From: an uncultured Gemmatimonadales bacterium
GTDB taxonomy: Bacteria; Gemmatimonadota; Gemmatimonadetes; Gemmatimonadales; GWC2-71-9
Assembly (NCBI GenBank): GCA_963751925.1
Contig: CAVVWJ010000002.1
Location: forward strand, 278,292-342,291
Length of the DNA: 64,000 bases
Direction of reading: 5' to 3'
In this document: piece by piece, positions 1 through 64,000 of the stretch
How the letters are laid out: the number at the start of each line of letters is the position of its first letter
Numbering within the stretch: the stretch's first letter is position 1
The notes under the pieces: model-generated
Told to the model about the DNA's origin: nothing
Databases searched by the model: none
What the model saw: only the letters and a program-made list of their open reading frames with translations
Translations under genes and position numbers: made by a program

Positions 1-963
1 GATCGCCACGTACTCTGAGCGCAAAACCGAGTCGATGCCCGTGAGTACGGCCACCACATTGCGAGCTGGGCCCCCCGGAGTGTTGGTGAACAAAACCCGG
101 GCTTGCACTGTCTTCCCCTGAGCACCGGCCTTGAGGCTGTCGACCGGTGCCCCCAACAACTGCGCGGCCGCCGAGGCACTGATGAGTATGCCGGCGGGCG
201 TGCTTCGCCTTGTCGCCAAAGTACTCGCGAGAAGCGGCTGATCGGTTCGCAAGATGTCGATCGCCTTCGGTGGTGTGATATCGAGCGTGGCGATCGCGAT
301 TGCTGCGGCCCGGGGGAAAGCCGGTGGCTGGCGATAGACGAAAAACCGCCAGTCGGGTGAGCCCTCTGGTGTCCGAGGAGCTCCGAGCACCACCAGCTTC
401 CCCACGCTCTGGCCTACAAGCGAGGGGCTGATAGAATCCCCAACCCGGCCGACGTAAATGGCGGGGACGCTGTCCGTCAGCGGCCGAGCTCCGAAGGGGA
501 ACAGGGGCGATGGGAGAACCGGAAGCGGAAGAAAATCGCGGCCGAGCTCGAGACGCGTTCCCGACACCTGAAGCGACGACGCTGGATCGACGGCGGTGGA
601 GACGATGGGAACATCCTGAAAGAACGTTCCGTTCTCGCCCATAGGCTCGAGTCCTATGCGCTTTGCCTCCTGGGCCAGGTACGCCGTCGCCTTGAGGTTT
701 CCTTCCGTCCCGGCCTCTCGACCCAACATCGAATCATCGGCAAACACATAGAGGCGCGTCATCAGGTCCTTAGCGGTAATCCCGGCAGTCGTCGGCTCGG
801 CCCGGTGTTTCATCGGCCCTTCGGGAGGGCTGTCTCCGTTGGCTAACGCAGGCGGCAGCGGCCTTGCACCGGGGTTGCTGCCGGAGGAAGAAGCGCATCC
901 GAGCAGCAGGGCCAAGCTGAAGGCCTCGAACGCCAGGAGGAACCCGATGACACGGTGACTCAC
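1..963 (-). CDS. M28-family peptidase-like lipoprotein (partial, C-terminus beyond left edge)
   Basis: Absent from the ORF track because it has no stop in the window. Reading the complement from GTG (comp. 961-963) gives VSHRVIGFLLAFEAFSLALLLGCASSS (signal peptide plus lipobox Cys). This is followed by DLMTRLYVFADDSMLGREAGTEGNLKATAYLAQEAKRIGLEP and ARNVVAVLTG, which are typical N-terminal patterns of M28 aminopeptidases. The frame stays open for 321 codons to position 1. Confidence 0.6.
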   Translation of the reverse strand, partial: MSHRVIGFLLAFEAFSLALLLGCASSSGSNPGARPLPPALANGDSPPEGPMKHRAEPTTAGITAKDLMTRLYVFADDSMLGREAGTEGNLKATAYLAQEAKRIGLEPMGENGTFFQDVPIVSTAVDPASSLQVSGTRLELGRDFLPLPVLPSPLFPFGARPLTDSVPAIYVGRVGDSISPSLVGQSVGKLVVLGAPRTPEGSPDWRFFVYRQPPAFPRAAAIAIATLDITPPKAIDILRTDQPLLASTLATRRSTPAGILISASAAAQLLGAPVDSLKAGAQGKTVQARVLFTNTPGGPARNVVAVLTGIDSVLRSEYVAI

Positions 964-1244
964 TGAAACTCCTCGAGAGAGGGCAAGGGAGCTGTAAGCT
1001 TACTTCCGAACCGGGCTTGCGGTGAGCCTGGTCACGGTGCCTCGTGCCTGACTCGACCATCTTGCGTCCGCACCGTCAACGATGGGGGATCTCCCTACAG
1101 CGCTGTCTCCCTCGCTTTTCCGCGTGACCAACAGATGAATTCAGCTGGACCGATCAGGGTCGCCAGGCTCGACCCACACGTTTGCCACGACTACCGAGGC
1201 AGCCATCCACACGGGAGGCTCGCCCGGGATACGAGCGTCCTCGC

Positions 1245-1799
1245 ATGATAGAGGTCGAATGGGAGTTCGAAGGCGACGCGCTCGGCCAGGCGGCGGCGCA
1301 GTCAGCGGTTCAGAAGATTCTGAGCCATTACAACCGGGCGCTGGGAAACGTCAGCTGTCCGGTCCACCGGCGCGCCCCGGTGCTTCGGGTACGGGGACGG
1401 ACTCTGGAGGATCTCGAAATAGACATTGCGACCTGCTGCGACGTCCTGGTCGAAGAAGCAAATAGCCGGATTCGCGCGGCGTTCACCTCTGCGCCGATCG
1501 AGGAGATGACTGAGGCCGAGGTGGACAGCCTCCGACAGGCAGTTGAACGGATCCACCGCTGCAGCGCGACGTTTCGCAGGACCGAACATGTGCGAGAGGT
1601 GCTGGCAGGAAGACCGATGTGGGTGGGCGACGTGGCTGTCTTCGATCTCCAGGGTCATCCGTCAGCGTCGGTGTGTTATGCCTGGTCGTCGTTGGTCGAA
1701 GGCTCGGAACGCCCGCGGTATTTCGTCGTGCTTCAGGAAGGACAGGTACGGTCCTCACTCGATGCGGTCCGCGCCTCGATAGAGCAGGGATACCGGTAG
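1245..1799 (+). CDS. hypothetical protein
   Basis: ORF 1182..1799. ATG at 1245 (MIEVEWEFEG...) is the more plausible start. No recognisable motif. The codon usage looks coding. Confidence 0.45.
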   Translation: MIEVEWEFEGDALGQAAAQSAVQKILSHYNRALGNVSCPVHRRAPVLRVRGRTLEDLEIDIATCCDVLVEEANSRIRAAFTSAPIEEMTEAEVDSLRQAVERIHRCSATFRRTEHVREVLAGRPMWVGDVAVFDLQGHPSASVCYAWSSLVEGSERPRYFVVLQEGQVRSSLDAVRASIEQGYR

Positions 1800-2031
1800 G
1801 ATGACTCCTGATGCCGCTGCGCCTTGCCGTCCCTCAGTTTTGCCAGGCTGAACGCCGGCACGCCCCTTATTTTCAGCGGCTGTCCGTTCTCCTATTGATT
1901 ATCACCGGCCTCTGCCCTAACGTGGTTCCGCTTCCCGGGCTGCTGCCGCCACGCTTGCTCAGCCGCCTCGTCTGCCGCACCCCACCGTGACCCGCAGACA
2001 ACTTGTGATCCGATCCGCTGAAGGAGCATCT

Positions 2032-3033
2032 ATGCTCGTTCGGAAACAGTTGCAACAGCCGAACCTTACGCTGGCTGCGCTGCTCATGGTGCTGTCATCC
2101 GTCACGGCGTGTCAGGACCAGCCTGCCGCTCCGGGGGCAGACGAAGATGCCGACGTTCCGCCCGCCGAGTTCACGGTTACAGCCGAAGCTCAGGTTGCCG
2201 CGAAGACCGCCAGGATGATCGGCTTCCATCCGCTGGGAACACTCGCCACTCGATCGGCCGCCCCGCGGCTGATGGCCGATGAGACGAGGACGGTGAACTC
2301 CCCCTTTGATTTGACCTATTTCGGCGGCCAGGTTCTCCATGCGGCCACCTCTTACAACGTGTACGTGAACTGCCCAACAACGCCGGCTGCGTGCTGGGGC
2401 ACGGGGTCGCTGTCGCCCCGGAATGTCATCAAGGATCTGAATTTCAGTGACTTCATTCGGCTGGTGAACGAGTACATCGGTTCCGACGCCAGGAAACAGT
2501 TTCCGGTGAAGGAGCTCAAGACCACCGCGAAGTTCGCCACGCCGGAGTTTGCAATCCTGGAGGAGATATTCCAAGTCATCTTCTCGGCGGTGCAGAAGAC
2601 TGGTGCGACGGGATACGATGCTATGTACCACGTCTTTTTGCCCCAAGGCACCAGCATGTGCATCGACGAGTTTACCTGCTATTCACCCGACGACCCTGCC
2701 AACTCGGTCTTCTGCGCGTTCCACGGCTCGGTGGACTTCAGCGACACCGAGCATGTGTTGTTCTCGGTCGAGCCATACCAGGCGGTGCCGGGCTGCCAAC
2801 TTCCCGGTCAGACGCCGCATGGAGTCATCGACGCCACCGCCTCGACACTCTCGCACGAGGTGATGGAGACGATCACCAATCCGGATGGTGACGGATGGTT
2901 CAACCTTCTCTTCGGTCTGGAGATGGCCGACATCTGCTTCGCCTTCGCGACCAACCGTACCTTGAACGGTCACGACTACTTCGTTCAATCCGAGTGGTCC
3001 AACAAGCGTCACGCCTGCACCAACAAGGTTTGA
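2032..3033 (+). CDS. Cys-rich secreted lipoprotein of unknown function
   Basis: ORF 1987..3033. ATG 2032 is preceded by GAAGGAG. The N-terminus MLVRKQLQQPNLTLAALLMVLSSVTAC is a signal peptide with a lipobox. The mature part has many conserved-looking Cys residues (CAFHG, CYSPDD, PGCQLPG). Confidence 0.6.
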   Translation: MLVRKQLQQPNLTLAALLMVLSSVTACQDQPAAPGADEDADVPPAEFTVTAEAQVAAKTARMIGFHPLGTLATRSAAPRLMADETRTVNSPFDLTYFGGQVLHAATSYNVYVNCPTTPAACWGTGSLSPRNVIKDLNFSDFIRLVNEYIGSDARKQFPVKELKTTAKFATPEFAILEEIFQVIFSAVQKTGATGYDAMYHVFLPQGTSMCIDEFTCYSPDDPANSVFCAFHGSVDFSDTEHVLFSVEPYQAVPGCQLPGQTPHGVIDATASTLSHEVMETITNPDGDGWFNLLFGLEMADICFAFATNRTLNGHDYFVQSEWSNKRHACTNKV

Positions 3034-3102
3034 GCTGATCTTCCTCCCGGCAGCACAAGCCGGCCGGCTGGAATGGCCCCGTCGAACTCTCCCCTGCCAT
3101 TC

Positions 3103-4485
3103 TCAGTGGCAGCTGCCCTGGCCCCGGTCGGTGAAGGTTGAGCCTTCGATGCCCAGGAACTCCCACCCGTAACTCGCCGCACCCAATGTCAGCTTGAGTA
3201 CGCCCCAGCCCTTAAACCGAACCTCGCTGTTGGGCTGAGCCGGTCCGAAGTCATAGAGACTGGCCGATCCACCGCTCCCCACAACGAACTCACGAATGCC
3301 TCGTGGGTCCGCGGTGCCGTCTGGTCGCATCGGCGCAAACCGCTCGTAGTGGTGGTTGTGTCCACTCAAGACAATCTCCGCGCCCGCATCGTTGAGGATG
3401 GTAAAGAGGTCACGGAAGCGCGGATCAGGCGGGTGGACCAGGCCGGAGGTGAACAAGGGCTTGTGCCAGTAGGCCAGAGTACAAGTGCTGGGATGGTCGG
3501 TGAGGTCCTGCTTGAGCCAGGTTGCCTGCGCGCTCGTGGCACTCGCGTCGACTTCGCTGTTGAGCGATATGATGTGCCAGCCGCCCAGGTCGAAGCTGTA
3601 ATAACCGCGGCCCGCGGGCCCCGCCCGGTCGCCGAAGTACCCGAAATATCCCGGAGCACCGGCAGTGTGATAGTCGTGGTTGCCGGGAGCGGGACGGGTT
3701 CGATCCTTGAACTGTCCCCATCCAGGCGCGTAGCAATTGGTGTAGTTGGCGGGGGTCCCGTCGTTGTACGCGTTGTCACCCAAAGTATAGATCGTCGCAG
3801 TGGGGTAGCGGGCCAGAATTGCTGCCGTGACCTTGTCCTTATAGTCCGCCGAGCAGCCGGCGATGTCACCGGCACCGATGAACACCGCTTCACCGCTGCC
3901 GCCTTGAGCCTGGATCTGGGTAGTGGTGGATCCGGTAGCGCCACCATTGTCGGTGACCGTCAATGCCACCGCAAAAGTTCCGGCCGATGAATACGTGTGG
4001 CTCGGATTCGTCTCGCTCGACTTGGATCCATCCCCAAAGTCCCAGGCGCGGCTGCTGATGCTCCCGTCGGGATCGGAGCTCTGATCGGTGAAGCCGCACG
4101 TAAGGGCAGAACAGGAGGAGACGAATGCTGCGTGTGGTGACTGGTTACCCGGTGCGGCCGGCTGGACGATCACATCGTGGGTCGCGCTCGCCGTCGCACC
4201 GCCGTTGTCCGTTACCGTCAGTGACACATGGTAAGTGCCGGCTGCGTTGTAGCTGTGCGAGGCACCCTCGCTCGGCGGGGTGCCATCGCCGAAGTCCCAC
4301 ACCCTGGCTGTGATGGTGCCGTCCGGGTCCGAGCTGGCGTCGGTGAAGCTGCACGTCAGGCCGGTGCAGCTGGAGGTGAATGCCGCAGTTGGGGAGGCGT
4401 TTCCCCCCGATGACGGATCACTACAGGAGACGAGAATTGAAGCCAGTCCGGTGATCAGGCCGGCGTGCGAGATCGAGATGTGCAT
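3103..4485 (-). CDS. PKD-domain-containing calcineurin-like metallophosphoesterase lipoprotein
   Basis: The N-terminal signal ends in ILVSC. Two PKD repeats follow (WDFGDG...TVTDNGGA, twice). Metallophosphoesterase motifs are present: GAGDIAGC, GDNAYNDG, GNHDY, GHNHHYER. Confidence 0.85.
   Translation of the reverse strand: MHISISHAGLITGLASILVSCSDPSSGGNASPTAAFTSSCTGLTCSFTDASSDPDGTITARVWDFGDGTPPSEGASHSYNAAGTYHVSLTVTDNGGATASATHDVIVQPAAPGNQSPHAAFVSSCSALTCGFTDQSSDPDGSISSRAWDFGDGSKSSETNPSHTYSSAGTFAVALTVTDNGGATGSTTTQIQAQGGSGEAVFIGAGDIAGCSADYKDKVTAAILARYPTATIYTLGDNAYNDGTPANYTNCYAPGWGQFKDRTRPAPGNHDYHTAGAPGYFGYFGDRAGPAGRGYYSFDLGGWHIISLNSEVDASATSAQATWLKQDLTDHPSTCTLAYWHKPLFTSGLVHPPDPRFRDLFTILNDAGAEIVLSGHNHHYERFAPMRPDGTADPRGIREFVVGSGGSASLYDFGPAQPNSEVRFKGWGVLKLTLGAASYGWEFLGIEGSTFTDRGQGSCH
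3901..4398 (-). repeat. two tandem PKD-domain coding repeats (~80 aa each)
   Basis: SPTAAFTSSCTGLTCSFTDASSDPDGTITARVWDFGDG...LTVTDNGGATAS versus SPHAAFVSSCSALTCGFTDQSSDPDGSISSRAWDFGDG...LTVTDNGGATGS. Confidence 0.8.
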
Positions 4486-4521
4486 GGTGATTACTCGATA
4501 CCATCAGGAGAGCAGGGGACC

Positions 4522-5193
4522 TCACGCAAGGTAGTCACCTCCCGAGGTGCCGGGGAACCCCTCCCGTCCGGTGACCACAACAACGCTCGGCTTGGCAGCT
4601 CCTGTCACCGCTTGCAGAACGGCTGCTGCGATCTTCGCTCCTCCTCGCGAAGATGGTTCGATCGGATTGGCGTAGTCTTCCGCCTGATCGCAAATCAGCC
4701 GCAAGTCTATAACCCTCAGGCCACGTTCGAACGCCACCCGGATGATGACGTCGTTGAACACACACAGAGCGGTCGAGGCGAGCCGTTGAAAATCCTGATC
4801 GGGGAAGTGGCCGTTGTAGATAGTACAGACCGCGAGAGGTGGCCCCTTCCGAGTTAGAACCTCAGTCACTGCTCGGTAGCGCCGCTCGAACCCGGCTTGG
4901 GCGTCCGCCAGCAGTCCGAGCAACCGAGCTGACGATCTTGCTCGCTGATCGAGGATATCGCTATGAGCGAGGGCGTCATTGCCCCCGACACTCAGGACCA
5001 GATGGGACGTGTTCGGCGGCAGGCGCGCAACCTGATCCCTCACATCTTCGGTACGGTGTCCGTCTACCGCCAGAAGCGTGGCTTGCCAGTCCGTCGGCAG
5101 TATGCTCCGGAGCTGGGTGATGACGTCGGGGCCCCCGTTGGTGTAGGCCCCGTTATCCAAGATCGAGTCGCCCAGCAGCACTACATGTGTCAC
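4522..5193 (-). CDS. SGNH/GDSL-family hydrolase
   Basis: ORF 4522..5457. The N-terminal 88 codons overlap the upstream gene, so GTG at comp. 5193 is preferred (VTHVVLLGDSILDNG is block I with the catalytic Ser). Also present: LSVGGNDAL (block II) and a C-terminal D-x-x-H-like region. Confidence 0.7.
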   Translation of the reverse strand: MTHVVLLGDSILDNGAYTNGGPDVITQLRSILPTDWQATLLAVDGHRTEDVRDQVARLPPNTSHLVLSVGGNDALAHSDILDQRARSSARLLGLLADAQAGFERRYRAVTEVLTRKGPPLAVCTIYNGHFPDQDFQRLASTALCVFNDVIIRVAFERGLRVIDLRLICDQAEDYANPIEPSSRGGAKIAAAVLQAVTGAAKPSVVVVTGREGFPGTSGGDYLA

Positions 5194-5207
5194 GCCGAAA
5201 GTCGCAG

Positions 5208-5576
5208 CTATGCTGCTCTCCCGTCCCTGGCTGCGTTCCAGTCGGTAAGCGCGGTGACCACGATGCTCACAGCGGCCAACCCCAGAAAGAGATTGCGCCC
5301 CCGACGATCCCGGGCGAAGCCGAGGACCCAAGGGACCGCTGGCAGCAGGACACCCAGCATCTTGTCCACCGTCCCGTGAGCCCGAAACGGGACCGCACGC
5401 TTCACGGCAAGAGGATAGTCCGTGAGCGCTGCCAGCGTGCTGTATCCAGCCGCCCACGCACGTGCGATGCGAGCCGCGGGCGCGGAAACGCCTAGAAGAC
5501 GGGTGGCAGCAGTCGTCGTGGCGGCAGTCGCGTAATCGAGTATTCCGTGGAGCTGAGGCGAAATCGGCTTATTCAT
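5208..5576 (-). CDS. small integral membrane protein, unknown function
   Basis: ORF 5208..5645. The internal ATG at comp. 5576 (MNKPISPQLHGILDYATAA...) is preferred. There are several hydrophobic helices (VLLPAVPWVLGF, LFLGLAAVSIVVTAL). Confidence 0.5.
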   Translation of the reverse strand: MNKPISPQLHGILDYATAATTTAATRLLGVSAPAARIARAWAAGYSTLAALTDYPLAVKRAVPFRAHGTVDKMLGVLLPAVPWVLGFARDRRGRNLFLGLAAVSIVVTALTDWNAARDGRAA

Positions 5577-5932
5577 AGAGAGACTCCATACTAAGGAAAG
5601 CATTACAGGCTTCTTCGGGCCCTCGGAGGATGCCCGATTGCTCACGCCGAGTCACTACGCTAACCCAGGGTCCCTTGGCCGGGTGTGCCGTAGCGCACAG
5701 CAGGCCGAGTGAGGGTTGTTGCCCAACTAGGCCCCTAAGCCGATGAGGTACTCTGGCTTGCGTCTGAGAAGTCACCTAACTTCTTACATAGGTCGGCAGG
5801 GCCGCGACCATTCGGGGTTGATGTGCGTCACAGCGGTGCGCACGCAGGTGCTGGTAGCCTGACGTTCAAATCACAGGAACCCTCTTCGTGGGGAGGGCTT
5901 GAGGCAGCGACCACTCGCAGCCAGGAGCCCGC

Positions 5933-6406
5933 ATGTCCAAACGAGGAGACCGGAGGTCACGCTTCTCTGTCGATCCGACCGTCCTGGTCGTCGATGACGA
6001 GGAGACACCCCGCTCCGTCACCTCCCACATGGTTCGAGCGCTGGGATACCAGGTGCGCACCGCGCGGGACGGTCGGGAGGCACTGCGGTACCTTCAGCAG
6101 CATCCGGGCGAGATCCGCCTCATCCTCACCGATGTGGTGATGCCGACGATGGATGGTGGGGAGTTGGCAGAACGGGCCCGGGACTTACACCCCAGGCTTC
6201 CGATCGTGCTGATGTCGGCCTATCCGGTGGGCGAGATCGCGGACCTGGTGGCGGCGTATCCCGAGCTGCCGTTTCTGGAGAAGCCGTTTACGACTGAGGT
6301 GCTCCAGCATGTGCTCACCCCTCTGCTGGGAGCGCCTCCGAAGCCCGCGGGACGTCGCGCCAACGACCGGGTTCGTTATCGCGACCGGACGAGGCAATCA
6401 CGTTGA
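5933..6406 (+). CDS. single-domain response regulator (CheY-like receiver)
   Basis: VLVVDDEE...LILTDVVMPTMDGGEL...PIVLMSAY...EKPF shows canonical receiver motifs with the phospho-acceptor Asp. A short basic C-terminal tail follows and there is no output domain. Confidence 0.85.
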   Translation: MSKRGDRRSRFSVDPTVLVVDDEETPRSVTSHMVRALGYQVRTARDGREALRYLQQHPGEIRLILTDVVMPTMDGGELAERARDLHPRLPIVLMSAYPVGEIADLVAAYPELPFLEKPFTTEVLQHVLTPLLGAPPKPAGRRANDRVRYRDRTRQSR

Positions 6407-6412
6407 GCTGCC

Positions 6413-7015
6413 ATGGCGCCACTCCGTATTTTTCTTCTCTCTCCAGCCCATTGCGGTGGAAAGCGCGCCGAGTTGTTGCTGAACGAACGGGCCCAGTTTC
6501 CCCTGGCCGTGCGCCTGCGCTCCGCAGGTGTCAGCCTGGGTGAGGCGTTCAGCTTCCTCAGCGGCCTCTACTTCCGGGGCAAGCTGACGTACGCACACCG
6601 TTTCGCCCGTCCATCCGTCAGCCAGCATGGCGTCCAGATTATCACCACCGATCGTGGTCTACTGGCGGCAGACACCGCAGTGAGACCACAGGATCTTCGC
6701 GCCTTTGGGTCAGTCGACATCAGCGCGGACCAGGCACAATACCGCACTCCGCTCGAGCGGGACGTGAGCCGGCTCGGCTCCGAGGCCGAGGTGGTGCTGC
6801 TGGGAAGCGTGGCCACTGGCAAGTACGTGGACATCCTGCTCGAGAGATTGGGCGACCGTCTCCTCTTTCCGACCGAGTTTGTAGGCCGCGGCGACATGAG
6901 TCGTGGTGGGCTGTTGCTGCGGGCAGTGCGGGAGGGGAAGGAGCTGGCGTATCAGCCGGTCGCGGGCGCGATACGGCGGGGGCGGCGTCCGCCAAGGCTG
7001 AGTCCGAACCGATGA
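6413..7015 (+). CDS. conserved hypothetical protein, first gene of the split LigD operon
   Basis: 200-aa ORF starting 7 nt after the receiver gene. Its stop overlaps the next start (ATGA at 7012-7015). Motifs: IFLLSPAHCGGKRAELL, FSFLSGLYFRGKL, VVLLGSVATGKYVDIL, FVGRGDMSRGGLLLR. I do not recognise the family. Confidence 0.6.
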   Translation: MAPLRIFLLSPAHCGGKRAELLLNERAQFPLAVRLRSAGVSLGEAFSFLSGLYFRGKLTYAHRFARPSVSQHGVQIITTDRGLLAADTAVRPQDLRAFGSVDISADQAQYRTPLERDVSRLGSEAEVVLLGSVATGKYVDILLERLGDRLLFPTEFVGRGDMSRGGLLLRAVREGKELAYQPVAGAIRRGRRPPRLSPNR

Positions 7016-7956
7016 CCGGCACGAGGGCCGCTGCCGCTTGGGTAAGCATTCCTCGGTCGGGAGATGCGACGCTCAGGCTCGGGCCACACGTGGTGCAGCT
7101 GACGAACCTCGACAAACTGTTCTGGCCCGAGTTGGGCTTCACCAAAGCCGACTTGCTTCAGTACTACGCCGATGTCTCCGCTGTGCTGCTGCCGCACCTG
7201 AGAGATCGCGCCATGGTGATGAAGCGCTACCCCAACGGGATTGACGGCAAGTGGTTTTTTATGAAGCGAACCCCCTCGCCCAGGCCGGAGTGGCTCGAGA
7301 CCTGTGAGATTCTCCACGAGTCGGAAAACCTCATCGCCTTTCCAATGGTCCAGGACCTCGCATCACTTCTCTGGGTCGTGAACCTCGGCTGCATCGACCT
7401 CAACCAGTGGTACGCCCGCTGTGATGATGTCGACCGCCCCGATTACCTCCATTTCGATCTCGATCCCGGCAACGGCGCAACCTTCGAGCAGGTACGGGAG
7501 ACCGCGCTTCTGGTTCGCGATGTACTGGAGCAGCTGGGGATGAAGCCGCTGGTCAAGACCAGCGGGTCGAAGGGGCTCCACCTGTACGTGCCCATCGTGC
7601 GCGGGCCGACGCAGAAGGAGGTTTGGAATTATGCCAAAATCCTGGCCAAGTGGTTGGACCAGCAGCATCCCGCTCTGATCACCGCGGAGTACCGAATCGC
7701 GAATCGTCCCAAAGGCCGGGTGCTGGTGGACTACAACCAGAACGCCTGGGGACGAACCCTCGCCTCGATCTACTCGGTGCGCCCTACGAACAAGGCGACC
7801 GTCTCCACTCCCGTCACCTGGCAGGAGGTGGAGGCAGGTGTCGAGATCGAGGATTTCAGGATGGACAACGTGCCGGCTCGCGTGCGGAAGCTAGGTGACC
7901 TCTGGAAGCCGCTGCTCGCCAGTCGCGGCCGGGCGCGATTGGATAAACTCTCGTGA
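7012..7956 (+). CDS. ligD: LigD polymerase/primase (PolDom) stand-alone protein
   Basis: VQLTNLDKLFWPELGFTKADLLQYYADVSAVLLPHLRDRAMVMKRYPNG, HFDLDP, KTSGSKGLHLYVPI and VLVDYNQN are the archaeo-eukaryotic-primase-type LigD Pol domain motifs. Confidence 0.9.
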   Translation: MTGTRAAAAWVSIPRSGDATLRLGPHVVQLTNLDKLFWPELGFTKADLLQYYADVSAVLLPHLRDRAMVMKRYPNGIDGKWFFMKRTPSPRPEWLETCEILHESENLIAFPMVQDLASLLWVVNLGCIDLNQWYARCDDVDRPDYLHFDLDPGNGATFEQVRETALLVRDVLEQLGMKPLVKTSGSKGLHLYVPIVRGPTQKEVWNYAKILAKWLDQQHPALITAEYRIANRPKGRVLVDYNQNAWGRTLASIYSVRPTNKATVSTPVTWQEVEAGVEIEDFRMDNVPARVRKLGDLWKPLLASRGRARLDKLS

Positions 7957-8951
7957 CCCTTCCACTCGCCTTTCCCTTTCCTCCAATGGAGGCAGATTCG
8001 GCTGACGCGCTCCCGAACGGCAAGAGCTGGCTCTACGAGCCGAAATGGGACGGGTTCCGCTGCCTGGCATTCAAGGATCAAGAAGGCGTTCGGATTCAAT
8101 CCAAAGCGGGTAAGCCGCTCGGGCGCTACTTCCCGGATGTGGTGAAGTCGGTGCAGGAGCTGCGGGCGAAGCAGTTCGTGCTCGACGGCGAGATCGTGAT
8201 TCCTGTGAATGGCCGGCTCTCGTTCGATGAGCTGTTGATGCGGGTCCATCCCGCCGAAAGCAGAGTTCGGGCTCTGGTGGAGGCTCATCCCGCCAGGCTG
8301 GTGGTGTTCGATCTGCTGGTGGACGAGCGAGGTCGGTCGCTGGTGGATCTGCCGCTCGCGGAACGGCGTCCCAGGCTTGAGGCCTTCGCCAAAAAATACT
8401 TCACCACCGGCTCGATCATTCTCTCGCAGGCCACTCGCAGGTTGGCCACAGCGGAGACCTGGCTGGCGGGCCGAGGCCGAGCAGATCTGGAGGGCGTCAT
8501 GGCCAAGAGGCTCGACCTCCCGTACCGCTCGGGCGAGCGCGATGGAATGCAGAAGGTGAAGCGGCGTCGAACCGCCGATTGCGTGGTCGGCGGATTTCGG
8601 TATGCCTCTGCCGGAGGAGGAATCGGATCGTTGCTACTGGGACTCTACGACGAGGATGGTCTCCTCCATCACGTCGGGTTCACGTCCAGTCTTCGAGCCG
8701 ACGAGCGGAAGGGGCTCAAGGACAAGCTCGAGCGTTTGATACGGCCGCCCGGGTTTACCGGGCGGGCACCAGGCGGGCCGAGCCGGTGGAGCACCGAGCG
8801 GTCCGGCAAGTGGGAGCCGCTTGCCCCGACGCTCGTGGTCGAGGTCGGTTACGATCACGTATCGGACGGGCGCTTCCGCCACGGAACGAAGTTCCTGCGC
8901 TGGCGGCCCGACAAAGCTCCCGAGCAATGCACGATAGATCAGCTTCGATAA
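7953..8951 (+). CDS. ligD: ATP-dependent DNA ligase (LigD ligase domain, stand-alone)
   Basis: Adenylation motif I YEPKWDGFRC (KxDG). Also LDGEIV, VVFDLL, EGVMAKRLDLPY, and an OB-fold tail ending FLRWRPDK. GTGA overlap with the upstream gene. Confidence 0.9.
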   Translation: MTLPLAFPFPPMEADSADALPNGKSWLYEPKWDGFRCLAFKDQEGVRIQSKAGKPLGRYFPDVVKSVQELRAKQFVLDGEIVIPVNGRLSFDELLMRVHPAESRVRALVEAHPARLVVFDLLVDERGRSLVDLPLAERRPRLEAFAKKYFTTGSIILSQATRRLATAETWLAGRGRADLEGVMAKRLDLPYRSGERDGMQKVKRRRTADCVVGGFRYASAGGGIGSLLLGLYDEDGLLHHVGFTSSLRADERKGLKDKLERLIRPPGFTGRAPGGPSRWSTERSGKWEPLAPTLVVEVGYDHVSDGRFRHGTKFLRWRPDKAPEQCTIDQLR

Positions 8952-8994
8952 CGCTCGGCACGACGACAAAGAAGACGCGGGAGAGGAGAGGTTT

Positions 8995-9756
8995 ATGGCG
9001 AAGAAAACAGCGACCCCGAAGAAGAGCAGCAGAACACCCAAGGAAAGGCTCGCCCCAGAAGGCAAACTCGCCGAATATCGCCGCAAGCGAGACTTCTCCC
9101 TGACATCCGAGCCCCGGGGTGGCAGCACGCGTGCCGCCAAGAAGCTGGCGTTTGTCATCCAGAAGCACGCGGCCAGCCATCTGCACTACGATCTCAGGCT
9201 CGAGCTGGACGGCGTCATGAAAAGCTGGGCCGTCCCGAAAGGTCCCAGTCTGGACCCCGCAGTGAAGCGTCTCGCCATGCAAGTCGAAGATCACCCGATA
9301 GAGTACAACACATTCGAGGGGACGATCCCTCACGGTGAGTACGGTGGTGGCACCGTCATGCTGTGGGATCGGGGGACCTACGAATATGCCGGCGAGACTG
9401 ACGACCCTCTCGACGCGCTGAGGCGGTCCTATGCCAAAGGCGATTTCAAGTTCGTCCTCCACGGCAAGCGGCTACAGGGATCGTGGGTGCTGGTGCGGAC
9501 CCGCCGGGGCGAGTCCACCAAACCGCAGTGGCTCCTCATCAAGCATCGGGACGAGTATGCCATTCCGGGGTCGGACGTCGGATCTCAGTACGACACGTCC
9601 GTGACTACCGGGCGCACCATGGAGGAGATCGCCGGGGGGAGGAGTCGAATCTGGCGCTCGAATCGTCCACCCAAACAGAGTGCCGCTTCAGTGACCCGGC
9701 AGAGCGATGCGAAACCTCTGACCGCGTCGGAGCGGCTCAGGGCCCGCTTACGCTGA
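8995..9756 (+). CDS. LigD 3'-phosphoesterase (PE) domain protein with Lys-rich N-terminal tail
   Basis: YRRKRDFSLTSEPRG, FVIQKHAASHLHYDLRLELDGVMKSWAVPKGPSLDP and VEDHPIEYNTFEG are canonical LigD PE motifs. The N-terminus is MAKKTATPKKSSRTPKER. Confidence 0.85.
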   Translation: MAKKTATPKKSSRTPKERLAPEGKLAEYRRKRDFSLTSEPRGGSTRAAKKLAFVIQKHAASHLHYDLRLELDGVMKSWAVPKGPSLDPAVKRLAMQVEDHPIEYNTFEGTIPHGEYGGGTVMLWDRGTYEYAGETDDPLDALRRSYAKGDFKFVLHGKRLQGSWVLVRTRRGESTKPQWLLIKHRDEYAIPGSDVGSQYDTSVTTGRTMEEIAGGRSRIWRSNRPPKQSAASVTRQSDAKPLTASERLRARLR

Positions 9757-12475
9757 GCCGGAGCGGGTGGCTGTGCACGCCATCCGAGACCAGGAAGTCG
9801 AGCTGACGCGCATTGGTGCTCAGCCGAGCGCTGCCGCCCCGAGCGAATGAAAGCACCTCGCCACTCACAGCGTCGCGCACCATGATCATCGGTTGAGTAG
9901 CTGGGTTCCATCGAAGGATCACACCGGCTCCCTGACGCCGCGCCGTCGTTGGGACCGCGCTCGCCGCTTCTCCTTCCACTTGCGCCGCACTGGCCCGAGT
10001 GCTCGCCGCCACACCACCAGGACCCGACAACCTGAGATCCGTTAGGCGGGCCGCCTGGTTCGGCTGCAGTGGAACTGCAAACGCGAACGACCGGGTGCCC
10101 TGCGGATCGTCTGCAGCCGCCGCTGCGTCAAAGGACAGCGTAAAGAGTTGGCTGCCGTCGGCGGCAGTCCCGGAGACAGAGTACGGTCCTGGCGTGGCCG
10201 GAAGGCTGGGGCGAGTGACGATTTGGAAGGCGGGCTCCAGCACGGGGCGGCCGTTCACGATGCGGCCCCAGACCAGCAGCGTCGGCTGTTTGGCTCCCGC
10301 TGCCGCCGTGACGTTGTTCCGCCGAAAATCCTGGACTCTCCTATAGGTGTAGTCGCTGGTCCATGGATTCTTGCAGTAGCCCATGATGTCGGGTGTCGAA
10401 AGATTCTTGAGCGCTGTGCTCGCCACATCGACCCCGAAGACTCCGATGTTCCCGCTGCCGTAAGGGTAGTTCGGATCCACGTTGGGCGGACTGCCGCACG
10501 GAGTGTGCTGCTCACCCCAGATGTGGCCCAGCTCGTGAGCCACCACCCGGCTCACGTCAGCTGCATCGTCCCACCCGAGAGCCGTCTGTGCGGTTGGGAC
10601 TCCCGGGAAAGCCAGGCCGACGATTCCCGAGGTGTAGCCCACCTTTGCAATGCCGAAGTAGATGTCGTTCGATCCATCCATCACCCGCAGGGCATCCAGA
10701 TCACTCAGCATCTGTGCCCATCCGCTACCGTCCGCCTGGAGCGGATCGCTGGTGGACACGAACACTGGGTGAACCGCCGTGGTAACTGAATTCAGCGGGT
10801 ACATGCGGCGAGCCAGCTGGACCAACTGGTCCTTGTTTGCATTGCTGACGTTGCCGGGTCCGTTGCCGCCCTGATCGATCGGCACGAACCTGATGTTCGC
10901 GGCCGGTGCGGTCTGGACCGTAAACGCTTGGGGTCCCGCGGCAGGGAAGCTGTTGTCGCCCTCGTTGCTCTCGGTGGTGGTGTTGGCCGGGTCCACCTCG
11001 GCCCGAACAGTAAGGCCCGAGTGGACCAGCGATGCCGGCACTCGAAGATTCCAGGAGCTGCCCAGCGTGCCCTCCTGTACGCTGGTGGGTGTTGAGCTGC
11101 CGGGCGCCTTGATGGTGAATGGGGTCGCTTGGCCGCTCACCACAACCCGCACATCGGGCTTGAGGCTATTCGTGGTGCTGGCTACGACGAAGACGCGGAG
11201 GTACGCATCGCGGCCGCTGACCAGCGGAATATCACCGGCAGCGCTCTGAGTGCTTTGGGTGAGCTGGATGCGAGCGATCTGCAGATTCACGGAAGGCGCT
11301 GCCGCCGAATAGGTCACGGTTGCGGTGGCGGTTGCGCCGGCGGTGACTGCCGCCGTTTGGCGATCAGGGGCGGGGTTGTATGTGGTCCCCCCGCTGGTCG
11401 CGGCTTTGGCGGCGATGGTGTAGTTGCCCGCGGCCAGGCCATCCAGGGTCGTTGTTGCGGTCACGGCGCGAGAAAAGCTTGCCGGGCCGGTCACCGTGAT
11501 TGCGGCCGAGGTACCCGTGGGAAGGCCCGACACAGTCAGTGTGAGGCCGCCCGTGGTGGCGGCGCAGGTGATGGCGAACGCTGTGGTCGCTGTTTGACCC
11601 TGGGTGACGGCCACATTGCGCGGATTGTCCCCAGCCACTTTGCAGTTGGAGCTGGCGCCGCTCAGGCGAACGCTGTGCGTCCCCACTGACAACCCAGACA
11701 CCGTCAGGTTGGAGTTGATCCCGAGGGCCTGTCCGGCTCCGACGTCGACGCTGATGCTGTAGCCGTCCGGATCTGGTGGCGCGCCGGAGGTCGAGCTGGT
11801 GACTTGAATGCTGCCAGTGCCGGGCTGGATCGTGGTGCACGCCACGGCAAACGATGCGGTGACCGTCTGACCACCGACCGCCGAAAAGCGCAGAGGATTG
11901 TCGCCGCTCACCTGGCAATTGGCTGCGAGCCCACTCAGGCCGACCGAGTGCTCGCCGGGTGTGAGTCCGGTGATGGCGAGGGTCTCTCCGGTGCCGATCG
12001 GGCCGCGTGCGACCTCGTCGATAGAGAGGGTGTAGCCGTCCGCGTCAGGGCTTGGTCCGCTACTGGTAGTGACCACGGTGAGCGTGGCGGTGCTCGGGGC
12101 ACAATTCACAGCGAACGTCAGGGTCGCGGTTGCGTTTGGGCCGGTGGTCACGGCCTTGGGATTGTCGCCGTCTACCGCGCAGTTGGCGGCAATGCCGCTG
12201 AGCGTCACCGTGTGCGCCCCATCCGCTAGCCGGTCGACCGTCACACTGGCGCTCGCGCCGATCGTCTGGCCAGGAAGGTTGTCGACCGCCATGGAGTAGC
12301 CGTCGGAGTCGAGCTCGACGCCGGTAGTGCTAGTCGTCACGGTGAGCGACGGCAGCACGACGTCCGTGCCTCCGCCGCCACCACAGGCAACTGTGGCGAG
12401 AGGGACGATCCAGCGAACCAGGGTGCCGAGGCACAGGCGAGAGGGTCGGACAGGGGGCATGATGCTGCCCTCCAA
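9737..12475 (-). CDS. secreted metzincin-type zinc metalloprotease with N-terminal tandem Ig-like repeats (probable lipoprotein)
   Basis: Signal sequence and Cys at ...PLATVACGGGGG. Three ~85-aa repeats share DxDGY...LSG(I/L/A)AxNC...GDNP. The metzincin signature HELGHIWGEQH is encoded at comp. 10505-10537. Confidence 0.8.
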   Translation of the reverse strand: MEGSIMPPVRPSRLCLGTLVRWIVPLATVACGGGGGTDVVLPSLTVTTSTTGVELDSDGYSMAVDNLPGQTIGASASVTVDRLADGAHTVTLSGIAANCAVDGDNPKAVTTGPNATATLTFAVNCAPSTATLTVVTTSSGPSPDADGYTLSIDEVARGPIGTGETLAITGLTPGEHSVGLSGLAANCQVSGDNPLRFSAVGGQTVTASFAVACTTIQPGTGSIQVTSSTSGAPPDPDGYSISVDVGAGQALGINSNLTVSGLSVGTHSVRLSGASSNCKVAGDNPRNVAVTQGQTATTAFAITCAATTGGLTLTVSGLPTGTSAAITVTGPASFSRAVTATTTLDGLAAGNYTIAAKAATSGGTTYNPAPDRQTAAVTAGATATATVTYSAAAPSVNLQIARIQLTQSTQSAAGDIPLVSGRDAYLRVFVVASTTNSLKPDVRVVVSGQATPFTIKAPGSSTPTSVQEGTLGSSWNLRVPASLVHSGLTVRAEVDPANTTTESNEGDNSFPAAGPQAFTVQTAPAANIRFVPIDQGGNGPGNVSNANKDQLVQLARRMYPLNSVTTAVHPVFVSTSDPLQADGSGWAQMLSDLDALRVMDGSNDIYFGIAKVGYTSGIVGLAFPGVPTAQTALGWDDAADVSRVVAHELGHIWGEQHTPCGSPPNVDPNYPYGSGNIGVFGVDVASTALKNLSTPDIMGYCKNPWTSDYTYRRVQDFRRNNVTAAAGAKQPTLLVWGRIVNGRPVLEPAFQIVTRPSLPATPGPYSVSGTAADGSQLFTLSFDAAAAADDPQGTRSFAFAVPLQPNQAARLTDLRLSGPGGVAASTRASAAQVEGEAASAVPTTARRQGAGVILRWNPATQPMIMVRDAVSGEVLSFARGGSARLSTNARQLDFLVSDGVHSHPLRLSVSGP
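11564..12349 (-). repeat. three tandem ~255-bp coding repeats (Ig-like/beta-sandwich modules) inside the metzincin gene
   Basis: Repeat units lie at about aa 43-125, 129-213 and 221-304. They share TxxTTGxxxDxDGYxxxVD...HxVxLSGxAxNCxVxGDNP...TFAVxC. Confidence 0.8.
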
Positions 12476-12792
12476 GGGGGAGCCAGGGGGGGACCCGGCA
12501 GCTTCAAAGGAATCGCAACCCGCTCAACAATTCAAGGCGGCGGGCTTCAAATTCAGAATTAAGGAAGGGCGGTCAGAGCCAGCGTTCGCCCCGCAGAGAC
12601 GTGCTATTGCGCGTTTCAACGAGGTACGTACATTGGAGAATCTCAGATCTCCTCACCGCCAGTATTGCAGATATAAATGCCTTCAAAGTCTTTGTTCTAT
12701 CGTCCTACGAATCGTCCGCCTGTCGCCAGGAATGGCGGCCGCCGGGATTGTCCCTGTCTCAACTACAACTTGAACCAGTTCTTGACAGTATG

Positions 12793-12828
12793 AGCGCCTC
12801 GATTGAATCGAGGCGCTTCTTATTTCCC
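12793..12828 (+). terminator. perfect 11/12-bp stem hairpin followed by a T-rich run, in the 5' leader of the subtilisin gene (attenuator or terminator-like)
   Basis: aGCGCCTCGATTgAATCGAGGCGCt at 12793-12817, followed by TCTTATTTCC. It lies about 30-65 nt upstream of ATG 12860 and directly downstream of a TTGACA hexamer (12782-12787). Confidence 0.45.
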
Positions 12829-12859
12829 CGCGGTACCCACTCCTTCCACTGAGGCGCCT

Positions 12860-14233
12860 ATGAAACACGTGCTCTACCCTACAATGGGACTCGCTTTCGC
12901 ATGCGTGCTTGCGTCAGGGTGTAGTGAGCCCGCAATGAGCCCGGATCACGCACCGGTTCGCGCCAGCATGGCCAATGCTTCGGTGGTCACAGACAAGCAC
13001 ATCATCAGCATGAAGGGCAGCGTGCCGTCAGACTTCGCGGCTCGGGTAGCTGCCAAAGGCGGGAAGCTGGAGAAGGTCTTCAAGGAGATAAACGTGGCGG
13101 TGACCAAGGGCCTCTCCGATGCGGACGCCCAGGCGCTGGCGGGCCCCAGCGCCGATGTCATGAGGGATGTGTCACGGCAGATGGTGCCGACATTGGAGCA
13201 GGCTGAAGGTTCAATCAAGAGCTTGCCAGATGGGTTCGTTCCCGATTTCACCGCCAAGTCACCGCTGACCGCCGCGTTCTTGGCTGAGCAGTGGGATATG
13301 CACAAGATCCAAGCGCCAGAGGCATGGGCTACTGGCAGATCGGGTATTCCCTCGGTCCGTGTAGCCATCCTCGATACCGGTCTCGATCCGGATCACATCG
13401 ACCAAACCGGGACCGTCATCGATCAGGCGAGCAGCATCGCCTTCGCGCCTTCGGTTGCAGGACCACCGGAATGGGCGGACGACCACTTCCACGGCACCCA
13501 TGTGGGCGGAACGGTCACCACCAACAACATCGGCACGGCGGGTGTCGCCCCCAACGTCACGCTGATCGCCGTGAAAGTGCTCGACTTCACCGGCTTCGGT
13601 TCGGACGCACAAGTCATCGCCGGCATCATTCACGCTACCAATGTCGGTGCACAGGTGATCAACATGAGTCTCGGCGAGTATGGACCGAAGAATGATGCAT
13701 CACCGCCGACCCACACCGCGTTTAACCGAGCCATCAACTACGCTCACAGTCACGGCGTGCTTGTGGTGTCATCAGCCGGCAATGATGACATCGACTTGCA
13801 GCACGACGGCAACAACATCTCGCTTCCATGTGAGGCGGGCGTTGGGATGTGCATTTCCGCGACCGGTCCGGAAGACCTGAAGGCCTCGTACTCGAACTAT
13901 GGCACCAACGCAATCAATGTCGCGGCGCCCGGTGGCGACTTTGGCGACCCCGCTACACACTTTGTTCTAAGCCCGTGCAGTAGTCGCAGCGTGAACCCCG
14001 CACTAGCCGCCTGCAAGACTAAGAATCGTTATCTGTTTGTTATCGGAACTAGCCAAGCCGCTCCCCATGTCTCGGGTCTGGCCGCGTATCTTGACTCGCA
14101 GTTCGGTGGAACGGCAAAGCCCTCCCAGCTGCTCACTCGCATTCAACAGGGGGCTGATGACATCGGGAAGCCCGGCACCGATCCGTTCTTCGGGAAAGGG
14201 CGCATCAACGTGCTCACGACGCTAACGAAATAG
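12860..14233 (+). CDS. S8 subtilisin-family serine protease (secreted lipoprotein)
   Basis: MKHVLYPTMGLAFACVLASGC signal with lipobox. Catalytic triad motifs: VAILDTGLD (Asp), HGTHVGGT (His), GTSQAAPHVSG (Ser). An N-terminal inhibitor-I9-like propeptide region is present. Confidence 0.9.
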   Translation: MKHVLYPTMGLAFACVLASGCSEPAMSPDHAPVRASMANASVVTDKHIISMKGSVPSDFAARVAAKGGKLEKVFKEINVAVTKGLSDADAQALAGPSADVMRDVSRQMVPTLEQAEGSIKSLPDGFVPDFTAKSPLTAAFLAEQWDMHKIQAPEAWATGRSGIPSVRVAILDTGLDPDHIDQTGTVIDQASSIAFAPSVAGPPEWADDHFHGTHVGGTVTTNNIGTAGVAPNVTLIAVKVLDFTGFGSDAQVIAGIIHATNVGAQVINMSLGEYGPKNDASPPTHTAFNRAINYAHSHGVLVVSSAGNDDIDLQHDGNNISLPCEAGVGMCISATGPEDLKASYSNYGTNAINVAAPGGDFGDPATHFVLSPCSSRSVNPALAACKTKNRYLFVIGTSQAAPHVSGLAAYLDSQFGGTAKPSQLLTRIQQGADDIGKPGTDPFFGKGRINVLTTLTK

Positions 14234-14255
14234 TTTCTCCGCAGATCCGAGATTC

Positions 14256-14288
14256 ATACGGGCGAGGGTCCTAAACTCTCGCCCGTAT
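14256..14288 (+). terminator. stem-loop after the subtilisin gene (11-bp perfect stem, no U-tract)
   Basis: ATACGGGCGAG-ggtcctaaact-CTCGCCCGTAT, 23 nt after the stop codon. Confidence 0.4.
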
Positions 14289-14316
14289 CTCGTCCGGCCC
14301 TGCTTAAGTTCTCTGC

Positions 14317-15639
14317 ATGACCTTGCTCGATCGCTTCCGGCAACATCTGGGTACCCTGCAGCTATCACCCGGCCCCGCTCTGGTCCCGGTATCCGGTGGC
14401 CCGGACTCGGTCGCCCTGCTGGACCTTCTGGTCACCACTCGCGAGACCCACCGACACGACCTCATCGTGGCTCACGCCGACCACGGCATTCACCCGGACA
14501 GCAGCCTCGTCGCGGATCAGGTTCGAGCCCTGGCCGACCGATTTCATCTGCCCTTTGAAACCACTCGGCTCGGTCTCGGGGCGAACGCCAGCGAGACCGC
14601 CGCCCGGACAGCGAGATATGACTGGCTCGAAGTCACCCGCGAGCGACTGCAGGCGCGCTACATCGTCACCGCCCACCACGCCGACGACCAGGTCGAAACC
14701 GTGCTGATGCGGGTACTGGCCGGTTCCGGTCCGGCCGGACTCGCGGGCATGGCCCCCATCACCGGCACACTGGTCCGGCCGCTGCTCCCGTTTGGGCACG
14801 GGGAGCTGCTGCAGCACCTCGAGGAGAGGGGACTCACCGCCTGGACCGATCCCGCCAATAGCGATCCACGCCACCTCCGCTCCTGGATCCGGACTGAGCT
14901 CCTTCCCACCATTCGCGCGCGGCTCCCCGACGTTGATGCCAAGCTCCAGCGGACCGGTCGTCAAGCGGGCAAAGACAGAGCTGCATGGGATGAACTGCTG
15001 GACCAGTTGCCCGGCCTCGATCTCCGGCCCGAATACGACGGCATTTCCGTTGCTGCCCCCGTACTCGCGGGCTATGATTCGTCATTAGTCCAGGCAGTCA
15101 TTTGCGCAATCGCACGGCGGGCGGGGTGTCGTCTCGGTCCGGCGCGGTTCACCCGAGTTCTCGAGCTGCTGAGCAGCGGTTCCAGCGGTGATCGGGTTCC
15201 CTTGGGCGGGCAGTGGACTGGGGAGCTGACGTTCGGCCGTTTGCGCCTCGTTCAGAGTGAAGCTCAGGAGCCCGCTGACTCGTGGTCTCTGGCCGGTAAC
15301 GCCGGGCGGGGTGCGTGGGGTCGATGGCGCTTTCGGTGGGAGTTGGGCACCGTGCCTCAGGAACAGACTCGGTCAGGCATGAGGGCATGGTTCACCCCCT
15401 CGCCGATCACCGTCCGGTCGTGGGTTCCCGGCGAGAAGCTCAAACCCCTCGGAGGAACCGGTCGCCGGCTGATCGTGCGCTGCTTTCAGGAGGAACGGGT
15501 ACCCCGCGCGCTCAGGGGTGCCTGGCCGGTGCTGGCGCAGGGTGAGGAAGTCATGTGGGTGCCGGGCGTCTGTCGCTCCGATGCCCGGGTACCGAGTCCG
15601 GGAACGGAGGCGCTACGGGTCGATGCTGAGTACGCCTGA
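14317..15639 (+). CDS. tilS: tRNA(Ile)-lysidine synthetase
   Basis: PP-loop VPVSGGPDSVALLDLL and TAHHADDQVETVLMRV, plus a TilS C-terminal domain. It sits upstream of hpt-ftsH, which is the conserved arrangement. Confidence 0.85.
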   Translation: MTLLDRFRQHLGTLQLSPGPALVPVSGGPDSVALLDLLVTTRETHRHDLIVAHADHGIHPDSSLVADQVRALADRFHLPFETTRLGLGANASETAARTARYDWLEVTRERLQARYIVTAHHADDQVETVLMRVLAGSGPAGLAGMAPITGTLVRPLLPFGHGELLQHLEERGLTAWTDPANSDPRHLRSWIRTELLPTIRARLPDVDAKLQRTGRQAGKDRAAWDELLDQLPGLDLRPEYDGISVAAPVLAGYDSSLVQAVICAIARRAGCRLGPARFTRVLELLSSGSSGDRVPLGGQWTGELTFGRLRLVQSEAQEPADSWSLAGNAGRGAWGRWRFRWELGTVPQEQTRSGMRAWFTPSPITVRSWVPGEKLKPLGGTGRRLIVRCFQEERVPRALRGAWPVLAQGEEVMWVPGVCRSDARVPSPGTEALRVDAEYA

Positions 15640-16177
15640 GGTGCTTCGCCGGACCGGAGGACGGCCGGTCAAGTCAATTGTTTTCGACCAGCAAACGATC
15701 GCAGCGCGGGTTCAGTCGCTCGCCAGTGAGATCACCCAGGCGTATCCCGAGGGCGACCTTCTGGTTCTCGGCCTCCTCAAAGGAAGCTTCATCTTCCTGA
15801 GTGATCTGGTTCGATGCATCGAGCGGCCGATGCAGGTGGATTTCCTGGTGGCGAGCTCGTACGGGAACAAGAAGGTCTCCAGCGGAACGGTCCGGCTGGT
15901 CTACGACCCGGAAACTCGGCTCGAGGGCAAACATATCCTGCTGGTTGAGGATATTATTGATACAGGTAAGACGCTGCAGCGCCTGATGGTGCTGCTCGGT
16001 GCGCGGCAGCCGCGGAGCCTCGCCATTTGCGCGCTCCTGGACAAACAACTGGCACCCGAGCCTCGCCCTGAGCTCCGATTCGTGGGCTTCCGGGCACCCC
16101 CGGCGTTTCTGGTGGGCTACGGGCTCGACCACGCCGAGAACTATCGTCATCTCCCGTTCATTGCGGACCTGGAATAA
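15623..16177 (+). CDS. hpt: hypoxanthine phosphoribosyltransferase
   Basis: LVLGLLKGSFIFLSDL, the PRPP motif HILLVEDIIDTGKTL, and FVVGYGLD. ATG 15623 is preferred over the 15518 extension, which overlaps tilS. Confidence 0.9.
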   Translation: MLSTPEVLRRTGGRPVKSIVFDQQTIAARVQSLASEITQAYPEGDLLVLGLLKGSFIFLSDLVRCIERPMQVDFLVASSYGNKKVSSGTVRLVYDPETRLEGKHILLVEDIIDTGKTLQRLMVLLGARQPRSLAICALLDKQLAPEPRPELRFVGFRAPPAFLVGYGLDHAENYRHLPFIADLE

Positions 16178-18162
<1,985 letters not shown>

Positions 18163-18166
<4 letters not shown>

Positions 18167-19335
18167 ATGTCACGCCGCTGGCGCTCCACTCGCCGAGGGC
18201 GGTGGGCGATGCCCTCCGCTCCCACGGGTGGGAAGAGGCGCTAGCGGATACGGCGGCTGAGGGAATCCATACCACAGCATTTCATCTGACCGGACTGGAC
18301 CAGGGAGCCCTCGAAGCCCTGGTCCCTTTCGCAGGTGGCCTCGGTCTCGAGGTGCTCACCGGCGATAGCTGGGCCATTCTCGCGGGCAGCAGGTCGCGCC
18401 TGAGCGCGATCGCGCGGCCCTGGTCGGTGCCAGCGCCGCTCGCCGAGGTCGCCACTGGTATCGGACTCGCAATGCCGTCCGAGCCTGCCACTGTCTGGCA
18501 GACGGCTCGCGGTCCTGTCGCGCTCGACCGGCCGGTCCTCGTCGGTATCCTCAACGTCACCCCGGACAGCTTCAGCGATGGCGGCCGGTTCACCAACGTG
18601 GATACCGCGCTTGCTCATGCGGAAACCCTCTTGCGGGATGGCGCCACCATCCTGGACGTCGGCGGCGAGTCCACTCGGCCCGGACGCACCGAGGAGGTTG
18701 CTCAGGAAGAGGAGCTGCGCCGCGTGGTGCCCGTGATCGAGGCACTGGTCCGCGCTTTTCCTTCACTGCTCCTCTCCATTGACACGGTCAAGGCTGTGGT
18801 GGCTCGCGCGGCTCTCGAGGCCGGCGCCGCGATCGTCAACGATGTCTCTGCCCTCAGGCTCGATCCCGCACTCGGAGCTACAGTCGCCGCGGCCGGCGCA
18901 GGGCTCATCCTCATGCATTCACGAGGATCGATCCTCGAGGTCGCGTCCTATACTCACGCCGACTACGGCGGCGATGTGGTCGGGCGAGTTCTGGCTGAGT
19001 TACGGCAAGCGCTGGAGGTGGCTTCGGCGGCGGGGGTCGGCGCTGAGGCGACGGTGATCGATCCGGGATTTGGTTTTTCCAAAACGGTGGATCAGAACGT
19101 CACGCTGTTCGATCAATTGCCGGCCTTGCTGGCGCTGGGGCGTCCGATTCTGGTGGGCCCGTCCCGGAAGCGGTTTCTCGGGTCTCTGGCCAATCTCCCG
19201 GTAGAGGACCGCGACCGAGCCACCGCTACCGCTTGCGCCTTGGCTTATGAAAGAGGCGCGAGTCTCTTCCGCATACACGCGGTGGATGCCGCTCGTGAGG
19301 CACTGGCGATCGCCCAAGTGGTCAGAGGACCCTAG
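18163..19335 (+). CDS. folP: dihydropteroate synthase with ~125-aa N-terminal extension
   Basis: DHPS core [54 protein letters not shown]. The N-terminal 125 aa are not part of a canonical DHPS. Confidence 0.9.
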
Positions 19336-21666
19336 GTGAGTCAGCCTGCCAGACCGGCTCCCTACCTTGCGGCCTTGGGTGTGGTCTTGCTGGTACTGGC
19401 CGGGTATGTCCTGACTCTCGCGCCTACGGTGACATTCTGGGATGCCGGTGAGTTCATCGCCGCGGCCAAGACCCTCGGTATCCCCCATCCTCCAGGAACA
19501 CCGCTGTTTGTCTTGATCGCGCACGTCTGGGCGATGCTGGTGCCGATAGGCGAATATGCGGTCCGCACCAACTTCTTGAGTGCGCTGCTGAGTGCGACTG
19601 GCGCCGGCTTCTTCTTCCTGGTGGCGCACGAGTCCATCCGCCATATCTCAGCCAATTCCGACGCCGCTTCCACTCGGCTGCTCTCTCTGGGCGGTGGTGG
19701 CGCAGCTGCTCTCCTCGGCGCTTTCACCTTCACCAACTGGCAGAACTCGAACGAGACCGAAGTCTACGCCGTGGCCACGTGCACCATCGCCGCCATGAGC
19801 TGGCTGGCGCACGTCTGGCGCAGCGCTAGAGGTACCGATCGTGCGCCGCGTTTGCTCCTGCTCATCGTCTATCTCGCCGGCATTTCAATCGGCAACCACC
19901 TGCTCGCGCTGCTCGCCGGGCCGGCCATCATTCTGTTCCTCATCAGCACACTCCGTGAATCACCTGCCCTCGATGCGCGCACTCGACGAACCGAGTGGGC
20001 CCAGGTGGCAGTCGTGGCGGGGATCTGGGCGCTTCTGATCGGCACCGGGCTCGGCAGCACAGCTCTCATAACCCTCGGCGGAATCTGCTTTGGGGCCGCC
20101 GCGGTGTACGCGTTCAGCGGGAACGCGGGACTGTTTGCACTCCTCACTCTCTTCATCGCTTGTGTGGGGATCACGCCGTACCTCTATCTGTACATCAGGT
20201 CCGCCCAGAACCCTCCGATCAACGAGGCGGCTCCGGCCACCTTCGATGCGCTGCTCGCCGTGATCCGGCGGGCACAATATCCTCCTCGCACGCCACTGGA
20301 CGATCCTACGGTCGCGAGCGGTACCGACAATCCAGGTCGAACGATAGGGCTGATTGGTATCCAGCTCGCGGACTACATTGTCTACTTCACCTGGCAGTGG
20401 GCCAAATCCCTTGCTCTCTGGGGACAGGTTGCCGTAACACTCCTGTTCGTGGCTCTTGGACTCCGCGGAGCGGTGGCACAGCGGCGAGCCGACCGGCCGG
20501 CGTGGTGGCTCCTCACCAGCCTGTTTCTCGTGACCGGCCTCGGCCTCGTGTTCTACATGAACTTCAAGCCAGGCTTTGGCCGCTGGTTCGACAGCTATCC
20601 CTCCGGCGCCGCGCATGAGGTGCGGGAGCGGGACTACTTCTTCGTGGTGAGCTTCATCGTGTGGGGACTGTGGGCAGGGATGGGGCTGGTTCTGCTGGCC
20701 CGGGCGATGCTGGCGCGATCCGAGCTCGTTCGCAGTCTCGCCCCCACGGTCTTCGTCCTCGCGGCGATTCCGCTGGTGTTCAACTGGAGCGCGGCTTCGC
20801 GGCGCCACGGGGCCGATGCTCGCCTGGCAGCGGACTTCGCCTATGACCTGCTCAACAGCGCACCACCCTATGGCATCCTCTTTACCTACGGCGATAATGA
20901 CACCTTTCCGCTCTGGTGGGGCCAGGAGGTAGCCGGAATCCGCCAGGATGTGACTGTGGTGTGCCTGGCCCTCGCCAATACCGACTGGTATATGCGGCAG
21001 CTACGAGATGCGCCGGTGCGTCCCTTGGACCGGACTGCGCTGCCTCCGGTCTGGCAGGGCAGTGTGGTAGTTCCCCCCAAACGGCCGCTGCACGCGATGT
21101 CCGACTCCATGATCAGCGCCGCGATGCTCGGTTACGCAGTACAGCAGACCCAGCAGCTCACATTCGGACCGCTGACACGCTCGCTCGAGGCGGGGACTTA
21201 TCTGCTGCCTAACGACCTTCTCACGCTGAGCGTGGTGCGGCAGAACGTCGGCAGCCGGCCCATAGTGTGGGCCATCACCGCCGGCAGGGAGTACGGTGGC
21301 TTTGCCGACTATGTGGTTCAGCAGGGGCTGGGCTTTGTGCTCCGGACCTCACGCCCGGACACTACTTCACCGGCTTTGGACCTCAGGAGATTGGCCGGGG
21401 CTCCCTTGGACGTTCCTACCACCGAACGGCTGCTCTGGGAGACCTACCGCTACGGCGGGCTGCTCCACGGGGACGTCACCAAACTCGAAAGCACCAGCGC
21501 GAGCATTGCGTCTACTCTCTCCCTCCCGTTCACCCAGCTGGCATATGCCTATAGCGGGCGGGGACAACAGGAAAAGATGCAGCGGGCCCTCGATCGCGCG
21601 GTGCAACTCTCACCCAATCCAGCGCTGCGGGCGGCTCTGGCCGAACTGCGGGTGAAGGGAGACTAA
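19336..21666 (+). CDS. DUF2723-family polytopic membrane protein (glycosyltransferase-C-like) with C-terminal helical repeats
   Basis: The signature TVTFWDAGEFIAAAKTLGIPHPPGTPLF is typical of DUF2723. There are more than 10 hydrophobic helices and a large C-terminal soluble part. GTG start lies immediately after the folP stop. Confidence 0.8.
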   Translation: MSQPARPAPYLAALGVVLLVLAGYVLTLAPTVTFWDAGEFIAAAKTLGIPHPPGTPLFVLIAHVWAMLVPIGEYAVRTNFLSALLSATGAGFFFLVAHESIRHISANSDAASTRLLSLGGGGAAALLGAFTFTNWQNSNETEVYAVATCTIAAMSWLAHVWRSARGTDRAPRLLLLIVYLAGISIGNHLLALLAGPAIILFLISTLRESPALDARTRRTEWAQVAVVAGIWALLIGTGLGSTALITLGGICFGAAAVYAFSGNAGLFALLTLFIACVGITPYLYLYIRSAQNPPINEAAPATFDALLAVIRRAQYPPRTPLDDPTVASGTDNPGRTIGLIGIQLADYIVYFTWQWAKSLALWGQVAVTLLFVALGLRGAVAQRRADRPAWWLLTSLFLVTGLGLVFYMNFKPGFGRWFDSYPSGAAHEVRERDYFFVVSFIVWGLWAGMGLVLLARAMLARSELVRSLAPTVFVLAAIPLVFNWSAASRRHGADARLAADFAYDLLNSAPPYGILFTYGDNDTFPLWWGQEVAGIRQDVTVVCLALANTDWYMRQLRDAPVRPLDRTALPPVWQGSVVVPPKRPLHAMSDSMISAAMLGYAVQQTQQLTFGPLTRSLEAGTYLLPNDLLTLSVVRQNVGSRPIVWAITAGREYGGFADYVVQQGLGFVLRTSRPDTTSPALDLRRLAGAPLDVPTTERLLWETYRYGGLLHGDVTKLESTSASIASTLSLPFTQLAYAYSGRGQQEKMQRALDRAVQLSPNPALRAALAELRVKGD

Positions 21667-21726
21667 GCCTTTTCCCATCCACCCCATCCTTCTATAAGTA
21701 GTGACCCCCCGATAAATTACAGGGCT

Positions 21727-22413
21727 ATGAACTTCCCAGGCCTCCGGGCTCGGCTCGCCGAAGTGCGCGAGACTGTGGCCCGCCGACAGGAGGCCTCCGG
21801 CTGGAATCACCCGGTGCGGATCGTCGGAGTCACCAAGACTCACGGCCCGGAAGCAGTGGTCGAGGCCGCTGCCGCGGGACTGACAGACGTCGGCGAGAAT
21901 CGGGTGCAGGAGGCGCTACAGAAACAGGACGCGCTGTCGGGATTGTCTGTTCAGTGGCACCTGATCGGTACCCTGCAGAAGAACAAGGCTCGTCATGCGA
22001 TCGGCCGGTTTGCCCTGATCCATTCGGTGGATCGGATCGATCTGGCGGAAGAGCTTCACCGCCGCATGTCCGAAGGCCAAAGGCAGCGAGTTCTGGTGCA
22101 GGTGAACTGTTCCCGGGAAGAGCAGAAAGGCGGCGTCTCGCCCGAACAGCTCCCCTGGTTGCTGGATCAGCTTCGAACGCTGGAGCGGCTGGATGTGACC
22201 GGGCTTATGACGATGAGCGCTCTGACGGACGATACCGGCGAGCAACGCCGAGCCTTCCGGCTTCTCAGAAACTTGAGAGACGAGTGTGCTCGGGCGGGGC
22301 ACCGTCTTCCTGAGCTATCGATGGGCATGTCGGGCGACTACCCCATAGCGGTCGAGGAAGGGGCAACGATGATCCGGCTCGGTACCATCCTGTTTGGTGA
22401 GCGCAGCGCATGA
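21727..22413 (+). CDS. yggS: YggS-family pyridoxal-phosphate homeostasis protein
   Basis: VTKTHGPEAV...VGENRVQEA, WHLIGTLQKNK, MTMS and LSMGMSGDY are YggS/YlmE motifs. Confidence 0.9.
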   Translation: MNFPGLRARLAEVRETVARRQEASGWNHPVRIVGVTKTHGPEAVVEAAAAGLTDVGENRVQEALQKQDALSGLSVQWHLIGTLQKNKARHAIGRFALIHSVDRIDLAEELHRRMSEGQRQRVLVQVNCSREEQKGGVSPEQLPWLLDQLRTLERLDVTGLMTMSALTDDTGEQRRAFRLLRNLRDECARAGHRLPELSMGMSGDYPIAVEEGATMIRLGTILFGERSA

Positions 22414-22928
22414 GCGATGATGCCTTCCATCTGACGCCACTCGATGTGCGCTCGCAGGAGTTCGTTCGTGCCATGCGCGGATATGATCGGGCGCAGGTCG
22501 ACGAGTTCAAGCTCGCAATCTCCGAGGAGCTGGAACGGCTCCTGCGAGATAAGGTGCAGACCGAAGAGCGGCTGCGCAGCGCCCAGGAGCAGCTGCGGGC
22601 GTTCCGGGATCGAGAGAGGGCCATGAACGAGGCGCTCGTCGCCGCGCAGCAGCTCCGGGTTGACAGCCGGGCCCAGGCGGAGCGTGAGGCGGAGTTGGTC
22701 CTGCGCGAGGCCAAGGCCGAAGCGGAGCGGATTCTCGAGCGTGCCCGGCAAGAGGAGGCGCAAGTTCGGGAGCGTGCCGATGGCGCGGCCCGCCAGTTTA
22801 CCACCTACGTCGCGAGCTTCCGTACGCTGCTCGAGCGCCACCTGGGTGAAGTCGACGGATTGCAGCGGCGTGCCCGTCCCGGCGGAGCCGAGCCGCCTGA
22901 CGAATCTCCGCTGGGACAAAAAGGATGA
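22410..22928 (+). CDS. DivIVA-domain protein
   Basis: LTPLDVRSQEFVRAMRGYDRAQVDEFKLAISEELERL is the DivIVA N-terminal lipid-binding domain, followed by a coiled coil. ATGA overlap with yggS. Confidence 0.85.
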   Translation: MSDDAFHLTPLDVRSQEFVRAMRGYDRAQVDEFKLAISEELERLLRDKVQTEERLRSAQEQLRAFRDRERAMNEALVAAQQLRVDSRAQAEREAELVLREAKAEAERILERARQEEAQVRERADGAARQFTTYVASFRTLLERHLGEVDGLQRRARPGGAEPPDESPLGQKG

Positions 22929-23758
22929 CGGCTGCGCCGCCACTGTTCGATCGAATCCAGGTCGCCGTCGGAGTCGTTCGGAAGCAGTGCAGGCTGGTGC
23001 CTGACGTCGGGCTCATCCTGGGGACTGGATTGGGCGGTCTGGCGCGAGAGATCGAGGTAGAGTCGTCCATCTCCTACGAGCAGATCCCCGGCTTTCCGCT
23101 CTCGACCGTCGAGACCCACGCTGGTCGCCTGCTTCTGGGCCGGCTGGGTAACCGGCCCGTGGTTGCGATGCAGGGGCGCTTCCACCGGTATGAGGGATAC
23201 AGTCTGGCGGAGGTCACGTTTCCAGTGCGGGTGATGCGCGCGCTGGGAGCTGGGTCGCTCGTCGTTTCCAACGCATGTGGTGGGATGAATCCGTTGTGGA
23301 GTCCGGGTGACCTGGTGCTGCTGAGCGATCATATCAATCTGCTGGGAGATAATCCGCTGGTTGGAGCCAACGATGACCGATTGGGGCCTCGCTTCCCCGA
23401 CATGTCGGCCCCGTATGATCCCGACCTCCGTGCCCAGGCGCGCGCCGCGGCCATCGAGCTCGGCATCGTGCTCCGCGAGGGCGTCTATGTTGCCGTCCCG
23501 GGTCCGAACCTCGAGACTCGCGCCGAGTATCGCATGCTCCGGATGATGGGTGCGGACGTCGTCGGCATGTCTACCGTGCCCGAGGTCATCGTCGCAAATC
23601 ACGCCGGAATGCGCACTGTTGGCATCTCCATCATCACCGACCAGTGCTTGCCTGATGCCCTCGAGCCGGCCGACATCGGCAGGATCATCGCGACGGCAGA
23701 GCGGGCCGAGCCGTCGTTGACGCGTCTGGTAACCCGGGTAGTGGAGCAGGTGCACTGA
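22925..23758 (+). CDS. purine nucleoside phosphorylase (trimeric PunA/PNP type)
   Basis: GLILGTGLGGLA, GFPLSTVETHAGRLLLG, AMQGRFHRYEGY, SNACGG, GPNLETRAEYRML, GADVVGMSTVPEV. Confidence 0.9.
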   Translation: MTAAPPLFDRIQVAVGVVRKQCRLVPDVGLILGTGLGGLAREIEVESSISYEQIPGFPLSTVETHAGRLLLGRLGNRPVVAMQGRFHRYEGYSLAEVTFPVRVMRALGAGSLVVSNACGGMNPLWSPGDLVLLSDHINLLGDNPLVGANDDRLGPRFPDMSAPYDPDLRAQARAAAIELGIVLREGVYVAVPGPNLETRAEYRMLRMMGADVVGMSTVPEVIVANHAGMRTVGISIITDQCLPDALEPADIGRIIATAERAEPSLTRLVTRVVEQVH

Positions 23759-26700
23759 TGGCGTTTCCTACCTGGCCGGACGTTTCCCCCAACCAGCTGG
23801 AGCAGCGGCAGCTCGAGCTTTGGAAATCGGAAGGGCTCTTCAGCAAGACGATCGAGGCGGGGCGCAACGGCCGTCCGTTCGTGTTCTATGAAGGTCCCCC
23901 GACCGCCAACGGACGGCCCGGCATCCATCACGTCTTCGCCCGTACCATCAAGGACCTGGTCTGCCGCTTCCACGCCATGCAGGGCGAGTCGGTGACGCGC
24001 ATGGCCGGCTGGGATACTCACGGCCTGCCGGTCGAGATCGAGGTCGAGAAAGAGCTGGAGCTCAGCGGCAAGAAGGACATCGAGCGGTTCGGGGTGGAGC
24101 AGTTCAATGCCCGAGCCCGGCAGAGCGTATTCAAGTATCAGTCCGAATGGGAGAACCTCTCCGACCGGATCGGCTACTGGCTCGACTACGAGCATCCGTA
24201 CGTCACCTGCAGCAATGACTACATCGAGAGTGTGTGGTGGCTGCTGCATCGGTTGCACGAACGGAACCTGCTGTATCGCGGGCATCGCGTGCTGCCATAC
24301 TGCCCACGTTGCGGCACGGTGCTCTCGAGTCACGAGCTGGCGCAAGGCTACGAAACCGTCACTACCAACTCGGTGTACGTGACCTTTCCCCTGGAGGACG
24401 ATCCCTCAACCCAACTCCTGGTCTGGACCACCACCCCCTGGACGTTGCTGTCGAACGTTGCCGTCGCCGTGAATCCGGATCTGGAATATGGCGAGTACGC
24501 GGTAGGTGACCGGCGCATCATTCTCGCCACGTCACGCGCTTCTCTTTCAAGCGGATCCCAGCGAGGCGCGCCGAGCTTCGCCGAGCTTGGTGCCGTCCGC
24601 ACCTTCGCTGGTCGCGAGCTGATCGGCCGGAGATATCTCCGACCACTCGAAGTGGTTCCGCTTCCGGACGACCGGGTGTCGCGACAGATCGTGGCCGGCG
24701 AGTTCGTGACCGCCGATGACGGATCTGGACTGGTCCACCTGGCTCCCGCATTTGGAGCGGACGACTTCCAGGCCGGCGTCGAGCATGGCTTGGCTTTGGT
24801 TCGGCCCGTAGCTGCCGACGGGACTTTCACCGGCACCACCTGGCCCGAGATCGAAGGACGGCTGGTCACGGCTCGGGAAACCAACGATCTGATCATTCAG
24901 CGGCTGAAGCAAGAAGGGCGCTGGCATCTCACAGAGCCGTACACCCACACGTATCCCCATTGCTGGCGCTGTGCCAGCCCGCTGATCTACTATGCGCGCG
25001 ACTCCTGGTTCGTTCGTACTACCTCGGCCAGGGAGCGGATGCTGGAAGTCAACCGCCAGGTCGACTGGCATCCGCCGGAAGTCGGGGCCGGGCGCTTTGG
25101 CGAATGGCTGGAAAACAACGTGGATTGGGCCTTGTCACGCGACCGTTACTGGGGCACGCCGCTTCCGGTGTGGGTATGTGAGGACGATCCATCACACTTC
25201 GAGGTGATCGCCAGCTATGCCCGTCTGGCGGAGCGATGGGGCCGTCCGCTGCCCGAGGGTTTCGATCCGCACAAGCCATTCATCGATGGGTACAGTTGGG
25301 CCTGCCGCTGCGGAGGCTTGATGCGCCGCACGCCCGAGGTGATCGATACCTGGTTCGACTCCGGCGCCATGCCTTATGCCCAGTGGCACTATCCGTTCGA
25401 GCATCAGGAGGAATTCGCTGCTCATTTCCCGGCCGACTTCATTTGTGAGGGAGTGGACCAGACCCGTGGATGGTTTTACTCGCTGCTGGCAATCGCGGTA
25501 ACCGCATTCGACAGCCCGGCATATCGGCACGTGATCGTCAACGAGCTGGTCCTCGATCCCGAGGGCCAGAAGATGTCGAAGAGCCGCGGCAATGTGGTGA
25601 ATCCATGGGACATGATCGAGGAGTTCGGTGCCGACACAATCCGCCTCTATCTCCTCGCGTCCAGTCAGGTCTGGCTGCCCAAGCGCTTCGACCCTCGGTC
25701 AATTCCGCAGGTAGCCGGCAAGTTCTTTAATGCGCTGAAGAACAGTTACCGGTTTTTCGCTGACTATGCCGGTGACTGGAATCCGGCAGACGCGCCTCCC
25801 GCGTCGGAGCGGCCGCTGGTGGATCGCTGGCTCCTGAGTCGTCTGGAGGCCACCGTGGAAGCTGTGTCGGCGTCCTGGAGCGGATACGATGTTACCACCG
25901 GGGTACGGGCCATCATGGACTTCCTGCTGGAGGACGTCTCCCAGTGGTACGTCCGGATCAATCGGGCCCGATTCTGGGCCCCGGACACTGTGCCCGATCC
26001 CGCCGCGCTGGCGACCTTGCATGAGGCGCTGGCCACGATAAGCCGACTGCTCGCCCCTGCCGCGCCATTCGTCAGCGACTGGCTGCATCGGGCGCTCACG
26101 GGAACATCCGTGCACCTGGCGCGGTTTCCCGAAGCACGAAACCATCGGACCTTGGAGCTGGAGAGCTCGATGGATGCGGTTCGGCGGCTGGCGTCCCTGG
26201 CGCACTCGGCTCGGGAAGAGAAGAACCTGCGCGTGCGGCAGCCGCTCGGCCGGATGCAGGTGGCTGTCCCCGCTGGGGTACGGGGTCCCGTCCTGAACCA
26301 GCTACTCGAGCTGCTGCAAGCGGAAGTAAACGTGAAGGAGATCGAGATCGTCGCCTCTGACACCGACCTGGTCCGCCTGCGGCCCAAGCCGAACTTTCGA
26401 AGCCTGGGCAAGAAGTACGGCAAGCGGACTCCGGCAGTTGCTGCAGCCGCGGCATCACTCACGCTGGGCCAGCTCCAGAGCCTGGAAAACGGTACGCCCG
26501 CCATGCTGGAGCTGGAGGGGGAGTGGGTGACGTATCTGCCCGAGGATGTGGCTGTCGAACGAGACGTCGCCAGCGACTGGTCGGTCCAGAGCAGCGGCCC
26601 GTTCGTGGTGGCGCTCGATCCTCGTCTGGACGAGGAGCTCCGGCGCGAGGGGCTCGCGCGGGAAGTGGTGAACCGGGTCCAGCGGATCCGGAAGGAAGCC

Positions 26701-26946
26701 GGCTATGTCTATAGCGACAGAATTGCACTCTGGATCGACGGCGATGCCGCCGTCGTCGAAGCTGCGCGAGGTCACGCGGACTTCATCCGGGGAGAGACCC
26801 TCGCGCGCTGTCTCGAGCTGTTTGCTCGTGCTCCCGCCGCCGATCTGGAGCAGCGGGTGGACATCGATGGGCACGAGGTGGTGGTGGGAGTTCAACGATA
26901 TCAGGACGGCCGGCATTCAGACGGCCCTCAACCCAGGGACGCGTAA
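23758..26946 (+). CDS. ileS: isoleucine--tRNA ligase (type 2 architecture)
   Basis: HIGH region PPTANGRPGIHHV and KMSKS at KMSKSRGN. Also CP1 editing domain, Zn-finger-like CPRCGT and HCWRC, and a type-2-style C-terminus. Confidence 0.97.
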   Translation: MAFPTWPDVSPNQLEQRQLELWKSEGLFSKTIEAGRNGRPFVFYEGPPTANGRPGIHHVFARTIKDLVCRFHAMQGESVTRMAGWDTHGLPVEIEVEKELELSGKKDIERFGVEQFNARARQSVFKYQSEWENLSDRIGYWLDYEHPYVTCSNDYIESVWWLLHRLHERNLLYRGHRVLPYCPRCGTVLSSHELAQGYETVTTNSVYVTFPLEDDPSTQLLVWTTTPWTLLSNVAVAVNPDLEYGEYAVGDRRIILATSRASLSSGSQRGAPSFAELGAVRTFAGRELIGRRYLRPLEVVPLPDDRVSRQIVAGEFVTADDGSGLVHLAPAFGADDFQAGVEHGLALVRPVAADGTFTGTTWPEIEGRLVTARETNDLIIQRLKQEGRWHLTEPYTHTYPHCWRCASPLIYYARDSWFVRTTSARERMLEVNRQVDWHPPEVGAGRFGEWLENNVDWALSRDRYWGTPLPVWVCEDDPSHFEVIASYARLAERWGRPLPEGFDPHKPFIDGYSWACRCGGLMRRTPEVIDTWFDSGAMPYAQWHYPFEHQEEFAAHFPADFICEGVDQTRGWFYSLLAIAVTAFDSPAYRHVIVNELVLDPEGQKMSKSRGNVVNPWDMIEEFGADTIRLYLLASSQVWLPKRFDPRSIPQVAGKFFNALKNSYRFFADYAGDWNPADAPPASERPLVDRWLLSRLEATVEAVSASWSGYDVTTGVRAIMDFLLEDVSQWYVRINRARFWAPDTVPDPAALATLHEALATISRLLAPAAPFVSDWLHRALTGTSVHLARFPEARNHRTLELESSMDAVRRLASLAHSAREEKNLRVRQPLGRMQVAVPAGVRGPVLNQLLELLQAEVNVKEIEIVASDTDLVRLRPKPNFRSLGKKYGKRTPAVAAAAASLTLGQLQSLENGTPAMLELEGEWVTYLPEDVAVERDVASDWSVQSSGPFVVALDPRLDEELRREGLAREVVNRVQRIRKEAGYVYSDRIALWIDGDAAVVEAARGHADFIRGETLARCLELFARAPAADLEQRVDIDGHEVVVGVQRYQDGRHSDGPQPRDA

Positions 26947-27329
26947 TGAACAAGAAACAGCTCGGTCATCTCGAGAAGCGCCTGATGGAGGAGCGCGCTC
27001 GCGTCATGAAGGAATTGGGCTACTATGACGAGTCATTCAATACCAGCTTGCAATCCTCCGACGGCGATCTCTCCTCCTATTCCTTTCACATGGCGGATCA
27101 GGGCACCGACGCGATGGAGCGCGAGAAGCAGTTTCTGTTCGCCTCCCAGGAGGGGCGCTATCTCTGGCATGTGAACGAGGCGCTCCGCCGGCTCTACGGC
27201 AACCCGGAAAAGTTTGGCCACTGCCAGCAATGCGGGCAGGAGATCAACTTCGAGCGGCTCGATGCGCTTCCGCATGCCCGGCTCTGCATCACGTGCAAGG
27301 AGAAAGAAGAAGATGGCAAACGACGCTGA
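26946..27329 (+). CDS. DksA/TraR-family C4 zinc-finger protein
   Basis: C-terminal CQQCGQEINFERLDALPHARLCITC with an N-terminal coiled coil. Same position as B. subtilis ylyA between ileS and lspA. Confidence 0.85.
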   Translation: MNKKQLGHLEKRLMEERARVMKELGYYDESFNTSLQSSDGDLSSYSFHMADQGTDAMEREKQFLFASQEGRYLWHVNEALRRLYGNPEKFGHCQQCGQEINFERLDALPHARLCITCKEKEEDGKRR

Positions 27330-27888
27330 CCCTTCGCTCCGGTCAGCGCCGGGTCCTGCGCTTCAGTCGGAGCAGGGGCTGCTCCCGGGTCCTACCCGCA
27401 GGGTATTCGTCGTAGCCGCGCTCGTCACCGTGGTTCTCGATCTGATCACCAAGTTGATCGCGGAGGCGACGCTGCTCCGCACACCGGGGGTGTCGGTCTT
27501 TGGGGACTGGTTTCAGCTTCGGCTGGTCTACAATCAGGGCGCGGCTTTCGGCCTTCACGTGGGACCGTACTCGCGCTGGATCTTCTTCGCCGTGGCGGTG
27601 GTGGCGGTGTTCGTTCTGACCAGAATGAGCCGAACCAGTCCCGCGGCCGACCACTTCCGCCAGCTGGCGCTCGGCCTGGTTGCGGGCGGTGCGGCCGGCA
27701 ATCTCATCGACCGGATCCGCAGCGCCCGCGGCGTCGTTGATTTTCTGGATGTAGGCATCGGCGCCCATCGCTGGCCAACCTTCAATTTGGCGGACATCGC
27801 GGTGAGCTGCGGAGCGCTCGCGCTGGCGATCTCGCTCTGGCGGGAGGACGCCACCCGGCCGGAACCGGAATCGGCTTCGGCTGCCTGA
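27313..27888 (+). CDS. lspA: lipoprotein signal peptidase II
   Basis: YNQGAAFG, AGNLIDR and FNLADIAVSCG, with four TM helices. ATG 27313 is preferred over the 27214 extension. Confidence 0.9.
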   Translation: MANDADPSLRSAPGPALQSEQGLLPGPTRRVFVVAALVTVVLDLITKLIAEATLLRTPGVSVFGDWFQLRLVYNQGAAFGLHVGPYSRWIFFAVAVVAVFVLTRMSRTSPAADHFRQLALGLVAGGAAGNLIDRIRSARGVVDFLDVGIGAHRWPTFNLADIAVSCGALALAISLWREDATRPEPESASAA

Positions 27889-28885
27889 TCTTACCTTCAC
27901 GGTCTCGGCCGATCTGACGGAGCGGCTCGACCGCTTTCTGGCCGATCAGCTGGGACTCTCGCGCACGCAGGCGGCGCGGCTGGTTGCTGACAAGCTGGTG
28001 GAGATCGATGGAAAGCCGGCCCGTGCCTCGCGGCTCATCGCAAAAGGTCAGCGCGTCACTGTCCGCATCCCCGATCAACAGCCGCCCCGGACCCTCCAAC
28101 CCAATCCGATCCCACTCTCAATTGTCTTTGAGGACGATGACCTCGCCGTCATCGATAAACCGGCCGGCCTGGTCGTACATCCGGCGCCGGGGCACTGGGA
28201 CGATACCCTGGTGAACGCGCTCGTAGCGCGCGGAACTACCCTATCCGGTGGAGCGGAGGGGCGGCCCGGTATCGTGCACCGTTTGGATCGGGATACCTCC
28301 GGCCTCATGATCATCGCCAAGACGGACCTGGCTCATCGCCGCCTGGGGGCTGCCATCGCCGCCCGCAGGGTGCGCCGAAGTTACGCCGCACTGGCCTGGG
28401 GCCACCTCGACTCCACCGAGCTTCGCATCGACGCCGCCATCGCCCGGCACCCCCAGGATCGAAAACGGATGGCTATTTCTCCCCTCGGCCGCACCGCGAG
28501 GACCGACGCCTCAGTAGTGGCACGATTCGGTGTCGCGGAGCTGCTCCGGCTGGAGCTTCATACCGGCCGCACCCATCAGATTCGGGTGCACCTGGAGCAC
28601 GTCGGCCACCCGATTGTGGGTGATCCGGTCTACGCCGGCGGCGGCAGCCGGCGGATCTCCGGCGCGGCCCGAAAAGCGGCCGAGCTGCTGGAGCGGGCGA
28701 CGCCCCGTCAAGCGCTCCACGCTGCTGCTCTGGCATTCCGCCATCCTCTGAGCGGAGCACCACTTGAGTTCCACTCCGAGTGGCCGACTGATTTACGTGC
28801 TGCACTGGTTGTCTTGGGTGGCCAAGAACTTGTTGCTCGCCCCGATCCCCTCAGCTATCTTCGGTTCTTTAATAGAGATGGCTAA
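27881..28885 (+). CDS. rluD: 23S rRNA pseudouridine synthase, RluD family (start uncertain)
   Basis: The catalytic motif HRLDRDTSGLMI and HQIRVHL are present. An S4 domain (ERLDRFLADQLGLSRTQAARLVADKLVEIDGKP) is encoded upstream of the first ATG/GTG/TTG (GTG 27998). The only start-like codon before it is CTG 27881. Confidence 0.8.
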   Translation: MPDLTFTVSADLTERLDRFLADQLGLSRTQAARLVADKLVEIDGKPARASRLIAKGQRVTVRIPDQQPPRTLQPNPIPLSIVFEDDDLAVIDKPAGLVVHPAPGHWDDTLVNALVARGTTLSGGAEGRPGIVHRLDRDTSGLMIIAKTDLAHRRLGAAIAARRVRRSYAALAWGHLDSTELRIDAAIARHPQDRKRMAISPLGRTARTDASVVARFGVAELLRLELHTGRTHQIRVHLEHVGHPIVGDPVYAGGGSRRISGAARKAAELLERATPRQALHAAALAFRHPLSGAPLEFHSEWPTDLRAALVVLGGQELVARPDPLSYLRFFNRDG

Positions 28886-29315
28886 CTCTCCCGCGCTCCA
28901 CGCCGTCGTATTTCGAATCGGTGAGGTTGTCTGCGCGGCCCCGGCAGGGATCGTGCGTGAGATCCTCCCTCGCCTCCCGGCTACCCGAATTCCGGGCGTG
29001 CCGGACGCGGTCGAAGGGCTGGTGAACGTCCGTGGCAGCCTCCTCACGGTTCTGGATGGACATCTGCTGCTCCAGCAGGAGCGGCGTCCGTTGGATGAGG
29101 GCGCGATCATCGTTCTCCAAGTCAAAGGACGCAACTACGGCTTGGGAGTCAGCGCGGTGCTCGACTTCCTCGAGGTGCCTGCAGCTTCCGTCGTCGAACG
29201 GCGCGAGCTGCCCGGTGTCGATCCCCGACTGGTCAAGGCCGTCGGGCTCGGGGCCGACCAGCACTTCATCCTGCTCGACGTAGACGCGTTGTTTGCGCCG
29301 ATCATCGGAGGCTAA
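28878..29315 (+). CDS. cheW: CheW-like coupling protein (first gene of the chemosensory/polarity cluster)
   Basis: VVFRIGEVVCAAPAGIVREILPRLPATRIPGVPDAVEGLVNVRGSLLTVLD is a CheW fold pattern. ATG 28878 overlaps the rluD stop by 8 nt. Confidence 0.85.
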   Translation: MANSPALHAVVFRIGEVVCAAPAGIVREILPRLPATRIPGVPDAVEGLVNVRGSLLTVLDGHLLLQQERRPLDEGAIIVLQVKGRNYGLGVSAVLDFLEVPAASVVERRELPGVDPRLVKAVGLGADQHFILLDVDALFAPIIGG

Positions 29316-29351
29316 GGAACCGGATCCTGCCACCACGCACGGAGGGAGTCT

Positions 29352-29714
29352 GTGAATCAAACTGTGCTCGTCTGCGACGATGCCATCTTCATGCGCACCA
29401 TGATCAGCGACATCCTGAGCCAGGCTGGCTTCGAGATCGTCGGGGAAGCCGAATCTGGGCTGCAGGCGGTCGAGAAGTACCGCGTGCTGAAGCCGGATCT
29501 GGTCACCATGGATATCGTCATGCCGGACATGGGTGGCATCGAGGCCGTGCGCGAGATCTGTAAGACCGATCCCGAAGCCAAAATTCTGATGTGCAGCGCG
29601 ATGGGCCAGCAGGCGCTGGTGGTCGAAGCCATCCAGGCCGGGGCCAAAGATTTCGTGGTCAAACCGTTCCAGCCTTCCCGCGTGCTCGAGGCAGTCCAAC
29701 GCGTCCTGGCTTGA
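29352..29714 (+). CDS. cheY: CheY single-domain response regulator
   Basis: VLVCDDAIFMR, LVTMDIVMPDMGG, MCSAMG and KDFVVKPF. GTG start is preceded by GGAGGGA. Confidence 0.9.
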   Translation: MNQTVLVCDDAIFMRTMISDILSQAGFEIVGEAESGLQAVEKYRVLKPDLVTMDIVMPDMGGIEAVREICKTDPEAKILMCSAMGQQALVVEAIQAGAKDFVVKPFQPSRVLEAVQRVLA

Positions 29715-29717
29715 CGG

Positions 29718-31604
29718 ATGGACCTGTCGAAGTACGTCGCTCTGTTCCTGGCAGAGAGCCGGGAGCACCTCGGCGCGTGCAATCAGTCTCTGCTGGCGTG
29801 GGAGCGTGACCCAGCTGCCGTCGAGCCGGTCGACCGGGTCTTCCGAGCCATCCACACGATCAAGGGGATGGCGGCCACGATGGGCTACTCGGGGCTGGCC
29901 CAACTGGCTCACCGCACCGAAAACCTGCTCGATGCACTGCGAAAAAGCCGAGTACCGGCCACACCCGCCGTCTTCCAGCTTCTCTTCCGGGCGATTGATA
30001 CGCTGGGCCGCGGGGTGGAAGAGGTGGCGACGGGAGCTGAGGGGGAAGCAGACCAGGAACTGATCGCGGAGCTCGACACCGCCTCAGCGCGACAGGTGGA
30101 TGCGGTGACGGTGACGGCGGTCCCAGGCGATTTGCCTGCCACTCCGCCAGTGCCGGCAGAGCCGCAGTTCCGGCGCGCCACCGACGCTCCCCGCACTCGC
30201 TCGGTACAGGTCGCCATCCGGACGGCGGCGGTCATGCGGGGTGCGCGAGCGGCGCTGGTGCTTCGCCGGGCCGAAGGTCTCGGGGTGGTGAGCGCAGTCC
30301 GCCCGCCGATCACCCAGCTGGAACGGGATGAGTTCGACGGCCGCTTTTCCTTTCGACTCTCGACTCGGGCCGAGGACGCGGCGGTCGAGGTCGAACTTCG
30401 CGCCGTGGGAGAGGTCGACTCGATTCAGTTCGATGCGACTGCAGCGGGCCCAGAGACGGTTCGTCGCGGCAGGCAGATCCGGGTGGACCTGGAGCGGCTC
30501 GACGCGCTGATGAAGCAGGTCGGAGAGCTCGTCGTCGCCAAGAACCGCCTCACCGTGCTGTCGGACGACTCGGCCGACCCGGTGCTCGGCGAACTCAGCG
30601 AGCGGATTTCGCGGCTCGTCTCCGCCATGCAGGCGGAGGTGCTCGCGGCGAGGATGACGCCGGTGGGCGAAGTATTCGAGCGGTTCCCCCGCTTGGCGCG
30701 GGACCTCTCTCGCGACCTCGGCAAGCGGATTCGCTTCGACATGGAAGGTGAGGAGATCGAGCTCGATCGCTCGATTCTGGATGAGATCGGTGAGCCGTTA
30801 CTCCATCTCATCCGGAATGCGGCCGACCACGGGATCGAGTCCCCAGACGAGCGGGCGGCCGCGGGCAAGCCCAGCGAAGGGCGCATCCTCCTCTCGGCGG
30901 CACGAGAGCGGAACACGGTAGCCATTCGCGTAGTGGACGATGGCCGCGGCATCGATCGAGAGAAGATCCTGGCCAAAGCCAGGCGTGAAGGCGCGGCGCC
31001 TGAAGCTGAGGCCCTGAGCGACGATCTCCTGGTCCGGGTCCTCGCCCGACCCGGGTTCAGCACCGCTGGCACGGTCAGCGGAGTCTCGGGCAGAGGCGTG
31101 GGCGTGGATGTGGTCATGACCCGGGTTCGAGCGCTCGGTGGGACCCTCGAGGTCCGGAGCGAGCTCGGCCGCGGCAGCACTTTCCTGATGCGGGTGCCCC
31201 TGACTCTCGCCATCGTCCGGGCCTTACTGGCCGAGGCGGGTGGCGAGCGCTACGCGCTGCCGCTGGCCTATGTGGCCGAGACGGTCGAGTTCGACCAGCG
31301 CGCGGTGACCTCGGTTCGTGAGCGCGAGGCGTTGGTGGTGCGGGATCAGGTGATCCCAACGGTTCATCTGCGGGATCTTGTCGCCTGCGGCTCGAATGTT
31401 GGGAGGGTGGGGAAGAGACCTACGGTGATTCTCGAGGTCGGAGAACGGCGAACCGCGCTGGTGGTCGACGCTTTGGTGGGGCAGCAGGACATCGTAGTCG
31501 AGCCGTTCGATGCTCCCCGTGGGCTCCCGGCCTTTGTGGGCGGGGCAACGATTCTGGCAGACGGCGCTCCCGCTCTCATACTGGACGCCGCGGCGCTCCT
31601 TTAG
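29718..31604 (+). CDS. cheA: chemotaxis histidine kinase CheA
   Basis: Hpt P1 domain FRAIHTIKGMAATMG, dimerisation region IRVDLERLDALMKQVGELV, HATPase motifs HLIRNAADHGIE / DDGRGID / GVSGRGVGVDVV, and a C-terminal CheW-like P5 domain. Confidence 0.95.
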   Translation: MDLSKYVALFLAESREHLGACNQSLLAWERDPAAVEPVDRVFRAIHTIKGMAATMGYSGLAQLAHRTENLLDALRKSRVPATPAVFQLLFRAIDTLGRGVEEVATGAEGEADQELIAELDTASARQVDAVTVTAVPGDLPATPPVPAEPQFRRATDAPRTRSVQVAIRTAAVMRGARAALVLRRAEGLGVVSAVRPPITQLERDEFDGRFSFRLSTRAEDAAVEVELRAVGEVDSIQFDATAAGPETVRRGRQIRVDLERLDALMKQVGELVVAKNRLTVLSDDSADPVLGELSERISRLVSAMQAEVLAARMTPVGEVFERFPRLARDLSRDLGKRIRFDMEGEEIELDRSILDEIGEPLLHLIRNAADHGIESPDERAAAGKPSEGRILLSAARERNTVAIRVVDDGRGIDREKILAKARREGAAPEAEALSDDLLVRVLARPGFSTAGTVSGVSGRGVGVDVVMTRVRALGGTLEVRSELGRGSTFLMRVPLTLAIVRALLAEAGGERYALPLAYVAETVEFDQRAVTSVREREALVVRDQVIPTVHLRDLVACGSNVGRVGKRPTVILEVGERRTALVVDALVGQQDIVVEPFDAPRGLPAFVGGATILADGAPALILDAAALL

Positions 31605-31613
31605 GAGGATGGC

Positions 31614-32234
31614 ATGGAAGACGTGCGTGACCTGAAGGACTCGCAGCTCGATGCCATCCGCGAGGTGGCCAATATCGGCGCCGGCCACGCCGCCACTGCG
31701 CTATCGCAAATGACCAATCGCACCATCATGATCACGGTGCCCCGCGTCAAAGTACGTCCCATCGAGGATGTCTGCGAGATGATCGGGAGCCGCGACGAGA
31801 TCATCGCCGCCGTCCTCATGCACATGATGGGCGATCTCACTGGCCGGGCGATGGTGTTGTTTCCCGAGGCCCAGGCGCGTACCATCTGCGACTTTCTCTT
31901 CCGGCGGGAACTGGGCACCACCAAGACATTCGATCCGATGGAGCAATCCGGCCTCAAGGAGGCCGGCAACATCCTGGCGAGCGCCTACCTGAACGCGCTG
32001 AGCGACTTCATGGGGATGATGCTGGTGCCCTCGGTGCCGAGCCTCGTCATCGATCTCAGTGGCGCGATCCTGACGACCGCAGCCCTCAACTTCGGGCACG
32101 ACAGAGATTACGCCTTTTGCGTCGAGACCTCCTTTCGGGTGGAGGGCTCGGCTCAACCACTCGGCGGCCACTTCCTGCTGTTGCCTGACGTCGCGTCCCT
32201 GCGCTCCATCTTCGACGCCATCCGCCTGCCCTAA
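31614..32234 (+). CDS. cheC: CheC-family CheY-P phosphatase
   Basis: Both E-x2-N-x22-P active-site motifs are intact: EVAN + 22 residues + P, and EAGN + 22 residues + P. AGGAGG lies upstream. Confidence 0.85.
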   Translation: MEDVRDLKDSQLDAIREVANIGAGHAATALSQMTNRTIMITVPRVKVRPIEDVCEMIGSRDEIIAAVLMHMMGDLTGRAMVLFPEAQARTICDFLFRRELGTTKTFDPMEQSGLKEAGNILASAYLNALSDFMGMMLVPSVPSLVIDLSGAILTTAALNFGHDRDYAFCVETSFRVEGSAQPLGGHFLLLPDVASLRSIFDAIRLP

Positions 32235-32237
32235 TCG

Positions 32238-34943
32238 ATGCCAGCCCCTGCGCTCTCCGAGCGCGATCTCACGGTGCTCCGCTCCTTCGCCCGTCGGATC
32301 GATCCTTCAGATGCCGGGGCCCACAACAACCTCGGCGTTCTCTATTACCAGAAGGGTCTGATCGAGGAGGCGATCGCTGAGTTCGCGCGGGCGCTCGAGC
32401 TCGATGCCAAGATGCAGGTGGCACAGACCAATCTCGAGATCGCCTATCGGGAGAGCGGACACTACGACCGGCGCATCGGCGATCTTCGGGATCAGGTTGC
32501 CCGCCTGCCGGGAGACCGAGCAGCACGCTGGGAGCTGGGTCGGGCGTACGCATCGCTTGGACGCCACGAGGAGGCGGTCGCTGAATTTCAGGCGCTGCTC
32601 TCCAATTACCCCGACGATGTTCCCGCTCTGCTGCAGCTGGGACTCGCCGAAAAGGCCCGAGGCCGGCTGGATGCGGCGAGCGATTGGCTGGCCCGAGCGT
32701 GCGAAAAAGATCCCGAAAGCCCGGTCCCGCGATTTCACCGCGGCGAGGTGCTGTACAACCGGGGCTTGAATGAGCTCGCGCTGGTCTCCCTCAAGGATGC
32801 CATCGCCCGGAACCCCGACTACGCCGAAGCGCATTATTTAATGGCGTTCGTCTACGGCGACCTGGGTCAGCACGAGGCGGCCCGCGCGGCGACCAAGCGG
32901 GCAGTGGCACTCAATCCGATGCTGGCGCGCGCGCAGGCGAATCTCGCGTTGGAGGGTGGCACCCTTCAGCGTCCCTCGCCGGAGCATGCCCGAAACGGCG
33001 GTTCGGCCGCAACGCCTGGTCCAGCGGTGCCGCAACCGGTAGCGGGCGCCCCGTTGGCGCACTACAACAACGGGACGACGCTTCGCCAGAAGGGGTTTCT
33101 CGAAGACGCGGTCAAAGAGTACCAGTCCGGCCTCGACCAGGGAGAAGATCGTCGGCTCAATCTTCAGGCGCTGGCCGAGGTACATCTTCTGCGGCGAGAT
33201 CTCCCGGCCTCGCTCGCGCTCTACGATGAGCTGGTGGGAGACTACCCGGATTCGCCCAAGCTTTGGAACGAGCGTGGGGTCTGCCTGCATCAGGCGGGAA
33301 ATCGGGAGGACGCCCTCGTCTCCTACGAGAAGGCCGTTGTAGCCGATCCCGCGTACAAGCTGGCATGGAACAATCTCGGCGTCCTGCGAGCCGGCGAGTT
33401 GTCAGGTGACGGTGCCGTTGCTGCGCTGCGATACGCCCTCGATGGCTCGCAGCCACTGTTCACGGCGCGTCTCAATCTGGCGCTGCTGTACCTGCAGCGC
33501 CGCCAGCATAAGGCCGCCCTCGAGGAGTACCAACGGGCCCTCACCGAGCAGCCATCCAGTGCGGTCGGGTGGAATGGTGTCGGCCTGGTGATGATGGAGC
33601 TCAAGCGCTACGAGGAGGCGCGGAACGCGTTCGGCCGTGCGGTCGACGCCGATGCCAACTTTGCGGCGGCGCATTACAACCTGAGCTTCATCCTGAGCCA
33701 GCTCGGGGACTTCGACGGAGCCCTGCGGGAAACCCGTCGGGCACTCGAGCTCGAGCCGCTGTACGTCCCGCAGAAGTTCGCCCTGGCGATCGACCTGCAG
33801 TACGAAGATCGCACCATTGCGATTGCGCCCGAGCTCGTGGCGGACGTCAGCGGGGACGAGCTTGCCGGCGAGTTCAACTACGATGCGCCTGCCCTCGATC
33901 AGCTGTTCGACGAGCTGGCACCGTCGCTGCCGCAGGAACCTGTCCCCGCGGACGACGATTCCCTGGACCTTGCCCGCGATCTCATTCGGAAGGGTCTGCT
34001 GGACGCTGCCGCGGCCGAGCTGGCGCGGACCTCCAGCCGCGCGGCCCCGCGCCCGGCCACCTCGGTCCTTCTGGGAGACATCTTCGCCAAGCGCGGCCTC
34101 TACGGCGAGGCGCTCGAGCGCTATCGGACGGCGCGCAGCATGGTGCCAGACGATCGGGATGCAACCCTGGGTGAGATCCGCGCACTGCTCTCCCTCGGCT
34201 GGGCTCCCGAGGCCCTCCCGTTGGCCGATGCCCTCGCCGCTCGCCTTGGCAAAGATGTCGATGTCCTGGCTGCTCGCGCCCGGGCGCGCATTGCGACTGG
34301 CGATGCTGCTGGGGCACTCGACTCCATTCGTCAGGCACAATCATTCGTCCCCGCCCGAGCTGATCTTCTCCACCTCCAGGCGCAGGCATCAGTTGGCCTG
34401 GGCGACCGGACCGCGGCGCTGGCGGCGTTCAACGCCGCGCTCCAGCTCGATCCTTCGCTGGTGCGGGTCTGGGTCGAGCTCGGCGCCCTGGAAGAGGACC
34501 GCCGCAATTGGACGGGCGCGCGTTCCGCCTACGAACGGGCCCTCGACCTGCTCCCAACCTTCGGTACTGCCGCCCTGGCACTGGCCGATCTGCTGCGCCG
34601 AACCGAGTCGCCCCGGGCCGCAGTGCCCGTTCTGGTTCGCCTGCTGGAAGCTGATCCGTACGAGCTGGAGGCATTGACCGCGCTGGGGCGCGCACTGCTC
34701 GAGGATGGGCGCACTGTCCAGGCGAGAGAGGCATTCGCCCGGGTGCTGCGCTTCGATCCCGATCATGCCGCCGCCCTGTACCACCAGGGCACCTGCTTCG
34801 CCCGGGAGCGGCAGTTCGAGGAAGCGGTCCAGGCCTGGGAGAGGGTAGTCGAGCTGGCTCCCGAAGGACCCTATGCCAGCGAGGCCCGCAGCCGCTCCCG
34901 CTCCGCCCGCGATCTGCAGCACATCTTCGCGACGGCGGGCTGA
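32238..34943 (+). CDS. 901-aa tetratricopeptide-repeat protein
   Basis: The whole length reads as consecutive TPR units (e.g. AHNNLGVLYYQKGLIEEAIAEFARALELD, AWNNLGVL..., AHYNLSFILSQLGDFDGALRETRRALELEP). No other domain is visible. Confidence 0.85.
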   Translation: MPAPALSERDLTVLRSFARRIDPSDAGAHNNLGVLYYQKGLIEEAIAEFARALELDAKMQVAQTNLEIAYRESGHYDRRIGDLRDQVARLPGDRAARWELGRAYASLGRHEEAVAEFQALLSNYPDDVPALLQLGLAEKARGRLDAASDWLARACEKDPESPVPRFHRGEVLYNRGLNELALVSLKDAIARNPDYAEAHYLMAFVYGDLGQHEAARAATKRAVALNPMLARAQANLALEGGTLQRPSPEHARNGGSAATPGPAVPQPVAGAPLAHYNNGTTLRQKGFLEDAVKEYQSGLDQGEDRRLNLQALAEVHLLRRDLPASLALYDELVGDYPDSPKLWNERGVCLHQAGNREDALVSYEKAVVADPAYKLAWNNLGVLRAGELSGDGAVAALRYALDGSQPLFTARLNLALLYLQRRQHKAALEEYQRALTEQPSSAVGWNGVGLVMMELKRYEEARNAFGRAVDADANFAAAHYNLSFILSQLGDFDGALRETRRALELEPLYVPQKFALAIDLQYEDRTIAIAPELVADVSGDELAGEFNYDAPALDQLFDELAPSLPQEPVPADDDSLDLARDLIRKGLLDAAAAELARTSSRAAPRPATSVLLGDIFAKRGLYGEALERYRTARSMVPDDRDATLGEIRALLSLGWAPEALPLADALAARLGKDVDVLAARARARIATGDAAGALDSIRQAQSFVPARADLLHLQAQASVGLGDRTAALAAFNAALQLDPSLVRVWVELGALEEDRRNWTGARSAYERALDLLPTFGTAALALADLLRRTESPRAAVPVLVRLLEADPYELEALTALGRALLEDGRTVQAREAFARVLRFDPDHAAALYHQGTCFARERQFEEAVQAWERVVELAPEGPYASEARSRSRSARDLQHIFATAG

Positions 34944-34946
34944 GCC

Positions 34947-35987
34947 ATGGCGCTCGAAGGGCCGCTCAAGGAGTTCCACATCCAGGATGTCTTTCAGCTC
35001 CTGGATCTGGGACGGAAAACCGGCGCGCTGCGAGTTACCTCGGAGCTTCGCCAGACCTCTGCGTCGGTGTCTTTCGAGCGAGGCGGCGTCGTCGCTGCCA
35101 CGCTGGGAAAAACGCCGCAGCGCATCGGGACTCGACTGGTGCGAATGGGGAAGCTCTCGGCCAAAGAGCTCGACCGCGCGTTGGGCCAGCAGGAGAAGGG
35201 CGACGCCCGCAAGCTGGGGGACATTCTCGTTGCTAACGGTGCGATCAGCCGGCGAGAGCTGGAACGTCAGCTCAAGGCCCAGGTCGAGGAGACCATCCTC
35301 GAGCTCCTCAGCTGGACCGAAGGCCACTTTCGCTTCGAGGAAGGGGCACCCTGCGAGGCGATCGTAGACGCGCCGGTGCGAATTGGGACCGAAGGGCTGC
35401 TGATGGAATCGGCTCGGCGGCATGACGAGTGGTCGAGGATCGAGGCGAAGGTGCCGCACCTCAAAGTCATCCCGCGGCTACCGCCGGCTGAGTCAATCTC
35501 CTGCGGCAAGCTCGATCTGGCCCCGTTCGAGTGGGAAGTGCTCGCGGCGGTGGACGGCCAGCGGGACCTGCATGCCCTCGCGGATATTCTGGGCCGGTCT
35601 GAGTTCGACGTGGCGAAGACGGTGTTTACGCTGGCGGCGGCGGGCGTGATCGTCCTCGACAACTCCAACGGAACCGCCGAGAACGGCCGCGACCACAGCG
35701 CGGTCCTCCGCCCGGCCCGTGAGGCTTTGGGTAAAAACGAATTCGAGAAGGCTGCCAAGATCCTCCAGGAAATCTTGCGGGCGGACCCTCTTATGCCCGA
35801 GGCCCGCCGTCTCTACGGCGTGTGCGAGGCGGCACTGGGCCGGTTCAGGAGGGCAGCAGAAACCTGGAAGAGTTGGGGCCGCCTCGGTACCCGCACGCCG
35901 GCCGAAGAAGGAATGTCGGCCGAAGTGGAACGTCTTCGGCAGGCAGCTGAAATTTTGGCGGAGGAGCTCGAGAGATACCGTGACTGA
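34947..35987 (+). CDS. PATAN/DUF4388-domain protein with helical insertion and C-terminal TPR-like tail
   Basis: The N-terminus MALEGPLKEFHIQDVFQLLDLGRKTGALRV is the DUF4388 signature. The inserted helical hairpin is MGKLSAKELDRALGQQEKGDARKLGDILVANGAISRRELERQL. Then ILELLSWTEGHFRFEEG. Confidence 0.75.
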   Translation: MALEGPLKEFHIQDVFQLLDLGRKTGALRVTSELRQTSASVSFERGGVVAATLGKTPQRIGTRLVRMGKLSAKELDRALGQQEKGDARKLGDILVANGAISRRELERQLKAQVEETILELLSWTEGHFRFEEGAPCEAIVDAPVRIGTEGLLMESARRHDEWSRIEAKVPHLKVIPRLPPAESISCGKLDLAPFEWEVLAAVDGQRDLHALADILGRSEFDVAKTVFTLAAAGVIVLDNSNGTAENGRDHSAVLRPAREALGKNEFEKAAKILQEILRADPLMPEARRLYGVCEAALGRFRRAAETWKSWGRLGTRTPAEEGMSAEVERLRQAAEILAEELERYRD

Positions 35988-36834
35988 TGACATCCGGATG
36001 TTGACTGCCCGTCTCGCAGACGAGCCCTCCAGTCTCGCCTTTCTCGAGCTGGGTGAAGCCTTGCGCCGCCGCGGTCAGCTCGAGGCGGCGTACAAAGTGG
36101 CGCGCGGCGGAGTCAGCCGATATCCCGGCCTCGCCGACGCGCACGATCTCATGGCTCGCATCCTGGGTGACCAGGGTGATTTGGCCGGCGCCTTCGATGC
36201 CTGGGCCGAGGCGCTCCGGTTCGACCCGATGCGGATCGGCGCACTCAAGGGAATCGGCTTCCTGTACTACCGGGCAGGAGACATCGCTGCGGCGCTCGAT
36301 CACCTCCATCGGGCTGCTGAGATCGATCCGGACGATCTATCGATCTCACAGGCAGTCGATCGAATCAGGAGCGCTGCGGAAACGCCGGCTGTGTCAGACA
36401 CGCCTGAGCCGGACGCCGCAGTTGAGGCCCCGGCCGTCGAGGAGGCGGGTGCACGGTCCGAGAACACCGCTTCATCGACGCCGGCATTCGGAGGCAATGA
36501 ACGGAGCGATCATGGCCTCATGCTGGTCGATGGCAATGGTCTTCGCCTGAGCGGCACCCTGCGAAGCCCCAGCAACGAGGATGTGGGAGACCGCGTTGCC
36601 GCGGAGCTTGCGGGTGTCTCCAAGGAAGCGTCACGGACGACGAAGCTGTTGGGGCTCGGTCCCTGGCAGGCGATCGCAGTTGAGTCGCCCGAAGGCAACC
36701 TGTTCATGGTCGCTCCCACTCAGGAGACCGTGCTGCTCACCCTGCGTGATCCCTCGTTGCCAATGGCGCGGCTGGGACTGATCGCCGAGCGGGCGGCGCA
36801 AGATGCCCGCACCTGGCTGGGGGCCCAGAAATGA
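35980..36834 (+). CDS. TPR - Roadblock/LC7 fusion protein
   Basis: N-terminal TPRs (AFLELGEALRRRGQLEAAYKVARGGVSRYP, AHDLMARILGDQGDLAGAFDAWAEALRFDP). An acidic linker follows. The C-terminal Roadblock-like fold is LMLVDGNGLRLSG...VAAELAGVSKEA...AIAVESPEGNLFMVAP...LLTLRDPSLPMARL. Start is GTG 35980 or ATG 35998. Confidence 0.7.
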   Translation: MTDDIRMLTARLADEPSSLAFLELGEALRRRGQLEAAYKVARGGVSRYPGLADAHDLMARILGDQGDLAGAFDAWAEALRFDPMRIGALKGIGFLYYRAGDIAAALDHLHRAAEIDPDDLSISQAVDRIRSAAETPAVSDTPEPDAAVEAPAVEEAGARSENTASSTPAFGGNERSDHGLMLVDGNGLRLSGTLRSPSNEDVGDRVAAELAGVSKEASRTTKLLGLGPWQAIAVESPEGNLFMVAPTQETVLLTLRDPSLPMARLGLIAERAAQDARTWLGAQK

Positions 36835-37178
36835 ACGGGGCCAATCTGGCGCTCGAGCGAGTCACCCGGGTTCCTGGAGTCCGCGGGTCACTCCTGATCT
36901 CCGCCGATGATGGACTCGTCGTGGCTGAACGCCTCATGGACGGGATCGATGGACGCGCGATTGCGGCGTTGGCGGCCAGCCTCGTCCAACGATTGGGTCG
37001 GGCGATCGGCGGAGCGGGAATGCGCGCCCCGACGTTTGTTCACCTTCGCGGCAATGCTGGCTCCGTGCTGGCTGCGCCCGGGCGCTATGATCTCGTCCTG
37101 GTGGCCCTGATGGCGCCCGATGCGAACCTGGGGCTCGCTCGGCTCGAGATGCTCGATGTGGTCGGTCACCTCGCCTGA
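36831..37178 (+). CDS. Roadblock/LC7 (MglB-like) protein
   Basis: LERVTRVPGVRGSLLISADDGLVVAE...DGRAIAALAASLVQRLGRA...FVHLRGNAGSVLAAPGRYDLVLVALMAPDANLG is the canonical Robl_LC7 pattern. ATGA overlap upstream. Confidence 0.8.
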   Translation: MNGANLALERVTRVPGVRGSLLISADDGLVVAERLMDGIDGRAIAALAASLVQRLGRAIGGAGMRAPTFVHLRGNAGSVLAAPGRYDLVLVALMAPDANLGLARLEMLDVVGHLA

Positions 37179-37639
37179 TGCGTGCGCTCGAGCCCTGGGT
37201 CGCCGGTCCGATGCAGACCTTCATCACAGAGTCCTCGGCCAGGCTGATCCTGTTGATGACGACCTCGGGCCAGGTGGTCGCGCAGCACGGGTTTTCCCGT
37301 TCGGTCGAAGTGATGACGGCAGCGGCCTTGGGCGCGGGGATCGTCGCCTCGACTGAGGAGCTGGCGCGGCTCATGGGGACATCGCGCTTTGGGGCCGTGG
37401 TGCACGGCGGTAGCCGGCAGAGCTGTATGCTCTCGGCCTTTGGCACCCCTCGCGGGCGATGGATCGGCTTGGTGGTTTTTGGCTCCGAAACATCGGTGGG
37501 AATCGTGCAGCTCTTCTTCGATCAGATGGTGGAGCAGTTGGTGACGGCGGCGCCTCGCGAACAATCAGTTGCGCCGGTGTTGGCGGAAAACTTCGAGCGC
37601 GAGCTCGATACCAGCCTCAAAGAGCTCTTCGGACGGTAA
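37178..37639 (+). CDS. divergent Roadblock/LC7-like protein with C-terminal helical extension
   Basis: [47 protein letters not shown]...[26 protein letters not shown] has the same alpha-beta-alpha layout as the neighbouring gene. TGATG junction. Confidence 0.6.
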
Positions 37640-37644
37640 CTGAT

Positions 37645-38247
37645 ATGTCTCTGGTCAACTTCACAGCGCGTGAGATCACCTGCAAGATCGTCTACTACGG
37701 TCCGGGACGGTCCGGCAAGACGACCAACCTGCAGTACGTCTATGGCCGCGTGCCCGAGGCACGACGTGGGCGTATGGTCTCGCTCGCAACCCAGACCGAT
37801 CGGACGCTCTTCTTCGATTTCCTTCCTTTGGAGCTGGGGACGATTTCCGGCTTCACCACCAAGTTCCAGCTCTACACCGTCCCTGGGCAGAGCTACTACA
37901 ACGCCACTCGCAAACTCGTGCTTCAGGGCGCCGATGGTGTCGTCTTTGTCGCCGATAGCCAGGCTCGGCGATTCGATGACAACCTCGAGAGCCTGCAGAA
38001 TCTTCAGGACAATCTTCTGGGGCAGGGTGTCGACGTACGGCAGCTGCCAATCGTGTTCCAATACAACAAACAGGATCTGCCTCGGGACTTGATCCTGGGG
38101 CAGGACGAGATGGATGATGCCCTGAATTTCCGCTCGGTGCAGAGCTATTCCGCAGATGCGCTGCACGGGAGCGGCGTCTTCGAGACCCTCAAGGGCGTGT
38201 CGGAGCTGGTGCTGAAGCGGCTGGCCGCGGGAGCCCAGGTGGCATGA
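37645..38247 (+). CDS. mglA: MglA-family Ras-like GTPase
   Basis: Near-collinear with Myxococcus MglA: [25 protein letters not shown] (P-loop), [12 protein letters not shown] (intrinsic Arg), YTVPGQ (catalytic Gln), [15 protein letters not shown] (NKxD). ATG 37645 is preferred over the 37459 extension. Confidence 0.92.
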
Positions 38248-40175
38248 CCGCCACGCTGAATCCCCTGTATCGGTTCGACACCCTGGTCGTAGGCGCGGCC
38301 AACCGTCTCGCGTTCACCGCGGCCAAGGCAGTGGCCGAATCACCGGGCACGATTTACAACCCGCTGTTCATCTACGCCCGCCCTGGTCTGGGAAAGACTC
38401 ACCTGCTCATGGGTATCGGGCACGCCGCTCGGGCGATCAACCCGCAGCTGTCGGTCGAGTACCTCACCCTGGACGAGTTTGTCGAGTCGTTTCATGCCGC
38501 GGTAGCGGCAGGGCAGGGTGAGGCGTATCGCCGGCGCTTCATCGACGTCGATCTCTTGCTGGTGGACGACGTGCAATTCCTCACTCACCGCCGCGAGATG
38601 CAGGCGGAGCTCCTACGCCTGAGTGACGCCCTGCAGACAGCAAACCGCCAGATCGTCCTCACCAGCGATCGTCCGCCCGCCGAGATCGAGGCGCTCGACG
38701 AGCGGTTGATCCGCCGCTTCGCCGGCGGGCTCGTCATCGACGTGGCGGCACCCGATTACGAAACCCGGGTTGCCATTCTTCGCCGGAAAGCGGAGGAGCG
38801 CCGGGCCAAGTTCGGGAACGGCGTTCTCGAGGCTGTCGCGTCGCTGACGATCGACAACGTGCGGGAGCTGCTGGGCGCCTTGAATCGGTTGGTCGCGTTT
38901 CAGGCGGTCAGTGACACGCCGCTGCAGCCCGCCCAGGCCCGTGCCCTCGCCGGCGGCTCGGATGCGCCGGAGACCGGGCCGGTAGAACCCGCCGCGGACG
39001 AATTCGGCGACTTCCTCTCCGAGGTCTCTGCCACCGTTGCCCAGCAGGTGGATTCGTGGAAGACGAAAGTCGCCGCGGCAATTCTCCGGTGGGAAGGTGA
39101 AGGATTCCAGATCACTCGGCTGGAGAGCCTGCTGCAGCAGGAGATGACTACCGACCCGGAGCAAGTGCTTCGTCAATTTGAAGCGGACATCCGCCGGCTT
39201 CAGGCGCTCCGGACCGAAGCGGCGGAGCTGGCACCGGATCTGGCGGGCTCCAACGCATACCGCGATCCGGATGATCTCGCCGGGGCCGAGGCACTGACTC
39301 AACGCGCCCGCGACGGGGCGCACCCGCCGCCGGCACCGTCTCCCCTGTGGCTGCTGGAAGACCTGGTCGAGGCACCGGGGAACCGCATGGCCTTGCAGGC
39401 CGCGCGGGCGGTTGTGGCGGAGCCAGGGGTGCGATACAACCCGCTCGTCATCGTGGGCGCCACCGGTGTCGGCAAGACCCACCTGCTTCATGCACTGGGC
39501 AACGAGCTCGCTGCCAAGCGAAACGGTCCCATCGCGTGTCTCAGTGCCCACGAATTCACCAGCGAGCTCATCGAAGCGATCGATCGCGATGCCATCGGCG
39601 CCTGGCGCGCGAGATATCGCACTGCCGTGGCCTTCCTGCTCGATGACGTGCACCTGGTGGGCGACAAGGATCGGACCCAGGACGAGCTCTTCGTGCTGTT
39701 CAACTGGCTGATGGAAGCCGGCCGCCAGATGATCTTCACGTCTGCCGTACCCCTGGCGGACATGGTGGGCGTCGAGGCGCGGTTGCGAACCCGTCTCGAG
39801 GGCGGATTGGTGGTCGATCTTCCGGCACCAGATCGGGATATTCGTCAGCATGTGATCGAGCGACTGCTCGATGGCAAGCTGCCCCAGCCTGACGTGGAGC
39901 TGATCAACTATCTCGGGTCTCGTCCCGCGGAATCGGTGCGAACCGTGCACGGCCTGGTACAGCGGGTCCTCGCGGCGGCCGAGACCCAGGGTGTCGCCGC
40001 CACCTCCGTGCTCGCGCGTGAAGTGCTCGAAGGCGCGGTGCCGCGCGCCGCGCGACGCACTCCGAACACCCGCTCGAGCGGCGTGGTGGCCCCTGCCAGC
40101 GGGGCCCGAAGCCGGGAAAAGATCGTGTGGGAATGGCCCGACGTCGGTGACCGCATCGTCGAGGAGTGGCGCTGA
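38244..40175 (+). CDS. tandem DnaA-type AAA+ ATPase (two domain-III copies, no domain I or IV)
   Basis: Copy 1: [78 protein letters not shown]. Copy 2: [72 protein letters not shown]. No DnaA-box-binding HTH is present. Confidence 0.85.
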
Positions 40176-41794
40176 TGGCGATCAAGGGCAGCCTCAAAGA
40201 GGCCAGTCTTCCTGACGTCATCCAGCTGCTCTTTCTGGGCCGGCGGACCGGATGCCTTGCCCTCGCCGATCAGCACAACTTCGGCACCATTTATCTGGAC
40301 GAGGGACAGATCGTCTACGCCTCGATCGTGAACCGCCGCGATCGTCTGGGTGACATTCTCCTGCGAAAGGGACGGATCAGCGCCGAGCAGCTGCAGCAGG
40401 CCATCGATGCGCAGGTCGACGACCGGCAGCACAAGCTCGGCGAGATTCTCGTCGGCCTGGGAGTACTGAGCCGGGAAGAGCTGGAGGAGTACATCCGCAT
40501 CCAGATCGAGGAAGCGGTTTACTACCTGTTCACCTGGTCTTCCGGGACCTTCAACTTCGAGGCCGGCGTTCGCCCCGAACGCGAGGATTTCCTGGTCCGG
40601 ATCAGTCCCGAAGCGCTCCTGCTCGAAGGGGCCCGCCGAGTGGACGAGTGGAGCCTGATCGAGAAAAAGATTCCGTCGCTCGATCTGATCTTCTCGGTGG
40701 ACCAGAAACACATCGGTGAATCGGCCCCCACGCTCTCGGCCGAGCAGCAGCGCCTGATGCCGCTGATCGATGGCACCCGCGACGTCCGCCAGATCATCGA
40801 GGAGTCGGGGATGGTCGAGTTCGAGGTCGGCAAGGCGTTGTTCGGCCTCATCACCGCCGGCTTTGCCCATCGGGTGGGAACCTCAGCCGGGGCGACTGCC
40901 CCCAAGGTCAACGACAGTCGGGTCGAAGAGCACCGGAATCTCGGGATCGCTTTCTATAAGGCCGGGATGCTGGAAGAGGCGCTGCGTGAATTCCGCCGCG
41001 TCACCGATCTTCGGCCGTCGGACAGCAGCGCTCCTTTGTTTCTCGGACTCATCGCCATCCGGCAGGCGCGTTGGGAAGATGCGGCCGAGGCGCTGCGGCA
41101 AGCTTCAGGTTCCGGGGTGCCCAGGCCGGCGGCGCTGCACAACCTCGGCTTTGCTCTCGAGCAGCTGGGCCGCCTGGATGAGGCCGAGGCTGCCTACGGC
41201 GACGCTGCCGGACGCTCCCGCGACGACGGCCGAATCATGCTGGGCTGGAGTATCGTGGCCCTGAAACGGGGAGACTACCAGGTCGCGCTTGGCCGGATGG
41301 CCCGGGCCCGCGAGCTGCTCAACGGACGTCCCACACCCGCCCTTTGGTACTGGGCCGCGACCTTGGCCAGTGCCGGGATCAACGATGCCGAAGGCGCTCT
41401 CCGCTCGGCGAAGGACGGTGTTGCCGCTTTCCCGAACAACGCGGTGCTGCAGAACAATCTGGCAGTGCTGCTCGAGCTGAATGGCGATCTCGAGGGCGCC
41501 GAATCGATGCTCCGAGCGGCGCTGGCTGAAGATCCGGCGCTACCCCAGGTCTCCAAGAATCTGGCCGACATCCTGTATCGGAACGGACGCTTTGACGAAG
41601 CGGGCGAGGCCTACGAGCGCGCGGCAAAACTCAATCCCGAACTGGGAGACGATCTCTACTTCAAGCTCGGCAACATCGCATACAAGCGGCGAGATCACGA
41701 TCGCGCGAGGGAAAGCTGGGCCCAGGCGACATCGCTCAACCCGGGACATCAGCTGGCCCGGGCAAATCTCGAGATGCTGGATCTCTCCCAGTGA
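40175..41794 (+). CDS. PATAN/DUF4388 - TPR protein (paralogue of 34947..35987)
   Basis: [30 protein letters not shown] aligns with the N-terminus of the paralogue. Helical insertion LRKGRISAEQLQQAIDAQVDDRQHKLGEILVGLGVLSREELEEYI, then YYLFTWSSGTFNFE. The C-terminal half is TPR. The ORF track start GTG 40166 is an alternative. Confidence 0.8.
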   Translation: MAIKGSLKEASLPDVIQLLFLGRRTGCLALADQHNFGTIYLDEGQIVYASIVNRRDRLGDILLRKGRISAEQLQQAIDAQVDDRQHKLGEILVGLGVLSREELEEYIRIQIEEAVYYLFTWSSGTFNFEAGVRPEREDFLVRISPEALLLEGARRVDEWSLIEKKIPSLDLIFSVDQKHIGESAPTLSAEQQRLMPLIDGTRDVRQIIEESGMVEFEVGKALFGLITAGFAHRVGTSAGATAPKVNDSRVEEHRNLGIAFYKAGMLEEALREFRRVTDLRPSDSSAPLFLGLIAIRQARWEDAAEALRQASGSGVPRPAALHNLGFALEQLGRLDEAEAAYGDAAGRSRDDGRIMLGWSIVALKRGDYQVALGRMARARELLNGRPTPALWYWAATLASAGINDAEGALRSAKDGVAAFPNNAVLQNNLAVLLELNGDLEGAESMLRAALAEDPALPQVSKNLADILYRNGRFDEAGEAYERAAKLNPELGDDLYFKLGNIAYKRRDHDRARESWAQATSLNPGHQLARANLEMLDLSQ

Positions 41795-42612
41795 CGCAGG
41801 GTGACGAGGCAGCCTTCATGGCGCTGACACGGAAGATCTCGCGTGAGGCCGGCCTCACGCTGCAGGACTACAAGGACAAGTGCCTCCGTCGGCGCATCGC
41901 CGTCCGGATGCGGGCCTGCGGCGTCCACACGTACCCCGACTACCAGCTGGTGCTTGACGCGAGTCCGGCGGAGTACCAACGGCTCAAGGACGCCCTCACG
42001 ATCAACGTGACCCGCTTCTATCGAAACGCTGATACCTGGAACCTTCTCCGGGCCGGTCTGCTGGATGAAGTCTTTCAGGCGGCACCCGGGCCGGTGAGCG
42101 CATGGAGCGCGGGATGTTCATCGGGCGAAGAGCCCTATACCCTCGCCGTCCTCATGGCGGATCTGGTCGACCGGCAGGGTCGTCCTGAGCGGCTCGGACT
42201 GGTGACAGTTGACGCCACCGATATCGATCGGCAGTGTCTCGAGCTGGCCAAGGCCGGCCGCTATAGCCGTGACGCCATCGCCGAGGTCCCACCCGAGCTG
42301 GTCGAGCGCTACTTCGAGGAGGATGGGGCAGGGTGCCGGGTCATCGACCGGGTGCGCCAGCGTGTGGTCGTGCGCGCCCTCGATCTGAGCTCTGACCCGC
42401 CTCCGCGGCTCAATTATCAGCTCATCCTCTGCCGGAATGTTGTCATTTACTTCGGACGCGCCGCGCAGGAGCGCGTGTTCCTGGCGTTTGCCGATGCGCT
42501 CGCTCCCGGCGGGCTTCTGGTACTGGGGAAGGTGGAGACACTCTTTGGAGCCGCTAGAGAACGCCTCACGCTGCTGGATCCGCGCGAGCGGGTGTATCGG
42601 CGGACCGCATGA
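41791..42612 (+). CDS. cheR: chemotaxis protein methyltransferase CheR
   Basis: LTINVTRFYRNADTW, SAM-binding AWSAGCSSGEEPYTLAVLM, and ILCRNVVIYF. Confidence 0.9.
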   Translation: MTQGDEAAFMALTRKISREAGLTLQDYKDKCLRRRIAVRMRACGVHTYPDYQLVLDASPAEYQRLKDALTINVTRFYRNADTWNLLRAGLLDEVFQAAPGPVSAWSAGCSSGEEPYTLAVLMADLVDRQGRPERLGLVTVDATDIDRQCLELAKAGRYSRDAIAEVPPELVERYFEEDGAGCRVIDRVRQRVVVRALDLSSDPPPRLNYQLILCRNVVIYFGRAAQERVFLAFADALAPGGLLVLGKVETLFGAARERLTLLDPRERVYRRTA

Positions 42613-43097
42613 GCGGACGAGAGCTCGTCGTGCGCGTGGCCGACCTGAGAATCGGCGTAGAGGATGACACTCTGGTCACGGTGGGCCTGGGAAGCTGCGT
42701 CGCCATCCTGCTCCACGATGCCACGGCTCGAGTGGGAGGATTAGCGCACGTTCTCCTGCCATCTCCGGCGCTGAGTCGGAGCGATGGGAACCTCGCCAAG
42801 TTCCCCCAATCAGCGGTGCCCCGCCTGCTCGAGCTGATGGCCGCCGACGGCGCCAGCCCACGGCGCATCACTGCCCGTCTCGCCGGTGGAGCGAGCATGT
42901 TCGCCGCACTCGCACCGCTCGGAACGATTCACATGGGTGAGCGAAATCTGGTGGCGGCACGACAGGTCTTGAGCTTGCACGGGATCCCTCTGTCTGGCGA
43001 AGCGGTCGGCGGTGACTTCGGCCGAACGGTGCGCATGCGGGTCTCGGACGGGCGAGTCGATGTGAGCACGGTGGCGCATGGTGTCCAGCAGCTCTGA
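42609..43097 (+). CDS. cheD: chemoreceptor glutamine deamidase CheD
   Basis: [14 protein letters not shown]...[16 protein letters not shown] and [11 protein letters not shown]. Confidence 0.9.
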
Positions 43098-44151
43098 CCC
43101 GAGCCGGGTCCTGGTGGTGGACGACAGCCCGTTCTTCCGCCGGCTCCTCACCGACGTGGTCGACGGCTCGGGCGAGTTCCGCGTCGTGGCCACCGCTCGC
43201 GATGGTATGGATGCGCTGCGGAAAGTCCGCGCCCACGCTCCCGACGTCATTCTCATGGACATCGAGATGCCCGAGCTCGATGGTCTGGGTGCCATCGGAT
43301 ACATCATGGCTGAGTCGCCTCGGCCGATCGTCGTTGTGAGCGCGCATGTGGGACCGGGAATGGCCGCCGCGATTCGGGCGCTCGAGCTCGGGGCAGTGGA
43401 TCTGGTAGCCAAGGAAGAGGAGCGCGGAGCGGCGGCGACGGCCCGATTCGCCGAGCGCCTGATGGCGGTGCTGCGCACGGCCCGTGCGGCGGAAATCCGG
43501 CGGCTCGACCGCCCTGAGCGCCGCGAGGGTGTGGTAGCGGCAGCAACATCACAGGCCACAGGACACGCTCGCCTCTGTGTCGCAATCGCGGCCTCCACCG
43601 GAGGACCACGTGCCCTCGCCGACATCGTTCCGCTCCTTCCGACCGGCTTCCAGGCTGGGGTGCTGATCGTTCAGCACATGCCACCGAAGTTCACCCACAG
43701 CTTGGCGGAGCGGTTGGCGTCGCAGAGCCGGATGAAGGTGGTGGAGGCACAAGATCAAATGTCGCTGGAGCCGGACACAGCCTACGTGGCCCCGGGAGAC
43801 TACCACATGCGGGTTGCCACCGACTCCGGTAGAACCCGGATCACTCTGGACCAGGAGCCCTCGGTGTGGGGAGTTCGACCCGCAGCTGATCCACTGTTCA
43901 GCAGCGTCGCCCGTTGTTTTGGGCCGCGTGCCGTCGGCGTAGTCCTCACCGGGATCGGGCGTGATGGCGCCCAAGGCTTGCGGCAGATTCACGATGCGGG
44001 TGGTGTGGGCATTGCCCAGGACCGTGCGACAGCGACGATCTATGGTATGCCTGCAGCCGCGCTCCACGCCGGAGGGGCCGACTACGTCCTGCCGGTGTCC
44101 GAGATCGCGGGTCAGGTCGCAGCCGAGTTGACCCGGCTGAGGAAGCTATGA
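43078..44151 (+). CDS. cheB: chemotaxis response regulator protein-glutamate methylesterase CheB
   Basis: Receiver domain [12 protein letters not shown]...[13 protein letters not shown]. Esterase domain [25 protein letters not shown] and IAQD. Confidence 0.93.
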
Positions 44152-44573
44152 GCAGCCGGGGTGGTGGCTTCCTGCTGGTCCGCACCGGAAGCCGGAGAGT
44201 CGGGTTGGAGCTATCGCATGTTGTTCAGGTTACCGAGATCGGAGCGGTTCACCCGGTGCCGGCCATCGATCCAGCGCTCCGGGGCATTGCCGCGGTTCAC
44301 GGCCGGATGGTTCCGGTGGTGCACCTCGGGGCATTGCTGGAGGCAAGGCCGTGCCCGCCACGGGAGGGAAACCTCGCGGTATTGATCGTGGTCGATGGCC
44401 GGCACATGTGCCTGGAGATAGACGAGGCGGAGATCGTGGTACGCCAGGCGCCGCTGCCGGTCCCTCCCGGGGCGACACTTCCCTGGGCTGTCGGGGTCGC
44501 CCGCCTTCCTGACGGGCTCGTCCCGTTGCTGGATCTGTCTCTAGTCAGCTCACGTTTTCTGGAGGCGGCATGA
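44148..44573 (+). CDS. CheW-like protein (divergent)
   Basis: [57 protein letters not shown] is a CheW-like pattern. ATGA junctions on both sides. Confidence 0.8.
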
Positions 44574-45040
44574 CGAGCGACGGCTCCGACGATATCCAGA
44601 TGGTCACCTTTCGGGTCGGCCGGCAGGAATTCGCGTTCGACATCCTGCAGGTCGAGCGTATCCTTCGCTACACCGTTCCCTCGCCGCTTCCGAAAGCCCC
44701 CCGCTTTCTCGAGGGAGTGATGCCGTATGGCGATGGTGCCATTCCGGTGATCGACTTACGGAAGCGCTTCGAGCTGGACGCGCCGATCAAAGAAGAAACC
44801 CGCCTGATGGTTCTGGAGCTGGAGGTCCAGCGGGTGGGCGTGCTGGTGGATGAGGTCAATGAGGTCATACGGGTCGACAGCACCACCATCACCGCTCCTG
44901 GGCGAGTCGTGAGCGGCCTCGCGGCCGAGTACATCGCCGGCATCATCAGCATGCCGGAGCGGACCATCATCATCCTCAACGCGCGGAAACTGCTCTCGTC
45001 CAACGAGCGCCTCGCCCTCACCGAGCTGGGAGCCGCGTAG
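44570..45040 (+). CDS. cheW: CheW coupling protein
   Basis: MVTFRVGRQEFAFDILQVERILRYTVPSPLPKAPRFLEGVMPYGDGAIPVIDLRKRF and VLVDEVNEVIRV. Confidence 0.85.
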   Translation: MTSDGSDDIQMVTFRVGRQEFAFDILQVERILRYTVPSPLPKAPRFLEGVMPYGDGAIPVIDLRKRFELDAPIKEETRLMVLELEVQRVGVLVDEVNEVIRVDSTTITAPGRVVSGLAAEYIAGIISMPERTIIILNARKLLSSNERLALTELGAA

Positions 45041-45913
45041 ATGAGCGATCCGTTGCTGGTGTCGCTTCGCACCCAGCTGCAGGAGATATCAAGCCGGGTG
45101 GACAGCCAGACTACTGCGCCCGAACGTGAGGCGGTGAAGCGGGAGATCATTGCCTTATTCAAGCGGGTGGACGGGGTCCTCACTGATCTCGGACAGATGA
45201 AGGAAGACATCCGGGGCTTGGTAGAGCGGTACAAGCAGTCGAACGGCGCCACAGAAACCGGACCGGCTCCCCAGTTTACCGGCGCGCGTCCCGCCGTCCA
45301 TGCCGACCATCTCGGCGCCTCCACCTACATCGAAAAAGGTTGGAGCCTGATCTCTCTCGGGGATTATGCGGGCGCGATCCAGGCGTTGGAAAAAGCCCTG
45401 ACCCTGTCGCCGGGAGCGGTACAGGCACAATCGCTGCTCGGCTGGGCCCAGATGCTACATGAAGACTACGATGACGCCTTGGGCAACTTCTCCAAGGTGC
45501 TGATGAAGGAGCCGGCCAACGCCCTGGCGCGCATCAACGTGGGGTACATCTGTCTGAAGAAGCGTATCTTTGGTGAGGCCATCGAACATCTCTCGAAGGC
45601 GATTCGGCTCGACAACGACCGCAAGGCCACGCTCTACGCCCATTACTATCTGGGTCTGGTCTATCTCGAGCGCGAGATGTATGAGGACGCGCAGACGTTC
45701 CTGCGGAAGACCCTGAAGCTCGGCCCCAATCTCATCGAGGCTTACTTTGAGTTGGGCCGGGCACTCTGGCTGATGGGCAATCGGGAAGAAGCAGTGCAAG
45801 TGTGGGGCGAAGGCTACAAAGCCAACAAATTCAATCCCTGGGCCAAACGGTGCCAAGAGATGCTCGAGGTAGCCAAGGCCGGAGGTGAGGTCCCGCGCAG
45901 TCCGCTCTCCTAG
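45041..45913 (+). CDS. coiled-coil + TPR protein, last gene of the cluster
   Basis: An N-terminal ~70-aa helical segment is followed by TPRs (GDYAGAIQALEKALTLSP, DYDDALGNFSKVLMKEP, AHYYLGLVYLEREMYEDAQTFLRKTLKLGP). ATG directly abuts the cheW stop. Confidence 0.8.
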   Translation: MSDPLLVSLRTQLQEISSRVDSQTTAPEREAVKREIIALFKRVDGVLTDLGQMKEDIRGLVERYKQSNGATETGPAPQFTGARPAVHADHLGASTYIEKGWSLISLGDYAGAIQALEKALTLSPGAVQAQSLLGWAQMLHEDYDDALGNFSKVLMKEPANALARINVGYICLKKRIFGEAIEHLSKAIRLDNDRKATLYAHYYLGLVYLEREMYEDAQTFLRKTLKLGPNLIEAYFELGRALWLMGNREEAVQVWGEGYKANKFNPWAKRCQEMLEVAKAGGEVPRSPLS

Positions 45914-45990
45914 CTGTTCTCTGCTCGCTCGCTGCTCACATCGTCCCACTGCAGGGAAAGCCAACGGCCGTTCGGGTCGGACCAGTTACC

Positions 45991-46806
45991 GTGGTTGCGT
46001 GGCCGGCCCAGCTCAAGCTTGCCGTCGATTTAGCACAGCGGGCCGCCTCGCCGACTGAGTGGCCCGGCCTGGCAGCCCAAACTCCGGAGCCGCTCCAGCT
46101 CATTGTCGTGCCGAACGGGAAATATCTGGACTCTCTGTCGTCGGGGCGAGCACCCAATTGGAGCGCCGCTGTTGCCCTGCCCAACGCGCGCACCATTCTA
46201 CTTCGCGCGGACCGTGAGGAGCTGTACGGCACCCTCCGCCATGAGCTGGCTCATCTCGCCTTGCACCGCGCGGTGTCGGTGCGGGTGCCACTTTGGTTCG
46301 ACGAGGGCTACGCCTCGTGGGCCGCCGGTGAATGGGATCGCTCCGGACTCCTCGACCTCAACCTAGCGGTAGTACGAGGTGCGATCCCCGACCTGGAATC
46401 TCTCGACGGCGCACTGCGGGGCTCGGCCAGCACCGCCGATGCAGCGTATGCTTTAGCGATGTCCGCGGTCACGGAATTGGCCGCTCGCAATCCGGAGCAT
46501 TCGATCGGGCCGCTGCTCAAGCGATTGCAGTCTGGCGAGGACTTCGAGACCGCAGTTCGGGTGACGACTGGTCTCACGTTGGGACAGTTCGAGCGCGAAT
46601 GGCGACAGGTGGTCCGGCGCCGTTACAGCCTGGTTACCTGGGTTCTGGCCGGGGGTGGCTGGGGGTTGATCGCCCTTACCTTCTGGGCCCTCTCACGGCT
46701 TCGGAAGCGAGGCGACCGAGCCCGCCGTGCTGCCCTCGATCAGGGTTGGGTCATCGACCCGGAAAGCACAGCCACATCAGAACTTGACCGAACCCCGGAA
46801 CCATAG
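45991..46806 (+). CDS. MA-clan peptidase-like protein with C-terminal membrane anchor
   Basis: HExxH at RHELAHLALH, downstream WFDEGYASW (third-ligand Glu pattern), and C-terminal TM WVLAGGGWGLIALTFWAL. The start codon (GTG 45991) is uncertain. Confidence 0.65.
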   Translation: MVAWPAQLKLAVDLAQRAASPTEWPGLAAQTPEPLQLIVVPNGKYLDSLSSGRAPNWSAAVALPNARTILLRADREELYGTLRHELAHLALHRAVSVRVPLWFDEGYASWAAGEWDRSGLLDLNLAVVRGAIPDLESLDGALRGSASTADAAYALAMSAVTELAARNPEHSIGPLLKRLQSGEDFETAVRVTTGLTLGQFEREWRQVVRRRYSLVTWVLAGGGWGLIALTFWALSRLRKRGDRARRAALDQGWVIDPESTATSELDRTPEP

Positions 46807-46819
46807 TAGCCTAACGCCT

Positions 46820-47011
46820 ATGTCGAATCCCCGTTCTTCCGCAGCACCTCGTCACTTCCTGCTTGCGCCGCGGAACCTCATCATTCTCGCGGCAGCGGTG
46901 CTAGTCTTGGTGGCAGGATATCTCACGCTCAAGGCAGGCTATCCCAGCGCGGCGGCGGTAATCCTTGTCTTCGGCTATTGCGTGCTGTTTCCGATCGGTA
47001 TCGCCTTATAG
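46820..47011 (+). CDS. 63-aa two-helix membrane protein
   Basis: MSNPRSSAAPRHFLLAPRNLIILAAAVLVLVAGYLTLKAGYPSAAAVILVFGYCVLFPIGIAL. The internal ATG of ORF 46727..47011 is preferred. Confidence 0.5.
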   Translation: MSNPRSSAAPRHFLLAPRNLIILAAAVLVLVAGYLTLKAGYPSAAAVILVFGYCVLFPIGIAL

Positions 47012-47080
47012 CGAGGTGTCGGATATCACGGCACGGTCTCTGCAAGCTCACTAAAAAAGTTACAGAAGGCGTCGCCCAAA

Positions 47081-47155
47081 GGGCGAATAGCTCAGCTGGT
47101 TCAGAGCGCCTGCCTTACACGCAGGATGTCGGGGGTTCGAATCCCTCTTCGCCCA
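47081..47155 (+). tRNA. tRNA-Val (anticodon TAC)
   Basis: Folded by hand: acceptor GGGCGAA/TTCGCCC, D-arm GCTC-AGCTGGTTCA-GAGC, anticodon arm CCTGC-CTTACAC-GCAGG, T-arm GGGGG-TTCGAAT-CCCTC, discriminator A. No encoded CCA. Confidence 0.93.
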
Positions 47156-47216
47156 CTCGCAGCGTCTCATGCGCTGTTCACTGGCCCGATGGGGCCGTCC
47201 TGTTTGGAGATCGAGA

Positions 47217-48956
47217 ATGTACCTGTCGCGTCTGATGTCGATGGCCGCACTTGGTGGAATCGTAGTCACGCCGCTGGCGGCGCAAGGTATTCCCCGCAAT
47301 GCCCGGACATCGCAGACCACCGCTGCCGCCCCCCGGCTGATGGTGGGCAATCCGTTCGCCTACGCAGCCGCCGACTCCGCCCTCGCCGTGAAAATCGGCA
47401 CCGCGCTACGCGAGGAGATGAAGGACATCGTGGGCCGGAACTACACGGTAGTCGAACAGAGCCAGATGAATGATGCCTTGAAGCAGTACGGCTATCCGAT
47501 CGATGCGATACTTCCTCCGGCTCTGGCAACAACACTGGCCAAGAACATCCAGGCGCGTGTCCTGGTGACGGCAACCCTGGCCAAGGCTCAAAACAAGACC
47601 ACGGTCACGGCCCGGCTCATCGGTGTCAACGATGACGCGGGAAATGTCGTCACGATGGACCAGGAGCCGAATCAGAGCCCCCAGGACTTCGGGAAGAAGT
47701 TAGCGCACGCCCTCGAGCCCGCGGTCAAGTCGCTCCCCGACGCGAAGGCGTGCGTCGACCAGAAGACCAGCAAGCCCGACAAGGCGGTCGAAGCGGCGAA
47801 CAAGGCAATCAAGACGCTGCCCAATAACGGCCTGGCCGAATTCTGCCTGGCCCAGATCGCAATGGCTAAGAAGTCACCTCGCGGCGAGATCGTGAAGCAC
47901 CTGCAGGCGTCAGTAAAGGGAGACCCGCTCAGCCTACCCGCATGGACCGCGTTGTCCACTCAGTACCAGCAGGCCAACGATACGGCGAACACCCTGGTGG
48001 CGTTCAAGGAAATGCTGCGGGTAGCTCCAACCAACCAGAAGTTGAGAGAGGAGCTGTTCAAGTACTTCCTGCAGTCCGGACACCCAGAGACCGCGCGCCA
48101 GGTGGCGGACGAAGGGCTCAAGCTCGATCCCTACAATGCCGACCTCTATGACCTGAAGAGCAATGCCTGTCTCTTCCTCAGCGACTTTAAGTGTGCCGTG
48201 GACGCGCTGGAGACGATGTATGCCACCGACTCCACCAAGGCCGACACTCTCTTCTTCACCAAGATCTCGGCCGCTGCCGCAGAGGGCGAGAAGCCGGATA
48301 CCGTACGGTTGTTGAAGTGGTCCCAGGCGGGAGCCAGGAAGTACCCCAACAACATTACGCTCCTCGAATACCTGAACCGGGCTTATGTCTTGACCGGCCA
48401 GGTCGACAGCAGTCTGGCGATTACCCAGAAACTCATCGGCAAGGACACCACCGAAGTCCTTCCCGCCCTCGCAGCAGTCCAGGCCCTGGCCCAGGCACAC
48501 CGCCTGAATGAAGCGGCTCCCTACGTCGATTATGTGACTAAGCACGGCGATCCCCAGCAAAAGGAACAGCTTGCCGGCATTCTCGTTTCCGCGGCGCTGC
48601 CTTTGCTCCAGGGAGACACCGTTAAAGGCGTCAAGAAGGACCTCGCGGGTGCCGCCACCTACGCCAGACAGGCGGCAACCCTGGCTAACCCCGCCGGCAA
48701 AGTGGCTCCTACATCAAATTATGTGCTGGGACTGGCGCTCTTTCTGCAAGCGGCCGAGCTCGACGCCCAGACGGAGAAAAACAAGTCCTGTGAAATGGCC
48801 CAGCAGGAGCAGCAGCTGCTCGGCCAGGCAGACTCCGCGCTAGTCGCGGGCCAATCGGCCAAGCCTGATGCGGTGGCCCAGTATCAGGGCTTCATCAAGA
48901 AGTTCAATCCTCGGGTCACGGCCATGCTGAAGGCCTATTGTAAGAAAAAGAAGTAA
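47217..48956 (+). CDS. secreted helical-repeat (TPR-like) protein, Lys/Asn/Gln-rich
   Basis: Signal peptide MYLSRLMSMAALGGIVVTPLAAQG. The body is long and alpha-helical with TPR-like segments, and the C-terminus is KAYCKKKK. ATG 47217 is preferred over 47169. Confidence 0.7.
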   Translation: MYLSRLMSMAALGGIVVTPLAAQGIPRNARTSQTTAAAPRLMVGNPFAYAAADSALAVKIGTALREEMKDIVGRNYTVVEQSQMNDALKQYGYPIDAILPPALATTLAKNIQARVLVTATLAKAQNKTTVTARLIGVNDDAGNVVTMDQEPNQSPQDFGKKLAHALEPAVKSLPDAKACVDQKTSKPDKAVEAANKAIKTLPNNGLAEFCLAQIAMAKKSPRGEIVKHLQASVKGDPLSLPAWTALSTQYQQANDTANTLVAFKEMLRVAPTNQKLREELFKYFLQSGHPETARQVADEGLKLDPYNADLYDLKSNACLFLSDFKCAVDALETMYATDSTKADTLFFTKISAAAAEGEKPDTVRLLKWSQAGARKYPNNITLLEYLNRAYVLTGQVDSSLAITQKLIGKDTTEVLPALAAVQALAQAHRLNEAAPYVDYVTKHGDPQQKEQLAGILVSAALPLLQGDTVKGVKKDLAGAATYARQAATLANPAGKVAPTSNYVLGLALFLQAAELDAQTEKNKSCEMAQQEQQLLGQADSALVAGQSAKPDAVAQYQGFIKKFNPRVTAMLKAYCKKKK

Positions 48957-48980
48957 GCGTTGGGTAGTGTACTGAGCGAC

Positions 48981-49025
48981 GCGAAGGATCTCTGCCTCAC
49001 TCGAGAGATCCTTTGCTTCGTTTTG
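48981..49025 (+). terminator. rho-independent terminator
   Basis: GCGAAGGATCTCT-gcctcactcg-AGAGATCCTTTGC followed by TTCGTTTT, 25 nt after the stop at 48956. Confidence 0.75.
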
Positions 49026-49095
49026 GGATGCTGAGACCTCACACTGCACCCTAGACCTCCTCTCTCGGTCGATCTATATTCCGCCCTCCGAACGA

Positions 49096-49170
49096 GGGGC
49101 TGTAGCTCAGCTTGGTTAGAGTGCCGCACTGTCACTGCGGAGGTCGCGGGTTCGAGCCCCGTCAGCCCCG
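49096..49170 (+). tRNA. tRNA-Asp (anticodon GTC)
   Basis: Acceptor GGGGCTG/CAGCCCC, D-arm GCTC-AGCTTGGTTA-GAGT, anticodon arm CCGCA-CTGTCAC-TGCGG, T-arm GCGGG-TTCGAGC-CCCGT, discriminator G. Confidence 0.93.
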
Positions 49171-49236
49171 CTCGCTCTTGGTTCAGGCACCCCGTCCAGT
49201 AGACGGGGTGTTGTGTTTCTGCCCATAGAACCGAGC

Positions 49237-50157
49237 ATGATCGATCAGACCAGCAACTACCATGTTCCGGTGCTTCTGGAGCCGGTGCTTGCCGCAGCCA
49301 GGGGCGGCTCCCGCGCGGTGGATGCCACGCTGGGAGACGGCGGGCATGCGGCCGCACTGCTCGGCACCGGCCTCGAGTTGCTGGGTATCGATCGAGATCC
49401 TGAGGCGTTGGCGATCAGCCGCCGGAGGCTCGGGAACGAGCGGATCCAGTATCTCGAGGAACCATACTCCTCGCCTGAGGCGATTGCGGCAGTAGCCCGG
49501 TTTCAACCGGACTTCATTCTGCTCGATCTCGGCGTCTCCTCCAGACAACTGGACGAGACCGAACGAGGATTTAGCTTCCGTCCTGGTGCGCCGCTGGACA
49601 TGAGGATGGGGCCGGCCGATCAAACGGCCGCAGACTTTCTCAATCAGGCTGACGCGCACACGCTCGAGACGGTATTCCGGAATTATGGCGACGAGCGCCG
49701 GGCTCGGCGGCTGGCGGCTGAAATCACACGGCGCCGTGCGCGGTCGGCGTTCAAGATCAGCGATGACCTGGTGAATGCCATTCGAGCGACTCTGGGCGCC
49801 AGAGCGGGCCCCGGTGAATTTGCCCGGCTCTTCCAGGCGGTCCGCATCGCCGTCAACGAGGAGATAGAGGGACTGGACCGGGCGCTGCCGGCATTCCGGG
49901 ACGCACTCAAGCCTGGAGGACGTCTGACGATCATTACCTATCACTCGGGCGAAGACCGACTGGTTAAGCAGTCATTCCGGGAATGGGCTCGGAGCTGCGT
50001 GTGCCCGCCTCACATGCCGGTGTGCAGCTGTCGCGGCAAACCGCTGGGTATGGCTGATCCGCGGAAACCGATTCTTCCCTCTGAGGCGGAGCTCGCAGCC
50101 AACCCGCGCGCCAGGAGCGCCAAATTGCGGATCTTTCGGGTTGATGGTCAGGCTTAA
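49237..50157 (+). CDS. rsmH: 16S rRNA (cytosine1402-N4)-methyltransferase
   Basis: YHVPVLLEPVL, DATLGDGGHA, DLGVSSRQLD and ITYHSGEDRLVK. ATG 49237 is preferred over GTG 49213. Confidence 0.92.
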   Translation: MIDQTSNYHVPVLLEPVLAAARGGSRAVDATLGDGGHAAALLGTGLELLGIDRDPEALAISRRRLGNERIQYLEEPYSSPEAIAAVARFQPDFILLDLGVSSRQLDETERGFSFRPGAPLDMRMGPADQTAADFLNQADAHTLETVFRNYGDERRARRLAAEITRRRARSAFKISDDLVNAIRATLGARAGPGEFARLFQAVRIAVNEEIEGLDRALPAFRDALKPGGRLTIITYHSGEDRLVKQSFREWARSCVCPPHMPVCSCRGKPLGMADPRKPILPSEAELAANPRARSAKLRIFRVDGQA

Positions 50158-50446
50158 GGGACGCCATTGGGTTTTCCTGTGGCTGCTCGTCTTCCTCGGG
50201 GGAGCGCTGCTCGTCGTATCCCGTCAGACCACAGCTCTTCGCACGGCCCGCAGACTCCACGATCTGAGAGAAGAGCGGGGAACTCTCGAGGCCCGTCGTG
50301 CCGATCTCGAGCGCCGCATACGTATCGCCTCCAGTCGCCAGGTGCTCGTACCCATCGCCCAGCGTACACTCGGCCTGCATGAGCCAGCCGACTCCGAATT
50401 TGTCCTCCTTCCAGTGCCGACGCCCCTGGATGCGCGGAAGCCCTGA
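50144..50446 (+). CDS. ftsL: cell division protein FtsL
   Basis: 100-aa bitopic protein with TM WVFLWLLVFLGGALLVV followed by a coiled coil (LRTARRLHDLREERGTLEARRADLERRI). It sits between rsmH and ftsI. Confidence 0.7.
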   Translation: MVRLKGRHWVFLWLLVFLGGALLVVSRQTTALRTARRLHDLREERGTLEARRADLERRIRIASSRQVLVPIAQRTLGLHEPADSEFVLLPVPTPLDARKP

Positions 50447-52410
50447 TGGCTAAGCCCCAGGTTCGCATCGCCGCCGTCCAGTTCGGTTTTGCATTGGGTA
50501 TCCTGGCCATCCTTGTCCGCGCCGCTCAGCTGCAGCTGATACAGGGGGAGCGTTGGGCCGAGCAGGCACAGCGGCAGCGCACCGAACGGGCGGTATTGCC
50601 GGCACGGAGGGGCGCGCTCTTCGACCGGAATGGCGTGCCGCTGGCCGTCAGTCAGGAGTTCTACCACGTCGGCGTCGCCCCCAACGAGTTGTCGGATCGG
50701 CGAGCAGCTTCCCGCTTGTTGTCGCGTCAGTTGGCTGTGCCGTTCGCCGCTCTCGATCGTAGTCTGCGGCTGGGGAAGCGATGGATCTATTTGCACGGTC
50801 CGTTCACCGCTACCCAGGTCCAGCCGCTTCGGCGGCTCGATGGTGTGCACCTGACTGGAGAGTTCCAGCGCTTTTACCCATCTCGTTCGCTCGCCCGTCC
50901 CATCATTGGTGGACTCTCTGCCGAACGGGATATTGGTGCGGCCGGGCTGGAGCTTTCCCTCGACTCCATTCTCCGGGGCGAGCCGGGCGAAGCGGTGCTC
51001 CTGAAGGATCGAGCCGGCAGACGGTATGACTCGCCCTCGCGGCTGGTGCGTGAGCCCGTGGCAGGGAACGACGTGGTCCTCACGATAGATGCCGAGCTAC
51101 AGGAGATCGCGGAGCGGGGTCTGGCGGATGCGCTACGGGCGATGAAGGCGGAAGGTGGAGATGTAGTCTTCCTCGATCCCACCAACGGCGAGCTGCTTGC
51201 GCTGGCTTCTCAGCAGGCCAGCACCATCGCCTTTCCGCGCGCTTCCGTATTCACGGACCCGTTCGAGCCGGGTTCTACGGCCAAGCTGTTTACGGCCGCG
51301 GCCCTGCTCACCCATCGTCGAGTGACCAGCAACGACGCGGTCTTTGCTGAAGGGGGCACCTGGCGAATGCCGACCAACAGCAGCGGCCGAACCCGCCTGA
51401 TCACTGATGCCCACCACACCATTGGCAATCTCACGCTGGCAAAGACGATTCAGGTCTCCAGCAACGTTGGTATGGCCAAGTTTTCATCGCGGCTTTCGCC
51501 GGAAGAGCAGTACGAGATGCTGCGGGACTTCGGGTTCGGCGCACCGACTGGTGCGGAGTTTCCTTCGGAATCGAGAGGTCTCCTGGCCCATCCGGACAAG
51601 TGGGAGCCGATGTATACTCGCGCCAGCGTGGCCATGGGCTACGAGCTGGGTGTCACCCCGGTTCAGCTCGCTTCGGCTTATGGAGCCATCGCTAACGACG
51701 GGCTGCTGCTCACGCCCACATTGGTGCGAGAGATCCGCGATCCCACCGGCAATCTGCTGTACCGGCATCAGCCCGAACCGGTTCGCCGGGTGGTCTCGCC
51801 GGAAATTTCGGCACGGTTGCGGGACTTTCTGCGTGGAGCAGTGGGTGAAGGCGGGACCGGCGAAGAGGCGCAGCTGATCAACTACACATTGCTCGGCAAG
51901 ACTGGGACGGCAGTGCGGTTCCAGGGCGGACGCTACGTTCACGGACAGTACACTGCGTCGTTCGCGGCGCTCTTTCCCGCCGACCACCCTCAGCTGGTCG
52001 TGATCGTCAAAATCGACAACCCTCGTGGCAACTATTACGGCGGCCTGACGGCTGCTCCAGTGACGCGAACGATGTTGCAACAGGCGCTTGCGTCCCGCCG
52101 CGTGGCCATCGACCGGAGTCGCCTGGCTCCGCAGGAAGACGATGCGTCTCCCCCGGAGCACTCGGTGGCGACGCCAGTGGGCCTGCCACGCGTGGTGCTC
52201 TCCTGGCCTTACCGGCCCGCACTGGTGACGTCTCCGGCCCAGACGGTGCCCGATGTCTCGGGCAGACCGGTGCGCGAGGCGCTTCTTGCGCTTCATCGAC
52301 GTGGTTTCCGCGTCACCCTTCAGGGCCTCGGCGACGTGCAGCGGACCAATCCTGCCGGCGGCGACAGCGCCAGCCCCGGTGCAGTCGTTGCCGTGTGGGC
52401 GGACCAGTGA
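50446..52410 (+). CDS. ftsI: peptidoglycan D,D-transpeptidase FtsI (class B PBP) with C-terminal PASTA domain
   Basis: N-terminal TM and PBP dimer domain. Transpeptidase motifs STAKLF (SxxK), SSN and KTGT. C-terminal PASTA-like VPDVSGRPVREALLALHRRGFRVTLQGLGDV. Confidence 0.93.
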   Translation: MAKPQVRIAAVQFGFALGILAILVRAAQLQLIQGERWAEQAQRQRTERAVLPARRGALFDRNGVPLAVSQEFYHVGVAPNELSDRRAASRLLSRQLAVPFAALDRSLRLGKRWIYLHGPFTATQVQPLRRLDGVHLTGEFQRFYPSRSLARPIIGGLSAERDIGAAGLELSLDSILRGEPGEAVLLKDRAGRRYDSPSRLVREPVAGNDVVLTIDAELQEIAERGLADALRAMKAEGGDVVFLDPTNGELLALASQQASTIAFPRASVFTDPFEPGSTAKLFTAAALLTHRRVTSNDAVFAEGGTWRMPTNSSGRTRLITDAHHTIGNLTLAKTIQVSSNVGMAKFSSRLSPEEQYEMLRDFGFGAPTGAEFPSESRGLLAHPDKWEPMYTRASVAMGYELGVTPVQLASAYGAIANDGLLLTPTLVREIRDPTGNLLYRHQPEPVRRVVSPEISARLRDFLRGAVGEGGTGEEAQLINYTLLGKTGTAVRFQGGRYVHGQYTASFAALFPADHPQLVVIVKIDNPRGNYYGGLTAAPVTRTMLQQALASRRVAIDRSRLAPQEDDASPPEHSVATPVGLPRVVLSWPYRPALVTSPAQTVPDVSGRPVREALLALHRRGFRVTLQGLGDVQRTNPAGGDSASPGAVVAVWADQ

Positions 52411-52456
52411 GCATCCTCCAACAATCAATCGCCCAGTGCCGCTGAGCTGGGGCGAG

Positions 52457-53896
52457 ATGCTCGACGAGCTGCGCCGCAACGATCTCCTGGTTGCGGCTCC
52501 AGCAGTGTCTCCAACGTTGACCGGACTCGGGGTTGATAGCCGCTCCATCTCACCCGGGATGCTGTACCTGGCAGTACGTGGATCCCAGGCCGACGGACAT
52601 CGCTTCATTGCCGACTCCGTCCAGCGCGGCGCGGCTGCGGTGTTGGTCGAGACGGCGCAGCAGACCAGCGTGCCGCAAGTGGTGGTGCGCGACAGCCGGC
52701 GGGCTGCACTGGTGCTCGGCGCCGCCTGGTATGGTCACCCTGGGCGCTGCCTCACACTCATCGGAGTGACCGGCACCAACGGAAAGACCACGACGACGGG
52801 GCTGATCCGGCACCTGTTCAACGAGCGCGAGTCGGCCGGGACCATCGGTACCTTGGGCGCGTTCGATGGACGGGACCAATCGATCACTTCGACCGCTGGA
52901 TCGCTGACGACACCTGGGCCGATCGACTTGCAAGCCACCCTCGGCGCCATGGTGACGCGCGGGGTCACCCATGTGGCGATGGAGGCATCATCGCACAGTC
53001 TTGATCAGGGCCGGCTCGACGGACTGACGTTTGCCGCGGGCGTGTTCACCAACCTCACGCGCGATCATCTGGATTACCACGGCACCATGGAAGCGTACCT
53101 GGCTTCCAAGCTGCGCCTCAGCGGCCTGCTCGGCCTCCGCGGTATCGAGGTGGTCAACCTGGATGAGGACGTGTGGCTCACGATGCCTCCCCGAACGCCT
53201 CGTCTTACCTTCGGTTCCCATCCTGGGGCGGACGTGCGGGCCTCGGAGATCGTTCTGGATGCGTCCGGTTCCCGCTTTCGGCTCGACGGCAGGTTTGGAC
53301 CGGCCGAGGCATCCCTTCCGCTCCTCGGAGACTTCAACGTCGCCAATGCCCTGGCTGCGGCTGCAACCGCACTCGGCTTGGGTCTCGGACTCACTGACGT
53401 GGTTGGCCGGCTGGCACAATCACCGCAGGTACCCGGGCGCATGGAGCGAATCTCGGATGTGCCCTGCATCGTGCTGCGGGACTATGCCCACACACCTGAC
53501 GCCCTGGAGCGTGCGCTCACGTCGCTCCGTCCACTTACAGCCGGACGCCTGATCGTGGTGTTTGGCTGCGGTGGCGATCGCGATCGCGGAAAGCGACCGC
53601 TCATGGGACGCATCGCCGCGGAGCTCTCGGACATTGCCATCGCAACCTCCGACAATCCACGGACGGAAAATCCCGATTCGATCCTCGATGATATCGAACA
53701 GGGCATGGGTGGCATGCCTCACGTTCGCATCTCTGACCGTTTGGCGGCCATTCACGCCGCGCTCAACCTGGCCCGGTCCGGCGACACCATCCTGCTCGCC
53801 GGCAAGGGTCACGAGACATATCAGGTACTCGGCACCGAGAAAGTCGCGTTCGACGAGCGCGTGATCGTGCAGCAGGCGGTAAGCCGTGAGCGGTGA
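52457..53896 (+). CDS. murE: UDP-N-acetylmuramoyl-L-alanyl-D-glutamate--2,6-diaminopimelate ligase
   Basis: GVTGTNGKTTTT, MEASSH, TNLTRDHLDYHG, and DYAHTPDAL followed by GCGGDRDRGKR (DAP-type DNPR: SDNPRTE). Start is ATG 52457 or GTG 52436. The ORF-track start 52253 overlaps ftsI. Confidence 0.9.
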   Translation: MLDELRRNDLLVAAPAVSPTLTGLGVDSRSISPGMLYLAVRGSQADGHRFIADSVQRGAAAVLVETAQQTSVPQVVVRDSRRAALVLGAAWYGHPGRCLTLIGVTGTNGKTTTTGLIRHLFNERESAGTIGTLGAFDGRDQSITSTAGSLTTPGPIDLQATLGAMVTRGVTHVAMEASSHSLDQGRLDGLTFAAGVFTNLTRDHLDYHGTMEAYLASKLRLSGLLGLRGIEVVNLDEDVWLTMPPRTPRLTFGSHPGADVRASEIVLDASGSRFRLDGRFGPAEASLPLLGDFNVANALAAAATALGLGLGLTDVVGRLAQSPQVPGRMERISDVPCIVLRDYAHTPDALERALTSLRPLTAGRLIVVFGCGGDRDRGKRPLMGRIAAELSDIAIATSDNPRTENPDSILDDIEQGMGGMPHVRISDRLAAIHAALNLARSGDTILLAGKGHETYQVLGTEKVAFDERVIVQQAVSRER

Positions 53897-55298
53897 GCCG
53901 ACGGAGTTTCGCGAGAGCCTCTCCTGGCCGGAGCAGATGGTGAGAGAGGCGCTCGAGATCGCTCCCCGCTCCAGGGGGGAACCTTCGACTTTCTCAGGGG
54001 TTTCGACCGACAGCCGGTCGGTTGGGCAGGGAGCCTTGTTCGTGGCACTGAGGGGCGAGCGGTTCGATGGACATGACCACCTCGCAGCCGCGGCGGCTGC
54101 AGGAGCAACAGGGGCAGTAGTCTCCTCCGGCACTGCCCCTGTCCCGGGGCTCACCTATTTCGAGGTCCCGGATACACTGCGTGCGCTGGGCAACCTCGCG
54201 CGAGCGCGTCGCCGGACGATCTCTGGGCCAGTGATCGCCATTACTGGTACCAACGGGAAGACCAGCACCAAGGAAATGCTCGCTGCGGTTCTCCGGACCC
54301 GCTACAGCACCCACGCCACCCGCGCCAACCTCAACAATCTCGTGGGTGTGCCGCTCACGATCCTCGAAGCCCCCAGCGAGACCGAGGCGCTGGTGGTCGA
54401 GGCCGGAGCCAATTTGCCGGGGGAGATCTCCCGCTATCGCGAGATCATCGAGCCCTCCCTCACGATTGTCACCAACGCTGTCGCGGGTCACCTGGAAGGA
54501 TTCGGCTCGCTTGCGGGCGTAGTTGCCGAAAAGCTTTCGCTCACGGACAACGTCCCGCTCGCGGTGGTAGGCGTCGAGCCGCCGTCACTGGCTGATGGGG
54601 CGCGGAAGCGGGCCCGGCGAGTTCGAACGGCGGCACTCGAAGGGGCCGATCTCACGCCAGACCGGGTGGAACTGGATGACTCGGCCCGACCGGTGATCAC
54701 GTTCGGCGGCACCAGCTTCGTCCTGGCCGCGCGAGGCCTGCATCAGGCGGACAACGCCACCCGGGTATGGGCGGTCGTTGAGGCGCTGAGGCTAGATCGT
54801 GAGTCATCGGCGCGAGCGCTCCAGCAGTTCTCGATACCGAGTGGGCGGGGCGAGCTGGTTCAGGAGGGCGGCCTCACCATTCTGAACGACTGTTACAACG
54901 CCAATCCCCAATCCTTTCGCGCGTCCATCGCAACCGCTGCGGCACTTCGGGGAGATCGTCGACTGGTGTTCGTCGCTGGAACGATGCGTGAGCTGGGCCC
55001 CGACAGCGTTGCCCTCCACCGGAGCGTGGCAGAAGCGCTGATGGACCTGCAGCCGGACTTACTCGCGGTGGTGGGGGACTTCGTTCCGGCACTCGCACCC
55101 TATGCGAGCAAGTTGGGAGACCGTCTGGTTACGGCTCCGGATCCACCCGCCCTGGCACCGCTACTGGCCGCACGTCTCGGCGGTGATGAGATCGTGGTGC
55201 TCAAGGCATCCCGTGGCGTGGCGCTGGAGCGTATACTTCCCGCGCTCGCGGCCCGCGCAAAGATCCCACCCCCTGGCGCACCGCACCGCTCTCACTGA
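53886..55298 (+). CDS. murF: UDP-N-acetylmuramoyl-tripeptide--D-alanyl-D-alanine ligase
   Basis: ITGTNGKTSTKEML, NNLVGVPLT, ILNDCYNANP and MRELG. Confidence 0.9.
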   Translation: MSGEPTEFRESLSWPEQMVREALEIAPRSRGEPSTFSGVSTDSRSVGQGALFVALRGERFDGHDHLAAAAAAGATGAVVSSGTAPVPGLTYFEVPDTLRALGNLARARRRTISGPVIAITGTNGKTSTKEMLAAVLRTRYSTHATRANLNNLVGVPLTILEAPSETEALVVEAGANLPGEISRYREIIEPSLTIVTNAVAGHLEGFGSLAGVVAEKLSLTDNVPLAVVGVEPPSLADGARKRARRVRTAALEGADLTPDRVELDDSARPVITFGGTSFVLAARGLHQADNATRVWAVVEALRLDRESSARALQQFSIPSGRGELVQEGGLTILNDCYNANPQSFRASIATAAALRGDRRLVFVAGTMRELGPDSVALHRSVAEALMDLQPDLLAVVGDFVPALAPYASKLGDRLVTAPDPPALAPLLAARLGGDEIVVLKASRGVALERILPALAARAKIPPPGAPHRSH

Positions 55299-55304
55299 GA
55301 ATCG

Positions 55305-56432
55305 ATGCTTTATCACTGGCTCGCCCCGCTCGGGAAGTCGTACATCATCTTCAATCTTTTCAACTACATCAGCTTCCGGGCCGCGGGTGCGACCGTCACT
55401 GCGCTGCTCCTCGCCTTCGTGGTAGGGCCACCGGTGATCCGGCGATTGCGGGCGAGGAAGGTGGGGCAGGTGATTCGCGCGGAGGGGCCGGCGAGTCACC
55501 AAAGTAAGCGGGGGACACCGACCATGGGTGGCCTCATCATCCTGCTCGCGACCGTCGTGCCGACGCTGCTCTGGGCTCCGCTGAGCAATCGGTTCGTTCT
55601 GGTGGCGATGCTGTCCACGCTATGGATGGGCTGCATCGGATTCCTCGATGATTACCTCAAGATCGTGCAGGGGAAGTCGCGAGGCCTGGTGGCGCGGTGG
55701 AAGCTGGCAGGCCAGTGCAGCTTTGGATTACTCCTGGGACTGTTCCTGGCGTACCATCCCGTGGTACCGGTAGACACGATTCCCGCGACCGCAACGACGC
55801 TTCCGTTCTTCAAGTATCTGGTCGTCAACTTTGCTCCCTGGCTGTTCGTCTTTTTCGTGACGGTGGTGATCACCGGGAGCAGCAATGCTGTCAATCTGAC
55901 CGATGGCCTCGATGGTCTGGCCACCGGTCTGGCCGGAATCTCCGCGGCTGCCTTTGCCGTATTCGCGTACCTGTTCGGCCGGGTAGATGTGACCACATAC
56001 CTGAACGTCTTCTATCTCCCGGGTGCGGGAGAGCTGGCCGTATTCTGTGCCGCACTCATGGGAGCGACGGTAGGCTTCCTCTGGTTTAATGCCCATCCGG
56101 CCGAGGTGTTCATGGGCGATACTGGGAGCCTCGCCATAGGGGGAGCCCTGGGAACGGTTGCGATCTTGCTCAAGGCGGAGTTCCTGCTGCTTCTGATTGG
56201 CGGCGTGTTTGCCGCCGAGGCGATTTCGGTCCTGATCCAAACCGGAACCTATAAGTGGTTCAAACGCACCCGCGGCCGGGAGTATGCTGACGCCCACCGG
56301 GTGTTCCGCATGGCTCCGCTTCACCATCACTTCGAAAAGCTGGGCTGGGCCGAGACCACGGTCGTCACGCGCTTTTACATCCTCGGACTGCTGTGCGCCC
56401 TGGTGGCACTGTCGACCCTGAAGGTGCGATGA
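55305..56432 (+). CDS. mraY: phospho-N-acetylmuramoyl-pentapeptide transferase
   Basis: KRGTPTMGG, NAVNLTDGLDGLA, FMGDTGSLAIGG and PLHHHFE. Confidence 0.97.
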   Translation: MLYHWLAPLGKSYIIFNLFNYISFRAAGATVTALLLAFVVGPPVIRRLRARKVGQVIRAEGPASHQSKRGTPTMGGLIILLATVVPTLLWAPLSNRFVLVAMLSTLWMGCIGFLDDYLKIVQGKSRGLVARWKLAGQCSFGLLLGLFLAYHPVVPVDTIPATATTLPFFKYLVVNFAPWLFVFFVTVVITGSSNAVNLTDGLDGLATGLAGISAAAFAVFAYLFGRVDVTTYLNVFYLPGAGELAVFCAALMGATVGFLWFNAHPAEVFMGDTGSLAIGGALGTVAILLKAEFLLLLIGGVFAAEAISVLIQTGTYKWFKRTRGREYADAHRVFRMAPLHHHFEKLGWAETTVVTRFYILGLLCALVALSTLKVR

Positions 56433-57799
56433 GCGGCAGAGACAGCGGCCTGTTCGATGGCTGGCTGGCGAGCGGGCGGGAGGTTGCAGTAGTCGGCCTC
56501 GGGAAGAGCGGGGTTTCGGCAACGCTGCTGCTGCGGGAGCGCGGGATCCCGGTCTACGCATCCGACACCGGTTCGGGCGAGAGCTTCGACGTCTGGGCTC
56601 GGACGCTGCGAGCTGCCGGTGCCTCGGTCGATCTCGGCGGCCACGATCTCGCGAGAATTTCCCGCGCTGCGGCCGTGGTTGTGGCGCCAGGAGTGCCTCC
56701 CAACGTACCCGCTCTCGAGGTCGCGCGCCGCGCAGGACTCGAGATCCATGCCGAGGTAGACATCGGGTTTGTGGGGCTCCGCGGGACTCGCTGCGTGGGA
56801 ATCACCGGGACCAACGGCAAGACCACGACGACGTCATTGATCGGGCATGTGCTGGCAACCGCGGGCATCTCGGCCGAGACGGCAGGAAACATTGGGCGTC
56901 CGCTCTGCGAGGTGGCGCGCTCGAGCAATCCACCCGAGTGGCTGGCGCTGGAGCTCTCGTCCTTTCAGCTGCACGACGCGCCCAATCTGAAGCCGGCCAT
57001 CGGCGTGCTCACCAACCTCGCGCCCAATCATCTCGACCGCTACAACACGCTCGAAGAGTATTACGGCGACAAGGCGCTGCTGTTCCAGGGCGCCGACTCG
57101 GAATCGTTCTGGGTCACCAACGCGGATGACCCTGCCGTTCAGGACATGACCGGTTCGGTCGCGGGTACTCAGGTCCGATTTTCTATCGAGCGGAAAGCAG
57201 ACGGGTGGTACGACCGGACCGGGGACCGGCTGGTGTTAGGAGAGCAAAGTCTCATGGCCCGAGCGAAGCTCCCGCTTCTCGGCGACCACAATGTCGCCAA
57301 CGCGCTGGCTGCCGCGCTGGTCGCCCGGAAAGTGGGGCTTACCTTCGAGCAGATAGCCAAGGGGCTCAGCTCGTTTCGTGCGATTCCCCATCGAGTCGAG
57401 CCGATTCGGGAGGTCGCTGGGGTCCTCTGGATCAACGATTCCAAGTCGACCAACATCACCTCTACCGAGGTCGCGGTCGCGGCACTCGACCGTCCCTTCG
57501 TTCTTCTGCTGGGAGGACGCCACAAGGGAGAGCCCTACAGCAGGCTTGCCGATCGGCTCCGTGAGCGTTGTCGGGCTGTCGTGGCCTACGGAGAGGCGGG
57601 ACCTCAGATCGTGAATGATCTCAAGTCTGAGCTCAAGGTGATTCCGGCCGGCAGCTTTGCCGACGTGCTGGAAAAGGCCCGCGCTCTGGCTCAGCCTGGT
57701 GACGCGGTGCTGCTGTCACCCGCCTGCTCCAGCTACGACATGTTCAAGAACTACGAAGACCGGGGCCAGCAGTTCCGGGCAGCAGTGGAGGCACTGTGA
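56429..57799 (+). CDS. murD: UDP-N-acetylmuramoylalanine--D-glutamate ligase
   Basis: VVGLGKSGVSA, ITGTNGKTTTTSL, SSFQL and NDSKSTN. ATGA overlap with mraY. Confidence 0.93.
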   Translation: MSGRDSGLFDGWLASGREVAVVGLGKSGVSATLLLRERGIPVYASDTGSGESFDVWARTLRAAGASVDLGGHDLARISRAAAVVVAPGVPPNVPALEVARRAGLEIHAEVDIGFVGLRGTRCVGITGTNGKTTTTSLIGHVLATAGISAETAGNIGRPLCEVARSSNPPEWLALELSSFQLHDAPNLKPAIGVLTNLAPNHLDRYNTLEEYYGDKALLFQGADSESFWVTNADDPAVQDMTGSVAGTQVRFSIERKADGWYDRTGDRLVLGEQSLMARAKLPLLGDHNVANALAAALVARKVGLTFEQIAKGLSSFRAIPHRVEPIREVAGVLWINDSKSTNITSTEVAVAALDRPFVLLLGGRHKGEPYSRLADRLRERCRAVVAYGEAGPQIVNDLKSELKVIPAGSFADVLEKARALAQPGDAVLLSPACSSYDMFKNYEDRGQQFRAAVEAL

Positions 57800-59070
57800 C
57801 TCTGAGAGGTGTGCGGCATCCAGGTGAGCTGAGGTGGGAGACCCGCCTGCTGGCGATGCTCACGGCCGTGCTGCTGGTCTTCGGCATTGCTGCCACCTAC
57901 GGCGCCGCGAGCCTCGTGACCCTGCAAGGCCAGAGCGCCGGAATGGGCTTTGCGGTGCGCCAGCTCTCCGGGGCGGTACTAGGTGGTCTGCTATTACTGC
58001 TTGCGTCTCGGGTGGACTATTACCGATGGCGGCAGCTTGCGTGGCCGCTGCTGTTCTTCACTCTCCTCCTGCTGCTGATTCCACTCTTGCCATTCACCCG
58101 CGCCATTGCTCCCACGGTCAACGGGGCCAGACGATGGATTCAAATGGGACCCGTAAACTTTCAGCCCTCGGAGCTGGCCCGGGTCGTTGTCGTGATCTGG
58201 AGCGCGATGCTCGCGTCCAAGAAGGGAGTCCAGGTTCGAGAGTTCAAGAAAGGTGTGCTTCCGTTCATTGTGATTCTGGGTTTGACATCAGTCCTCATCC
58301 TGCTCGAGCCCAACCTGTCCATGGCAACACTGGTTGCTCTGCTGGGCGGGCTGGTCCTGTTCACCTCCGGAGCCAAGATAGGCCACTTCGGTCTACTCGC
58401 CGGGGTGGGAATGATTCTGGTCTTCCATCAGATTCGCGATGCTCAATATCGGCTGGCGCGCCTGCTGACGTTCATGAATCCGGGAGACGCAACCACCGAG
58501 GCAGGCTTTCAGATCCATCAATCGCTGGTGGGCATCGGCTCCGGCAGGCTGCTGGGGGTAGGCTTCGGAGAAGGGCAGCAGAAGCTCGGGTATCTCCCGT
58601 ACGCGTACTCTGACTTTCTCTTCAGCACGATCGGTGAGGAATGGGGTTTCCTGGGAATTCTGGTGGTGGTTTCTCTCTTCGCCCTGTTCTGCTGGCTGGG
58701 GTTCAGGATCGCGAGGACCGCGGCCGATCCATTCGGACGGTATCTGGCGGTGGGTCTGACGGCGACGATCGGCCTCACTGCGTTCATGCACATGGCGGTT
58801 TCGCTGGGGCTGATGCCGACGACGGGGCTCACCCTCCCGTTCATGTCCTATGGCCGATCGAGCCAGGTGATCTCGCTGCTCGGCACAGGCATTCTCATCA
58901 ACATCGGCCGGCTGCGCGGAAGCTCGCGGGCGGCGGGCCCGAGAGAGCGGCGAAAGGACAGAGCGGGGGACCGGCGGGAGACCGCGAGTAGTGAACGAAA
59001 CCATCGAGGCGGCGAGCGGCGTGATCGGGTGGAGGATGCCCGCTCCCGCAGAAGCGCTGGTCGCGGGTAA
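57796..59070 (+). CDS. ftsW: FtsW/SEDS-family peptidoglycan polymerase with Arg-rich C-terminal tail
   Basis: Ten hydrophobic helices. Motifs RWIQMGPVNFQPSELARV, SDFLFSTIGEEWGF and GLTLPFMSYGRSS. The last ~55 aa are highly charged (RERRKDRAGDRRE...). Confidence 0.93.
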   Translation: MTLRGVRHPGELRWETRLLAMLTAVLLVFGIAATYGAASLVTLQGQSAGMGFAVRQLSGAVLGGLLLLLASRVDYYRWRQLAWPLLFFTLLLLLIPLLPFTRAIAPTVNGARRWIQMGPVNFQPSELARVVVVIWSAMLASKKGVQVREFKKGVLPFIVILGLTSVLILLEPNLSMATLVALLGGLVLFTSGAKIGHFGLLAGVGMILVFHQIRDAQYRLARLLTFMNPGDATTEAGFQIHQSLVGIGSGRLLGVGFGEGQQKLGYLPYAYSDFLFSTIGEEWGFLGILVVVSLFALFCWLGFRIARTAADPFGRYLAVGLTATIGLTAFMHMAVSLGLMPTTGLTLPFMSYGRSSQVISLLGTGILINIGRLRGSSRAAGPRERRKDRAGDRRETASSERNHRGGERRDRVEDARSRRSAGRG

Positions 59071-59082
59071 GCAGGGGTCAGC

Positions 59083-60201
59083 GTGTCTCCATCCTCCACC
59101 GGCCTGACGAATCGCCGGACCGTTCTGATCGCGGGAGGCGGGACGGGTGGCCATCTGATGCCGGCGCTTGCCATCGCGAGTGCGCTGCTGGAGCATGCTG
59201 AGGTCTTGGAGCCGGTTCTCATCGGTGCTTCCCGCGGCGTAGAAGCCCAGATCCTTCCATCTCGCGACTTTCGCTTCCATCTCCTCCCAACCGAGCCGAT
59301 CTATCGCCGCACCTGGTGGAGGAACTTTCGCTGGCCATTCGTGGCGGGGCGCCTGCTGCGGGAAGTTGGCCGAGTCTTCGAAACGGAGCGGCCTGCGGCA
59401 GTGATCGGCACTGGCGGCTACGCCTCCGGCCCTGTCGTGTGGTGGGCTGCCAGGCAAGGGGTTCCGACGGCGGTGCAGGAGCAGAACGCCTACCCGGGGT
59501 TGGCTACTCGATGGCTGAGCCGCCGAGTTCGCCACGTGTACCTGGGCCTACCGGAAGCGCGACGGCTACTGCGCTTCGGGCCGAGTACCGAGGTGTTCGA
59601 TACCGGCAATCCCATTACGCCTCCCAGGCGGGAGCGAAGGGGCGCTGCCCTGGAAAAGTTCGGTATCGACGGAAGCCGGCCTGTTGTGCTGGTCACGGGT
59701 GGCAGCCAGGGCGCACTAGCTATCAATCGTGCGGTGGCCGGGCTGTTGGATGCCGGCGGGCTCGGCCCTGCAACACTGATCTGGGTAACCGGGCGCGGCA
59801 CCTTCGGGGAGTTCTCCAGGTATCATCGGCCACCTGAGGTTCAGGTATTCGACTTCCTCGATCCAATGGCGGATGGATACGCCATCGCCGACCTGGTAGT
59901 GTCTCGGGCCGGGATGATCACGGTAGCCGAGCTGTGCGCCTGGGGACTTCCCAGTGTGCTGATCCCACTCCCCACGGCTGCGGCAGATCACCAGACGTAC
60001 AACGCGAAAGTCCTGGCAGCTGCCGGTGCCGCGCTCATGCTGCCTCAGGCAGAGCTCAGCCCGAGCAAGTTGCGGGAAGTAGTCACCGGACTCCTCCAGG
60101 ATGAAAGCCACCGAAAGCAGATAGGAGAGCGGGCTTTGGCTCGCGGCAAACCGGAGGCAGCTCGTGAGATAGTGTCTAGGTTGTTGACACTCATTTCATG
60201 A
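59083..60201 (+). CDS. murG: undecaprenyldiphospho-muramoylpentapeptide beta-N-acetylglucosaminyltransferase
   Basis: IAGGGTGGHLMPALA, TGGYASGP, QEQNAYPG, VTGGSQGA and HQTYNA. Confidence 0.93.
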   Translation: MSPSSTGLTNRRTVLIAGGGTGGHLMPALAIASALLEHAEVLEPVLIGASRGVEAQILPSRDFRFHLLPTEPIYRRTWWRNFRWPFVAGRLLREVGRVFETERPAAVIGTGGYASGPVVWWAARQGVPTAVQEQNAYPGLATRWLSRRVRHVYLGLPEARRLLRFGPSTEVFDTGNPITPPRRERRGAALEKFGIDGSRPVVLVTGGSQGALAINRAVAGLLDAGGLGPATLIWVTGRGTFGEFSRYHRPPEVQVFDFLDPMADGYAIADLVVSRAGMITVAELCAWGLPSVLIPLPTAAADHQTYNAKVLAAAGAALMLPQAELSPSKLREVVTGLLQDESHRKQIGERALARGKPEAAREIVSRLLTLIS

Positions 60202-60250
60202 TCTCGGACTTTCGGAACATGCAGTAACATCTTACATTAGCTCACCCAAC

Positions 60251-61624
60251 ATGAAACTGTTTAACCCCTCGGATAAACGCACCGTGCACTTCATGGGAAT
60301 CGGCGGAGCCGGGATGAGTGCGCTCGCACTTATCGCATGCCGCCGAGGCGTATCTGTGAGCGGGTGCGATCTGGATCCGTCCGGCGCAGCCGATCTCACT
60401 GCACTGGGGGTGCGGGTTTTTAAGGGGCACGATCCGGCTCACCTCGCCGATGCTCGCGCCATCGTCGTGACGGCCGCCGTGTCGACGGATCATCCTGAGC
60501 TGGTCCGGGCTCGGGAGCTGGGGGTTCCGATTGTGCCGAGAAAAGTGGCACTGGCCGAGCTGATCGAAGGCGCCAGGGCGGTGGGTGTGGCCGGCACACA
60601 CGGAAAGACCACCACGACGGTCATGGCGACCGAGGCGCTGGCGGCGGTAGGTCTCAATCCAACCGGGATCGCGGGGGGAAGGGTCAGTAGCTGGGGAGGA
60701 AACGCGAAGATCGCTGGCGACGACCTCTTCGTCGTCGAGGCGGATGAATACGACAAGGCCTTCCTCACCCTGCACCCCACGGTCTCGGTGATCAACAACG
60801 TGGAACCGGACCATCTCGAGTGTTACGGCTCCATGGCGGCGCTCGAGGATGCGTTCCTCGAGTTCGCCGGGCGGGCTAAGGTCGCGATTATCAGCGCGGA
60901 TGATCCGGGGGCCAGAAAAGTCGCCGGCCGGGTGAAAACCTTGGTGCGGAGTTTCGGGTGTGCCGGCGACGCCGACGTTCGGATCTCCGACGTGGTGCAG
61001 TCGGCAGAGCGTACCGAGGCTCGAGTCCAATGGCGGAACGGGCGCTCGATCGCTCTCCGGCTCATGGTTCCTGGACTCCATAACCTGAGAAACGCCGTTG
61101 CCGCTCTCGCCGTGGTAGAGGCCCTCGATGGCTCGCTGGAGCCGGCGGCTGCTGCTTTGGGCGAATTCAAAGGGGTTGGTCGTCGTTTCGAGCGGCTGGG
61201 AGAATTCGGAGGAGTCGCCGTCGTGGATGATTACGCGCACCATCCTTCGGAGCTCGCGGCAACGCTCTCGGCCGCACGCCAGGCATACCCGGGCCGAAGG
61301 CTGGTCGCCGTGTTTCAGCCGCATCTGTACTCCCGCACCGCTGCCCACGGTCAAGCAATGGGCCAGGCCCTTGCGGCTGCTGACCTGGTGATCGTGACCG
61401 AGATTTATCCCGCTCGGGAGAAGCCCATCGCCGGTGTGAGTGGGCAACAGGTGGCCGACGCTGCGGAGTCGGCTGGCGCCGACACGCACTTCGAGCCCAC
61501 ACGGGCCGATGTTGGTCGCACGGTGTACCAGGCGCTGCGCAGCGGCGATGTGGTGCTTACACTCGGAGCGGGTGATATCACCCGGGTCGCCCCTGAGCTG
61601 GTGAGTTGGCTGGGCGCCGCCTGA
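60251..61624 (+). CDS. murC: UDP-N-acetylmuramate--L-alanine ligase
   Basis: HFMGIGGAGMSALA, GVAGTHGKTTTT, EADEYDKAF, DDYAHHPSE and FQPHLYSR. Confidence 0.95.
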   Translation: MKLFNPSDKRTVHFMGIGGAGMSALALIACRRGVSVSGCDLDPSGAADLTALGVRVFKGHDPAHLADARAIVVTAAVSTDHPELVRARELGVPIVPRKVALAELIEGARAVGVAGTHGKTTTTVMATEALAAVGLNPTGIAGGRVSSWGGNAKIAGDDLFVVEADEYDKAFLTLHPTVSVINNVEPDHLECYGSMAALEDAFLEFAGRAKVAIISADDPGARKVAGRVKTLVRSFGCAGDADVRISDVVQSAERTEARVQWRNGRSIALRLMVPGLHNLRNAVAALAVVEALDGSLEPAAAALGEFKGVGRRFERLGEFGGVAVVDDYAHHPSELAATLSAARQAYPGRRLVAVFQPHLYSRTAAHGQAMGQALAAADLVIVTEIYPAREKPIAGVSGQQVADAAESAGADTHFEPTRADVGRTVYQALRSGDVVLTLGAGDITRVAPELVSWLGAA

Positions 61625-62325
61625 GCGCCGGTCCCGTCCGACACTCCCGGCTCCGGCTGGGATTGCAAGCACTGGCTATTATCGTGGCCACGGGCCTGGT
61701 CGGTGTGGCGATACCCGAGGTACTGCGCCGGCTCGATTTCTTCAGGATCAGGCGGGTCGAGATTTCCGGGCTGCAGTATCTTGCCCCGAACAAGGTGATC
61801 GCCGCGTTGGGGCTGGATTCGACTGCGAGTGTATTCGACGATCTGGTCGCGGCCCGCGCTCGGGCTGCCGCACTCCCCGGCATCGAATCGGCGCAGGTGA
61901 GCCGACGGCTTCCGGGAACGCTGGAGATCATGCTGGTCGAGGCGACTCCGGTTGCCCTCGCTCCCAGAGTTGGCGGCATGGCGTTGTTGGATTCACGTGG
62001 CAGGGTCCTCCCCTTCGACCCGGCCGCGTCCGCGCCCGACCTTCCGGTCGTTGCCGCGGCGGACACCTCTGTAGCACGCGTGCTGGCGAGTGTTCAGGAG
62101 TACGATCCGGTTCTTTTCGGTCGTATCCGCAGTGCCTCGCGCGTGCGGGACGACGTAGTACTTGATGTGGACGGGCGCCGGTTGTTGTTTGGCTCTTTCG
62201 TCACGGCGGAGGATATACGAGCGGTGGTGGCGGTGGCGCAGGACCTCGCCCGGGAAGGGCGAAGGTATCAGGAGCTCGATGGACGTTTCGCGGGCCAGGT
62301 CATCGTGCGTCAGGCTGGGGCATGA
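61606..62325 (+). CDS. ftsQ: cell division protein FtsQ (POTRA domain)
   Basis: TM LGLQALAIIVATGLVGVAI followed by POTRA (FRIRRVEISGLQYLAPNKVIAAL). It sits between murC and ftsA. TTG start overlaps murC. Confidence 0.8.
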   Translation: MAGRRLSAGPVRHSRLRLGLQALAIIVATGLVGVAIPEVLRRLDFFRIRRVEISGLQYLAPNKVIAALGLDSTASVFDDLVAARARAAALPGIESAQVSRRLPGTLEIMLVEATPVALAPRVGGMALLDSRGRVLPFDPAASAPDLPVVAAADTSVARVLASVQEYDPVLFGRIRSASRVRDDVVLDVDGRRLLFGSFVTAEDIRAVVAVAQDLAREGRRYQELDGRFAGQVIVRQAGA

Positions 62326-63575
62326 GCAGTCAGCCGCAGCGACTCGTCGCGGCCCTCGATCTCGGCTCCACCAAAATTGTCGCCCTCATTGCCGAGGTCA
62401 CCGGTGATGCTCGAGACCCCGGTGCCAAGATTCTCGGCCTGGGGGTGGAACGGAGCCCCGGAATCCGCCGGGGGGTGGTCCGTGATATCGAGGAGACGAC
62501 CCGCGCCATCGACAAGGCGATGAAGAGCGCCCAGCGGATGGCGGGAGTCGAGGTCGGCTCGATCTATTGCGGTATCGCCGGGGAGCACCTGGCCGGACGC
62601 AGCTCCCACGGAATGGTCTCGGTCAGCAGCGACGAGATTCGCACCAGCGATGTGGCCCGGGTAAACGATATGGCCAGCAACGTGAGCTTCGGCCGGGATC
62701 ACGAGCTGCTGCACGCCATTCCACAGGACTACCTCATCGATCAGCAGGGCGGCATCAGCGAGCCGATCGGCATGACGGGCTCCCGCCTCGAAGCTGAGGT
62801 GTACCTGGTGACGGTGCTGTCGAGCGTGCTCCAGAATCTGCGAAAGTGTGTGGAACGGGCAGGGTATCAGGTCGCCGAGTTCGTGCTCGAGCCGCTGGCA
62901 GCGTCGCTGGCGGTGCTGACGCCGGACGAGATCGAGCTGGGCTGCGCCATCGTCGAGCTGGGTGGCGGGTCCACCAACGTCTCGATCTTCCATAACGGCA
63001 AGATCCGCCACACCGGATCTCTCCTCTGCGCCGGTGGGCATGTCACAGCGGACATCGTGCATGGCCTGCAGGTGACGCAGCACGATGCCGAACGGCTGAA
63101 GGAGCGGTACGGGGCGGCGTTCGAGCCGCTGGTGCCCGAGAGCGACGTGTTCGACCTTCCCAGTACACCGGGACAGGGCGCGCGGAACGCACAGCGTCGT
63201 GTGCTCGCCCACATCATGCACATGCGGCTGCAGGAAGTACTCGAGTACGCGCTCGACGAGATCACCCGCGCTGGCTATCATCAGCGCTTGCCGGCCGGCG
63301 TCATCGTCACAGGCGGTGGAGCGCTGGCGCCGGGAATCGTCGAGTTGGCACGAGAGGTGTTCGCAATGCCGGCCCGGTGCGGCGTGCCGGGGCAGCGCCT
63401 GCGAGGGCTGGCCGATAGCGTGGAATCACCCAGAATGGCGGTACCAGCCGGCCTGGTGCTCTACGGCGCCAGGCAGGTTGCAGTGAGTGGCGGAACGGGG
63501 GCCGGTGCGCGGAAATCACCGGCGGTCGAGAAGGTGCTGGCTCCAGTCAAGCGATGGCTCCAAGACTTCTTCTGA
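62322..63575 (+). CDS. ftsA: cell division protein FtsA
   Basis: Actin-fold motifs [36 protein letters not shown] and [18 protein letters not shown]-terminal amphipathic helix KRWLQDFF. Confidence 0.95.
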
Positions 63576-63598
63576 GCGGGCCGAAGGGAACACACACT

Positions 63599-64000
63599 AT
63601 GATTTTTGAACTGGAAGAGGGCGCGGCCCAGACCGCGCGGATGAAGGTGGTTGGCGTTGGCGGCGGTGGCGGCAATGCCGTGAACCGCATGATCGAGGAT
63701 CAGTTGGGTGGGGTCGAGTTCATCTCGGTGAACACTGACTCGCAGGCGCTCGCCATGTCGAAGTCCGACGTGAAGATCCAGATCGGTCGAAAGCTGACCC
63801 GCGGCCTCGGTGCAGGGGCTCGGCCCGAGATCGGACGGCAGGCGATCGAGGAAAACCGGGACGAAGTGATCCACTCGGTACAGGGCGCTGACATGGTATT
63901 CGTAACCTGCGGCATGGGTGGTGGCACCGGCACCGGCGCCGCCCCGGTGGTTGCCCAGATGGCTCGTGAAGCCGGGGCGCTCACCGTCGGCATCGTCACC
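63599..64000 (+). CDS. ftsZ: cell division protein FtsZ (partial, continues beyond right edge)
   Basis: Not in the ORF track because it has no stop. ATG 63599 gives MIFELEE...[16 protein letters not shown]...NTDSQAL...[11 protein letters not shown]...[17 protein letters not shown], the tubulin signature GGGTGTG. Confidence 0.97.

Follow-up and report, generated by a model that had tools for sequence, protein, structure and literature searches.

The window analysed here, a 64,000-nt stretch of DNA from a Gemmatimonadales bacterium, carries a string of 18 plus-strand genes (28878-45913) in which chemosensory genes lie on both sides of a small GTPase gene, and the same arrangement recurs across the Gemmatimonadota. 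The reading that we favor, and in which our confidence is about evenly balanced, is that these genes form one conserved unit joining an F1-like chemosensory core to a dedicated MglA switch, with type IV pili as the output. The genes and their immediate neighbors are as follows.

27998..28885, + strand: RluA/RluD-family pseudouridine synthase (rluD), upstream neighbor; Pfam PseudoU_synth_2, E 5e-29
28878..29315, + strand: CheW1, divergent coupling protein; Pfam CheW, E 3e-22; the ATG at 28878 was picked as start
29352..29714, + strand: CheY, single-domain response regulator of F1 (Thermotoga/archaeal) type; Pfam Response_reg, E 1e-30
29718..31604, + strand: CheA histidine kinase, Hpt-P2-dimerization-HATPase-CheW, no receiver domain; five Pfam domains
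31614..32234, + strand: CheC, CheY-P phosphatase; Pfam CheC, E 4e-22, two stretches
32238..34943, + strand: T901, 901-aa all-TPR protein; TPR families, E 1e-69
34947..35987, + strand: P1, PATAN (DUF4388) and C-terminal TPR region; Pfam DUF4388, E 7e-31
35998..36834, + strand: TRb, N-terminal TPR and C-terminal Roadblock; Pfam TPR; alternative GTG start at 35980
36831..37178, + strand: Rb1, stand-alone 115-aa Roadblock/LC7 protein; Pfam Robl_LC7, E 2.6e-10
37178..37639, + strand: Rb2, Roadblock-like MglB homologue; PDB matches to MglB
37645..38247, + strand: MglA small GTPase, cluster-specific paralogue; PDB match to M. xanthus MglA
38244..40175, + strand: AAA2, tandem DnaA-domain-III AAA+ ATPase; Pfam Bac_DnaA, E 1.5e-91, two stretches
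40175..41794, + strand: P2, PATAN-TPR protein; Pfam DUF4388, E 2e-38, and TPR; alternative GTG start at 40166
41791..42612, + strand: CheR methyltransferase; Pfam CheR, E 9e-46, and CheR_N
42609..43097, + strand: CheD deamidase; Pfam CheD, E 3e-23; NCBIfam CheD models match
43078..44151, + strand: CheB methylesterase with N-terminal receiver domain; Pfam CheB_methylest, E 2e-65, and Response_reg
44148..44573, + strand: CheW2, divergent; Pfam CheW, E 2e-16
44570..45040, + strand: CheW3, the most canonical of the three CheW; Pfam CheW, E 5e-32; NCBIfam CheW, E 9e-21
45041..45913, + strand: T290, 290-aa protein closing the cluster; Pfam TPR families
45991..46806, + strand: Peptidase_MA-like protein, downstream neighbor; Pfam Peptidase_MA_2, E 4.5e-13
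47081-47156: tRNA-Val, 3' of the Peptidase_MA-like gene

The open reading frame listing and inspection of start codons agreed with the first-pass annotation in finding 18 coupled genes in series, joined by overlaps or gaps of at most 36 nt, and Pfam and NCBIfam searches of the cluster proteins reproduced all of its domain calls; the coiled coil that it assigned to T290 is putative. Junctions (in nt; negative values are overlaps) were +36 for CheW1/CheY, +3 for CheY/CheA, +9 for CheA/CheC, and +3 for both CheC/T901 and T901/P1; P1/TRb was +10, or −8 if the GTG start at 35980 is used. They continued with −4 for TRb/Rb1, −1 for Rb1/Rb2, +5 for Rb2/MglA, −4 for MglA/AAA2, −1 for AAA2/P2, −4 for P2/CheR (where the GTG start of cheR overlaps the P2 stop), −4 for CheR/CheD, −20 for CheD/CheB, −4 for both CheB/CheW2 and CheW2/CheW3, and 0 for CheW3/T290. 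At the CheC/T901 and P2/CheR junctions the genes lie too close together for promoters or terminators of their own to fit between them, and scans for promoter and terminator consensus sequences gave nothing above the shuffled expectation. Judged solely from gene spacing, the whole cluster is probably co-transcribed.

The extent of the unit differs from the original proposal at its 5' end: in the window, the end of rluD and the beginning of cheW1 share 8 nt, and cheW is therefore not a unit boundary. Across 29 genomes the median spacing from rluD to cheW is −5 nt, and the adjacency is also annotated in G. phototrophica (RS07750/RS07755); rluD is probably co-transcribed with the cluster, and the coupled string including it numbers at least 19 genes. 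At the other end, the Peptidase_MA-like gene comes next in 30 loci, at a median distance of 77 nt, and its place in the unit is uncertain. The cluster sits between the ileS-lspA-rluD genes and the dcw cluster, directly 5' of the rsmH-ftsI-mur genes. The chemosensory operon had been called complete, a description that we drop because no MCP gene was found in the cluster or elsewhere in the 64-kb window.

The Che proteins are F1-like and make up a Thermotoga/Bacillus-type set with CheC, CheD, and a P2-containing CheA. CheY is ∼70% identical to T. maritima CheY (PDB 1tmy, E 1e-50) and the PDB match of CheA was T. maritima CheA; among NCBIfam models, CheA scored 433 bits with CheA_Halo versus 323 bits with the E. 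coli-type CheA, and CheC matched CheC_Thtogales (E 2.5e-50). The HTIKG phospho-histidine motif and kinase boxes of CheA, the CheY motifs, and both ExxN active-site motifs of CheC are conserved. CheY ranks first in conservation among the cluster proteins (median identity 86%), and 65% of its positions are retained in 95% or more of the sequences; the cluster contains no receiver domains beyond those of CheY and CheB. Orthologues of CheW1 have a median identity of 41% to the window protein, and CheW2 was found in only 18 loci, being missing or replaced in many relatives; in some loci its position is taken by two genes, first one for an AAA_22 ATPase and then a long CheW gene.

Thermotoga CheY binds FliM and the F1-like Che class normally drives flagella, although archaea demonstrate that an F1 CheY can be re-targeted to a nonflagellar motor. 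The cluster could thus be a flagellar chemotaxis operon, in which CheY-P would act on FliM as in Thermotoga and Bacillus, and MglA would control where polar flagella are placed or how many form, or would coordinate swimming with twitching. The F1-like gene set and the high identity to T. maritima CheY agree with this explanation, as does the single polar flagellum of G. phototrophica and G. groenlandica, but we consider it unlikely: flagellar genes have been reported in only one or two of ∼90 soil Gemmatimonadota MAGs, whereas the cluster is present in more than 20 soil-MAG species and the CheY of many soil loci is 84–94% identical to that of the window. Moreover, G. phototrophica has a second CheA, encoded elsewhere, that is reported to be upregulated in the high-calcium medium where the cells form flagella. 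Given a CheY so close to the flagellar class and a polar flagellum in the cultures, a flagellar output is nevertheless conceivable, at least in the flagellated members. Because soil Gemmatimonadota almost entirely lack flagellar genes, type IV pilus polarity appears to be the likeliest output.

The GTPase is a genuine MglA with intact catalytic residues. It matched M. xanthus MglA in the PDB over its full length (E 6e-73), and the equivalents of the P-loop, R53, T78, Q82, and NKxD vary little or not at all among 64 copies from the cluster, and these copies form one clade separate from canonical MglA. Rb2, presumed to be the GTPase-activating partner, matched the MglB structures of M. xanthus (6h5b, E 3.6e-10) and T. 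thermophilus, as well as the NCBIfam MglB model at an E value of 1e-8, far under its equivalog cut-off; the only homologue of Rb2 detected in other phyla is the gene at the same position 5' of canonical mglA. Rb1 matched a Roadblock protein (PDB 7f8m, E 1e-5) and, among the three Roadblock domains of the cluster, is nearest to that of TRb. The latter scored 21.6 bits with Pfam Robl_LC7, just below the cut-off of 23, and the C-terminal domain of TRb aligned to the Rb1 profile with a probability of 97.5% (hhalign, E 8.5e-12). No RomR/RomX-type GEF is present in the cluster.

Among the accessory proteins, T901 may be a scaffold or an effector of MglA, and the PATAN proteins P1 and P2 scored 41.6 and 47.6 bits, respectively, with NCBIfam NF053729 (cut-off 38). 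P2 has a tandem MshEN-like c-di-GMP motif; of 51 orthologues, 26 retain both copies and 13 others one. P1 carries two such motifs (residues 59 and 89) in a helical insertion, of which most orthologues retain only one. The motif pattern gave no matches in 130,653 control residues. T290 is the third most conserved cluster protein (median identity 67%), its TPR region being highly conserved and its N-terminal third poorly so. AAA2 matched the NCBIfam DnaA and Hda models; it contains a helical linker and ends in a conserved WxWP tail. Its module 1 conserves Walker A and B, box VII, and sensor II, and module 2 mainly Walker A; in the AlphaFold model (pLDDT 82), one DnaA-domain-III module aligns with domain III of B. 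subtilis DnaA with a TM score of 0.95 and an rmsd of 1.6 Å.

The DnaA domain III fold and motifs of AAA2 would suit a link to the cell cycle, in which AAA2 and MglA would tie polarity or division of the budding type to the status of replication, with environmental input supplied by the che genes. If so, the position beside the dcw cluster would be meaningful, and the rsmH-ftsI-mur genes directly downstream fit this idea; budding-like division is reported for Gemmatimonas, and a TPR/AAA+ pair in Gemmatimonadetes J002 (L089) lies 3' of two bactofilin genes. We nevertheless regard such a link as very improbable. Pfam and motif inspection found neither DnaA domain I nor IV in AAA2, and no Hda-type clamp-binding motif at its N terminus, so the protein has no evident route to DNA or DnaA. 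Furthermore, the related clusters of a Cloacimonetes-labelled lineage (L088/L091) are not beside dcw genes, and the precedents for PATAN, MglA, and TPR proteins all indicate motility.

A survey of related genomes had been named beforehand as a check on the nested order, and it found the genes linked in dozens of Gemmatimonadota species: the same order with equally tight junctions was seen in ∼30 near-complete and 30 partial loci from distinct species, and is common to essentially every Gemmatimonadota locus long enough to display it (L008-L067, L093, L095). All internal junction medians fall within −17 to +13 nt, including +4 at CheC/T901 and −1 at P2/CheR. Across these loci, MglA identity ranges from 96% down to 62% and that of the other proteins falls to 25–50%; the median for MglA, 77%, is second only to that of CheY, versus 56% for the housekeeping rluD. 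Variant loci drop single genes or sets (CheD, AAA2, CheB/CheW, or the Roadblock trio), and cultured Gemmatimonas keeps MglA and is missing the Roadblock genes. In the RNA-seq tables of G. phototrophica, the genes with values (cheW, cheY, PATAN, GTPase, and cheB) are expressed at similar levels. The che-mglA arrangement is not a chance juxtaposition.

The flanks (rluD, peptidase, and dcw cluster) are syntenic across the phylum as well, and the conservation of order may therefore partly be general synteny. Taken to its extreme, an mglA block would have been inserted once into an ancestral che operon and inherited in a stable region, with no functional coupling. Most loci indeed have conserved flanks, with rluD on the 5' side and peptidase and TPR genes on the 3' side, and the cluster lies between universally conserved housekeeping blocks. 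We find this explanation improbable, as junctions overlap or are near zero at every block boundary despite order-level divergence, the variants lose single genes but retain the interleaved order, and in at least one locus (L023) the upstream flank is rearranged but the cluster is intact. The association of Che, TPR, PATAN, and AAA+ genes is also found in another lineage with different flanks.

That lineage, labelled Cloacimonetes (L088/L091), has the order cheW-cheY-cheA-cheC-TPR-PATAN-tandem AAA+ with no MglA or Roadblock genes, in a genomic context other than that of the Gemmatimonadota. As a homologous cluster occurs in a different context, gene neighborhoods indicate that the linkage of Che and accessory genes has been selected across phyla; MglA and Roadblock genes are dispensable for the association there. 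The original picture, with MglA nested among che genes, holds for the conserved order but is incomplete, as the core also exists in an MglA-less form. The latter makes the GTPase/Roadblock set look like a Gemmatimonadota insertion into an older unit and, together with the Roadblock-less Gemmatimonas, suggests that the TPR, PATAN, and DnaA-like proteins are the older and more widely shared Che partners. T901 homologues adjoin the tandem AAA+ gene both in L088/L091 and in the J002 locus, and in related clusters an AAA_22 ATPase gene precedes one for a CheW that bears a long extension at its N terminus.

Nucleotide-dependent positioning genes inside che operons are an established design: ParC/ParP in Vibrio and Pseudomonas and PpfA in Rhodobacter have an array-positioning role. 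By analogy, MglA, MglB, and the Roadblock, TPR, PATAN, and AAA+ proteins might serve to position or segregate the chemosensory array (or its pole) in the cell and receive no CheY signal; they would then be co-expressed with the che genes because they position the array. MglA systems define poles, two of the three CheW encoded in the cluster are divergent, and the AAA_22 and long-CheW pair of related clusters follows the same logic as ParC/ParP. The accessory genes also lie between the excitation and adaptation genes and not at the end, a frequent site of output genes. We hold such a positioning or segregation module to be possible but doubtful, since the cluster proteins include no ParA-type ATPase (Pfam), PATAN domains are documented output domains acting on the pilus motor, the very high conservation of CheY and MglA suits direct partners better, and the J002 TPR/AAA+ pair has no che genes nearby.

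In the preferred reading of a chemosensory core joined to an MglA switch, MCPs encoded outside the cluster would control CheA, with CheW, CheY, CheA, and CheC serving excitation and CheR, CheD, CheB, and two CheW adaptation. The target of CheY-P would not be the flagellar switch, or not that alone. We propose that CheY-P would bind a cluster scaffold, be it T901, a PATAN-TPR protein, or TRb, and that this would alter either the GTP/GDP balance of the cluster-specific MglA or its location at the poles; CheY might thus be directly wired to MglA. The MglB homologue would act as GAP, the Rb1 and TRb pair as an MglC-like or GEF-like platform, and AAA2 as an ATP-dependent assembly switch partnered with T901; c-di-GMP input would enter via P2. 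MglA-GTP, with the TPR and PATAN proteins, would then direct PilB/PilC, the machinery that extends type IV pili, to a single pole. Precedents exist for both parts: PATAN domains bind PilB1 and PilC in Synechocystis, and Myxococcus MglA recruits PilB via the TPR protein SgmX, the same source listing PATAN proteins among the candidates.

The first-pass annotation considered the composite architecture undescribed, and literature searches aimed at a che-MglA composite found no publication on it. A 2014 survey of prokaryotic small GTPases gives the Gemmatimonas aurantiaca counterpart only as "PATAN>MglA>-PATAN>," with the che genes unmentioned. The phylum-wide arrangement of che genes, MglA, and unstudied partners is thus apparently undescribed so far, and the cluster could reveal how a chemotaxis pathway communicates with a GTPase switch.

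At positions 28878-45913, ORF listing and inspection of start codons gave 18 successive genes on the + strand. Neighbors overlap at ten of the junctions, by 20 nt at most, and the widest gap measures 36 nt. The first-pass annotation had described an MglA GTPase module nested within a chemosensory operon, and Pfam and NCBIfam scans returned exactly the gene order that it proposed. The three blocks of the cluster and the features on its 3' side are the following.

Genes of the cluster at 28878-45913 and features downstream
Front block, + strand: CheW, CheY, CheA (Hpt-P2-dimerisation-HATPase-CheW), CheC
Middle block, + strand: 901-aa TPR protein (T901), first PATAN-TPR protein (P1), TPR-Roadblock protein (TRb), 115-aa Roadblock protein (Rb1), MglB-like Roadblock protein (Rb2), small GTPase, tandem DnaA-like AAA+ ATPase with two Bac_DnaA modules (AAA2), second PATAN-TPR protein (P2)
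End block, + strand: CheR, CheD, CheB, CheW, CheW, 290-aa TPR protein (T290)
47081-47156: tRNA-Val(tac), flanking the 595-aa TPR ORF
47169-48956: 595-aa TPR ORF, between tRNA-Val and tRNA-Asp
49096-49171: tRNA-Asp(gtc), flanking the 595-aa TPR ORF
49213-57799 and onward, same strand as the cluster: rsmH, ftsI, murE, murF, mraY, murD and further genes of the division/cell-wall (dcw) cluster

The operon had also been called complete; because an MCP signature is absent from the cluster and from the whole 64-kb window, the chemosensory system is not. Among related loci, only L069 has an MCP signature (NAAIEAARAG) on the downstream side of the cluster (~11899); the others and the window carry no MCP gene. 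The string of 18 + strand genes stands, but not its start at cheW, since the RluA-family pseudouridine synthase gene rluD (27998-28885) overlaps the start of the first cheW (28878) by 8 nt, a junction with a median of -5 nt that stays tight across 29 genomes. The string therefore runs on from the housekeeping genes ileS-dksA-like-lspA-rluD, to which the signalling cluster appears to have been appended and from which read-through transcription may enter it; the upstream housekeeping block comprises tilS, ftsH, folP, ileS, lspA and rluD. Downstream follow a peptidase_MA-like gene, tRNA-Val, the TPR gene, tRNA-Asp and the dcw cluster, and tRNA-Val is the latest possible limit for the 3' end of the cluster transcript. 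A consensus scan of 27500-47400 found 3 promoter-like and 11 terminator-like sites, no enrichment over the 2.1 and 8.4 expected from shuffles, with a consensus that may not fit Gemmatimonadota promoters. A FlgO-like match in the downstream TPR protein was not significant (21.4 bits, below the cut-off of 22.6). We rejected a mobile or horizontally acquired island given the uniform GC content of the window (0.61-0.67), the housekeeping flanks and the vertical conservation of the locus. Elsewhere in the window, an NHEJ LigD is split over three consecutive genes at 7012-9756 (primase-polymerase, ATP-dependent ligase and 3'-phosphoesterase), and two ORFs, of 912 aa at 9737-12475 (- strand) and 348 aa at 1987-3033 (+ strand), had no Pfam match at E 1e-5.

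A one-genome-per-species scan with the window's MglA gave 80 loci, and all their ORFs were matched to the window proteins. In the loci with an MglA at least 62% identical to the window's (L007-L069), the interleaved order rluD-W-Y-A-C-T901-P1-TRb-Rb1-Rb2-MglA-AAA2-P2-R-D-B-(W)-W-T290-peptidase, single letters denoting the Che proteins, is the same in every locus long enough to show it, with proteins other than MglA down to 25-50% identity. Two further Gemmatimonadota clusters (L093 and L095) are also of the nested type. The Che and Mgl parts are thus linked in the related genomes, not unlinked as a chance juxtaposition in the window would have them, and their linkage is therefore a phylum-level trait. 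Every internal junction has a median between -17 and +13 nt across genomes, including the block borders cheC/TPR (+4) and PATAN-TPR/cheR (-1), and the median gap from the T290 gene to the peptidase gene is 77 nt. CheY and MglA are the most conserved proteins, with median identities of 86% and 77%, followed by T290 (67%) and the housekeeping rluD (56%). Some loci have lost parts: AAA2 and CheD are missing in L060-L062 and L066, CheB and the CheW pair in L021, L027 and L030, and the middle CheW in many. The loci with MglA of at most 61% identity, from Eisenbacteria, Thermoanaerobaculia, Myxococcota and two Gemmatimonadota MAGs, contain a canonical mglB-mglA pair only. The MglA of this pair in the Longimicrobiaceae and J002 Gemmatimonadota MAGs (L071, L075) is ~60% identical to the window's, and the phylum therefore has two MglA paralogues, one stand-alone and one embedded among che genes. 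A typical Gemmatimonadota cluster with its flanks was also seen in MAGs labelled Acidimicrobiia and Alphaproteobacteria (L015, L065), labels that are probably binning errors.

The chemosensory proteins resemble those of one known class. CheY matches that of T. maritima at E 1e-50 with ~70% identity, and the best curated NCBIfam models are haloarchaeal for CheA and CheY and from Thermotoga for CheC and CheD. The phospho-histidine motif and kinase boxes of CheA are conserved, as are both active sites of CheC. The gene complement is that of class F1, with cheC and cheD in addition to cheA, cheW, cheY, cheB and cheR, and in the Pfam scan CheA has the F1 architecture Hpt-P2-P3-P4-P5 with no receiver domain. 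By sequence, the Che proteins are closest to the Thermotoga/Bacillus/archaeal (F1) type of the Wuichet-Zhulin scheme. The Frz-type (ACF) and Tfp (Pil-Chp) classes were rejected because their defining architectures are absent from the cluster. The former is recognized by the fusion of CheA and CheY in the kinase FrzE and by dedicated receivers, FrzZ and FrzX; here CheA lacks a receiver domain and the only receiver domains are those of CheY and CheB. The latter combines a CheA having several Hpt domains and a receiver domain at its C terminus with a PilG/PilH pair; here there are one Hpt domain, no receiver domain in CheA and one CheY. F1 systems are associated with 44H receptors and control a flagellum or an archaellum.

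The embedded GTPase matches M. xanthus MglA (6h17) over its full length (phmmer E 6e-73, residues 1-197 covered) and T. thermophilus MglA (3t12) at E 2e-65. Its P-loop, arginine finger R53 (TDRTLFFDF) and NKQD motif are all intact, and the G3 motif, seen as YTVPGQ, has Thr for Asp (TxxGQ, T78) and the catalytic Gln82; the catalytic residues show no or next to no variation among the cluster copies (63-64 of 64). Full-length similarity and catalytic residues place the protein with Group 1 of the MglA family as defined by Wuichet and Sogaard-Andersen (2014), and the adjoining gene for a cognate MglB Roadblock GAP that also marks the group is present in the window but not in cultured Gemmatimonas. 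In a neighbor-joining tree, the 64 cluster copies form one clade apart from canonical MglA. The gene directly 5' of mglA (37178-37639) encodes Rb2, which matches M. xanthus MglB at E 3.6e-10 and scores under both the MglB equivalog level (NCBIfam NF052242, 35 bits against a cut-off of 200) and the Pfam Robl_LC7 gathering score (17.1 against 23 bits); as judged from these matches, it is a divergent MglB homologue and not a curated equivalog. TRb has a Roadblock domain at its C terminus, and of the cluster's three such domains its nearest is that of Rb1 (hhalign probability 97.5%, E 8.5e-12). This closeness suggests that TRb and Rb1 may form a heterodimeric pair beside the MglB-like protein.

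The two PATAN proteins (DUF4388, PF14332) exceed the cut-off at E 7e-31 (P1) and E 2e-38 (P2). Both carry TPR repeats in place of a C-terminal REC domain and so differ from the PatA type. The c-di-GMP-binding MshEN motif consists of a tandem of the 24-residue pattern RLGxx(L/V/I)(L/V/I)xxG(L/V/I)(L/V/I)xxxxLxxxLxxQ with a short spacer (PMC5013675). The helical insertion of P1 and P2 contains two tandem copies of it separated by 6 residues, a putative c-di-GMP site; both proteins also pass NCBIfam NF053729. The two copies are retained in 26 of 51 P2 orthologues compared with 2 of 44 P1 orthologues, and the pattern had 0 matches when 130,653 residues from the remaining cluster proteins served as a control. 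No c-di-GMP binding by the PATAN insertion was stated in the literature that we searched for PATAN together with MshEN, and a search for DUF4388 with chemotaxis and GTPases returned eukaryotic papers only.

Between mglA and the second PATAN gene lies AAA2 (38244-40175), which JGI annotation, like that of its homologues, names "chromosomal replication initiator protein DnaA". The name is a systematic misannotation and misleading because DnaA domains I and IV are absent: in the Pfam scan, neither PF11638 (domain I) nor PF08299 (domain IV) was found in AAA2, and the true DnaA proteins recovered show both. For the same reason AAA2 was rejected as a replication initiator, domain III being present. 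The likeness to DnaA/Hda lies in this domain III fold and in module 1, which has the full DnaA-type Walker A, Walker B, box VII and sensor II motifs; module 2 retains mainly Walker A. In the AlphaFold model (pLDDT 82), an AAA2 module superposes on domain III of B. subtilis DnaA with TM 0.95, rmsd 1.6 Å and 43% identity, and the predicted protein contains only two AAA+ modules with a helical linker of 140 residues between. Two modules per chain, the helical linker, a conserved C-terminal WxWP tail and a gene within a signalling cluster distinguish it from DnaA and Hda. The family is large and diverse: a representative-library search gave 18,701 matches at E up to 0.001, true DnaA included, among them dozens of two-module representatives of ~650 aa with 33-70% identity. 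For both MglA and AAA2, the homologues among the matches listed are only close Gemmatimonadales/Gemmatimonadota relatives, many of them from soil. A DnaA-like protein next to dcw genes could speak for a link of the cluster to the cell cycle or division, a reading that we consider highly improbable as AAA2 has no DNA-binding or DnaA-interacting domains.

Simpler relatives of the cluster were found in a MAG labelled Candidatus Cloacimonetes 4572_55 (L088) and in L091/L092, with the order cheW-cheY-cheA-AAA_22 ATPase-long cheW-cheC-TPR (~825 aa)-PATAN-tandem AAA+. These loci are without MglA, Roadblock or adjacent adaptation genes and have different flanks, L088 and L091 showing no dcw genes after the homologous cluster within the stretch retrieved. 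In the Gemmatimonadetes MAG J002 (L089:7373-12094; also L090), the gene of an 867-aa T901-like TPR protein stands immediately ahead of a gene for a tandem DnaA-like AAA+ protein. The neighborhood lacks che, PATAN and mglA genes, and two bactofilin genes lie a few kilobases upstream; TPR protein and AAA+ protein may therefore make up a functional unit by themselves. Inherited synteny with no functional coupling would also keep genes together in related genomes. We regard it as very unlikely for the cluster since the overlaps are conserved, the interleaving is kept in the gene-loss variants and the arrangement recurs in another lineage with different flanks.

Cultured Gemmatimonas contain a reduced form. 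In G. phototrophica AP64 (NZ_CP011454.1, 1,872,428-1,889,101), the available part of the supplement of PMC9862903 lists RluA RS07750, CheW RS07755, response regulator RS07760, DUF4388 RS07780, GTPase RS07785 and CheB RS07805 in this order, and gives logCPM values of ~5.6-6.8 for cheW and the response regulator, DUF4388, GTPase and CheB genes. The DUF4388 gene there lies directly 5' of the GTPase gene with a gap of 83 nt, so there is no space in the published annotation for the three Roadblock-domain genes, which are missing in cultured Gemmatimonas. The layout agrees with the string "PATAN>MglA>-PATAN>" given for G. aurantiaca GAU_1409 in a 2014 GTPase survey, which lists a separate canonical MglB>MglA pair as GAU_1115 (PMC4316618). 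The most economical reading of the variants is that Che, TPR, PATAN and tandem AAA+ form an older core and that MglA was added in Gemmatimonadota, accompanied in most lineages by MglB, two more Roadblock domains and a second PATAN-TPR protein.

The Cloacimonetes-labelled lineage shares another element with some Gemmatimonadaceae, a pair consisting of an AAA_22 P-loop ATPase (~270 aa) and, encoded right after it, a CheW with an N-terminal extension of 150-200 aa (L095:7074-8902, L088:3743-5493, L091:4035-5923). The pair is 37-43% identical between the two groups, located between cheA and cheC in the former and between cheB and cheW in the latter; it also occurs in L039, L045 and L046 and is missing from the window. 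In Vibrio and Pseudomonas (ParC/ParP) and in Rhodobacter (PpfA), genes for positioning of the chemosensory array reside within che operons, and the NTPase module interleaved with che genes, together with the ATPase and extended CheW genes of the relatives, is a similar arrangement. The embedded module could thus position the array, and the AAA_22/extended-CheW pair, ParC/ParP-like in logic and not in family, gives this some color. We nevertheless consider array positioning rather unlikely: the ATPases at hand are MglA, the DnaA-like AAA+ and, in relatives only, AAA_22, none of them of the ParA/MinD type, and Pfam found no ParA-like protein of the kind that accompanies ParC/ParP in the cluster.

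The nearest system in function is Myxococcus Frz with MglA/MglB, RomR-RomX and MglC, where a single behavior is governed jointly by a chemosensory pathway and an MglA/MglB switch, as presumably also here. The window's MglA has 57% identity with Myxococcales MglA and keeps R53, T78 and Q82 intact, and the MglB homologue is accompanied by extra Roadblock paralogues, cf. MglC. In Myxococcus, MglA recruits PilB via the TPR protein SgmX, and PATAN proteins were among the candidates of that study, so that its network, too, has TPR effector and PATAN components. However, the Frz and Mgl genes are unlinked there, Frz relies on a CheA-CheY fusion with FrzZ and FrzX whereas the cluster encodes an unfused CheA along with one CheY of F1 type, CheC and CheD, and RomR and RomX are absent from the cluster; we know of no Myxococcus counterpart for the tandem DnaA-like ATPase.

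Two further systems place components of the cluster at pilus-type motors. PATAN proteins are encoded within chemosensory operons also in the cyanobacterial Tax, Pix and Hmp systems, where, as in the chemotaxis-like systems of Synechocystis, the PATAN of PatA-type PATAN-REC proteins is the output domain that binds PilB1 and PilC and so touches the pilus extension motor; the PATAN helical insertion is related to the N terminus of PilB/MshE. In contrast to these, PATAN is fused in the cluster to TPR and not to REC, making it not directly phosphorylatable, the Che core is F1-like instead of Tfp-like, and the paper on the cyanobacterial operons describes neither MglA nor the AAA+ protein in them. 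With the archaeal F1 systems the cluster shares F1-type CheY, CheA, CheC and CheD. Adaptors in archaea redirect F1-type CheY to a pilus-like motor: through CheF, the F1 system steers the archaellum, the conserved CheY having been moved from FliM to a type-IV-pilus-like machine. Pfam detected no CheF homologue among the cluster proteins, and the presumed adaptors are instead the GTPase switch and the TPR, PATAN and AAA+ proteins.

Soil MAGs account for more than 20 of the loci with the cluster, and their CheY shares 84-94% identity with that of the window. The scarcity of flagellar genes among soil Gemmatimonadota speaks against the flagellum being the only output, and the flagellar switch is an unlikely CheY target in the soil MAGs carrying the cluster. 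By the same argument, we doubt strongly that the string is a flagellar che operon whose MglA places the flagellum. In G. phototrophica, which has a polar flagellum, a second CheA (RS15835) is encoded elsewhere and is reported to be upregulated in the high-calcium medium in which flagella form; the part of its neighborhood covered by the available portion of the source includes a HEAT-repeat gene.

The soil-MAG CheY, the second CheA and the PATAN, SgmX and archaeal precedents lead us to favor, at about an even chance, a model where CheY-P acts through a scaffold on MglA and thereby on pilus extension at one pole. CheY-P would bind a TPR, PATAN or Roadblock scaffold of the cluster, and the binding would shift the nucleotide state or the polar location of the dedicated MglA. 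Rb2 would take the GAP role, Rb1/TRb would provide a platform resembling MglC or a GEF, and MglA-GTP, with TPR and PATAN proteins, would send pilus extension to one pole. A c-di-GMP input might be added through P2; AAA2 and T901 could form an ATP-dependent assembly switch, the conserved C-terminal tail of AAA2 being a plausible TPR ligand. Beyond the gene linkage and the intactness of the parts, we infer every step of the model.

We found no description of the composite architecture in the literature on MglA/MglB, PATAN and Gemmatimonadota or Gemmatimonas chemotaxis; the sole paper touching it records the PATAN neighbors of Gemmatimonas MglA without the che context (PMC4316618). All the families are known and the logic of Che to MglA has precedent, yet the physically fused, phylum-wide unit of F1-Che, MglA, PATAN, TPR and DnaA-like proteins appears undescribed. 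To go further is tentative: the cluster could represent a distinct, undescribed class of chemosensory output machinery, present in Gemmatimonadota and in simpler form in the Cloacimonetes-labelled lineage, in which F1-type CheY-P acts on a multi-protein device setting type IV pilus polarity and not on a flagellar switch. The device would comprise a large TPR scaffold, c-di-GMP-sensing PATAN proteins and the tandem DnaA-derived AAA+, with Gemmatimonadota adding the MglA/MglB/Roadblock switch. If true, this would be the third independent coupling of Che to a pilus-type motor, after archaeal CheF and the Pil-Chp/PatA-type regulators, and the first DnaA-fold ATPase working in signalling.

To our knowledge, the path from a chemosensory phosphorelay to a small-GTPase polarity switch has been worked out in Myxococcus only, with scattered genes and an atypical pathway. 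Here the whole presumed circuit lies in one conserved string in a widespread soil phylum with cultivable members (Gemmatimonas), spanning kinase, CheY, phosphatase, GTPase, GAP, extra Roadblock proteins, TPR and PATAN scaffolds, a putative c-di-GMP input and adaptation enzymes, and it narrows the candidate CheY targets and testable interactions to a few explicit ones. The DnaA-like tandem ATPase with the large TPR protein is an uncharacterized signalling component common to another lineage. The finding also offers a reason why the mostly nonflagellated soil Gemmatimonadota retain a highly conserved "flagellar-type" CheY.

Follow-up and report, generated by a model that had tools for sequence, protein, structure and literature searches.

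Three consecutive Roadblock/LC7 genes, the first of them fused to TPRs, precede a single gene for the Ras-like GTPase MglA in an uncultured Gemmatimonadales bacterium. The locus raises the question of which of the three proteins acts on MglA and what role is left to the others. The original prediction held that the array may encode both the GAP of MglA and a Roadblock-based GEF or adaptor for the same GTPase. In the literature on Gemmatimonadota MglA, on Roadblock proteins with CheA/CheW and on PATAN proteins with MglA, we came across no account of the array or of a che-embedded mglBA locus; for G. aurantiaca, the survey of Wuichet and Sogaard-Andersen gives only the arrangements 'MglB>MglA>' and 'PATAN>MglA>-PATAN>' (PMC4316618). 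Throughout this report, "the window" means the whole analysed stretch of 64,000 nucleotides.

The Roadblock array within the chemosensory operon

Annotation of the window revealed a co-directional string of 18 genes in the order CheW-CheY-CheA-CheC-TPR-PATAN-R1-R2-MglB-MglA-(2x DnaA-like AAA+)-PATAN-CheR-CheD-CheB-CheW-CheW-TPR, with the following features:

28764..34943, + strand: upstream che half (Pfam), gaps of at most 36 nt
28764-29315, + strand: CheW (Pfam)
29352-29714, + strand: CheY (Pfam)
29718-31604, + strand: CheA (Pfam)
31614-32234, + strand: CheC (Pfam)
32238-34943, + strand: TPR protein of 901 aa (Pfam)
34947..35987, + strand: PATAN(DUF4388)-TPR protein with an MshEN-like c-di-GMP motif (DUF4388 6.7e-31; NF053729 41.6 bits against a cutoff of 38)
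35980..36834, + strand: ORF1 (R1), TPR-Roadblock fusion of 284 aa with a GTG start, made up of TPR helices (aa 1-135), an A/P/E-rich linker (aa 136-177) and a Roadblock domain (about aa 178-284, nt 36511-36831)
36831..37178, + strand: ORF2 (R2), stand-alone Roadblock/LC7 protein of 115 aa (Pfam Robl_LC7)
37178..37639, + strand: ORF3, MglB orthologue of 153 aa, Roadblock core with a3 and a C-terminal helix (aa 139-151)
37645..38247, + strand: mglA, Group 1 MglA GTPase of 200 aa (PDB match, residue conservation)
38244..40175, + strand: 643-aa protein with two DnaA-domain-III-like AAA+ modules (Bac_DnaA 1.5e-91 in two stretches; PDB DnaA 3e-56, aa 5-226)
40166..41794, + strand: second PATAN(DUF4388)-TPR protein with an MshEN-like c-di-GMP motif (DUF4388 2.4e-38; NF053729 47.6 bits against a cutoff of 38)
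41791..45913, + strand: downstream che half (Pfam), every junction overlapping or abutting
41791-42612, + strand: CheR (Pfam)
42609-43097, + strand: CheD (Pfam)
43078-44151, + strand: CheB (Pfam)
44148-44573, + strand: CheW (Pfam)
44570-45040, + strand: CheW (Pfam)
45041-45913, + strand: TPR protein (Pfam)

The three array ORFs, their ATGA and TGATG junctions and the mglA gene 5 nt further on were confirmed at the positions originally given for them. The first 8 nt of ORF1 (GTGACTGA) are shared with the 3' end of the upstream PATAN-TPR gene, which is also kept upstream of R1 in relatives. The GTG start of ORF1 is supported, since residues 3 and 5, which precede the internal Met7, hardly vary within the family. 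ORF1 and ORF2 overlap in ATGA, ORF2 and ORF3 by 1 nt in TGATG, and the 5 nt behind the ORF3 stop lead to an mglA start at 37645 and not at 37646, the frame of the latter being interrupted by stop codons and thus not that of mglA. The stop of mglA in turn overlaps the start of the AAA+ gene (ATGA), and an AAA+ gene follows mglA in most Gemmatimonadota loci. A promoter and terminator scan of 27500-47400 gave counts not above those of shuffled sequence and was uninformative, hence the operon inference rests on junction spacing.

The che set around the array, a setting that the original prediction left aside together with the PATAN and AAA+ proteins, is complete, comprising CheA, three CheW, CheY, CheR, CheB, CheC and CheD. 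The ORFs scanned over the 64 kb of the window included no MCP gene, so the in-cluster MCP that marks Frz-like systems is missing from this set. Likewise, the scan of the window ORFs revealed no RomR-like gene (REC followed by Pro-rich and Glu-rich tail), in agreement with the earlier statement that none was visible.

Identity of the three Roadblock proteins

ORF3 is the MglB orthologue, and its gene adjoins a Group 1 mglA. Against PDB sequences it matched MglB of M. xanthus (3.6e-10) and of Thermus (7e-6), and MglBs encoded by plain mglBA loci of other phyla found their best match in the ORF3-family HMM. Its Ct-helix motif F(E/A)..L...L..LF(G/Q) aligns with the C-termini of MglBs outside the phylum. 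The AF2 model (pLDDT 73.5) has the topology a1-b1-b2-a2-b3-b4-b5-a3 plus the C-terminal helix at aa 139-151, and the top 30 Foldseek matches to it were all MglB, of M. xanthus or Thermus; the third ORF does model as a Roadblock/MglB fold. In Pfam Robl_LC7 it scored just 17.1 bits, and the NCBIfam MglB model NF052242, which is built on Thermus-type MglB, gave a full-length match (E 1e-8) of 35.3 bits, below its cutoff of 200. The original prediction had described the third ORF as divergent and the second as the canonical Roadblock, and these roles turned out to be reversed: the 153-aa ORF with the C-terminal helix is MglB and the 115-aa ORF is not. The point matters for annotation, as the genomes concerned list the true MglB as 'hypothetical protein' and give the label 'Roadblock/LC7/MglB family' to a non-MglB protein.

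Of the M. xanthus MglB residues that contact MglA, A64 corresponds to A57 of ORF3, conserved in 57 of the 64 che-embedded MglBs, and R98, by phmmer alignment, to the invariant R94. The MglA-interface residue G68 corresponds to E61 (Glu in 50/64), and N37 to S30. The KRK patch that binds MglC (K14/R115/K120) is not kept: R115 and K120 are replaced by Q111 and Q116, the R115 equivalent being Q in 37 of the 64 (K14 lies outside the alignment). Any stacking of a Roadblock protein on this MglB would therefore need a different interface. In M. xanthus the Ct-helix of MglB is a GEF-active element that binds MglA allosterically and drives nucleotide exchange (PMC11016934). The neighbouring mglA product is 58% identical to M. 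xanthus MglA (best PDB MglA E 5.8e-73), and conservation of the P-loop GxxxxGKT, R53, TVPGQ and Q82 places it in Group 1.

Judged by its sequence, ORF2 is a generic Roadblock/LC7 protein, neither MglB nor MglC. It matched Pfam Robl_LC7 at 2.6e-10 (40.3 bits against a gathering score of 23), and its family profile matched, among PDB entries, a Thorarchaeota Roadblock (4e-19), CvnB5 (4e-11), MglB (8e-7), LAMTOR2 (about 1e-6) and also dynein LC7; MglC (7ct3) followed at 0.04. Orthology of R2 or R1 to MglC was rejected, the R2 profile ranking MglC below about 45 other Roadblock entries, MglB included. The R2 family is small, with 229 representatives in 1.84 billion proteins. Among its distant representatives, one cluster alone carried a taxon, Longimicrobiaceae. 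Natural R1-R2 or R2-MglB fusions were considered as evidence of interaction and discarded: the long R2-containing representatives (P0403, P0404, P0418, P0421, P0428, P0430, P0439 and others) are chimeric gene calls produced by frameshifts, in which Arg-rich stretches are read in the wrong frame.

The fusion protein ORF1 matched TPR_2 (7e-12) and, at aa 178-253, Robl_LC7 (1.1e-4; 22.2 bits against a gathering score of 23). Robl_LC7 was matched by all 60 scanned members of its family, with a best value of 4e-7, and the domain-only profile aligned with the ORF2 family at 97.8% hhalign probability (E 1e-12). The PDB matches of this Roadblock-domain profile were Roadblock proteins only, and MglC was absent from them at E up to 10. 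In the AF2 model of full-length ORF1, made from a 60-sequence alignment, the TPR part is well resolved (pLDDT 81-96) and the C-terminal domain is of low confidence (pLDDT 25-55); the latter was assigned by profile methods, with the model left out of the fold assignment, and it is on this profile evidence that the C-terminus is identified as the Roadblock domain originally proposed. R1 and R2 make the closest pair in hhalign, at E 1e-12, while the R1-MglB and R2-MglB comparisons gave 6e-7 and 2e-9; profile comparison thus shows them to be nearer to each other than to MglB, and distinct from MglC.

Conservation of the R1-R2-MglB-MglA order

The order R1-R2-MglB-MglA is retained across Gemmatimonadota. 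Upstream sequence of 1.8 kb or more was available for 48 che-linked mglA loci of the phylum; 45 of these carry R1, R2 and MglB by HMM, and the remaining three (L055, L067, L068) carry R2 and MglB. The R1 position is occupied by a TPR protein in L055 and L067 according to the tally, and by a TPR-Roadblock fusion in L068 on inspection by hand. All three genes, and not one alone, are thus conserved beside mglA in relatives, and retention in dozens of species argues that the array is not a product of chance. The overlapping junctions are kept as well: of 56 loci, 49 have a 4-nt overlap between R1 and R2, and the overlap between R2 and MglB measures 4 nt in 37 loci and 1 nt in 16. In loci L036-L051, for example, the median identity of the proteins to their window counterparts was 33% for R1, 41% for R2 and 43% for MglB versus 73% for MglA; all three persist despite diverging faster than MglA. 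R1 is unfused in L058, L059 and L061, which indicates that some lineages can do without the TPR arm.

In Zixibacteria and Ignavibacteriales, the TPR-Roadblock protein and R2 are encoded upstream of mglA and MglB is shifted downstream; a PATAN protein also flanks mglA there. Since R1 and R2 stay upstream of mglA where MglB has moved, they represent orthologous groups of their own.

A putative accessory Roadblock platform and its alternatives

The conservation of the che-embedded array across Gemmatimonadota suggests a hard-wired link between chemosensing and polarity through extra Roadblock adaptors. In the reading that we prefer, whose chances we judge evenly balanced, the array genes are functional, co-translated parts of an MglA polarity module built into the chemosensory operon, with MglB regulating MglA and with R1/R2 as an accessory Roadblock platform linking MglA/MglB with the co-encoded TPR, PATAN and Che proteins. 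MglB alone would supply GAP activity and, via its Ct-helix, exchange activity towards MglA. R1 and R2 may pair as an accessory dimer, most simply an R1:R2 heterodimer, stacking on the MglB dimer or on MglA; their paralogy, gene order and translational coupling are the grounds on which both the pairing and the binding are proposed. Such a dimer would be a functional analogue of Myxococcus MglC or of the Roadblock layers of Ragulator-Rag, and R1/R2 would stand in for the RomR/MglC layer in Gemmatimonadota. The TPR arm of R1 might dock MglA-GTP, as SgmX and Bd2492 do, or the co-encoded PATAN-TPR/c-di-GMP sensor, or CheY~P, and the Frz-like Che pathway together with c-di-GMP would set the site of MglB action and, through it, MglA polarity or activity. 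In favour of this reading stand, among other things, the Ct-helix and the equivalents of A64 and R98 kept by ORF3; weighing against it are the loss of the MglC-binding patch, Glu and Ser in place of G68 and N37, the low-confidence AF2 model of the R1 Roadblock domain and the unfused R1 of L058, L059 and L061.

The individual elements of this module have counterparts in known systems. That of Myxococcus xanthus (MglA, MglB, MglC, RomR/RomX and RomY under Frz control) likewise combines a Group 1 MglA and an adjacent MglB bearing the Ct-helix with an extra Roadblock protein beside the GAP and a CheA/CheW/CheY/CheR/CheB pathway functionally tied to the GTPase. There, MglC bridges RomR and MglB, and MglA-GTP releases MglC (PMC10329633). 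However, frz, mglBA, mglC and romR lie at separate loci in M. xanthus (PMC4316618), whereas the window holds a single operon with two extra Roadblocks, one TPR-fused and neither an MglC orthologue, next to an MglB without the KRK patch; PATAN/c-di-GMP and DnaA-like AAA+ proteins are added, no RomR-like gene was found in the window and the cluster has no MCP. TPR proteins functionally tied to MglA are exemplified by SgmX of M. xanthus, which binds MglA through its C-terminal TPRs (PMC11580455), and by Bd2492 of Bdellovibrio, which also binds a c-di-GMP receptor and RomR (PMC3983030). Both provide a precedent for direct MglA binding (PMC3983030, PMC11580455); unlike ORF1 they are TPR-only effectors that lack a fused Roadblock domain. 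Ragulator (LAMTOR2/3, LAMTOR4/5) with Rag also has several paralogous Roadblocks per small-GTPase system and shares the idea of Roadblock dimers stacked through contacts that vary with the nucleotide state (PMC10329633), but the window has no LAMTOR1-like wrapping subunit, its MglA has no Roadblock domain and the likeness, including that of R2 to LAMTOR2, is at superfamily level only. Actinobacterial conservons (CvnA-D) similarly unite a sensor kinase-type input, a Roadblock protein (CvnB, the type matched by R2) and an MglA-family GTPase in one operon; they differ in having a Group 2 MglA, one Roadblock, a membrane histidine kinase and CvnC, and no che pathway, TPR fusion or PATAN.

A more specific and tentative version, doubtful as it stands, is that in Gemmatimonadota, and in simpler form in Zixibacteria and Ignavibacteriota, a multi-layer Roadblock stack with R1:R2 on the MglB dimer physically couples chemosensory and c-di-GMP input to the Ras-like GTPase, and that the TPR arm of R1 recognises MglA-GTP, CheY~P or a PATAN sensor. 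If so, the stack would carry Frz-type signals to the polarity module independently of RomR/MglC and would be the prokaryotic equivalent of the layers in Ragulator-Rag. How Frz output acts on the MglA/MglB switch is unresolved in Myxococcus (PMC10329633), and the roles of RomR/RomX and MglB are under revision (PMC13408092). One translationally coupled operon with che genes, MglA, MglB, two Roadblocks, two PATAN/c-di-GMP proteins and an AAA+ protein offers a short candidate list for the missing Frz-MglA link, and the Gemmatimonadota operon is an independent experiment of nature in how chemosensing can be connected to a Ras-like GTPase.

Alternatively, R1 and/or R2 might serve as auxiliary GAP subunits, as heterodimer partners of MglB or as a co-GAP in the manner of RomY, in a 1:3 MglA:MglB-family system. 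Such a system would resemble the 1:2 systems of Group 3 and of a small Group 1 subset (Wuichet and Sogaard-Andersen 2014), which likewise have more than one Roadblock gene per mglA, with just one MglB-family gene in the clade co-evolving with MglA (PMC4316618) and occasionally PATAN genes nearby. The window differs from them in having three Roadblock genes, together with a TPR fusion and che embedding that are absent from that survey's description. A fold probably common to all three proteins would allow such a role, and MglB/RomY is a precedent for a bipartite GAP (PMC9481161). We nevertheless consider it unlikely, given that R1 and R2 resemble each other more closely than either resembles MglB, that mglA lies between them and MglB in Zixibacteria and Ignavibacteriales, that the solved MglB-family structures are homodimers and that RomY is not a Roadblock protein.

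The reading favoured originally, that R1/R2 form a dedicated, Ragulator-like GEF with MglB as separate GAP, appears rather improbable. It draws on two paralogous Roadblock subunits translationally coupled beside the GTPase gene, on the Roadblock and longin platforms of eukaryotic GEFs (PMC3747258) and on the lack of a RomR-like gene among the window ORFs scanned, RomR having a narrow distribution largely confined to Deltaproteobacteria and Acidobacteria (PMC4546325). Against it, ORF3 keeps the Ct-helix that is GEF-active in M. xanthus MglB (PMC11016934, PMC13408092), so a separate GEF is not required; R1 and R2 show no recognisable catalytic signature for exchange, and R2 is closest to generic LC7-type Roadblocks without known GEF activity. 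Thus, of the proposed 'GEF or adaptor', the adaptor is plausible and fits the context, whereas the dedicated GEF has no direct support and is less necessary.

Regulation by R1/R2 of another NTPase of the operon, the double DnaA-like AAA+ protein or CheA, in place of MglA would accord with the common notion that Roadblock proteins regulate NTPases, and with the translational coupling of the AAA+ gene to mglA and its conservation alongside it in most Gemmatimonadota loci. It is very unlikely, as R1/R2 still lie beside mglA where the AAA+ gene is missing (L058-L061, Zixibacteria, Ignavibacteriales) and also persist where there are no che genes within 10 kb. Finally, the notion that the extra ORFs are decaying mglB duplicates or annotation artefacts, to which the weak Pfam scores of ORF1 and ORF3 and the low-confidence AF2 model of the ORF1 domain might lend colour, is refuted beyond reasonable doubt by hundreds of full-length homologues at 70-98% identity, phylum-wide retention, conserved overlapping junctions and strong profile-profile matches.

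Identity of the Roadblock proteins upstream of mglA

Rechecking of coordinates and junctions located the three Roadblock ORFs and mglA essentially where the original prediction had placed them:

35980-36834, + strand: ORF1 (R1), TPR-Roadblock fusion, 284 aa, GTG start
36831-37178, + strand: ORF2 (R2), stand-alone Roadblock/LC7 protein, 115 aa, ATGA overlap with ORF1
37178-37639, + strand: ORF3, third Roadblock gene, 153 aa, TGATG junction with ORF2
start 37645, + strand: mglA, 5-nt spacer after ORF3

ORF1 opens with a GTG whose first bases are shared with the stop of the gene before it (GTGACTGA), and this start is supported by family-wide conservation of the residues ahead of the internal Met7. 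The frame from 37646 is interrupted by stop codons. The mglA product is a Group 1 MglA with 58% identity to M. xanthus MglA, in which the P-loop, Arg53 and Gln82 are kept.

ORF2 belongs unambiguously to the Roadblock/LC7 proteins (Pfam 2.6e-10, 40.3 bits). The N-terminus of ORF1 consists of TPRs (Pfam TPR_2 7e-12), modelled by AF2 as eight helices with pLDDT 81-96, and is joined by a low-complexity linker to a C-terminal domain that scores slightly below the Pfam Robl_LC7 threshold (22.2 bits; threshold 23) and folds with low confidence in AF2 (pLDDT 25-55). Three independent profile tests agree in identifying this domain as a Roadblock: Robl_LC7 was matched by 60/60 scanned ORF1 family members (best 4e-7), a domain-only alignment from diverse loci matched the ORF2 family with 97.8% probability (E 1e-12, 98 columns), and the domain profile retrieved only Roadblock proteins from the PDB (Thorarchaeota Roadblock 7e-6, Prometheoarchaeum Roadblock3 2e-5, MglB ~1e-3). 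The distant R1 of locus L068 (8155-9063) carries a full Roadblock domain, helix a1 included. Since an A/P/E-rich linker (window 36385-36510) replaces the a1 region in Gemmatimonadales R1, the window R1 domain may be an N-terminally truncated Roadblock. Helix a2 of R1 (window ORF1 aa ~209-232) bears a nearly invariant E-A-x-R motif, whose Arg is the same in all of 32 diverse sequences. After it comes an L..LG.W segment with an invariant Gly and a nearly invariant Trp; this stretch is a candidate interaction surface.

ORF3, described in the original prediction as divergent, is the MglB orthologue. Its match to the Pfam Roadblock family is weak (17 bits), and the NCBIfam MglB model covers its full length at 1e-8 but under the strict cutoff of that model; in the PDB search, M. 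xanthus MglB (3.6e-10) and Thermus MglB came first. The Roadblock fold, on which the earlier reading of this ORF depended, was borne out by the AF2 model (pLDDT 73.5), with the topology a1-b1-b2-a2-b3-b4-b5-a3 and a separate C-terminal helix, and the first 30 Foldseek matches of this model were all MglB chains, MglC not appearing before rank 42. The C-terminal helix corresponds to the known MglB Ct-helix, the GEF-active, allosteric element in M. xanthus (PMC11016934), and its terminal motif can be aligned to MglBs of other phyla. Among the MglA-contact residues, the equivalent of A64 is conserved and that of R98 is an invariant Arg; the G68 position is Glu in most che-embedded MglBs (those of mglA loci with chemotaxis-type genes), and the N37 position is Ser.

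The family profile of ORF2 is nearest to dynein LC7, CvnB, LAMTOR2 and generic Roadblocks of archaea and bacteria. MglB is a more remote match (8e-7) and MglC is scarcely picked up (0.04); ORF2 was therefore rejected as an orthologue of either MglB or MglC. The labels that the original prediction gave to ORF2 and ORF3 have to be exchanged, as the PDB matches, Foldseek and the Ct-helix assign MglB to ORF3. Public annotation of the two is likewise reversed: members of the ORF3 family (P0241-P0360) are always labelled 'hypothetical protein', without a Pfam hit, in every public source listed, and ORF2 is labelled 'Roadblock/LC7/MglB family', a systematic trap for MglB identification.

The che-mgl operon

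The array lies within one co-directional string (28764-45913) in which neighbouring genes overlap or are separated by at most 36 nt. CheW, CheY, CheA, CheC, a 901-aa TPR protein and a PATAN-TPR protein precede R1, R2, MglB and MglA, which are followed by a 643-aa double AAA+ protein, a second PATAN-TPR protein, CheR, CheD, CheB, CheW, CheW and a TPR protein. The che set (CheA, three CheW, CheY, CheR, CheB, CheC, CheD) forms a complete pathway; no MCP gene was found among the ORFs scanned over the 64-kb window. The closest neighbours of the array are:

32238-34943, + strand: 901-aa TPR protein, between CheC and the first PATAN gene
34947-35987, + strand: first PATAN(DUF4388)-TPR protein, NCBIfam MshEN-related c-di-GMP-binding motif (41.6 bits; cutoff 38)
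38244-40175, + strand: double DnaA-domain-III-like AAA+ protein, 643 aa (Pfam Bac_DnaA 1.5e-91; PDB DnaA 3e-56, aa 5-226)
40166-41794, + strand: second PATAN(DUF4388)-TPR protein, the same NCBIfam motif (47.6 bits; cutoff 38)

In both PATAN proteins the MshEN-related motif falls at ~aa 59-112, inside the DUF4388 match, which suggests c-di-GMP input to the module through them. The AAA+ gene overlaps the mglA stop with its start (ATGA), and the Pfam matches of its product include no DnaA domain I or DNA-binding domain IV family. A DivIVA gene (22410-22928) lies upstream of the operon, and a dcw cell-wall/division cluster (50446-63575; ftsI, murE, murF, mraY, murD, ftsW ... ftsA) downstream.

Conservation of the array and precedents

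The names attached to close homologues point to a Gemmatimonadales bacterium as the source. An MglA alignment was used to scan species-representative genomes, yielding 80 loci with MglA identity from 96% to 58%, at which neighbouring ORFs were classed by HMMs of the three Roadblock families. The che-mgl gene order recurs across Gemmatimonadota. R1, R2 and MglB were found in that order by HMM at 45 of the 48 loci that contain che genes and extend 1.8 kb or more upstream of mglA, so that all three Roadblock genes, and not one, are kept beside mglA in relatives, as the original prediction required. The remaining three (L055, L067, L068) retain R2 and MglB; by tally a TPR protein occupies the R1 position in L055 and L067, and in L068, where the close-family HMM found nothing, inspection revealed a 302-aa fusion of TPRs to a complete Roadblock domain. 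The junctions are kept as well, with a 4-nt overlap at the R1-R2 junction in 49/56 loci (1 nt in 5) and at the R2-MglB junction in 37 loci (1 nt in 16). R1 carries the TPR fusion in 42 loci and is unfused in 3. The three Roadblock proteins evolve faster than MglA, yet are retained. The AAA+ gene follows mglA in most Gemmatimonadota che-mgl loci and is absent in L057-L063, Zixibacteria and Ignavibacteriales.

In Zixibacteria and Ignavibacteriales, PATAN, TPR-Roadblock and R2 genes lie upstream of mglA and MglB directly downstream, and plain mglB-mglA pairs occur in Desulfuromusa, Geobacteraceae, Thermodesulfobacteriota, Eisenbacteria and a second Gemmatimonas paralogue. Judged from these arrangements, R1 and R2 did not arise recently as copies of mglB; they are separate orthologous groups that predate the phylum. 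An Ignavibacteriales locus (L077, 5977-13288) encodes, in order, PATAN, a small TM protein, TPR-Roadblock, a 353-aa membrane protein, R2, MglA with a 130-aa C-terminal extension, MglB and a PilB-type ATPase (T2SSE+MshEN). The membrane protein ends in a Roadblock domain (24.4 bits), a fourth, membrane-anchored one. By its gene content, this arrangement ties the module to type IV pili. Gemmatimonadota-type che-mgl clusters were also present on contigs labelled Acidimicrobiia (MglA identity 84%) and Alphaproteobacteria (71%), which are probably mis-binned MAG contigs.

Wuichet and Sogaard-Andersen reported that a small minority of Group 1 MglAs are coupled to a pair of MglB-family genes and that PATAN genes occasionally occur close to mglA. 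They stated that mglA was not encoded near Frz or RomR partners in the organisms studied, and their entries for G. aurantiaca are no more than 'MglB>MglA>' and 'PATAN>MglA>-PATAN>' (PMC4316618). Our literature search turned up no account of a triple array, a TPR-Roadblock fusion or an mglBA pair inside a che cluster. The main value of the array lies in the operon-level wiring.

Proposed roles of R1 and R2

Beyond the identity of the four proteins, the conserved order and coupling of their genes and their embedding in a che operon, which we regard as established, a mechanism can be proposed in which the action of MglB on MglA would be that known from Myxococcus and Thermus. The other two Roadblock proteins, R1 and R2, are the closest paralogues of one another and would pair into an accessory dimer. 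This dimer would contact either MglA or the dimer of MglB, and would be linked to a partner by the R1 TPR arm. Among TPR proteins, SgmX is known to bind MglA directly, by way of its C-terminal TPRs (PMC11580455), as is Bd2492, for which a c-di-GMP receptor is a further partner (PMC3983030). As RomR is taxonomically restricted (PMC4546325), a different adaptor would be needed here.

It is possible that R1/R2 constitute a dedicated Roadblock GEF; the conserved Ct-helix of MglB makes a separate one unnecessary, and MglB itself has recently been credited with GAP as well as GEF behaviour (PMC11016934, PMC13408092). A simple analogy of R1/R2 to Myxococcus MglC is argued against by sequence comparison, as neither protein is an MglC orthologue and the KRK patch of MglB for MglC binding is not conserved here.

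Follow-up and report, generated by a model that had tools for sequence, protein, structure and literature searches.

In Bacillus subtilis and Thermotoga maritima, MCP genes are located outside the che operon, and CheC and CheD are typical of flagellar systems of the F1 class, which reportedly goes back to Wuichet and Zhulin. The Frz, Wsp and Chp clusters hold a receptor gene of their own. In Myxococcus xanthus, the frz cluster encodes the cytoplasmic receptor FrzCD, the CheA-receiver fusion FrzE and the TPR-bearing CheR FrzF, and is unlinked to mglBA. PATAN-MglA gene neighbourhoods are said to have been noted by Makarova in 2006. In Vibrio cholerae, 43 receptor genes are spread across both chromosomes; most of these receptors have been assigned to the flagellar pathway of cluster II/F6, but are encoded apart from it, and F7 and F9 each have a receptor gene within the cluster (PMC7534058). 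For Gemmatimonas aurantiaca GAU_1409, the gene order 'PATAN>MglA>-PATAN>' is listed (Wuichet and Sogaard-Andersen 2014, Table S2), and the cyanobacterial Tax/Pix systems link Che-type kinases to PATAN proteins governing a polar motility apparatus (bioRxiv 10.1101/2021.06.11.447907).

The window analyzed here, a 64-kb stretch of DNA from an uncultured Gemmatimonadales bacterium, contains an operon that physically joins a Thermotoga/Bacillus-type chemotaxis core, an MglA/MglB switch, PATAN proteins predicted to bind c-di-GMP and an uncharacterized tandem DnaA-like ATPase. Its 18 tightly packed genes (28875-45913) start with CheW-CheY-CheA-CheC and end with CheR-CheD-CheB-CheW-CheW-TPR; in between lie MglA, MglB, two more roadblock proteins, the PATAN/TPR proteins and the ATPase. 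It is this composite layout, a cell-polarity GTPase module (MglA/MglB, PATAN, TPR and double DnaA-like ATPase) inside a che operon, that is unusual. The genes are as follows, with two downstream neighbors:

28875..29315, + strand: CheW1, coupling protein, starting at the Met of MANSPALH (Pfam CheW, E 3e-22)
29352..29714, + strand: CheY, single-domain response regulator, Thermotoga/Bacillus type (Pfam REC, E 1e-30)
29718..31604, + strand: CheA histidine kinase with all five domains, P1-P5 (Pfam Hpt, P2, H-kinase_dim, HATPase_c, CheW)
31614..32234, + strand: CheC, CheY-P phosphatase (Pfam CheC, two stretches, E 4e-22)
32238..34943, + strand: TPR901, 901-aa all-TPR protein (Pfam TPR families, up to 12 stretches)
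34947..35987, + strand: PATAN(DUF4388)-TPR protein with MshEN-type c-di-GMP motif (Pfam DUF4388, E 7e-31)
35998..36834, + strand: TPR and Roadblock/LC7 protein (Pfam TPR_2, Robl_LC7; start refined from sequence)
36831..37178, + strand: Roadblock/LC7 protein (Pfam Robl_LC7, E 3e-10; PDB 7f8m, E 1e-5)
37178..37639, + strand: MglB-like Roadblock protein, presumed GAP of MglA (PDB M. xanthus MglB 6h5b_B, E 4e-10)
37645..38247, + strand: MglA small GTPase (PDB M. xanthus MglA, E 6e-73, full length, 58% identity)
38244..40175, + strand: tandem DnaA domain-III (AAA+) protein (Pfam Bac_DnaA twice; NCBIfam DnaA/Hda; PDB DnaA, E 3e-56)
40166..41794, + strand: double-PATAN-TPR protein with tandem MshEN-type c-di-GMP motifs (Pfam DUF4388 twice, TPR)
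41791..42612, + strand: CheR methyltransferase (Pfam CheR_N and CheR, E 9e-46)
42609..43097, + strand: CheD deamidase (Pfam CheD, E 3e-23; PDB T. maritima CheD 2f9z, E 6e-22)
43078..44151, + strand: CheB methylesterase with receiver domain (Pfam REC and CheB_methylest, E 2e-65; ASTGGPRAL)
44148..44573, + strand: CheW2, coupling protein (Pfam CheW, E 2e-16)
44570..45040, + strand: CheW3, canonical coupling protein (Pfam CheW, E 5e-32; PDB CheW, E 5e-19)
45041..45913, + strand: TPR290, helical N-terminal ~85 aa, then a TPR domain with almost no variation (Pfam TPR)
45991..46806, + strand: Peptidase_MA_2 protein with HExxH (Pfam, E 5e-13), syntenic neighbor in all loci, possibly co-transcribed
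47081..47156, + strand: tRNA-Val, downstream operon boundary (Rfam, 72.8 bits; ARAGORN)

From CheW1 to TPR290, genes overlap or are separated by at most 36 nt, which indicates co-transcription. CheW1 is the first gene, its start overlapping the rluD stop codon; the earlier note had recognized this gene but placed its start at 28878, one codon off. A terminator-like hairpin (47182-47197) lies downstream of tRNA-Val. No description of the cluster was found in the literature searched, and a protein homologue search returned near relatives only (81-96% identity).

The components of an F1-type system are all present: CheA with P1-P5, CheW, CheY, CheB and CheR plus CheC and CheD, the last matching 2f9z (Pfam, PDB). 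Because CheY and its T. maritima counterpart share 65% identity over 118 aa (E 1e-50), the Che core appears to resemble the Bacillus/Thermotoga (F1-like) type, a likeness drawn from similarity and not from published class models. The lack of receptor genes in the operon is a further trait shared with B. subtilis and T. maritima. Unlike in those systems, CheW comes in three versions and CheV is missing, eight genes (MglA/MglB, roadblock, PATAN/TPR and the tandem DnaA-like ATPase) split the operon, and flagellar genes are not adjacent, none being found among the large ORFs of the window by Pfam. When CheA was searched against a plasmid collection, Bacillaceae CheA proteins were the best matches; the matches came from Firmicutes and Proteobacteria only, and none from the Gemmatirosa megaplasmid.

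The segment flagged by the earlier note, 41791-45040, is the distal end of the operon. Its claim that cheR, cheD and cheB are intact and that two further cheW genes follow at 44148-44573 and 44570-45040 was borne out by the Pfam domains, by the ASTGGPRAL motif of CheB and by conservation. Across about 55-65 orthologues, the catalytic residues of CheR, CheD, CheB, CheA and CheY show little or no variation: SAM-site residues in CheR (64 sequences), S173, H200 and D296 in CheB (60 sequences), His46 in CheA (PDB CheA matches, E 7e-87) and D9, D10, D54 and K104 in CheY are invariant, and T24, C30 and H47 of CheD each recur in 61 or more of 63 sequences. Median identities are 65-73% for CheR, CheD and CheB, with no frameshifts, and 76% for CheW1 (53 orthologues). 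In CheC, both D/S-x3-E-x2-N-x22-P motifs are present.

The center of the operon has the features of an MglA/MglB GTPase switch, to which we assign these genes from their sequences. A PGxxGKT P-loop and TVPGQ switch II are seen in the MglA alignment, and MglA adjoins a Roadblock-fold, putative MglB, whose NCBIfam MglB match (E 1e-8) falls far under the family (equivalog) cut-off. Both PATAN proteins carry the tandem 24-residue MshEN-type motif RLGxx(L/V/I)2xxG(L/V/I)2xxxxLxxxLxxQ and are predicted to be c-di-GMP receptors. They score 41.6 bits (PATAN-TPR) and 47.6 bits (double-PATAN-TPR) against NCBIfam NF053729 (cut-off 38); the second motif of the former is retained in 58/62 orthologues, and those of the latter in 51/66 and 64/66. 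The earlier note had missed the MglA/MglB pair and the c-di-GMP motifs, which point to a more ordinary role for the repeat proteins.

M. xanthus Frz likewise combines a Che-type pathway, MglA (58% identical) and MglB with several CheW-like proteins and pathway-associated TPR proteins. Whereas frz and mglBA are separate in Myxococcus, the Che and MglA/MglB genes here share one operon. Unlike Frz, it includes CheC and CheD and, by Pfam, encodes neither a FrzCD-type receptor nor FrzE- or FrzF-type fusions: CheA has no receiver domain and CheR no TPR. Locally, the genes run PATAN, MglA, one gene, PATAN, as at GAU_1409 in the same phylum; the intervening gene, marked '-' by Wuichet and Sogaard-Andersen (2014), is here the tandem DnaA-like gene, and our operon adds MglB and two more roadblock genes to that listing. 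The supplementary tables of that study hold no CheA or CheW entries. In Tax/Pix, PATAN and a receiver form one protein, and the cluster encodes an MCP-like photoreceptor; here PATAN is fused to TPR, CheY is separate and there is no receptor.

The operon contains no receptor gene. Consistent with the earlier note, Pfam, tblastn and a membrane-segment check revealed no MCP signaling domain, HAMP domain or convincing transmembrane segment in the 18 operon proteins, and Pfam gave no MCPsignal or HAMP match among ~60 large ORFs of the entire window. Searches by tblastn with MCP hairpins and a real full-length MCP found nothing in the window and 80 orthologous genome loci (best E 0.03); as a positive control, the same queries recovered a Rhodothermus MCP at 1e-27 to 1e-34. 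Thirteen more distant loci also lack an MCP, so that the search covered 1.57 Mb (window and 93 loci), reaching 10 kb to each side of the cluster. Gene order is kept in 80/80 genome loci, every full-length locus is perfectly syntenic for the operon, and in no locus is there inserted DNA of at least 400 nt for which the window has no counterpart. Thus, the missing receptor is not an assembly accident. Taken alone, it is ordinary. Were the pathway non-flagellar, receptor absence in 93/93 loci would be mildly unusual, since dedicated non-flagellar clusters usually hold a receptor gene.

Deep relatives at the same rluD...mraW site keep TPR, PATAN, MglA and DnaA-like genes, some with CheY and CheC only and some without any Che gene; four distant contigs are too short to inform on architecture. 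In three loci (L082, L083, L087) CheA, all CheW, CheR, CheD and CheB are jointly absent, and CheY, CheC and the full MglA/PATAN/TPR/DnaA-like set are present. This joint absence argues that the seven receptor-contacting proteins behave as a single unit that can be separated from the rest. Of the Che components, CheY and CheC go with the GTPase module, and TPR901 adjoins CheC in every architecture that has CheC. In L093 and L094 only the DnaA-like, PATAN-TPR and TPR290 genes are left. TPR290 and the double-PATAN-TPR protein occur there in the absence of any Che gene, and TPR901 and PATAN-TPR occur in L082 and L087 without CheA, CheW, CheR, CheB and CheD. The presence of TPR290, PATAN-TPR and TPR901 at this site without the receptor-contacting proteins argues that they are parts of an older MglA/PATAN/DnaA-like module; most plausibly, the helical-repeat proteins act downstream of CheY-P. 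The nested architectures at one site provide a natural experiment that sets an output module (CheY, CheC) against a receptor module (CheA, CheW, CheR, CheD, CheB), and cultured Gemmatimonas species make this split testable.

Together, these data support a canonical MCP-dependent pathway with unlinked receptors that probably feeds the embedded MglA polarity module. Since all receptor-handling enzymes look canonical, the receptor genes most likely lie elsewhere in the genome, and signal most likely flows from Che to MglA. Receptors elsewhere were one option of the earlier note; it fits all findings. Unlinked MCPs would form complexes with CheA and the three CheW proteins and be methylated by CheR, deamidated by CheD and demethylated by CheB. 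CheY would be phosphorylated by CheA and reset by CheC; judging from gene linkage only, CheY-P may use the PATAN/TPR scaffolds to act on the MglA/MglB switch, and perhaps also act on the flagellar switch. A likely second input is c-di-GMP. In the cultured relative G. phototrophica, as far as the annotation in the supplement to PMC9862903 extends, at least three MCP genes lie at distant positions (RS00390, RS03220, RS16675), and an apparently related variant cluster, CheW-CheY...DUF4388-GTPase...CheB, can be partly reconstructed. Across soil Gemmatimonadales, the operon is conserved gene for gene, and CheY and MglA (74 orthologues) each show a median identity of 92%, well over the other operon genes. 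This conservation suggests that the Che-to-MglA wiring of Myxococcus, where the genes are unlinked, may have a hard-wired counterpart in another phylum.

Alternatively, the Che genes could serve only the organism's flagellar chemotaxis, with CheY-P acting on the flagellar switch alone and the MglA/PATAN module an uncoupled neighbor. The likeness of CheY to the flagellar CheY of T. maritima and the presence of CheC and CheD are in keeping with this reading, as is the fact that Gemmatimonas species are flagellated (PMC9862903). We nevertheless consider it unlikely. The GTPase module is flanked on both sides by Che genes within a single operon with overlapping stop and start codons, in an order that never varies among the 80 genome loci, and CheY and CheC stay with the MglA module where the receptor-contacting proteins are missing. 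In G. phototrophica, the authors report specific upregulation of a second CheA (RS15835) by calcium, a condition that also activated flagellar genes (PMC9862903).

The other option of the earlier note was that what is methylated or deamidated is one of the cluster's own TPR or PATAN proteins. TPR901, TPR290 or PATAN-TPR would then stand in for the receptor, both in contacting CheW and CheA-P5 and as the protein on which CheR, CheB and CheD act. The lack of an MCP within 10 kb in 93/93 loci could be read in this way, as could the position of TPR290, the last tightly packed gene, directly 3' of CheW3 and its extreme conservation (median identity 81%; conservation of 95% or more in most TPR columns). 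Moreover, in L085, from a remote lineage with a GC content of 49%, CheA, CheW, CheY and CheC adjoin TPR, PATAN and DnaA-like genes with no MCP. However, a scan for methylation sites, a check that the earlier note had proposed, here run with the patterns [ASTG]2-x2-[EQ]2-x2-[ASTG]2 and [EQ]2-x2-A-[ST], gave no match in 20 cluster proteins, where 0.7 and 1.0 would be expected by chance, so none of them qualifies as MCP-type by its sites. Helical stretches without a domain assignment are in every case too short to form an MCP-like bundle. CheR, CheB, CheD, CheW and CheA P5 are all canonical, the candidates occur without them in the relatives described above, and L085 itself lacks the adaptation enzymes despite its TPR and PATAN genes. 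A receptor-replacing repeat protein is therefore very improbable. The N-terminal coiled coil of TPR290, considered as an MCP-like hairpin, was rejected: it spans only ~85 residues and lacks a consensus site, and TPR290 is found in loci without Che genes. There is similarly little chance that the CheA/CheW core is governed by the co-encoded TPR/PATAN/DnaA-like proteins with no MCP, transmembrane or soluble, and that CheR, CheB and CheD modify one of them. If true, a chemosensory array would here take its input from something other than an MCP, an arrangement long kept in evolution given that L085 shares the linkage. That the adaptation and extra CheW genes are in decay, left over from a pathway whose receptors were lost, as the lack of a nearby receptor and the poor conservation of CheW2 (the least conserved coupling protein, median 54%; absent in L073, L074, L077 and L078) might suggest, is ruled out for the adaptation genes and barely credible overall, because their active sites are invariant or nearly so in 60-64 orthologues, their reading frames are unbroken at the medians given above, and lineages without them show clean absence, not pseudogenes.

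The tandem DnaA-like protein retains Walker A and B motifs in both halves. It was rejected as a DnaA or Hda, being made of two domain-III modules with domains I and IV absent and no Bac_DnaA_C match. Its tandem family is distinct, and full-length relatives are numerous, with identities reaching down to 33%.

The CheR, CheD, CheB, CheW2 and CheW3 genes (41791-45040) are the final Che genes of a longer plus-strand array. From CheW1 to TPR290, adjacent genes overlap or are separated by at most 36 nt, and they therefore form a single operon of 18 genes.

Genes of the operon (window coordinates, strand, assignment; PATAN is DUF4388)
28875-29315, +, CheW1
29352-29714, +, CheY
29718-31604, +, CheA, domains P1-P5
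31614-32234, +, CheC
32238-34943, +, TPR901, a 901-aa TPR protein
34947-35987, +, PATAN-TPR
35998-36834, +, TPR-Roadblock
36831-37178, +, Roadblock
37178-37639, +, MglB-like Roadblock
37645-38247, +, MglA small GTPase
38244-40175, +, protein with two DnaA AAA+ modules
40166-41794, +, double-PATAN-TPR protein
41791-42612, +, CheR
42609-43097, +, CheD
43078-44151, +, CheB
44148-44573, +, CheW2
44570-45040, +, CheW3
45041-45913, +, TPR290, a TPR protein

Housekeeping genes flank the operon on both sides. Upstream are ileS, a dksA-like gene, lspA and rluD. The stop codon of rluD (27998-28885) overlaps the CheW1 start at 28875, so the chemosensory operon may be co-transcribed with these genes. A Peptidase_MA_2 (PepMA) gene lies 77 nt past TPR290 and is followed by tRNA-Val(TAC) (47081-47156), the operon's downstream end; beyond it are a gene for a secreted TPR/FlgO protein, tRNA-Asp(GTC) (49096-49171) and the division cluster mraW...ftsA. 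The two tRNA genes thus lie on either side of the TPR/FlgO gene, each followed by a terminator-like hairpin. The longest ORFs of TPR/FlgO and mraW start at 47169 and 49213, and the true starts are probably further downstream. Besides the division cluster just 3' of the operon, the window carries a DivIVA gene at 22410-22928.

An earlier note had called the CheR, CheD, CheB and two CheW genes and had found no methyl-accepting receptor (MCP) in the cluster; Pfam scans and MCP searches bear out both observations. No MCPsignal or HAMP match was found in ~60 large ORFs of the whole 64 kb, and none of the cluster proteins shows a convincing membrane-spanning segment. Our tblastn queries, an MCP hairpin and the Tsr signalling domain, were validated in two ways: they recover annotated MCPs of several phyla from a plasmid collection and match a Rhodothermus MCP in a local database at 1e-27 to 1e-34. 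These queries and the full-length Rhodothermus MCP detected no receptor in the window or in the 80 orthologous loci from genomes (the best E was 0.03), nor did the MCP queries in 13 more distant loci, 1.57 Mb of DNA in total. Unexplained insertions of at least 400 nt are absent from all loci, except in the gap between PepMA and TPR/FlgO, which holds tRNA-Val in the window. The lineage stably lacks a receptor at this locus.

The 80 genome loci all derive from Gemmatimonadota, mainly Gemmatimonadales MAGs, and every full-length one keeps the window's gene order between rluD and mraW. Median identity to the window is 92% for CheY and MglA, 81% for TPR290, 79% for CheC, MglB-like and double-PATAN-TPR, 73% for CheD, 71% for CheB, 70% for CheA and 65% for CheR. 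Among the Che proteins, CheW2 shows the lowest conservation (54%); four more distant Gemmatimonadota loci (L073, L074, L077, L078) lack it and have two CheW genes each. The TPR domain of TPR290 is near-invariant, reaching 95% identity or more in most columns across 56 orthologues, and exceeds CheA, CheB and CheR in conservation, which implies a putative partner surface under strong constraint.

To find distant versions of the locus, we used the tandem DnaA-like protein as query in an exhaustive, profile-free search; many full-length relatives turned up, at 33-50% identity. Their contigs show that gene sets at the same rluD...mraW site are nested within one another: all 18 genes, CheY-CheC with the MglA module, or DnaA-like, PATAN-TPR and TPR290 only.

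Distant loci (identity of the DnaA-like protein to the window's, genes present)
L082, L083: 36%; CheY, CheC, TPR, PATAN-TPR, TPR-Roadblock, Roadblock, MglB, MglA, DnaA-like, double-PATAN-TPR, TPR290
L087: about 40%; gene order of L082/L083, on a short contig from CheY to just beyond TPR290
L093, L094: about 40%; DnaA-like, double-PATAN-TPR, TPR290 only, immediately after rluD
L085 (GC 49%): about 35%; CheW, CheY, CheA, ATPase, CheW-like protein, CheC, TPR, PATAN, DnaA-like
L089: about 45%; upstream half of the window type

L082 and L083 lack CheW, CheA, CheR, CheD and CheB. In L082, where IleS and MraW share 54% and 58% identity with their window counterparts, no Che gene remnants occur, just 20-73 nt at the expected Che positions. 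The 3.25-kb block from CheR to CheW3 is thus exactly one presence/absence unit, the seven receptor-touching proteins come and go together, and CheY and CheC remain tied to the MglA module. L085, whose gene set lies in a different context, lacks the adaptation enzymes and MglA, and suggests that the linkage of CheA and CheW to the DnaA-like/PATAN/TPR module is old. The tandem DnaA-like protein and the PATAN-domain protein encoded next to it are the most constant members in all architectures; the former consists of two AAA+ modules of the DnaA domain-III type, both with intact Walker motifs, and lacks DnaA domains I and IV.

Given this modularity, the repeat proteins are more plausibly placed after CheY-P in the pathway than ahead of CheA. 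We consider it probable that the operon encodes a canonical MCP-dependent pathway whose receptor genes are unlinked, in which CheC would reset CheY-P, CheY-P would feed the embedded MglA/MglB-PATAN-TPR module, and c-di-GMP would likely be a second input to that module. A flagellar pathway merely co-located with the GTPase module, the strongest competitor, seems unlikely.

The earlier note had also raised the option that a cluster repeat protein is the methylation or deamidation substrate. The consensus-site scan it suggested, run with two patterns, gave 0 matches in 20 cluster proteins (0.7 and 1.0 expected by chance), and TPR290 and double-PATAN-TPR exist without any Che gene (L093, L094); a non-MCP input is accordingly very improbable. 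The context of the repeat proteins is more ordinary. The GTPase is a genuine MglA (M. xanthus MglA, E 6e-73, full length, 58% identity), with an MglB homologue encoded directly 5', and PATAN-MglA-MglB neighbourhoods are already known, including in G. aurantiaca, where GAU_1409 is listed as "PATAN>MglA>-PATAN>" (PMC4316618 and its Table S2). PATAN-TPR and double-PATAN-TPR match NCBIfam NF053729 (41.6 and 47.6 bits; cut-off 38), a tandem MshEN-type c-di-GMP-binding motif located in the PATAN alpha-helical insertion of both. These motifs are largely kept in orthologues, suggesting c-di-GMP as a predicted input to the MglA/PATAN module.

That the adaptation and extra CheW genes are relics is scarcely credible. 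The Che proteins look canonical: over 55-65 orthologues, CheB S173, H200 and D296, CheD T24, C30 and H47, the CheR SAM-site residues, CheY D9, D10, D54 and K104, and CheA H46 are invariant or nearly so. CheA aligns over its full length to solved CheA structures, and its top matches within the plasmid collection are Bacillaceae CheA; CheW3 is alignable to solved CheW and CheD to T. maritima CheD, CheY shares 65% identity with its T. maritima counterpart, and CheC has both phosphatase motifs. The core therefore resembles the Bacillus/Thermotoga (F1-like) pathway. In Bacillus and Thermotoga, receptor genes are located outside the che operon. The flagellar F6 pathway of V. cholerae is likewise assigned most receptors although they are not encoded in its cluster, whereas F7 and F9 have most of theirs within their own clusters (PMC7534058).

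Orphan receptors exist in the phylum, as judged from the annotation of G. phototrophica AP64 (PMC9862903). Its table lists at least three MCP genes, at 0.09, 0.74 and 3.95 Mb, all distant from an apparently related che cluster at 1.87-1.89 Mb (CheW RS07755, response regulator RS07760, DUF4388 RS07780, GTPase RS07785, CheB RS07805); a second CheA is also annotated. Judging by annotation, a shorter variant seems to occur in the genus Gemmatimonas, with PATAN directly followed by MglA without roadblock/MglB genes, and a separate mglBA pair elsewhere (NZ_CP011454.1, about 1873383-1889101, PMC9862903; G. aurantiaca GAU_1409, GAU_1115). No description of the composite operon emerged from the literature that could be searched; we regard it as a combination of known kinds, not a new kind of system. 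Elsewhere in the window (7012-9756), LigD activities are split over three adjacent genes: primase-polymerase, ATP-dependent ligase and 3'-phosphoesterase.
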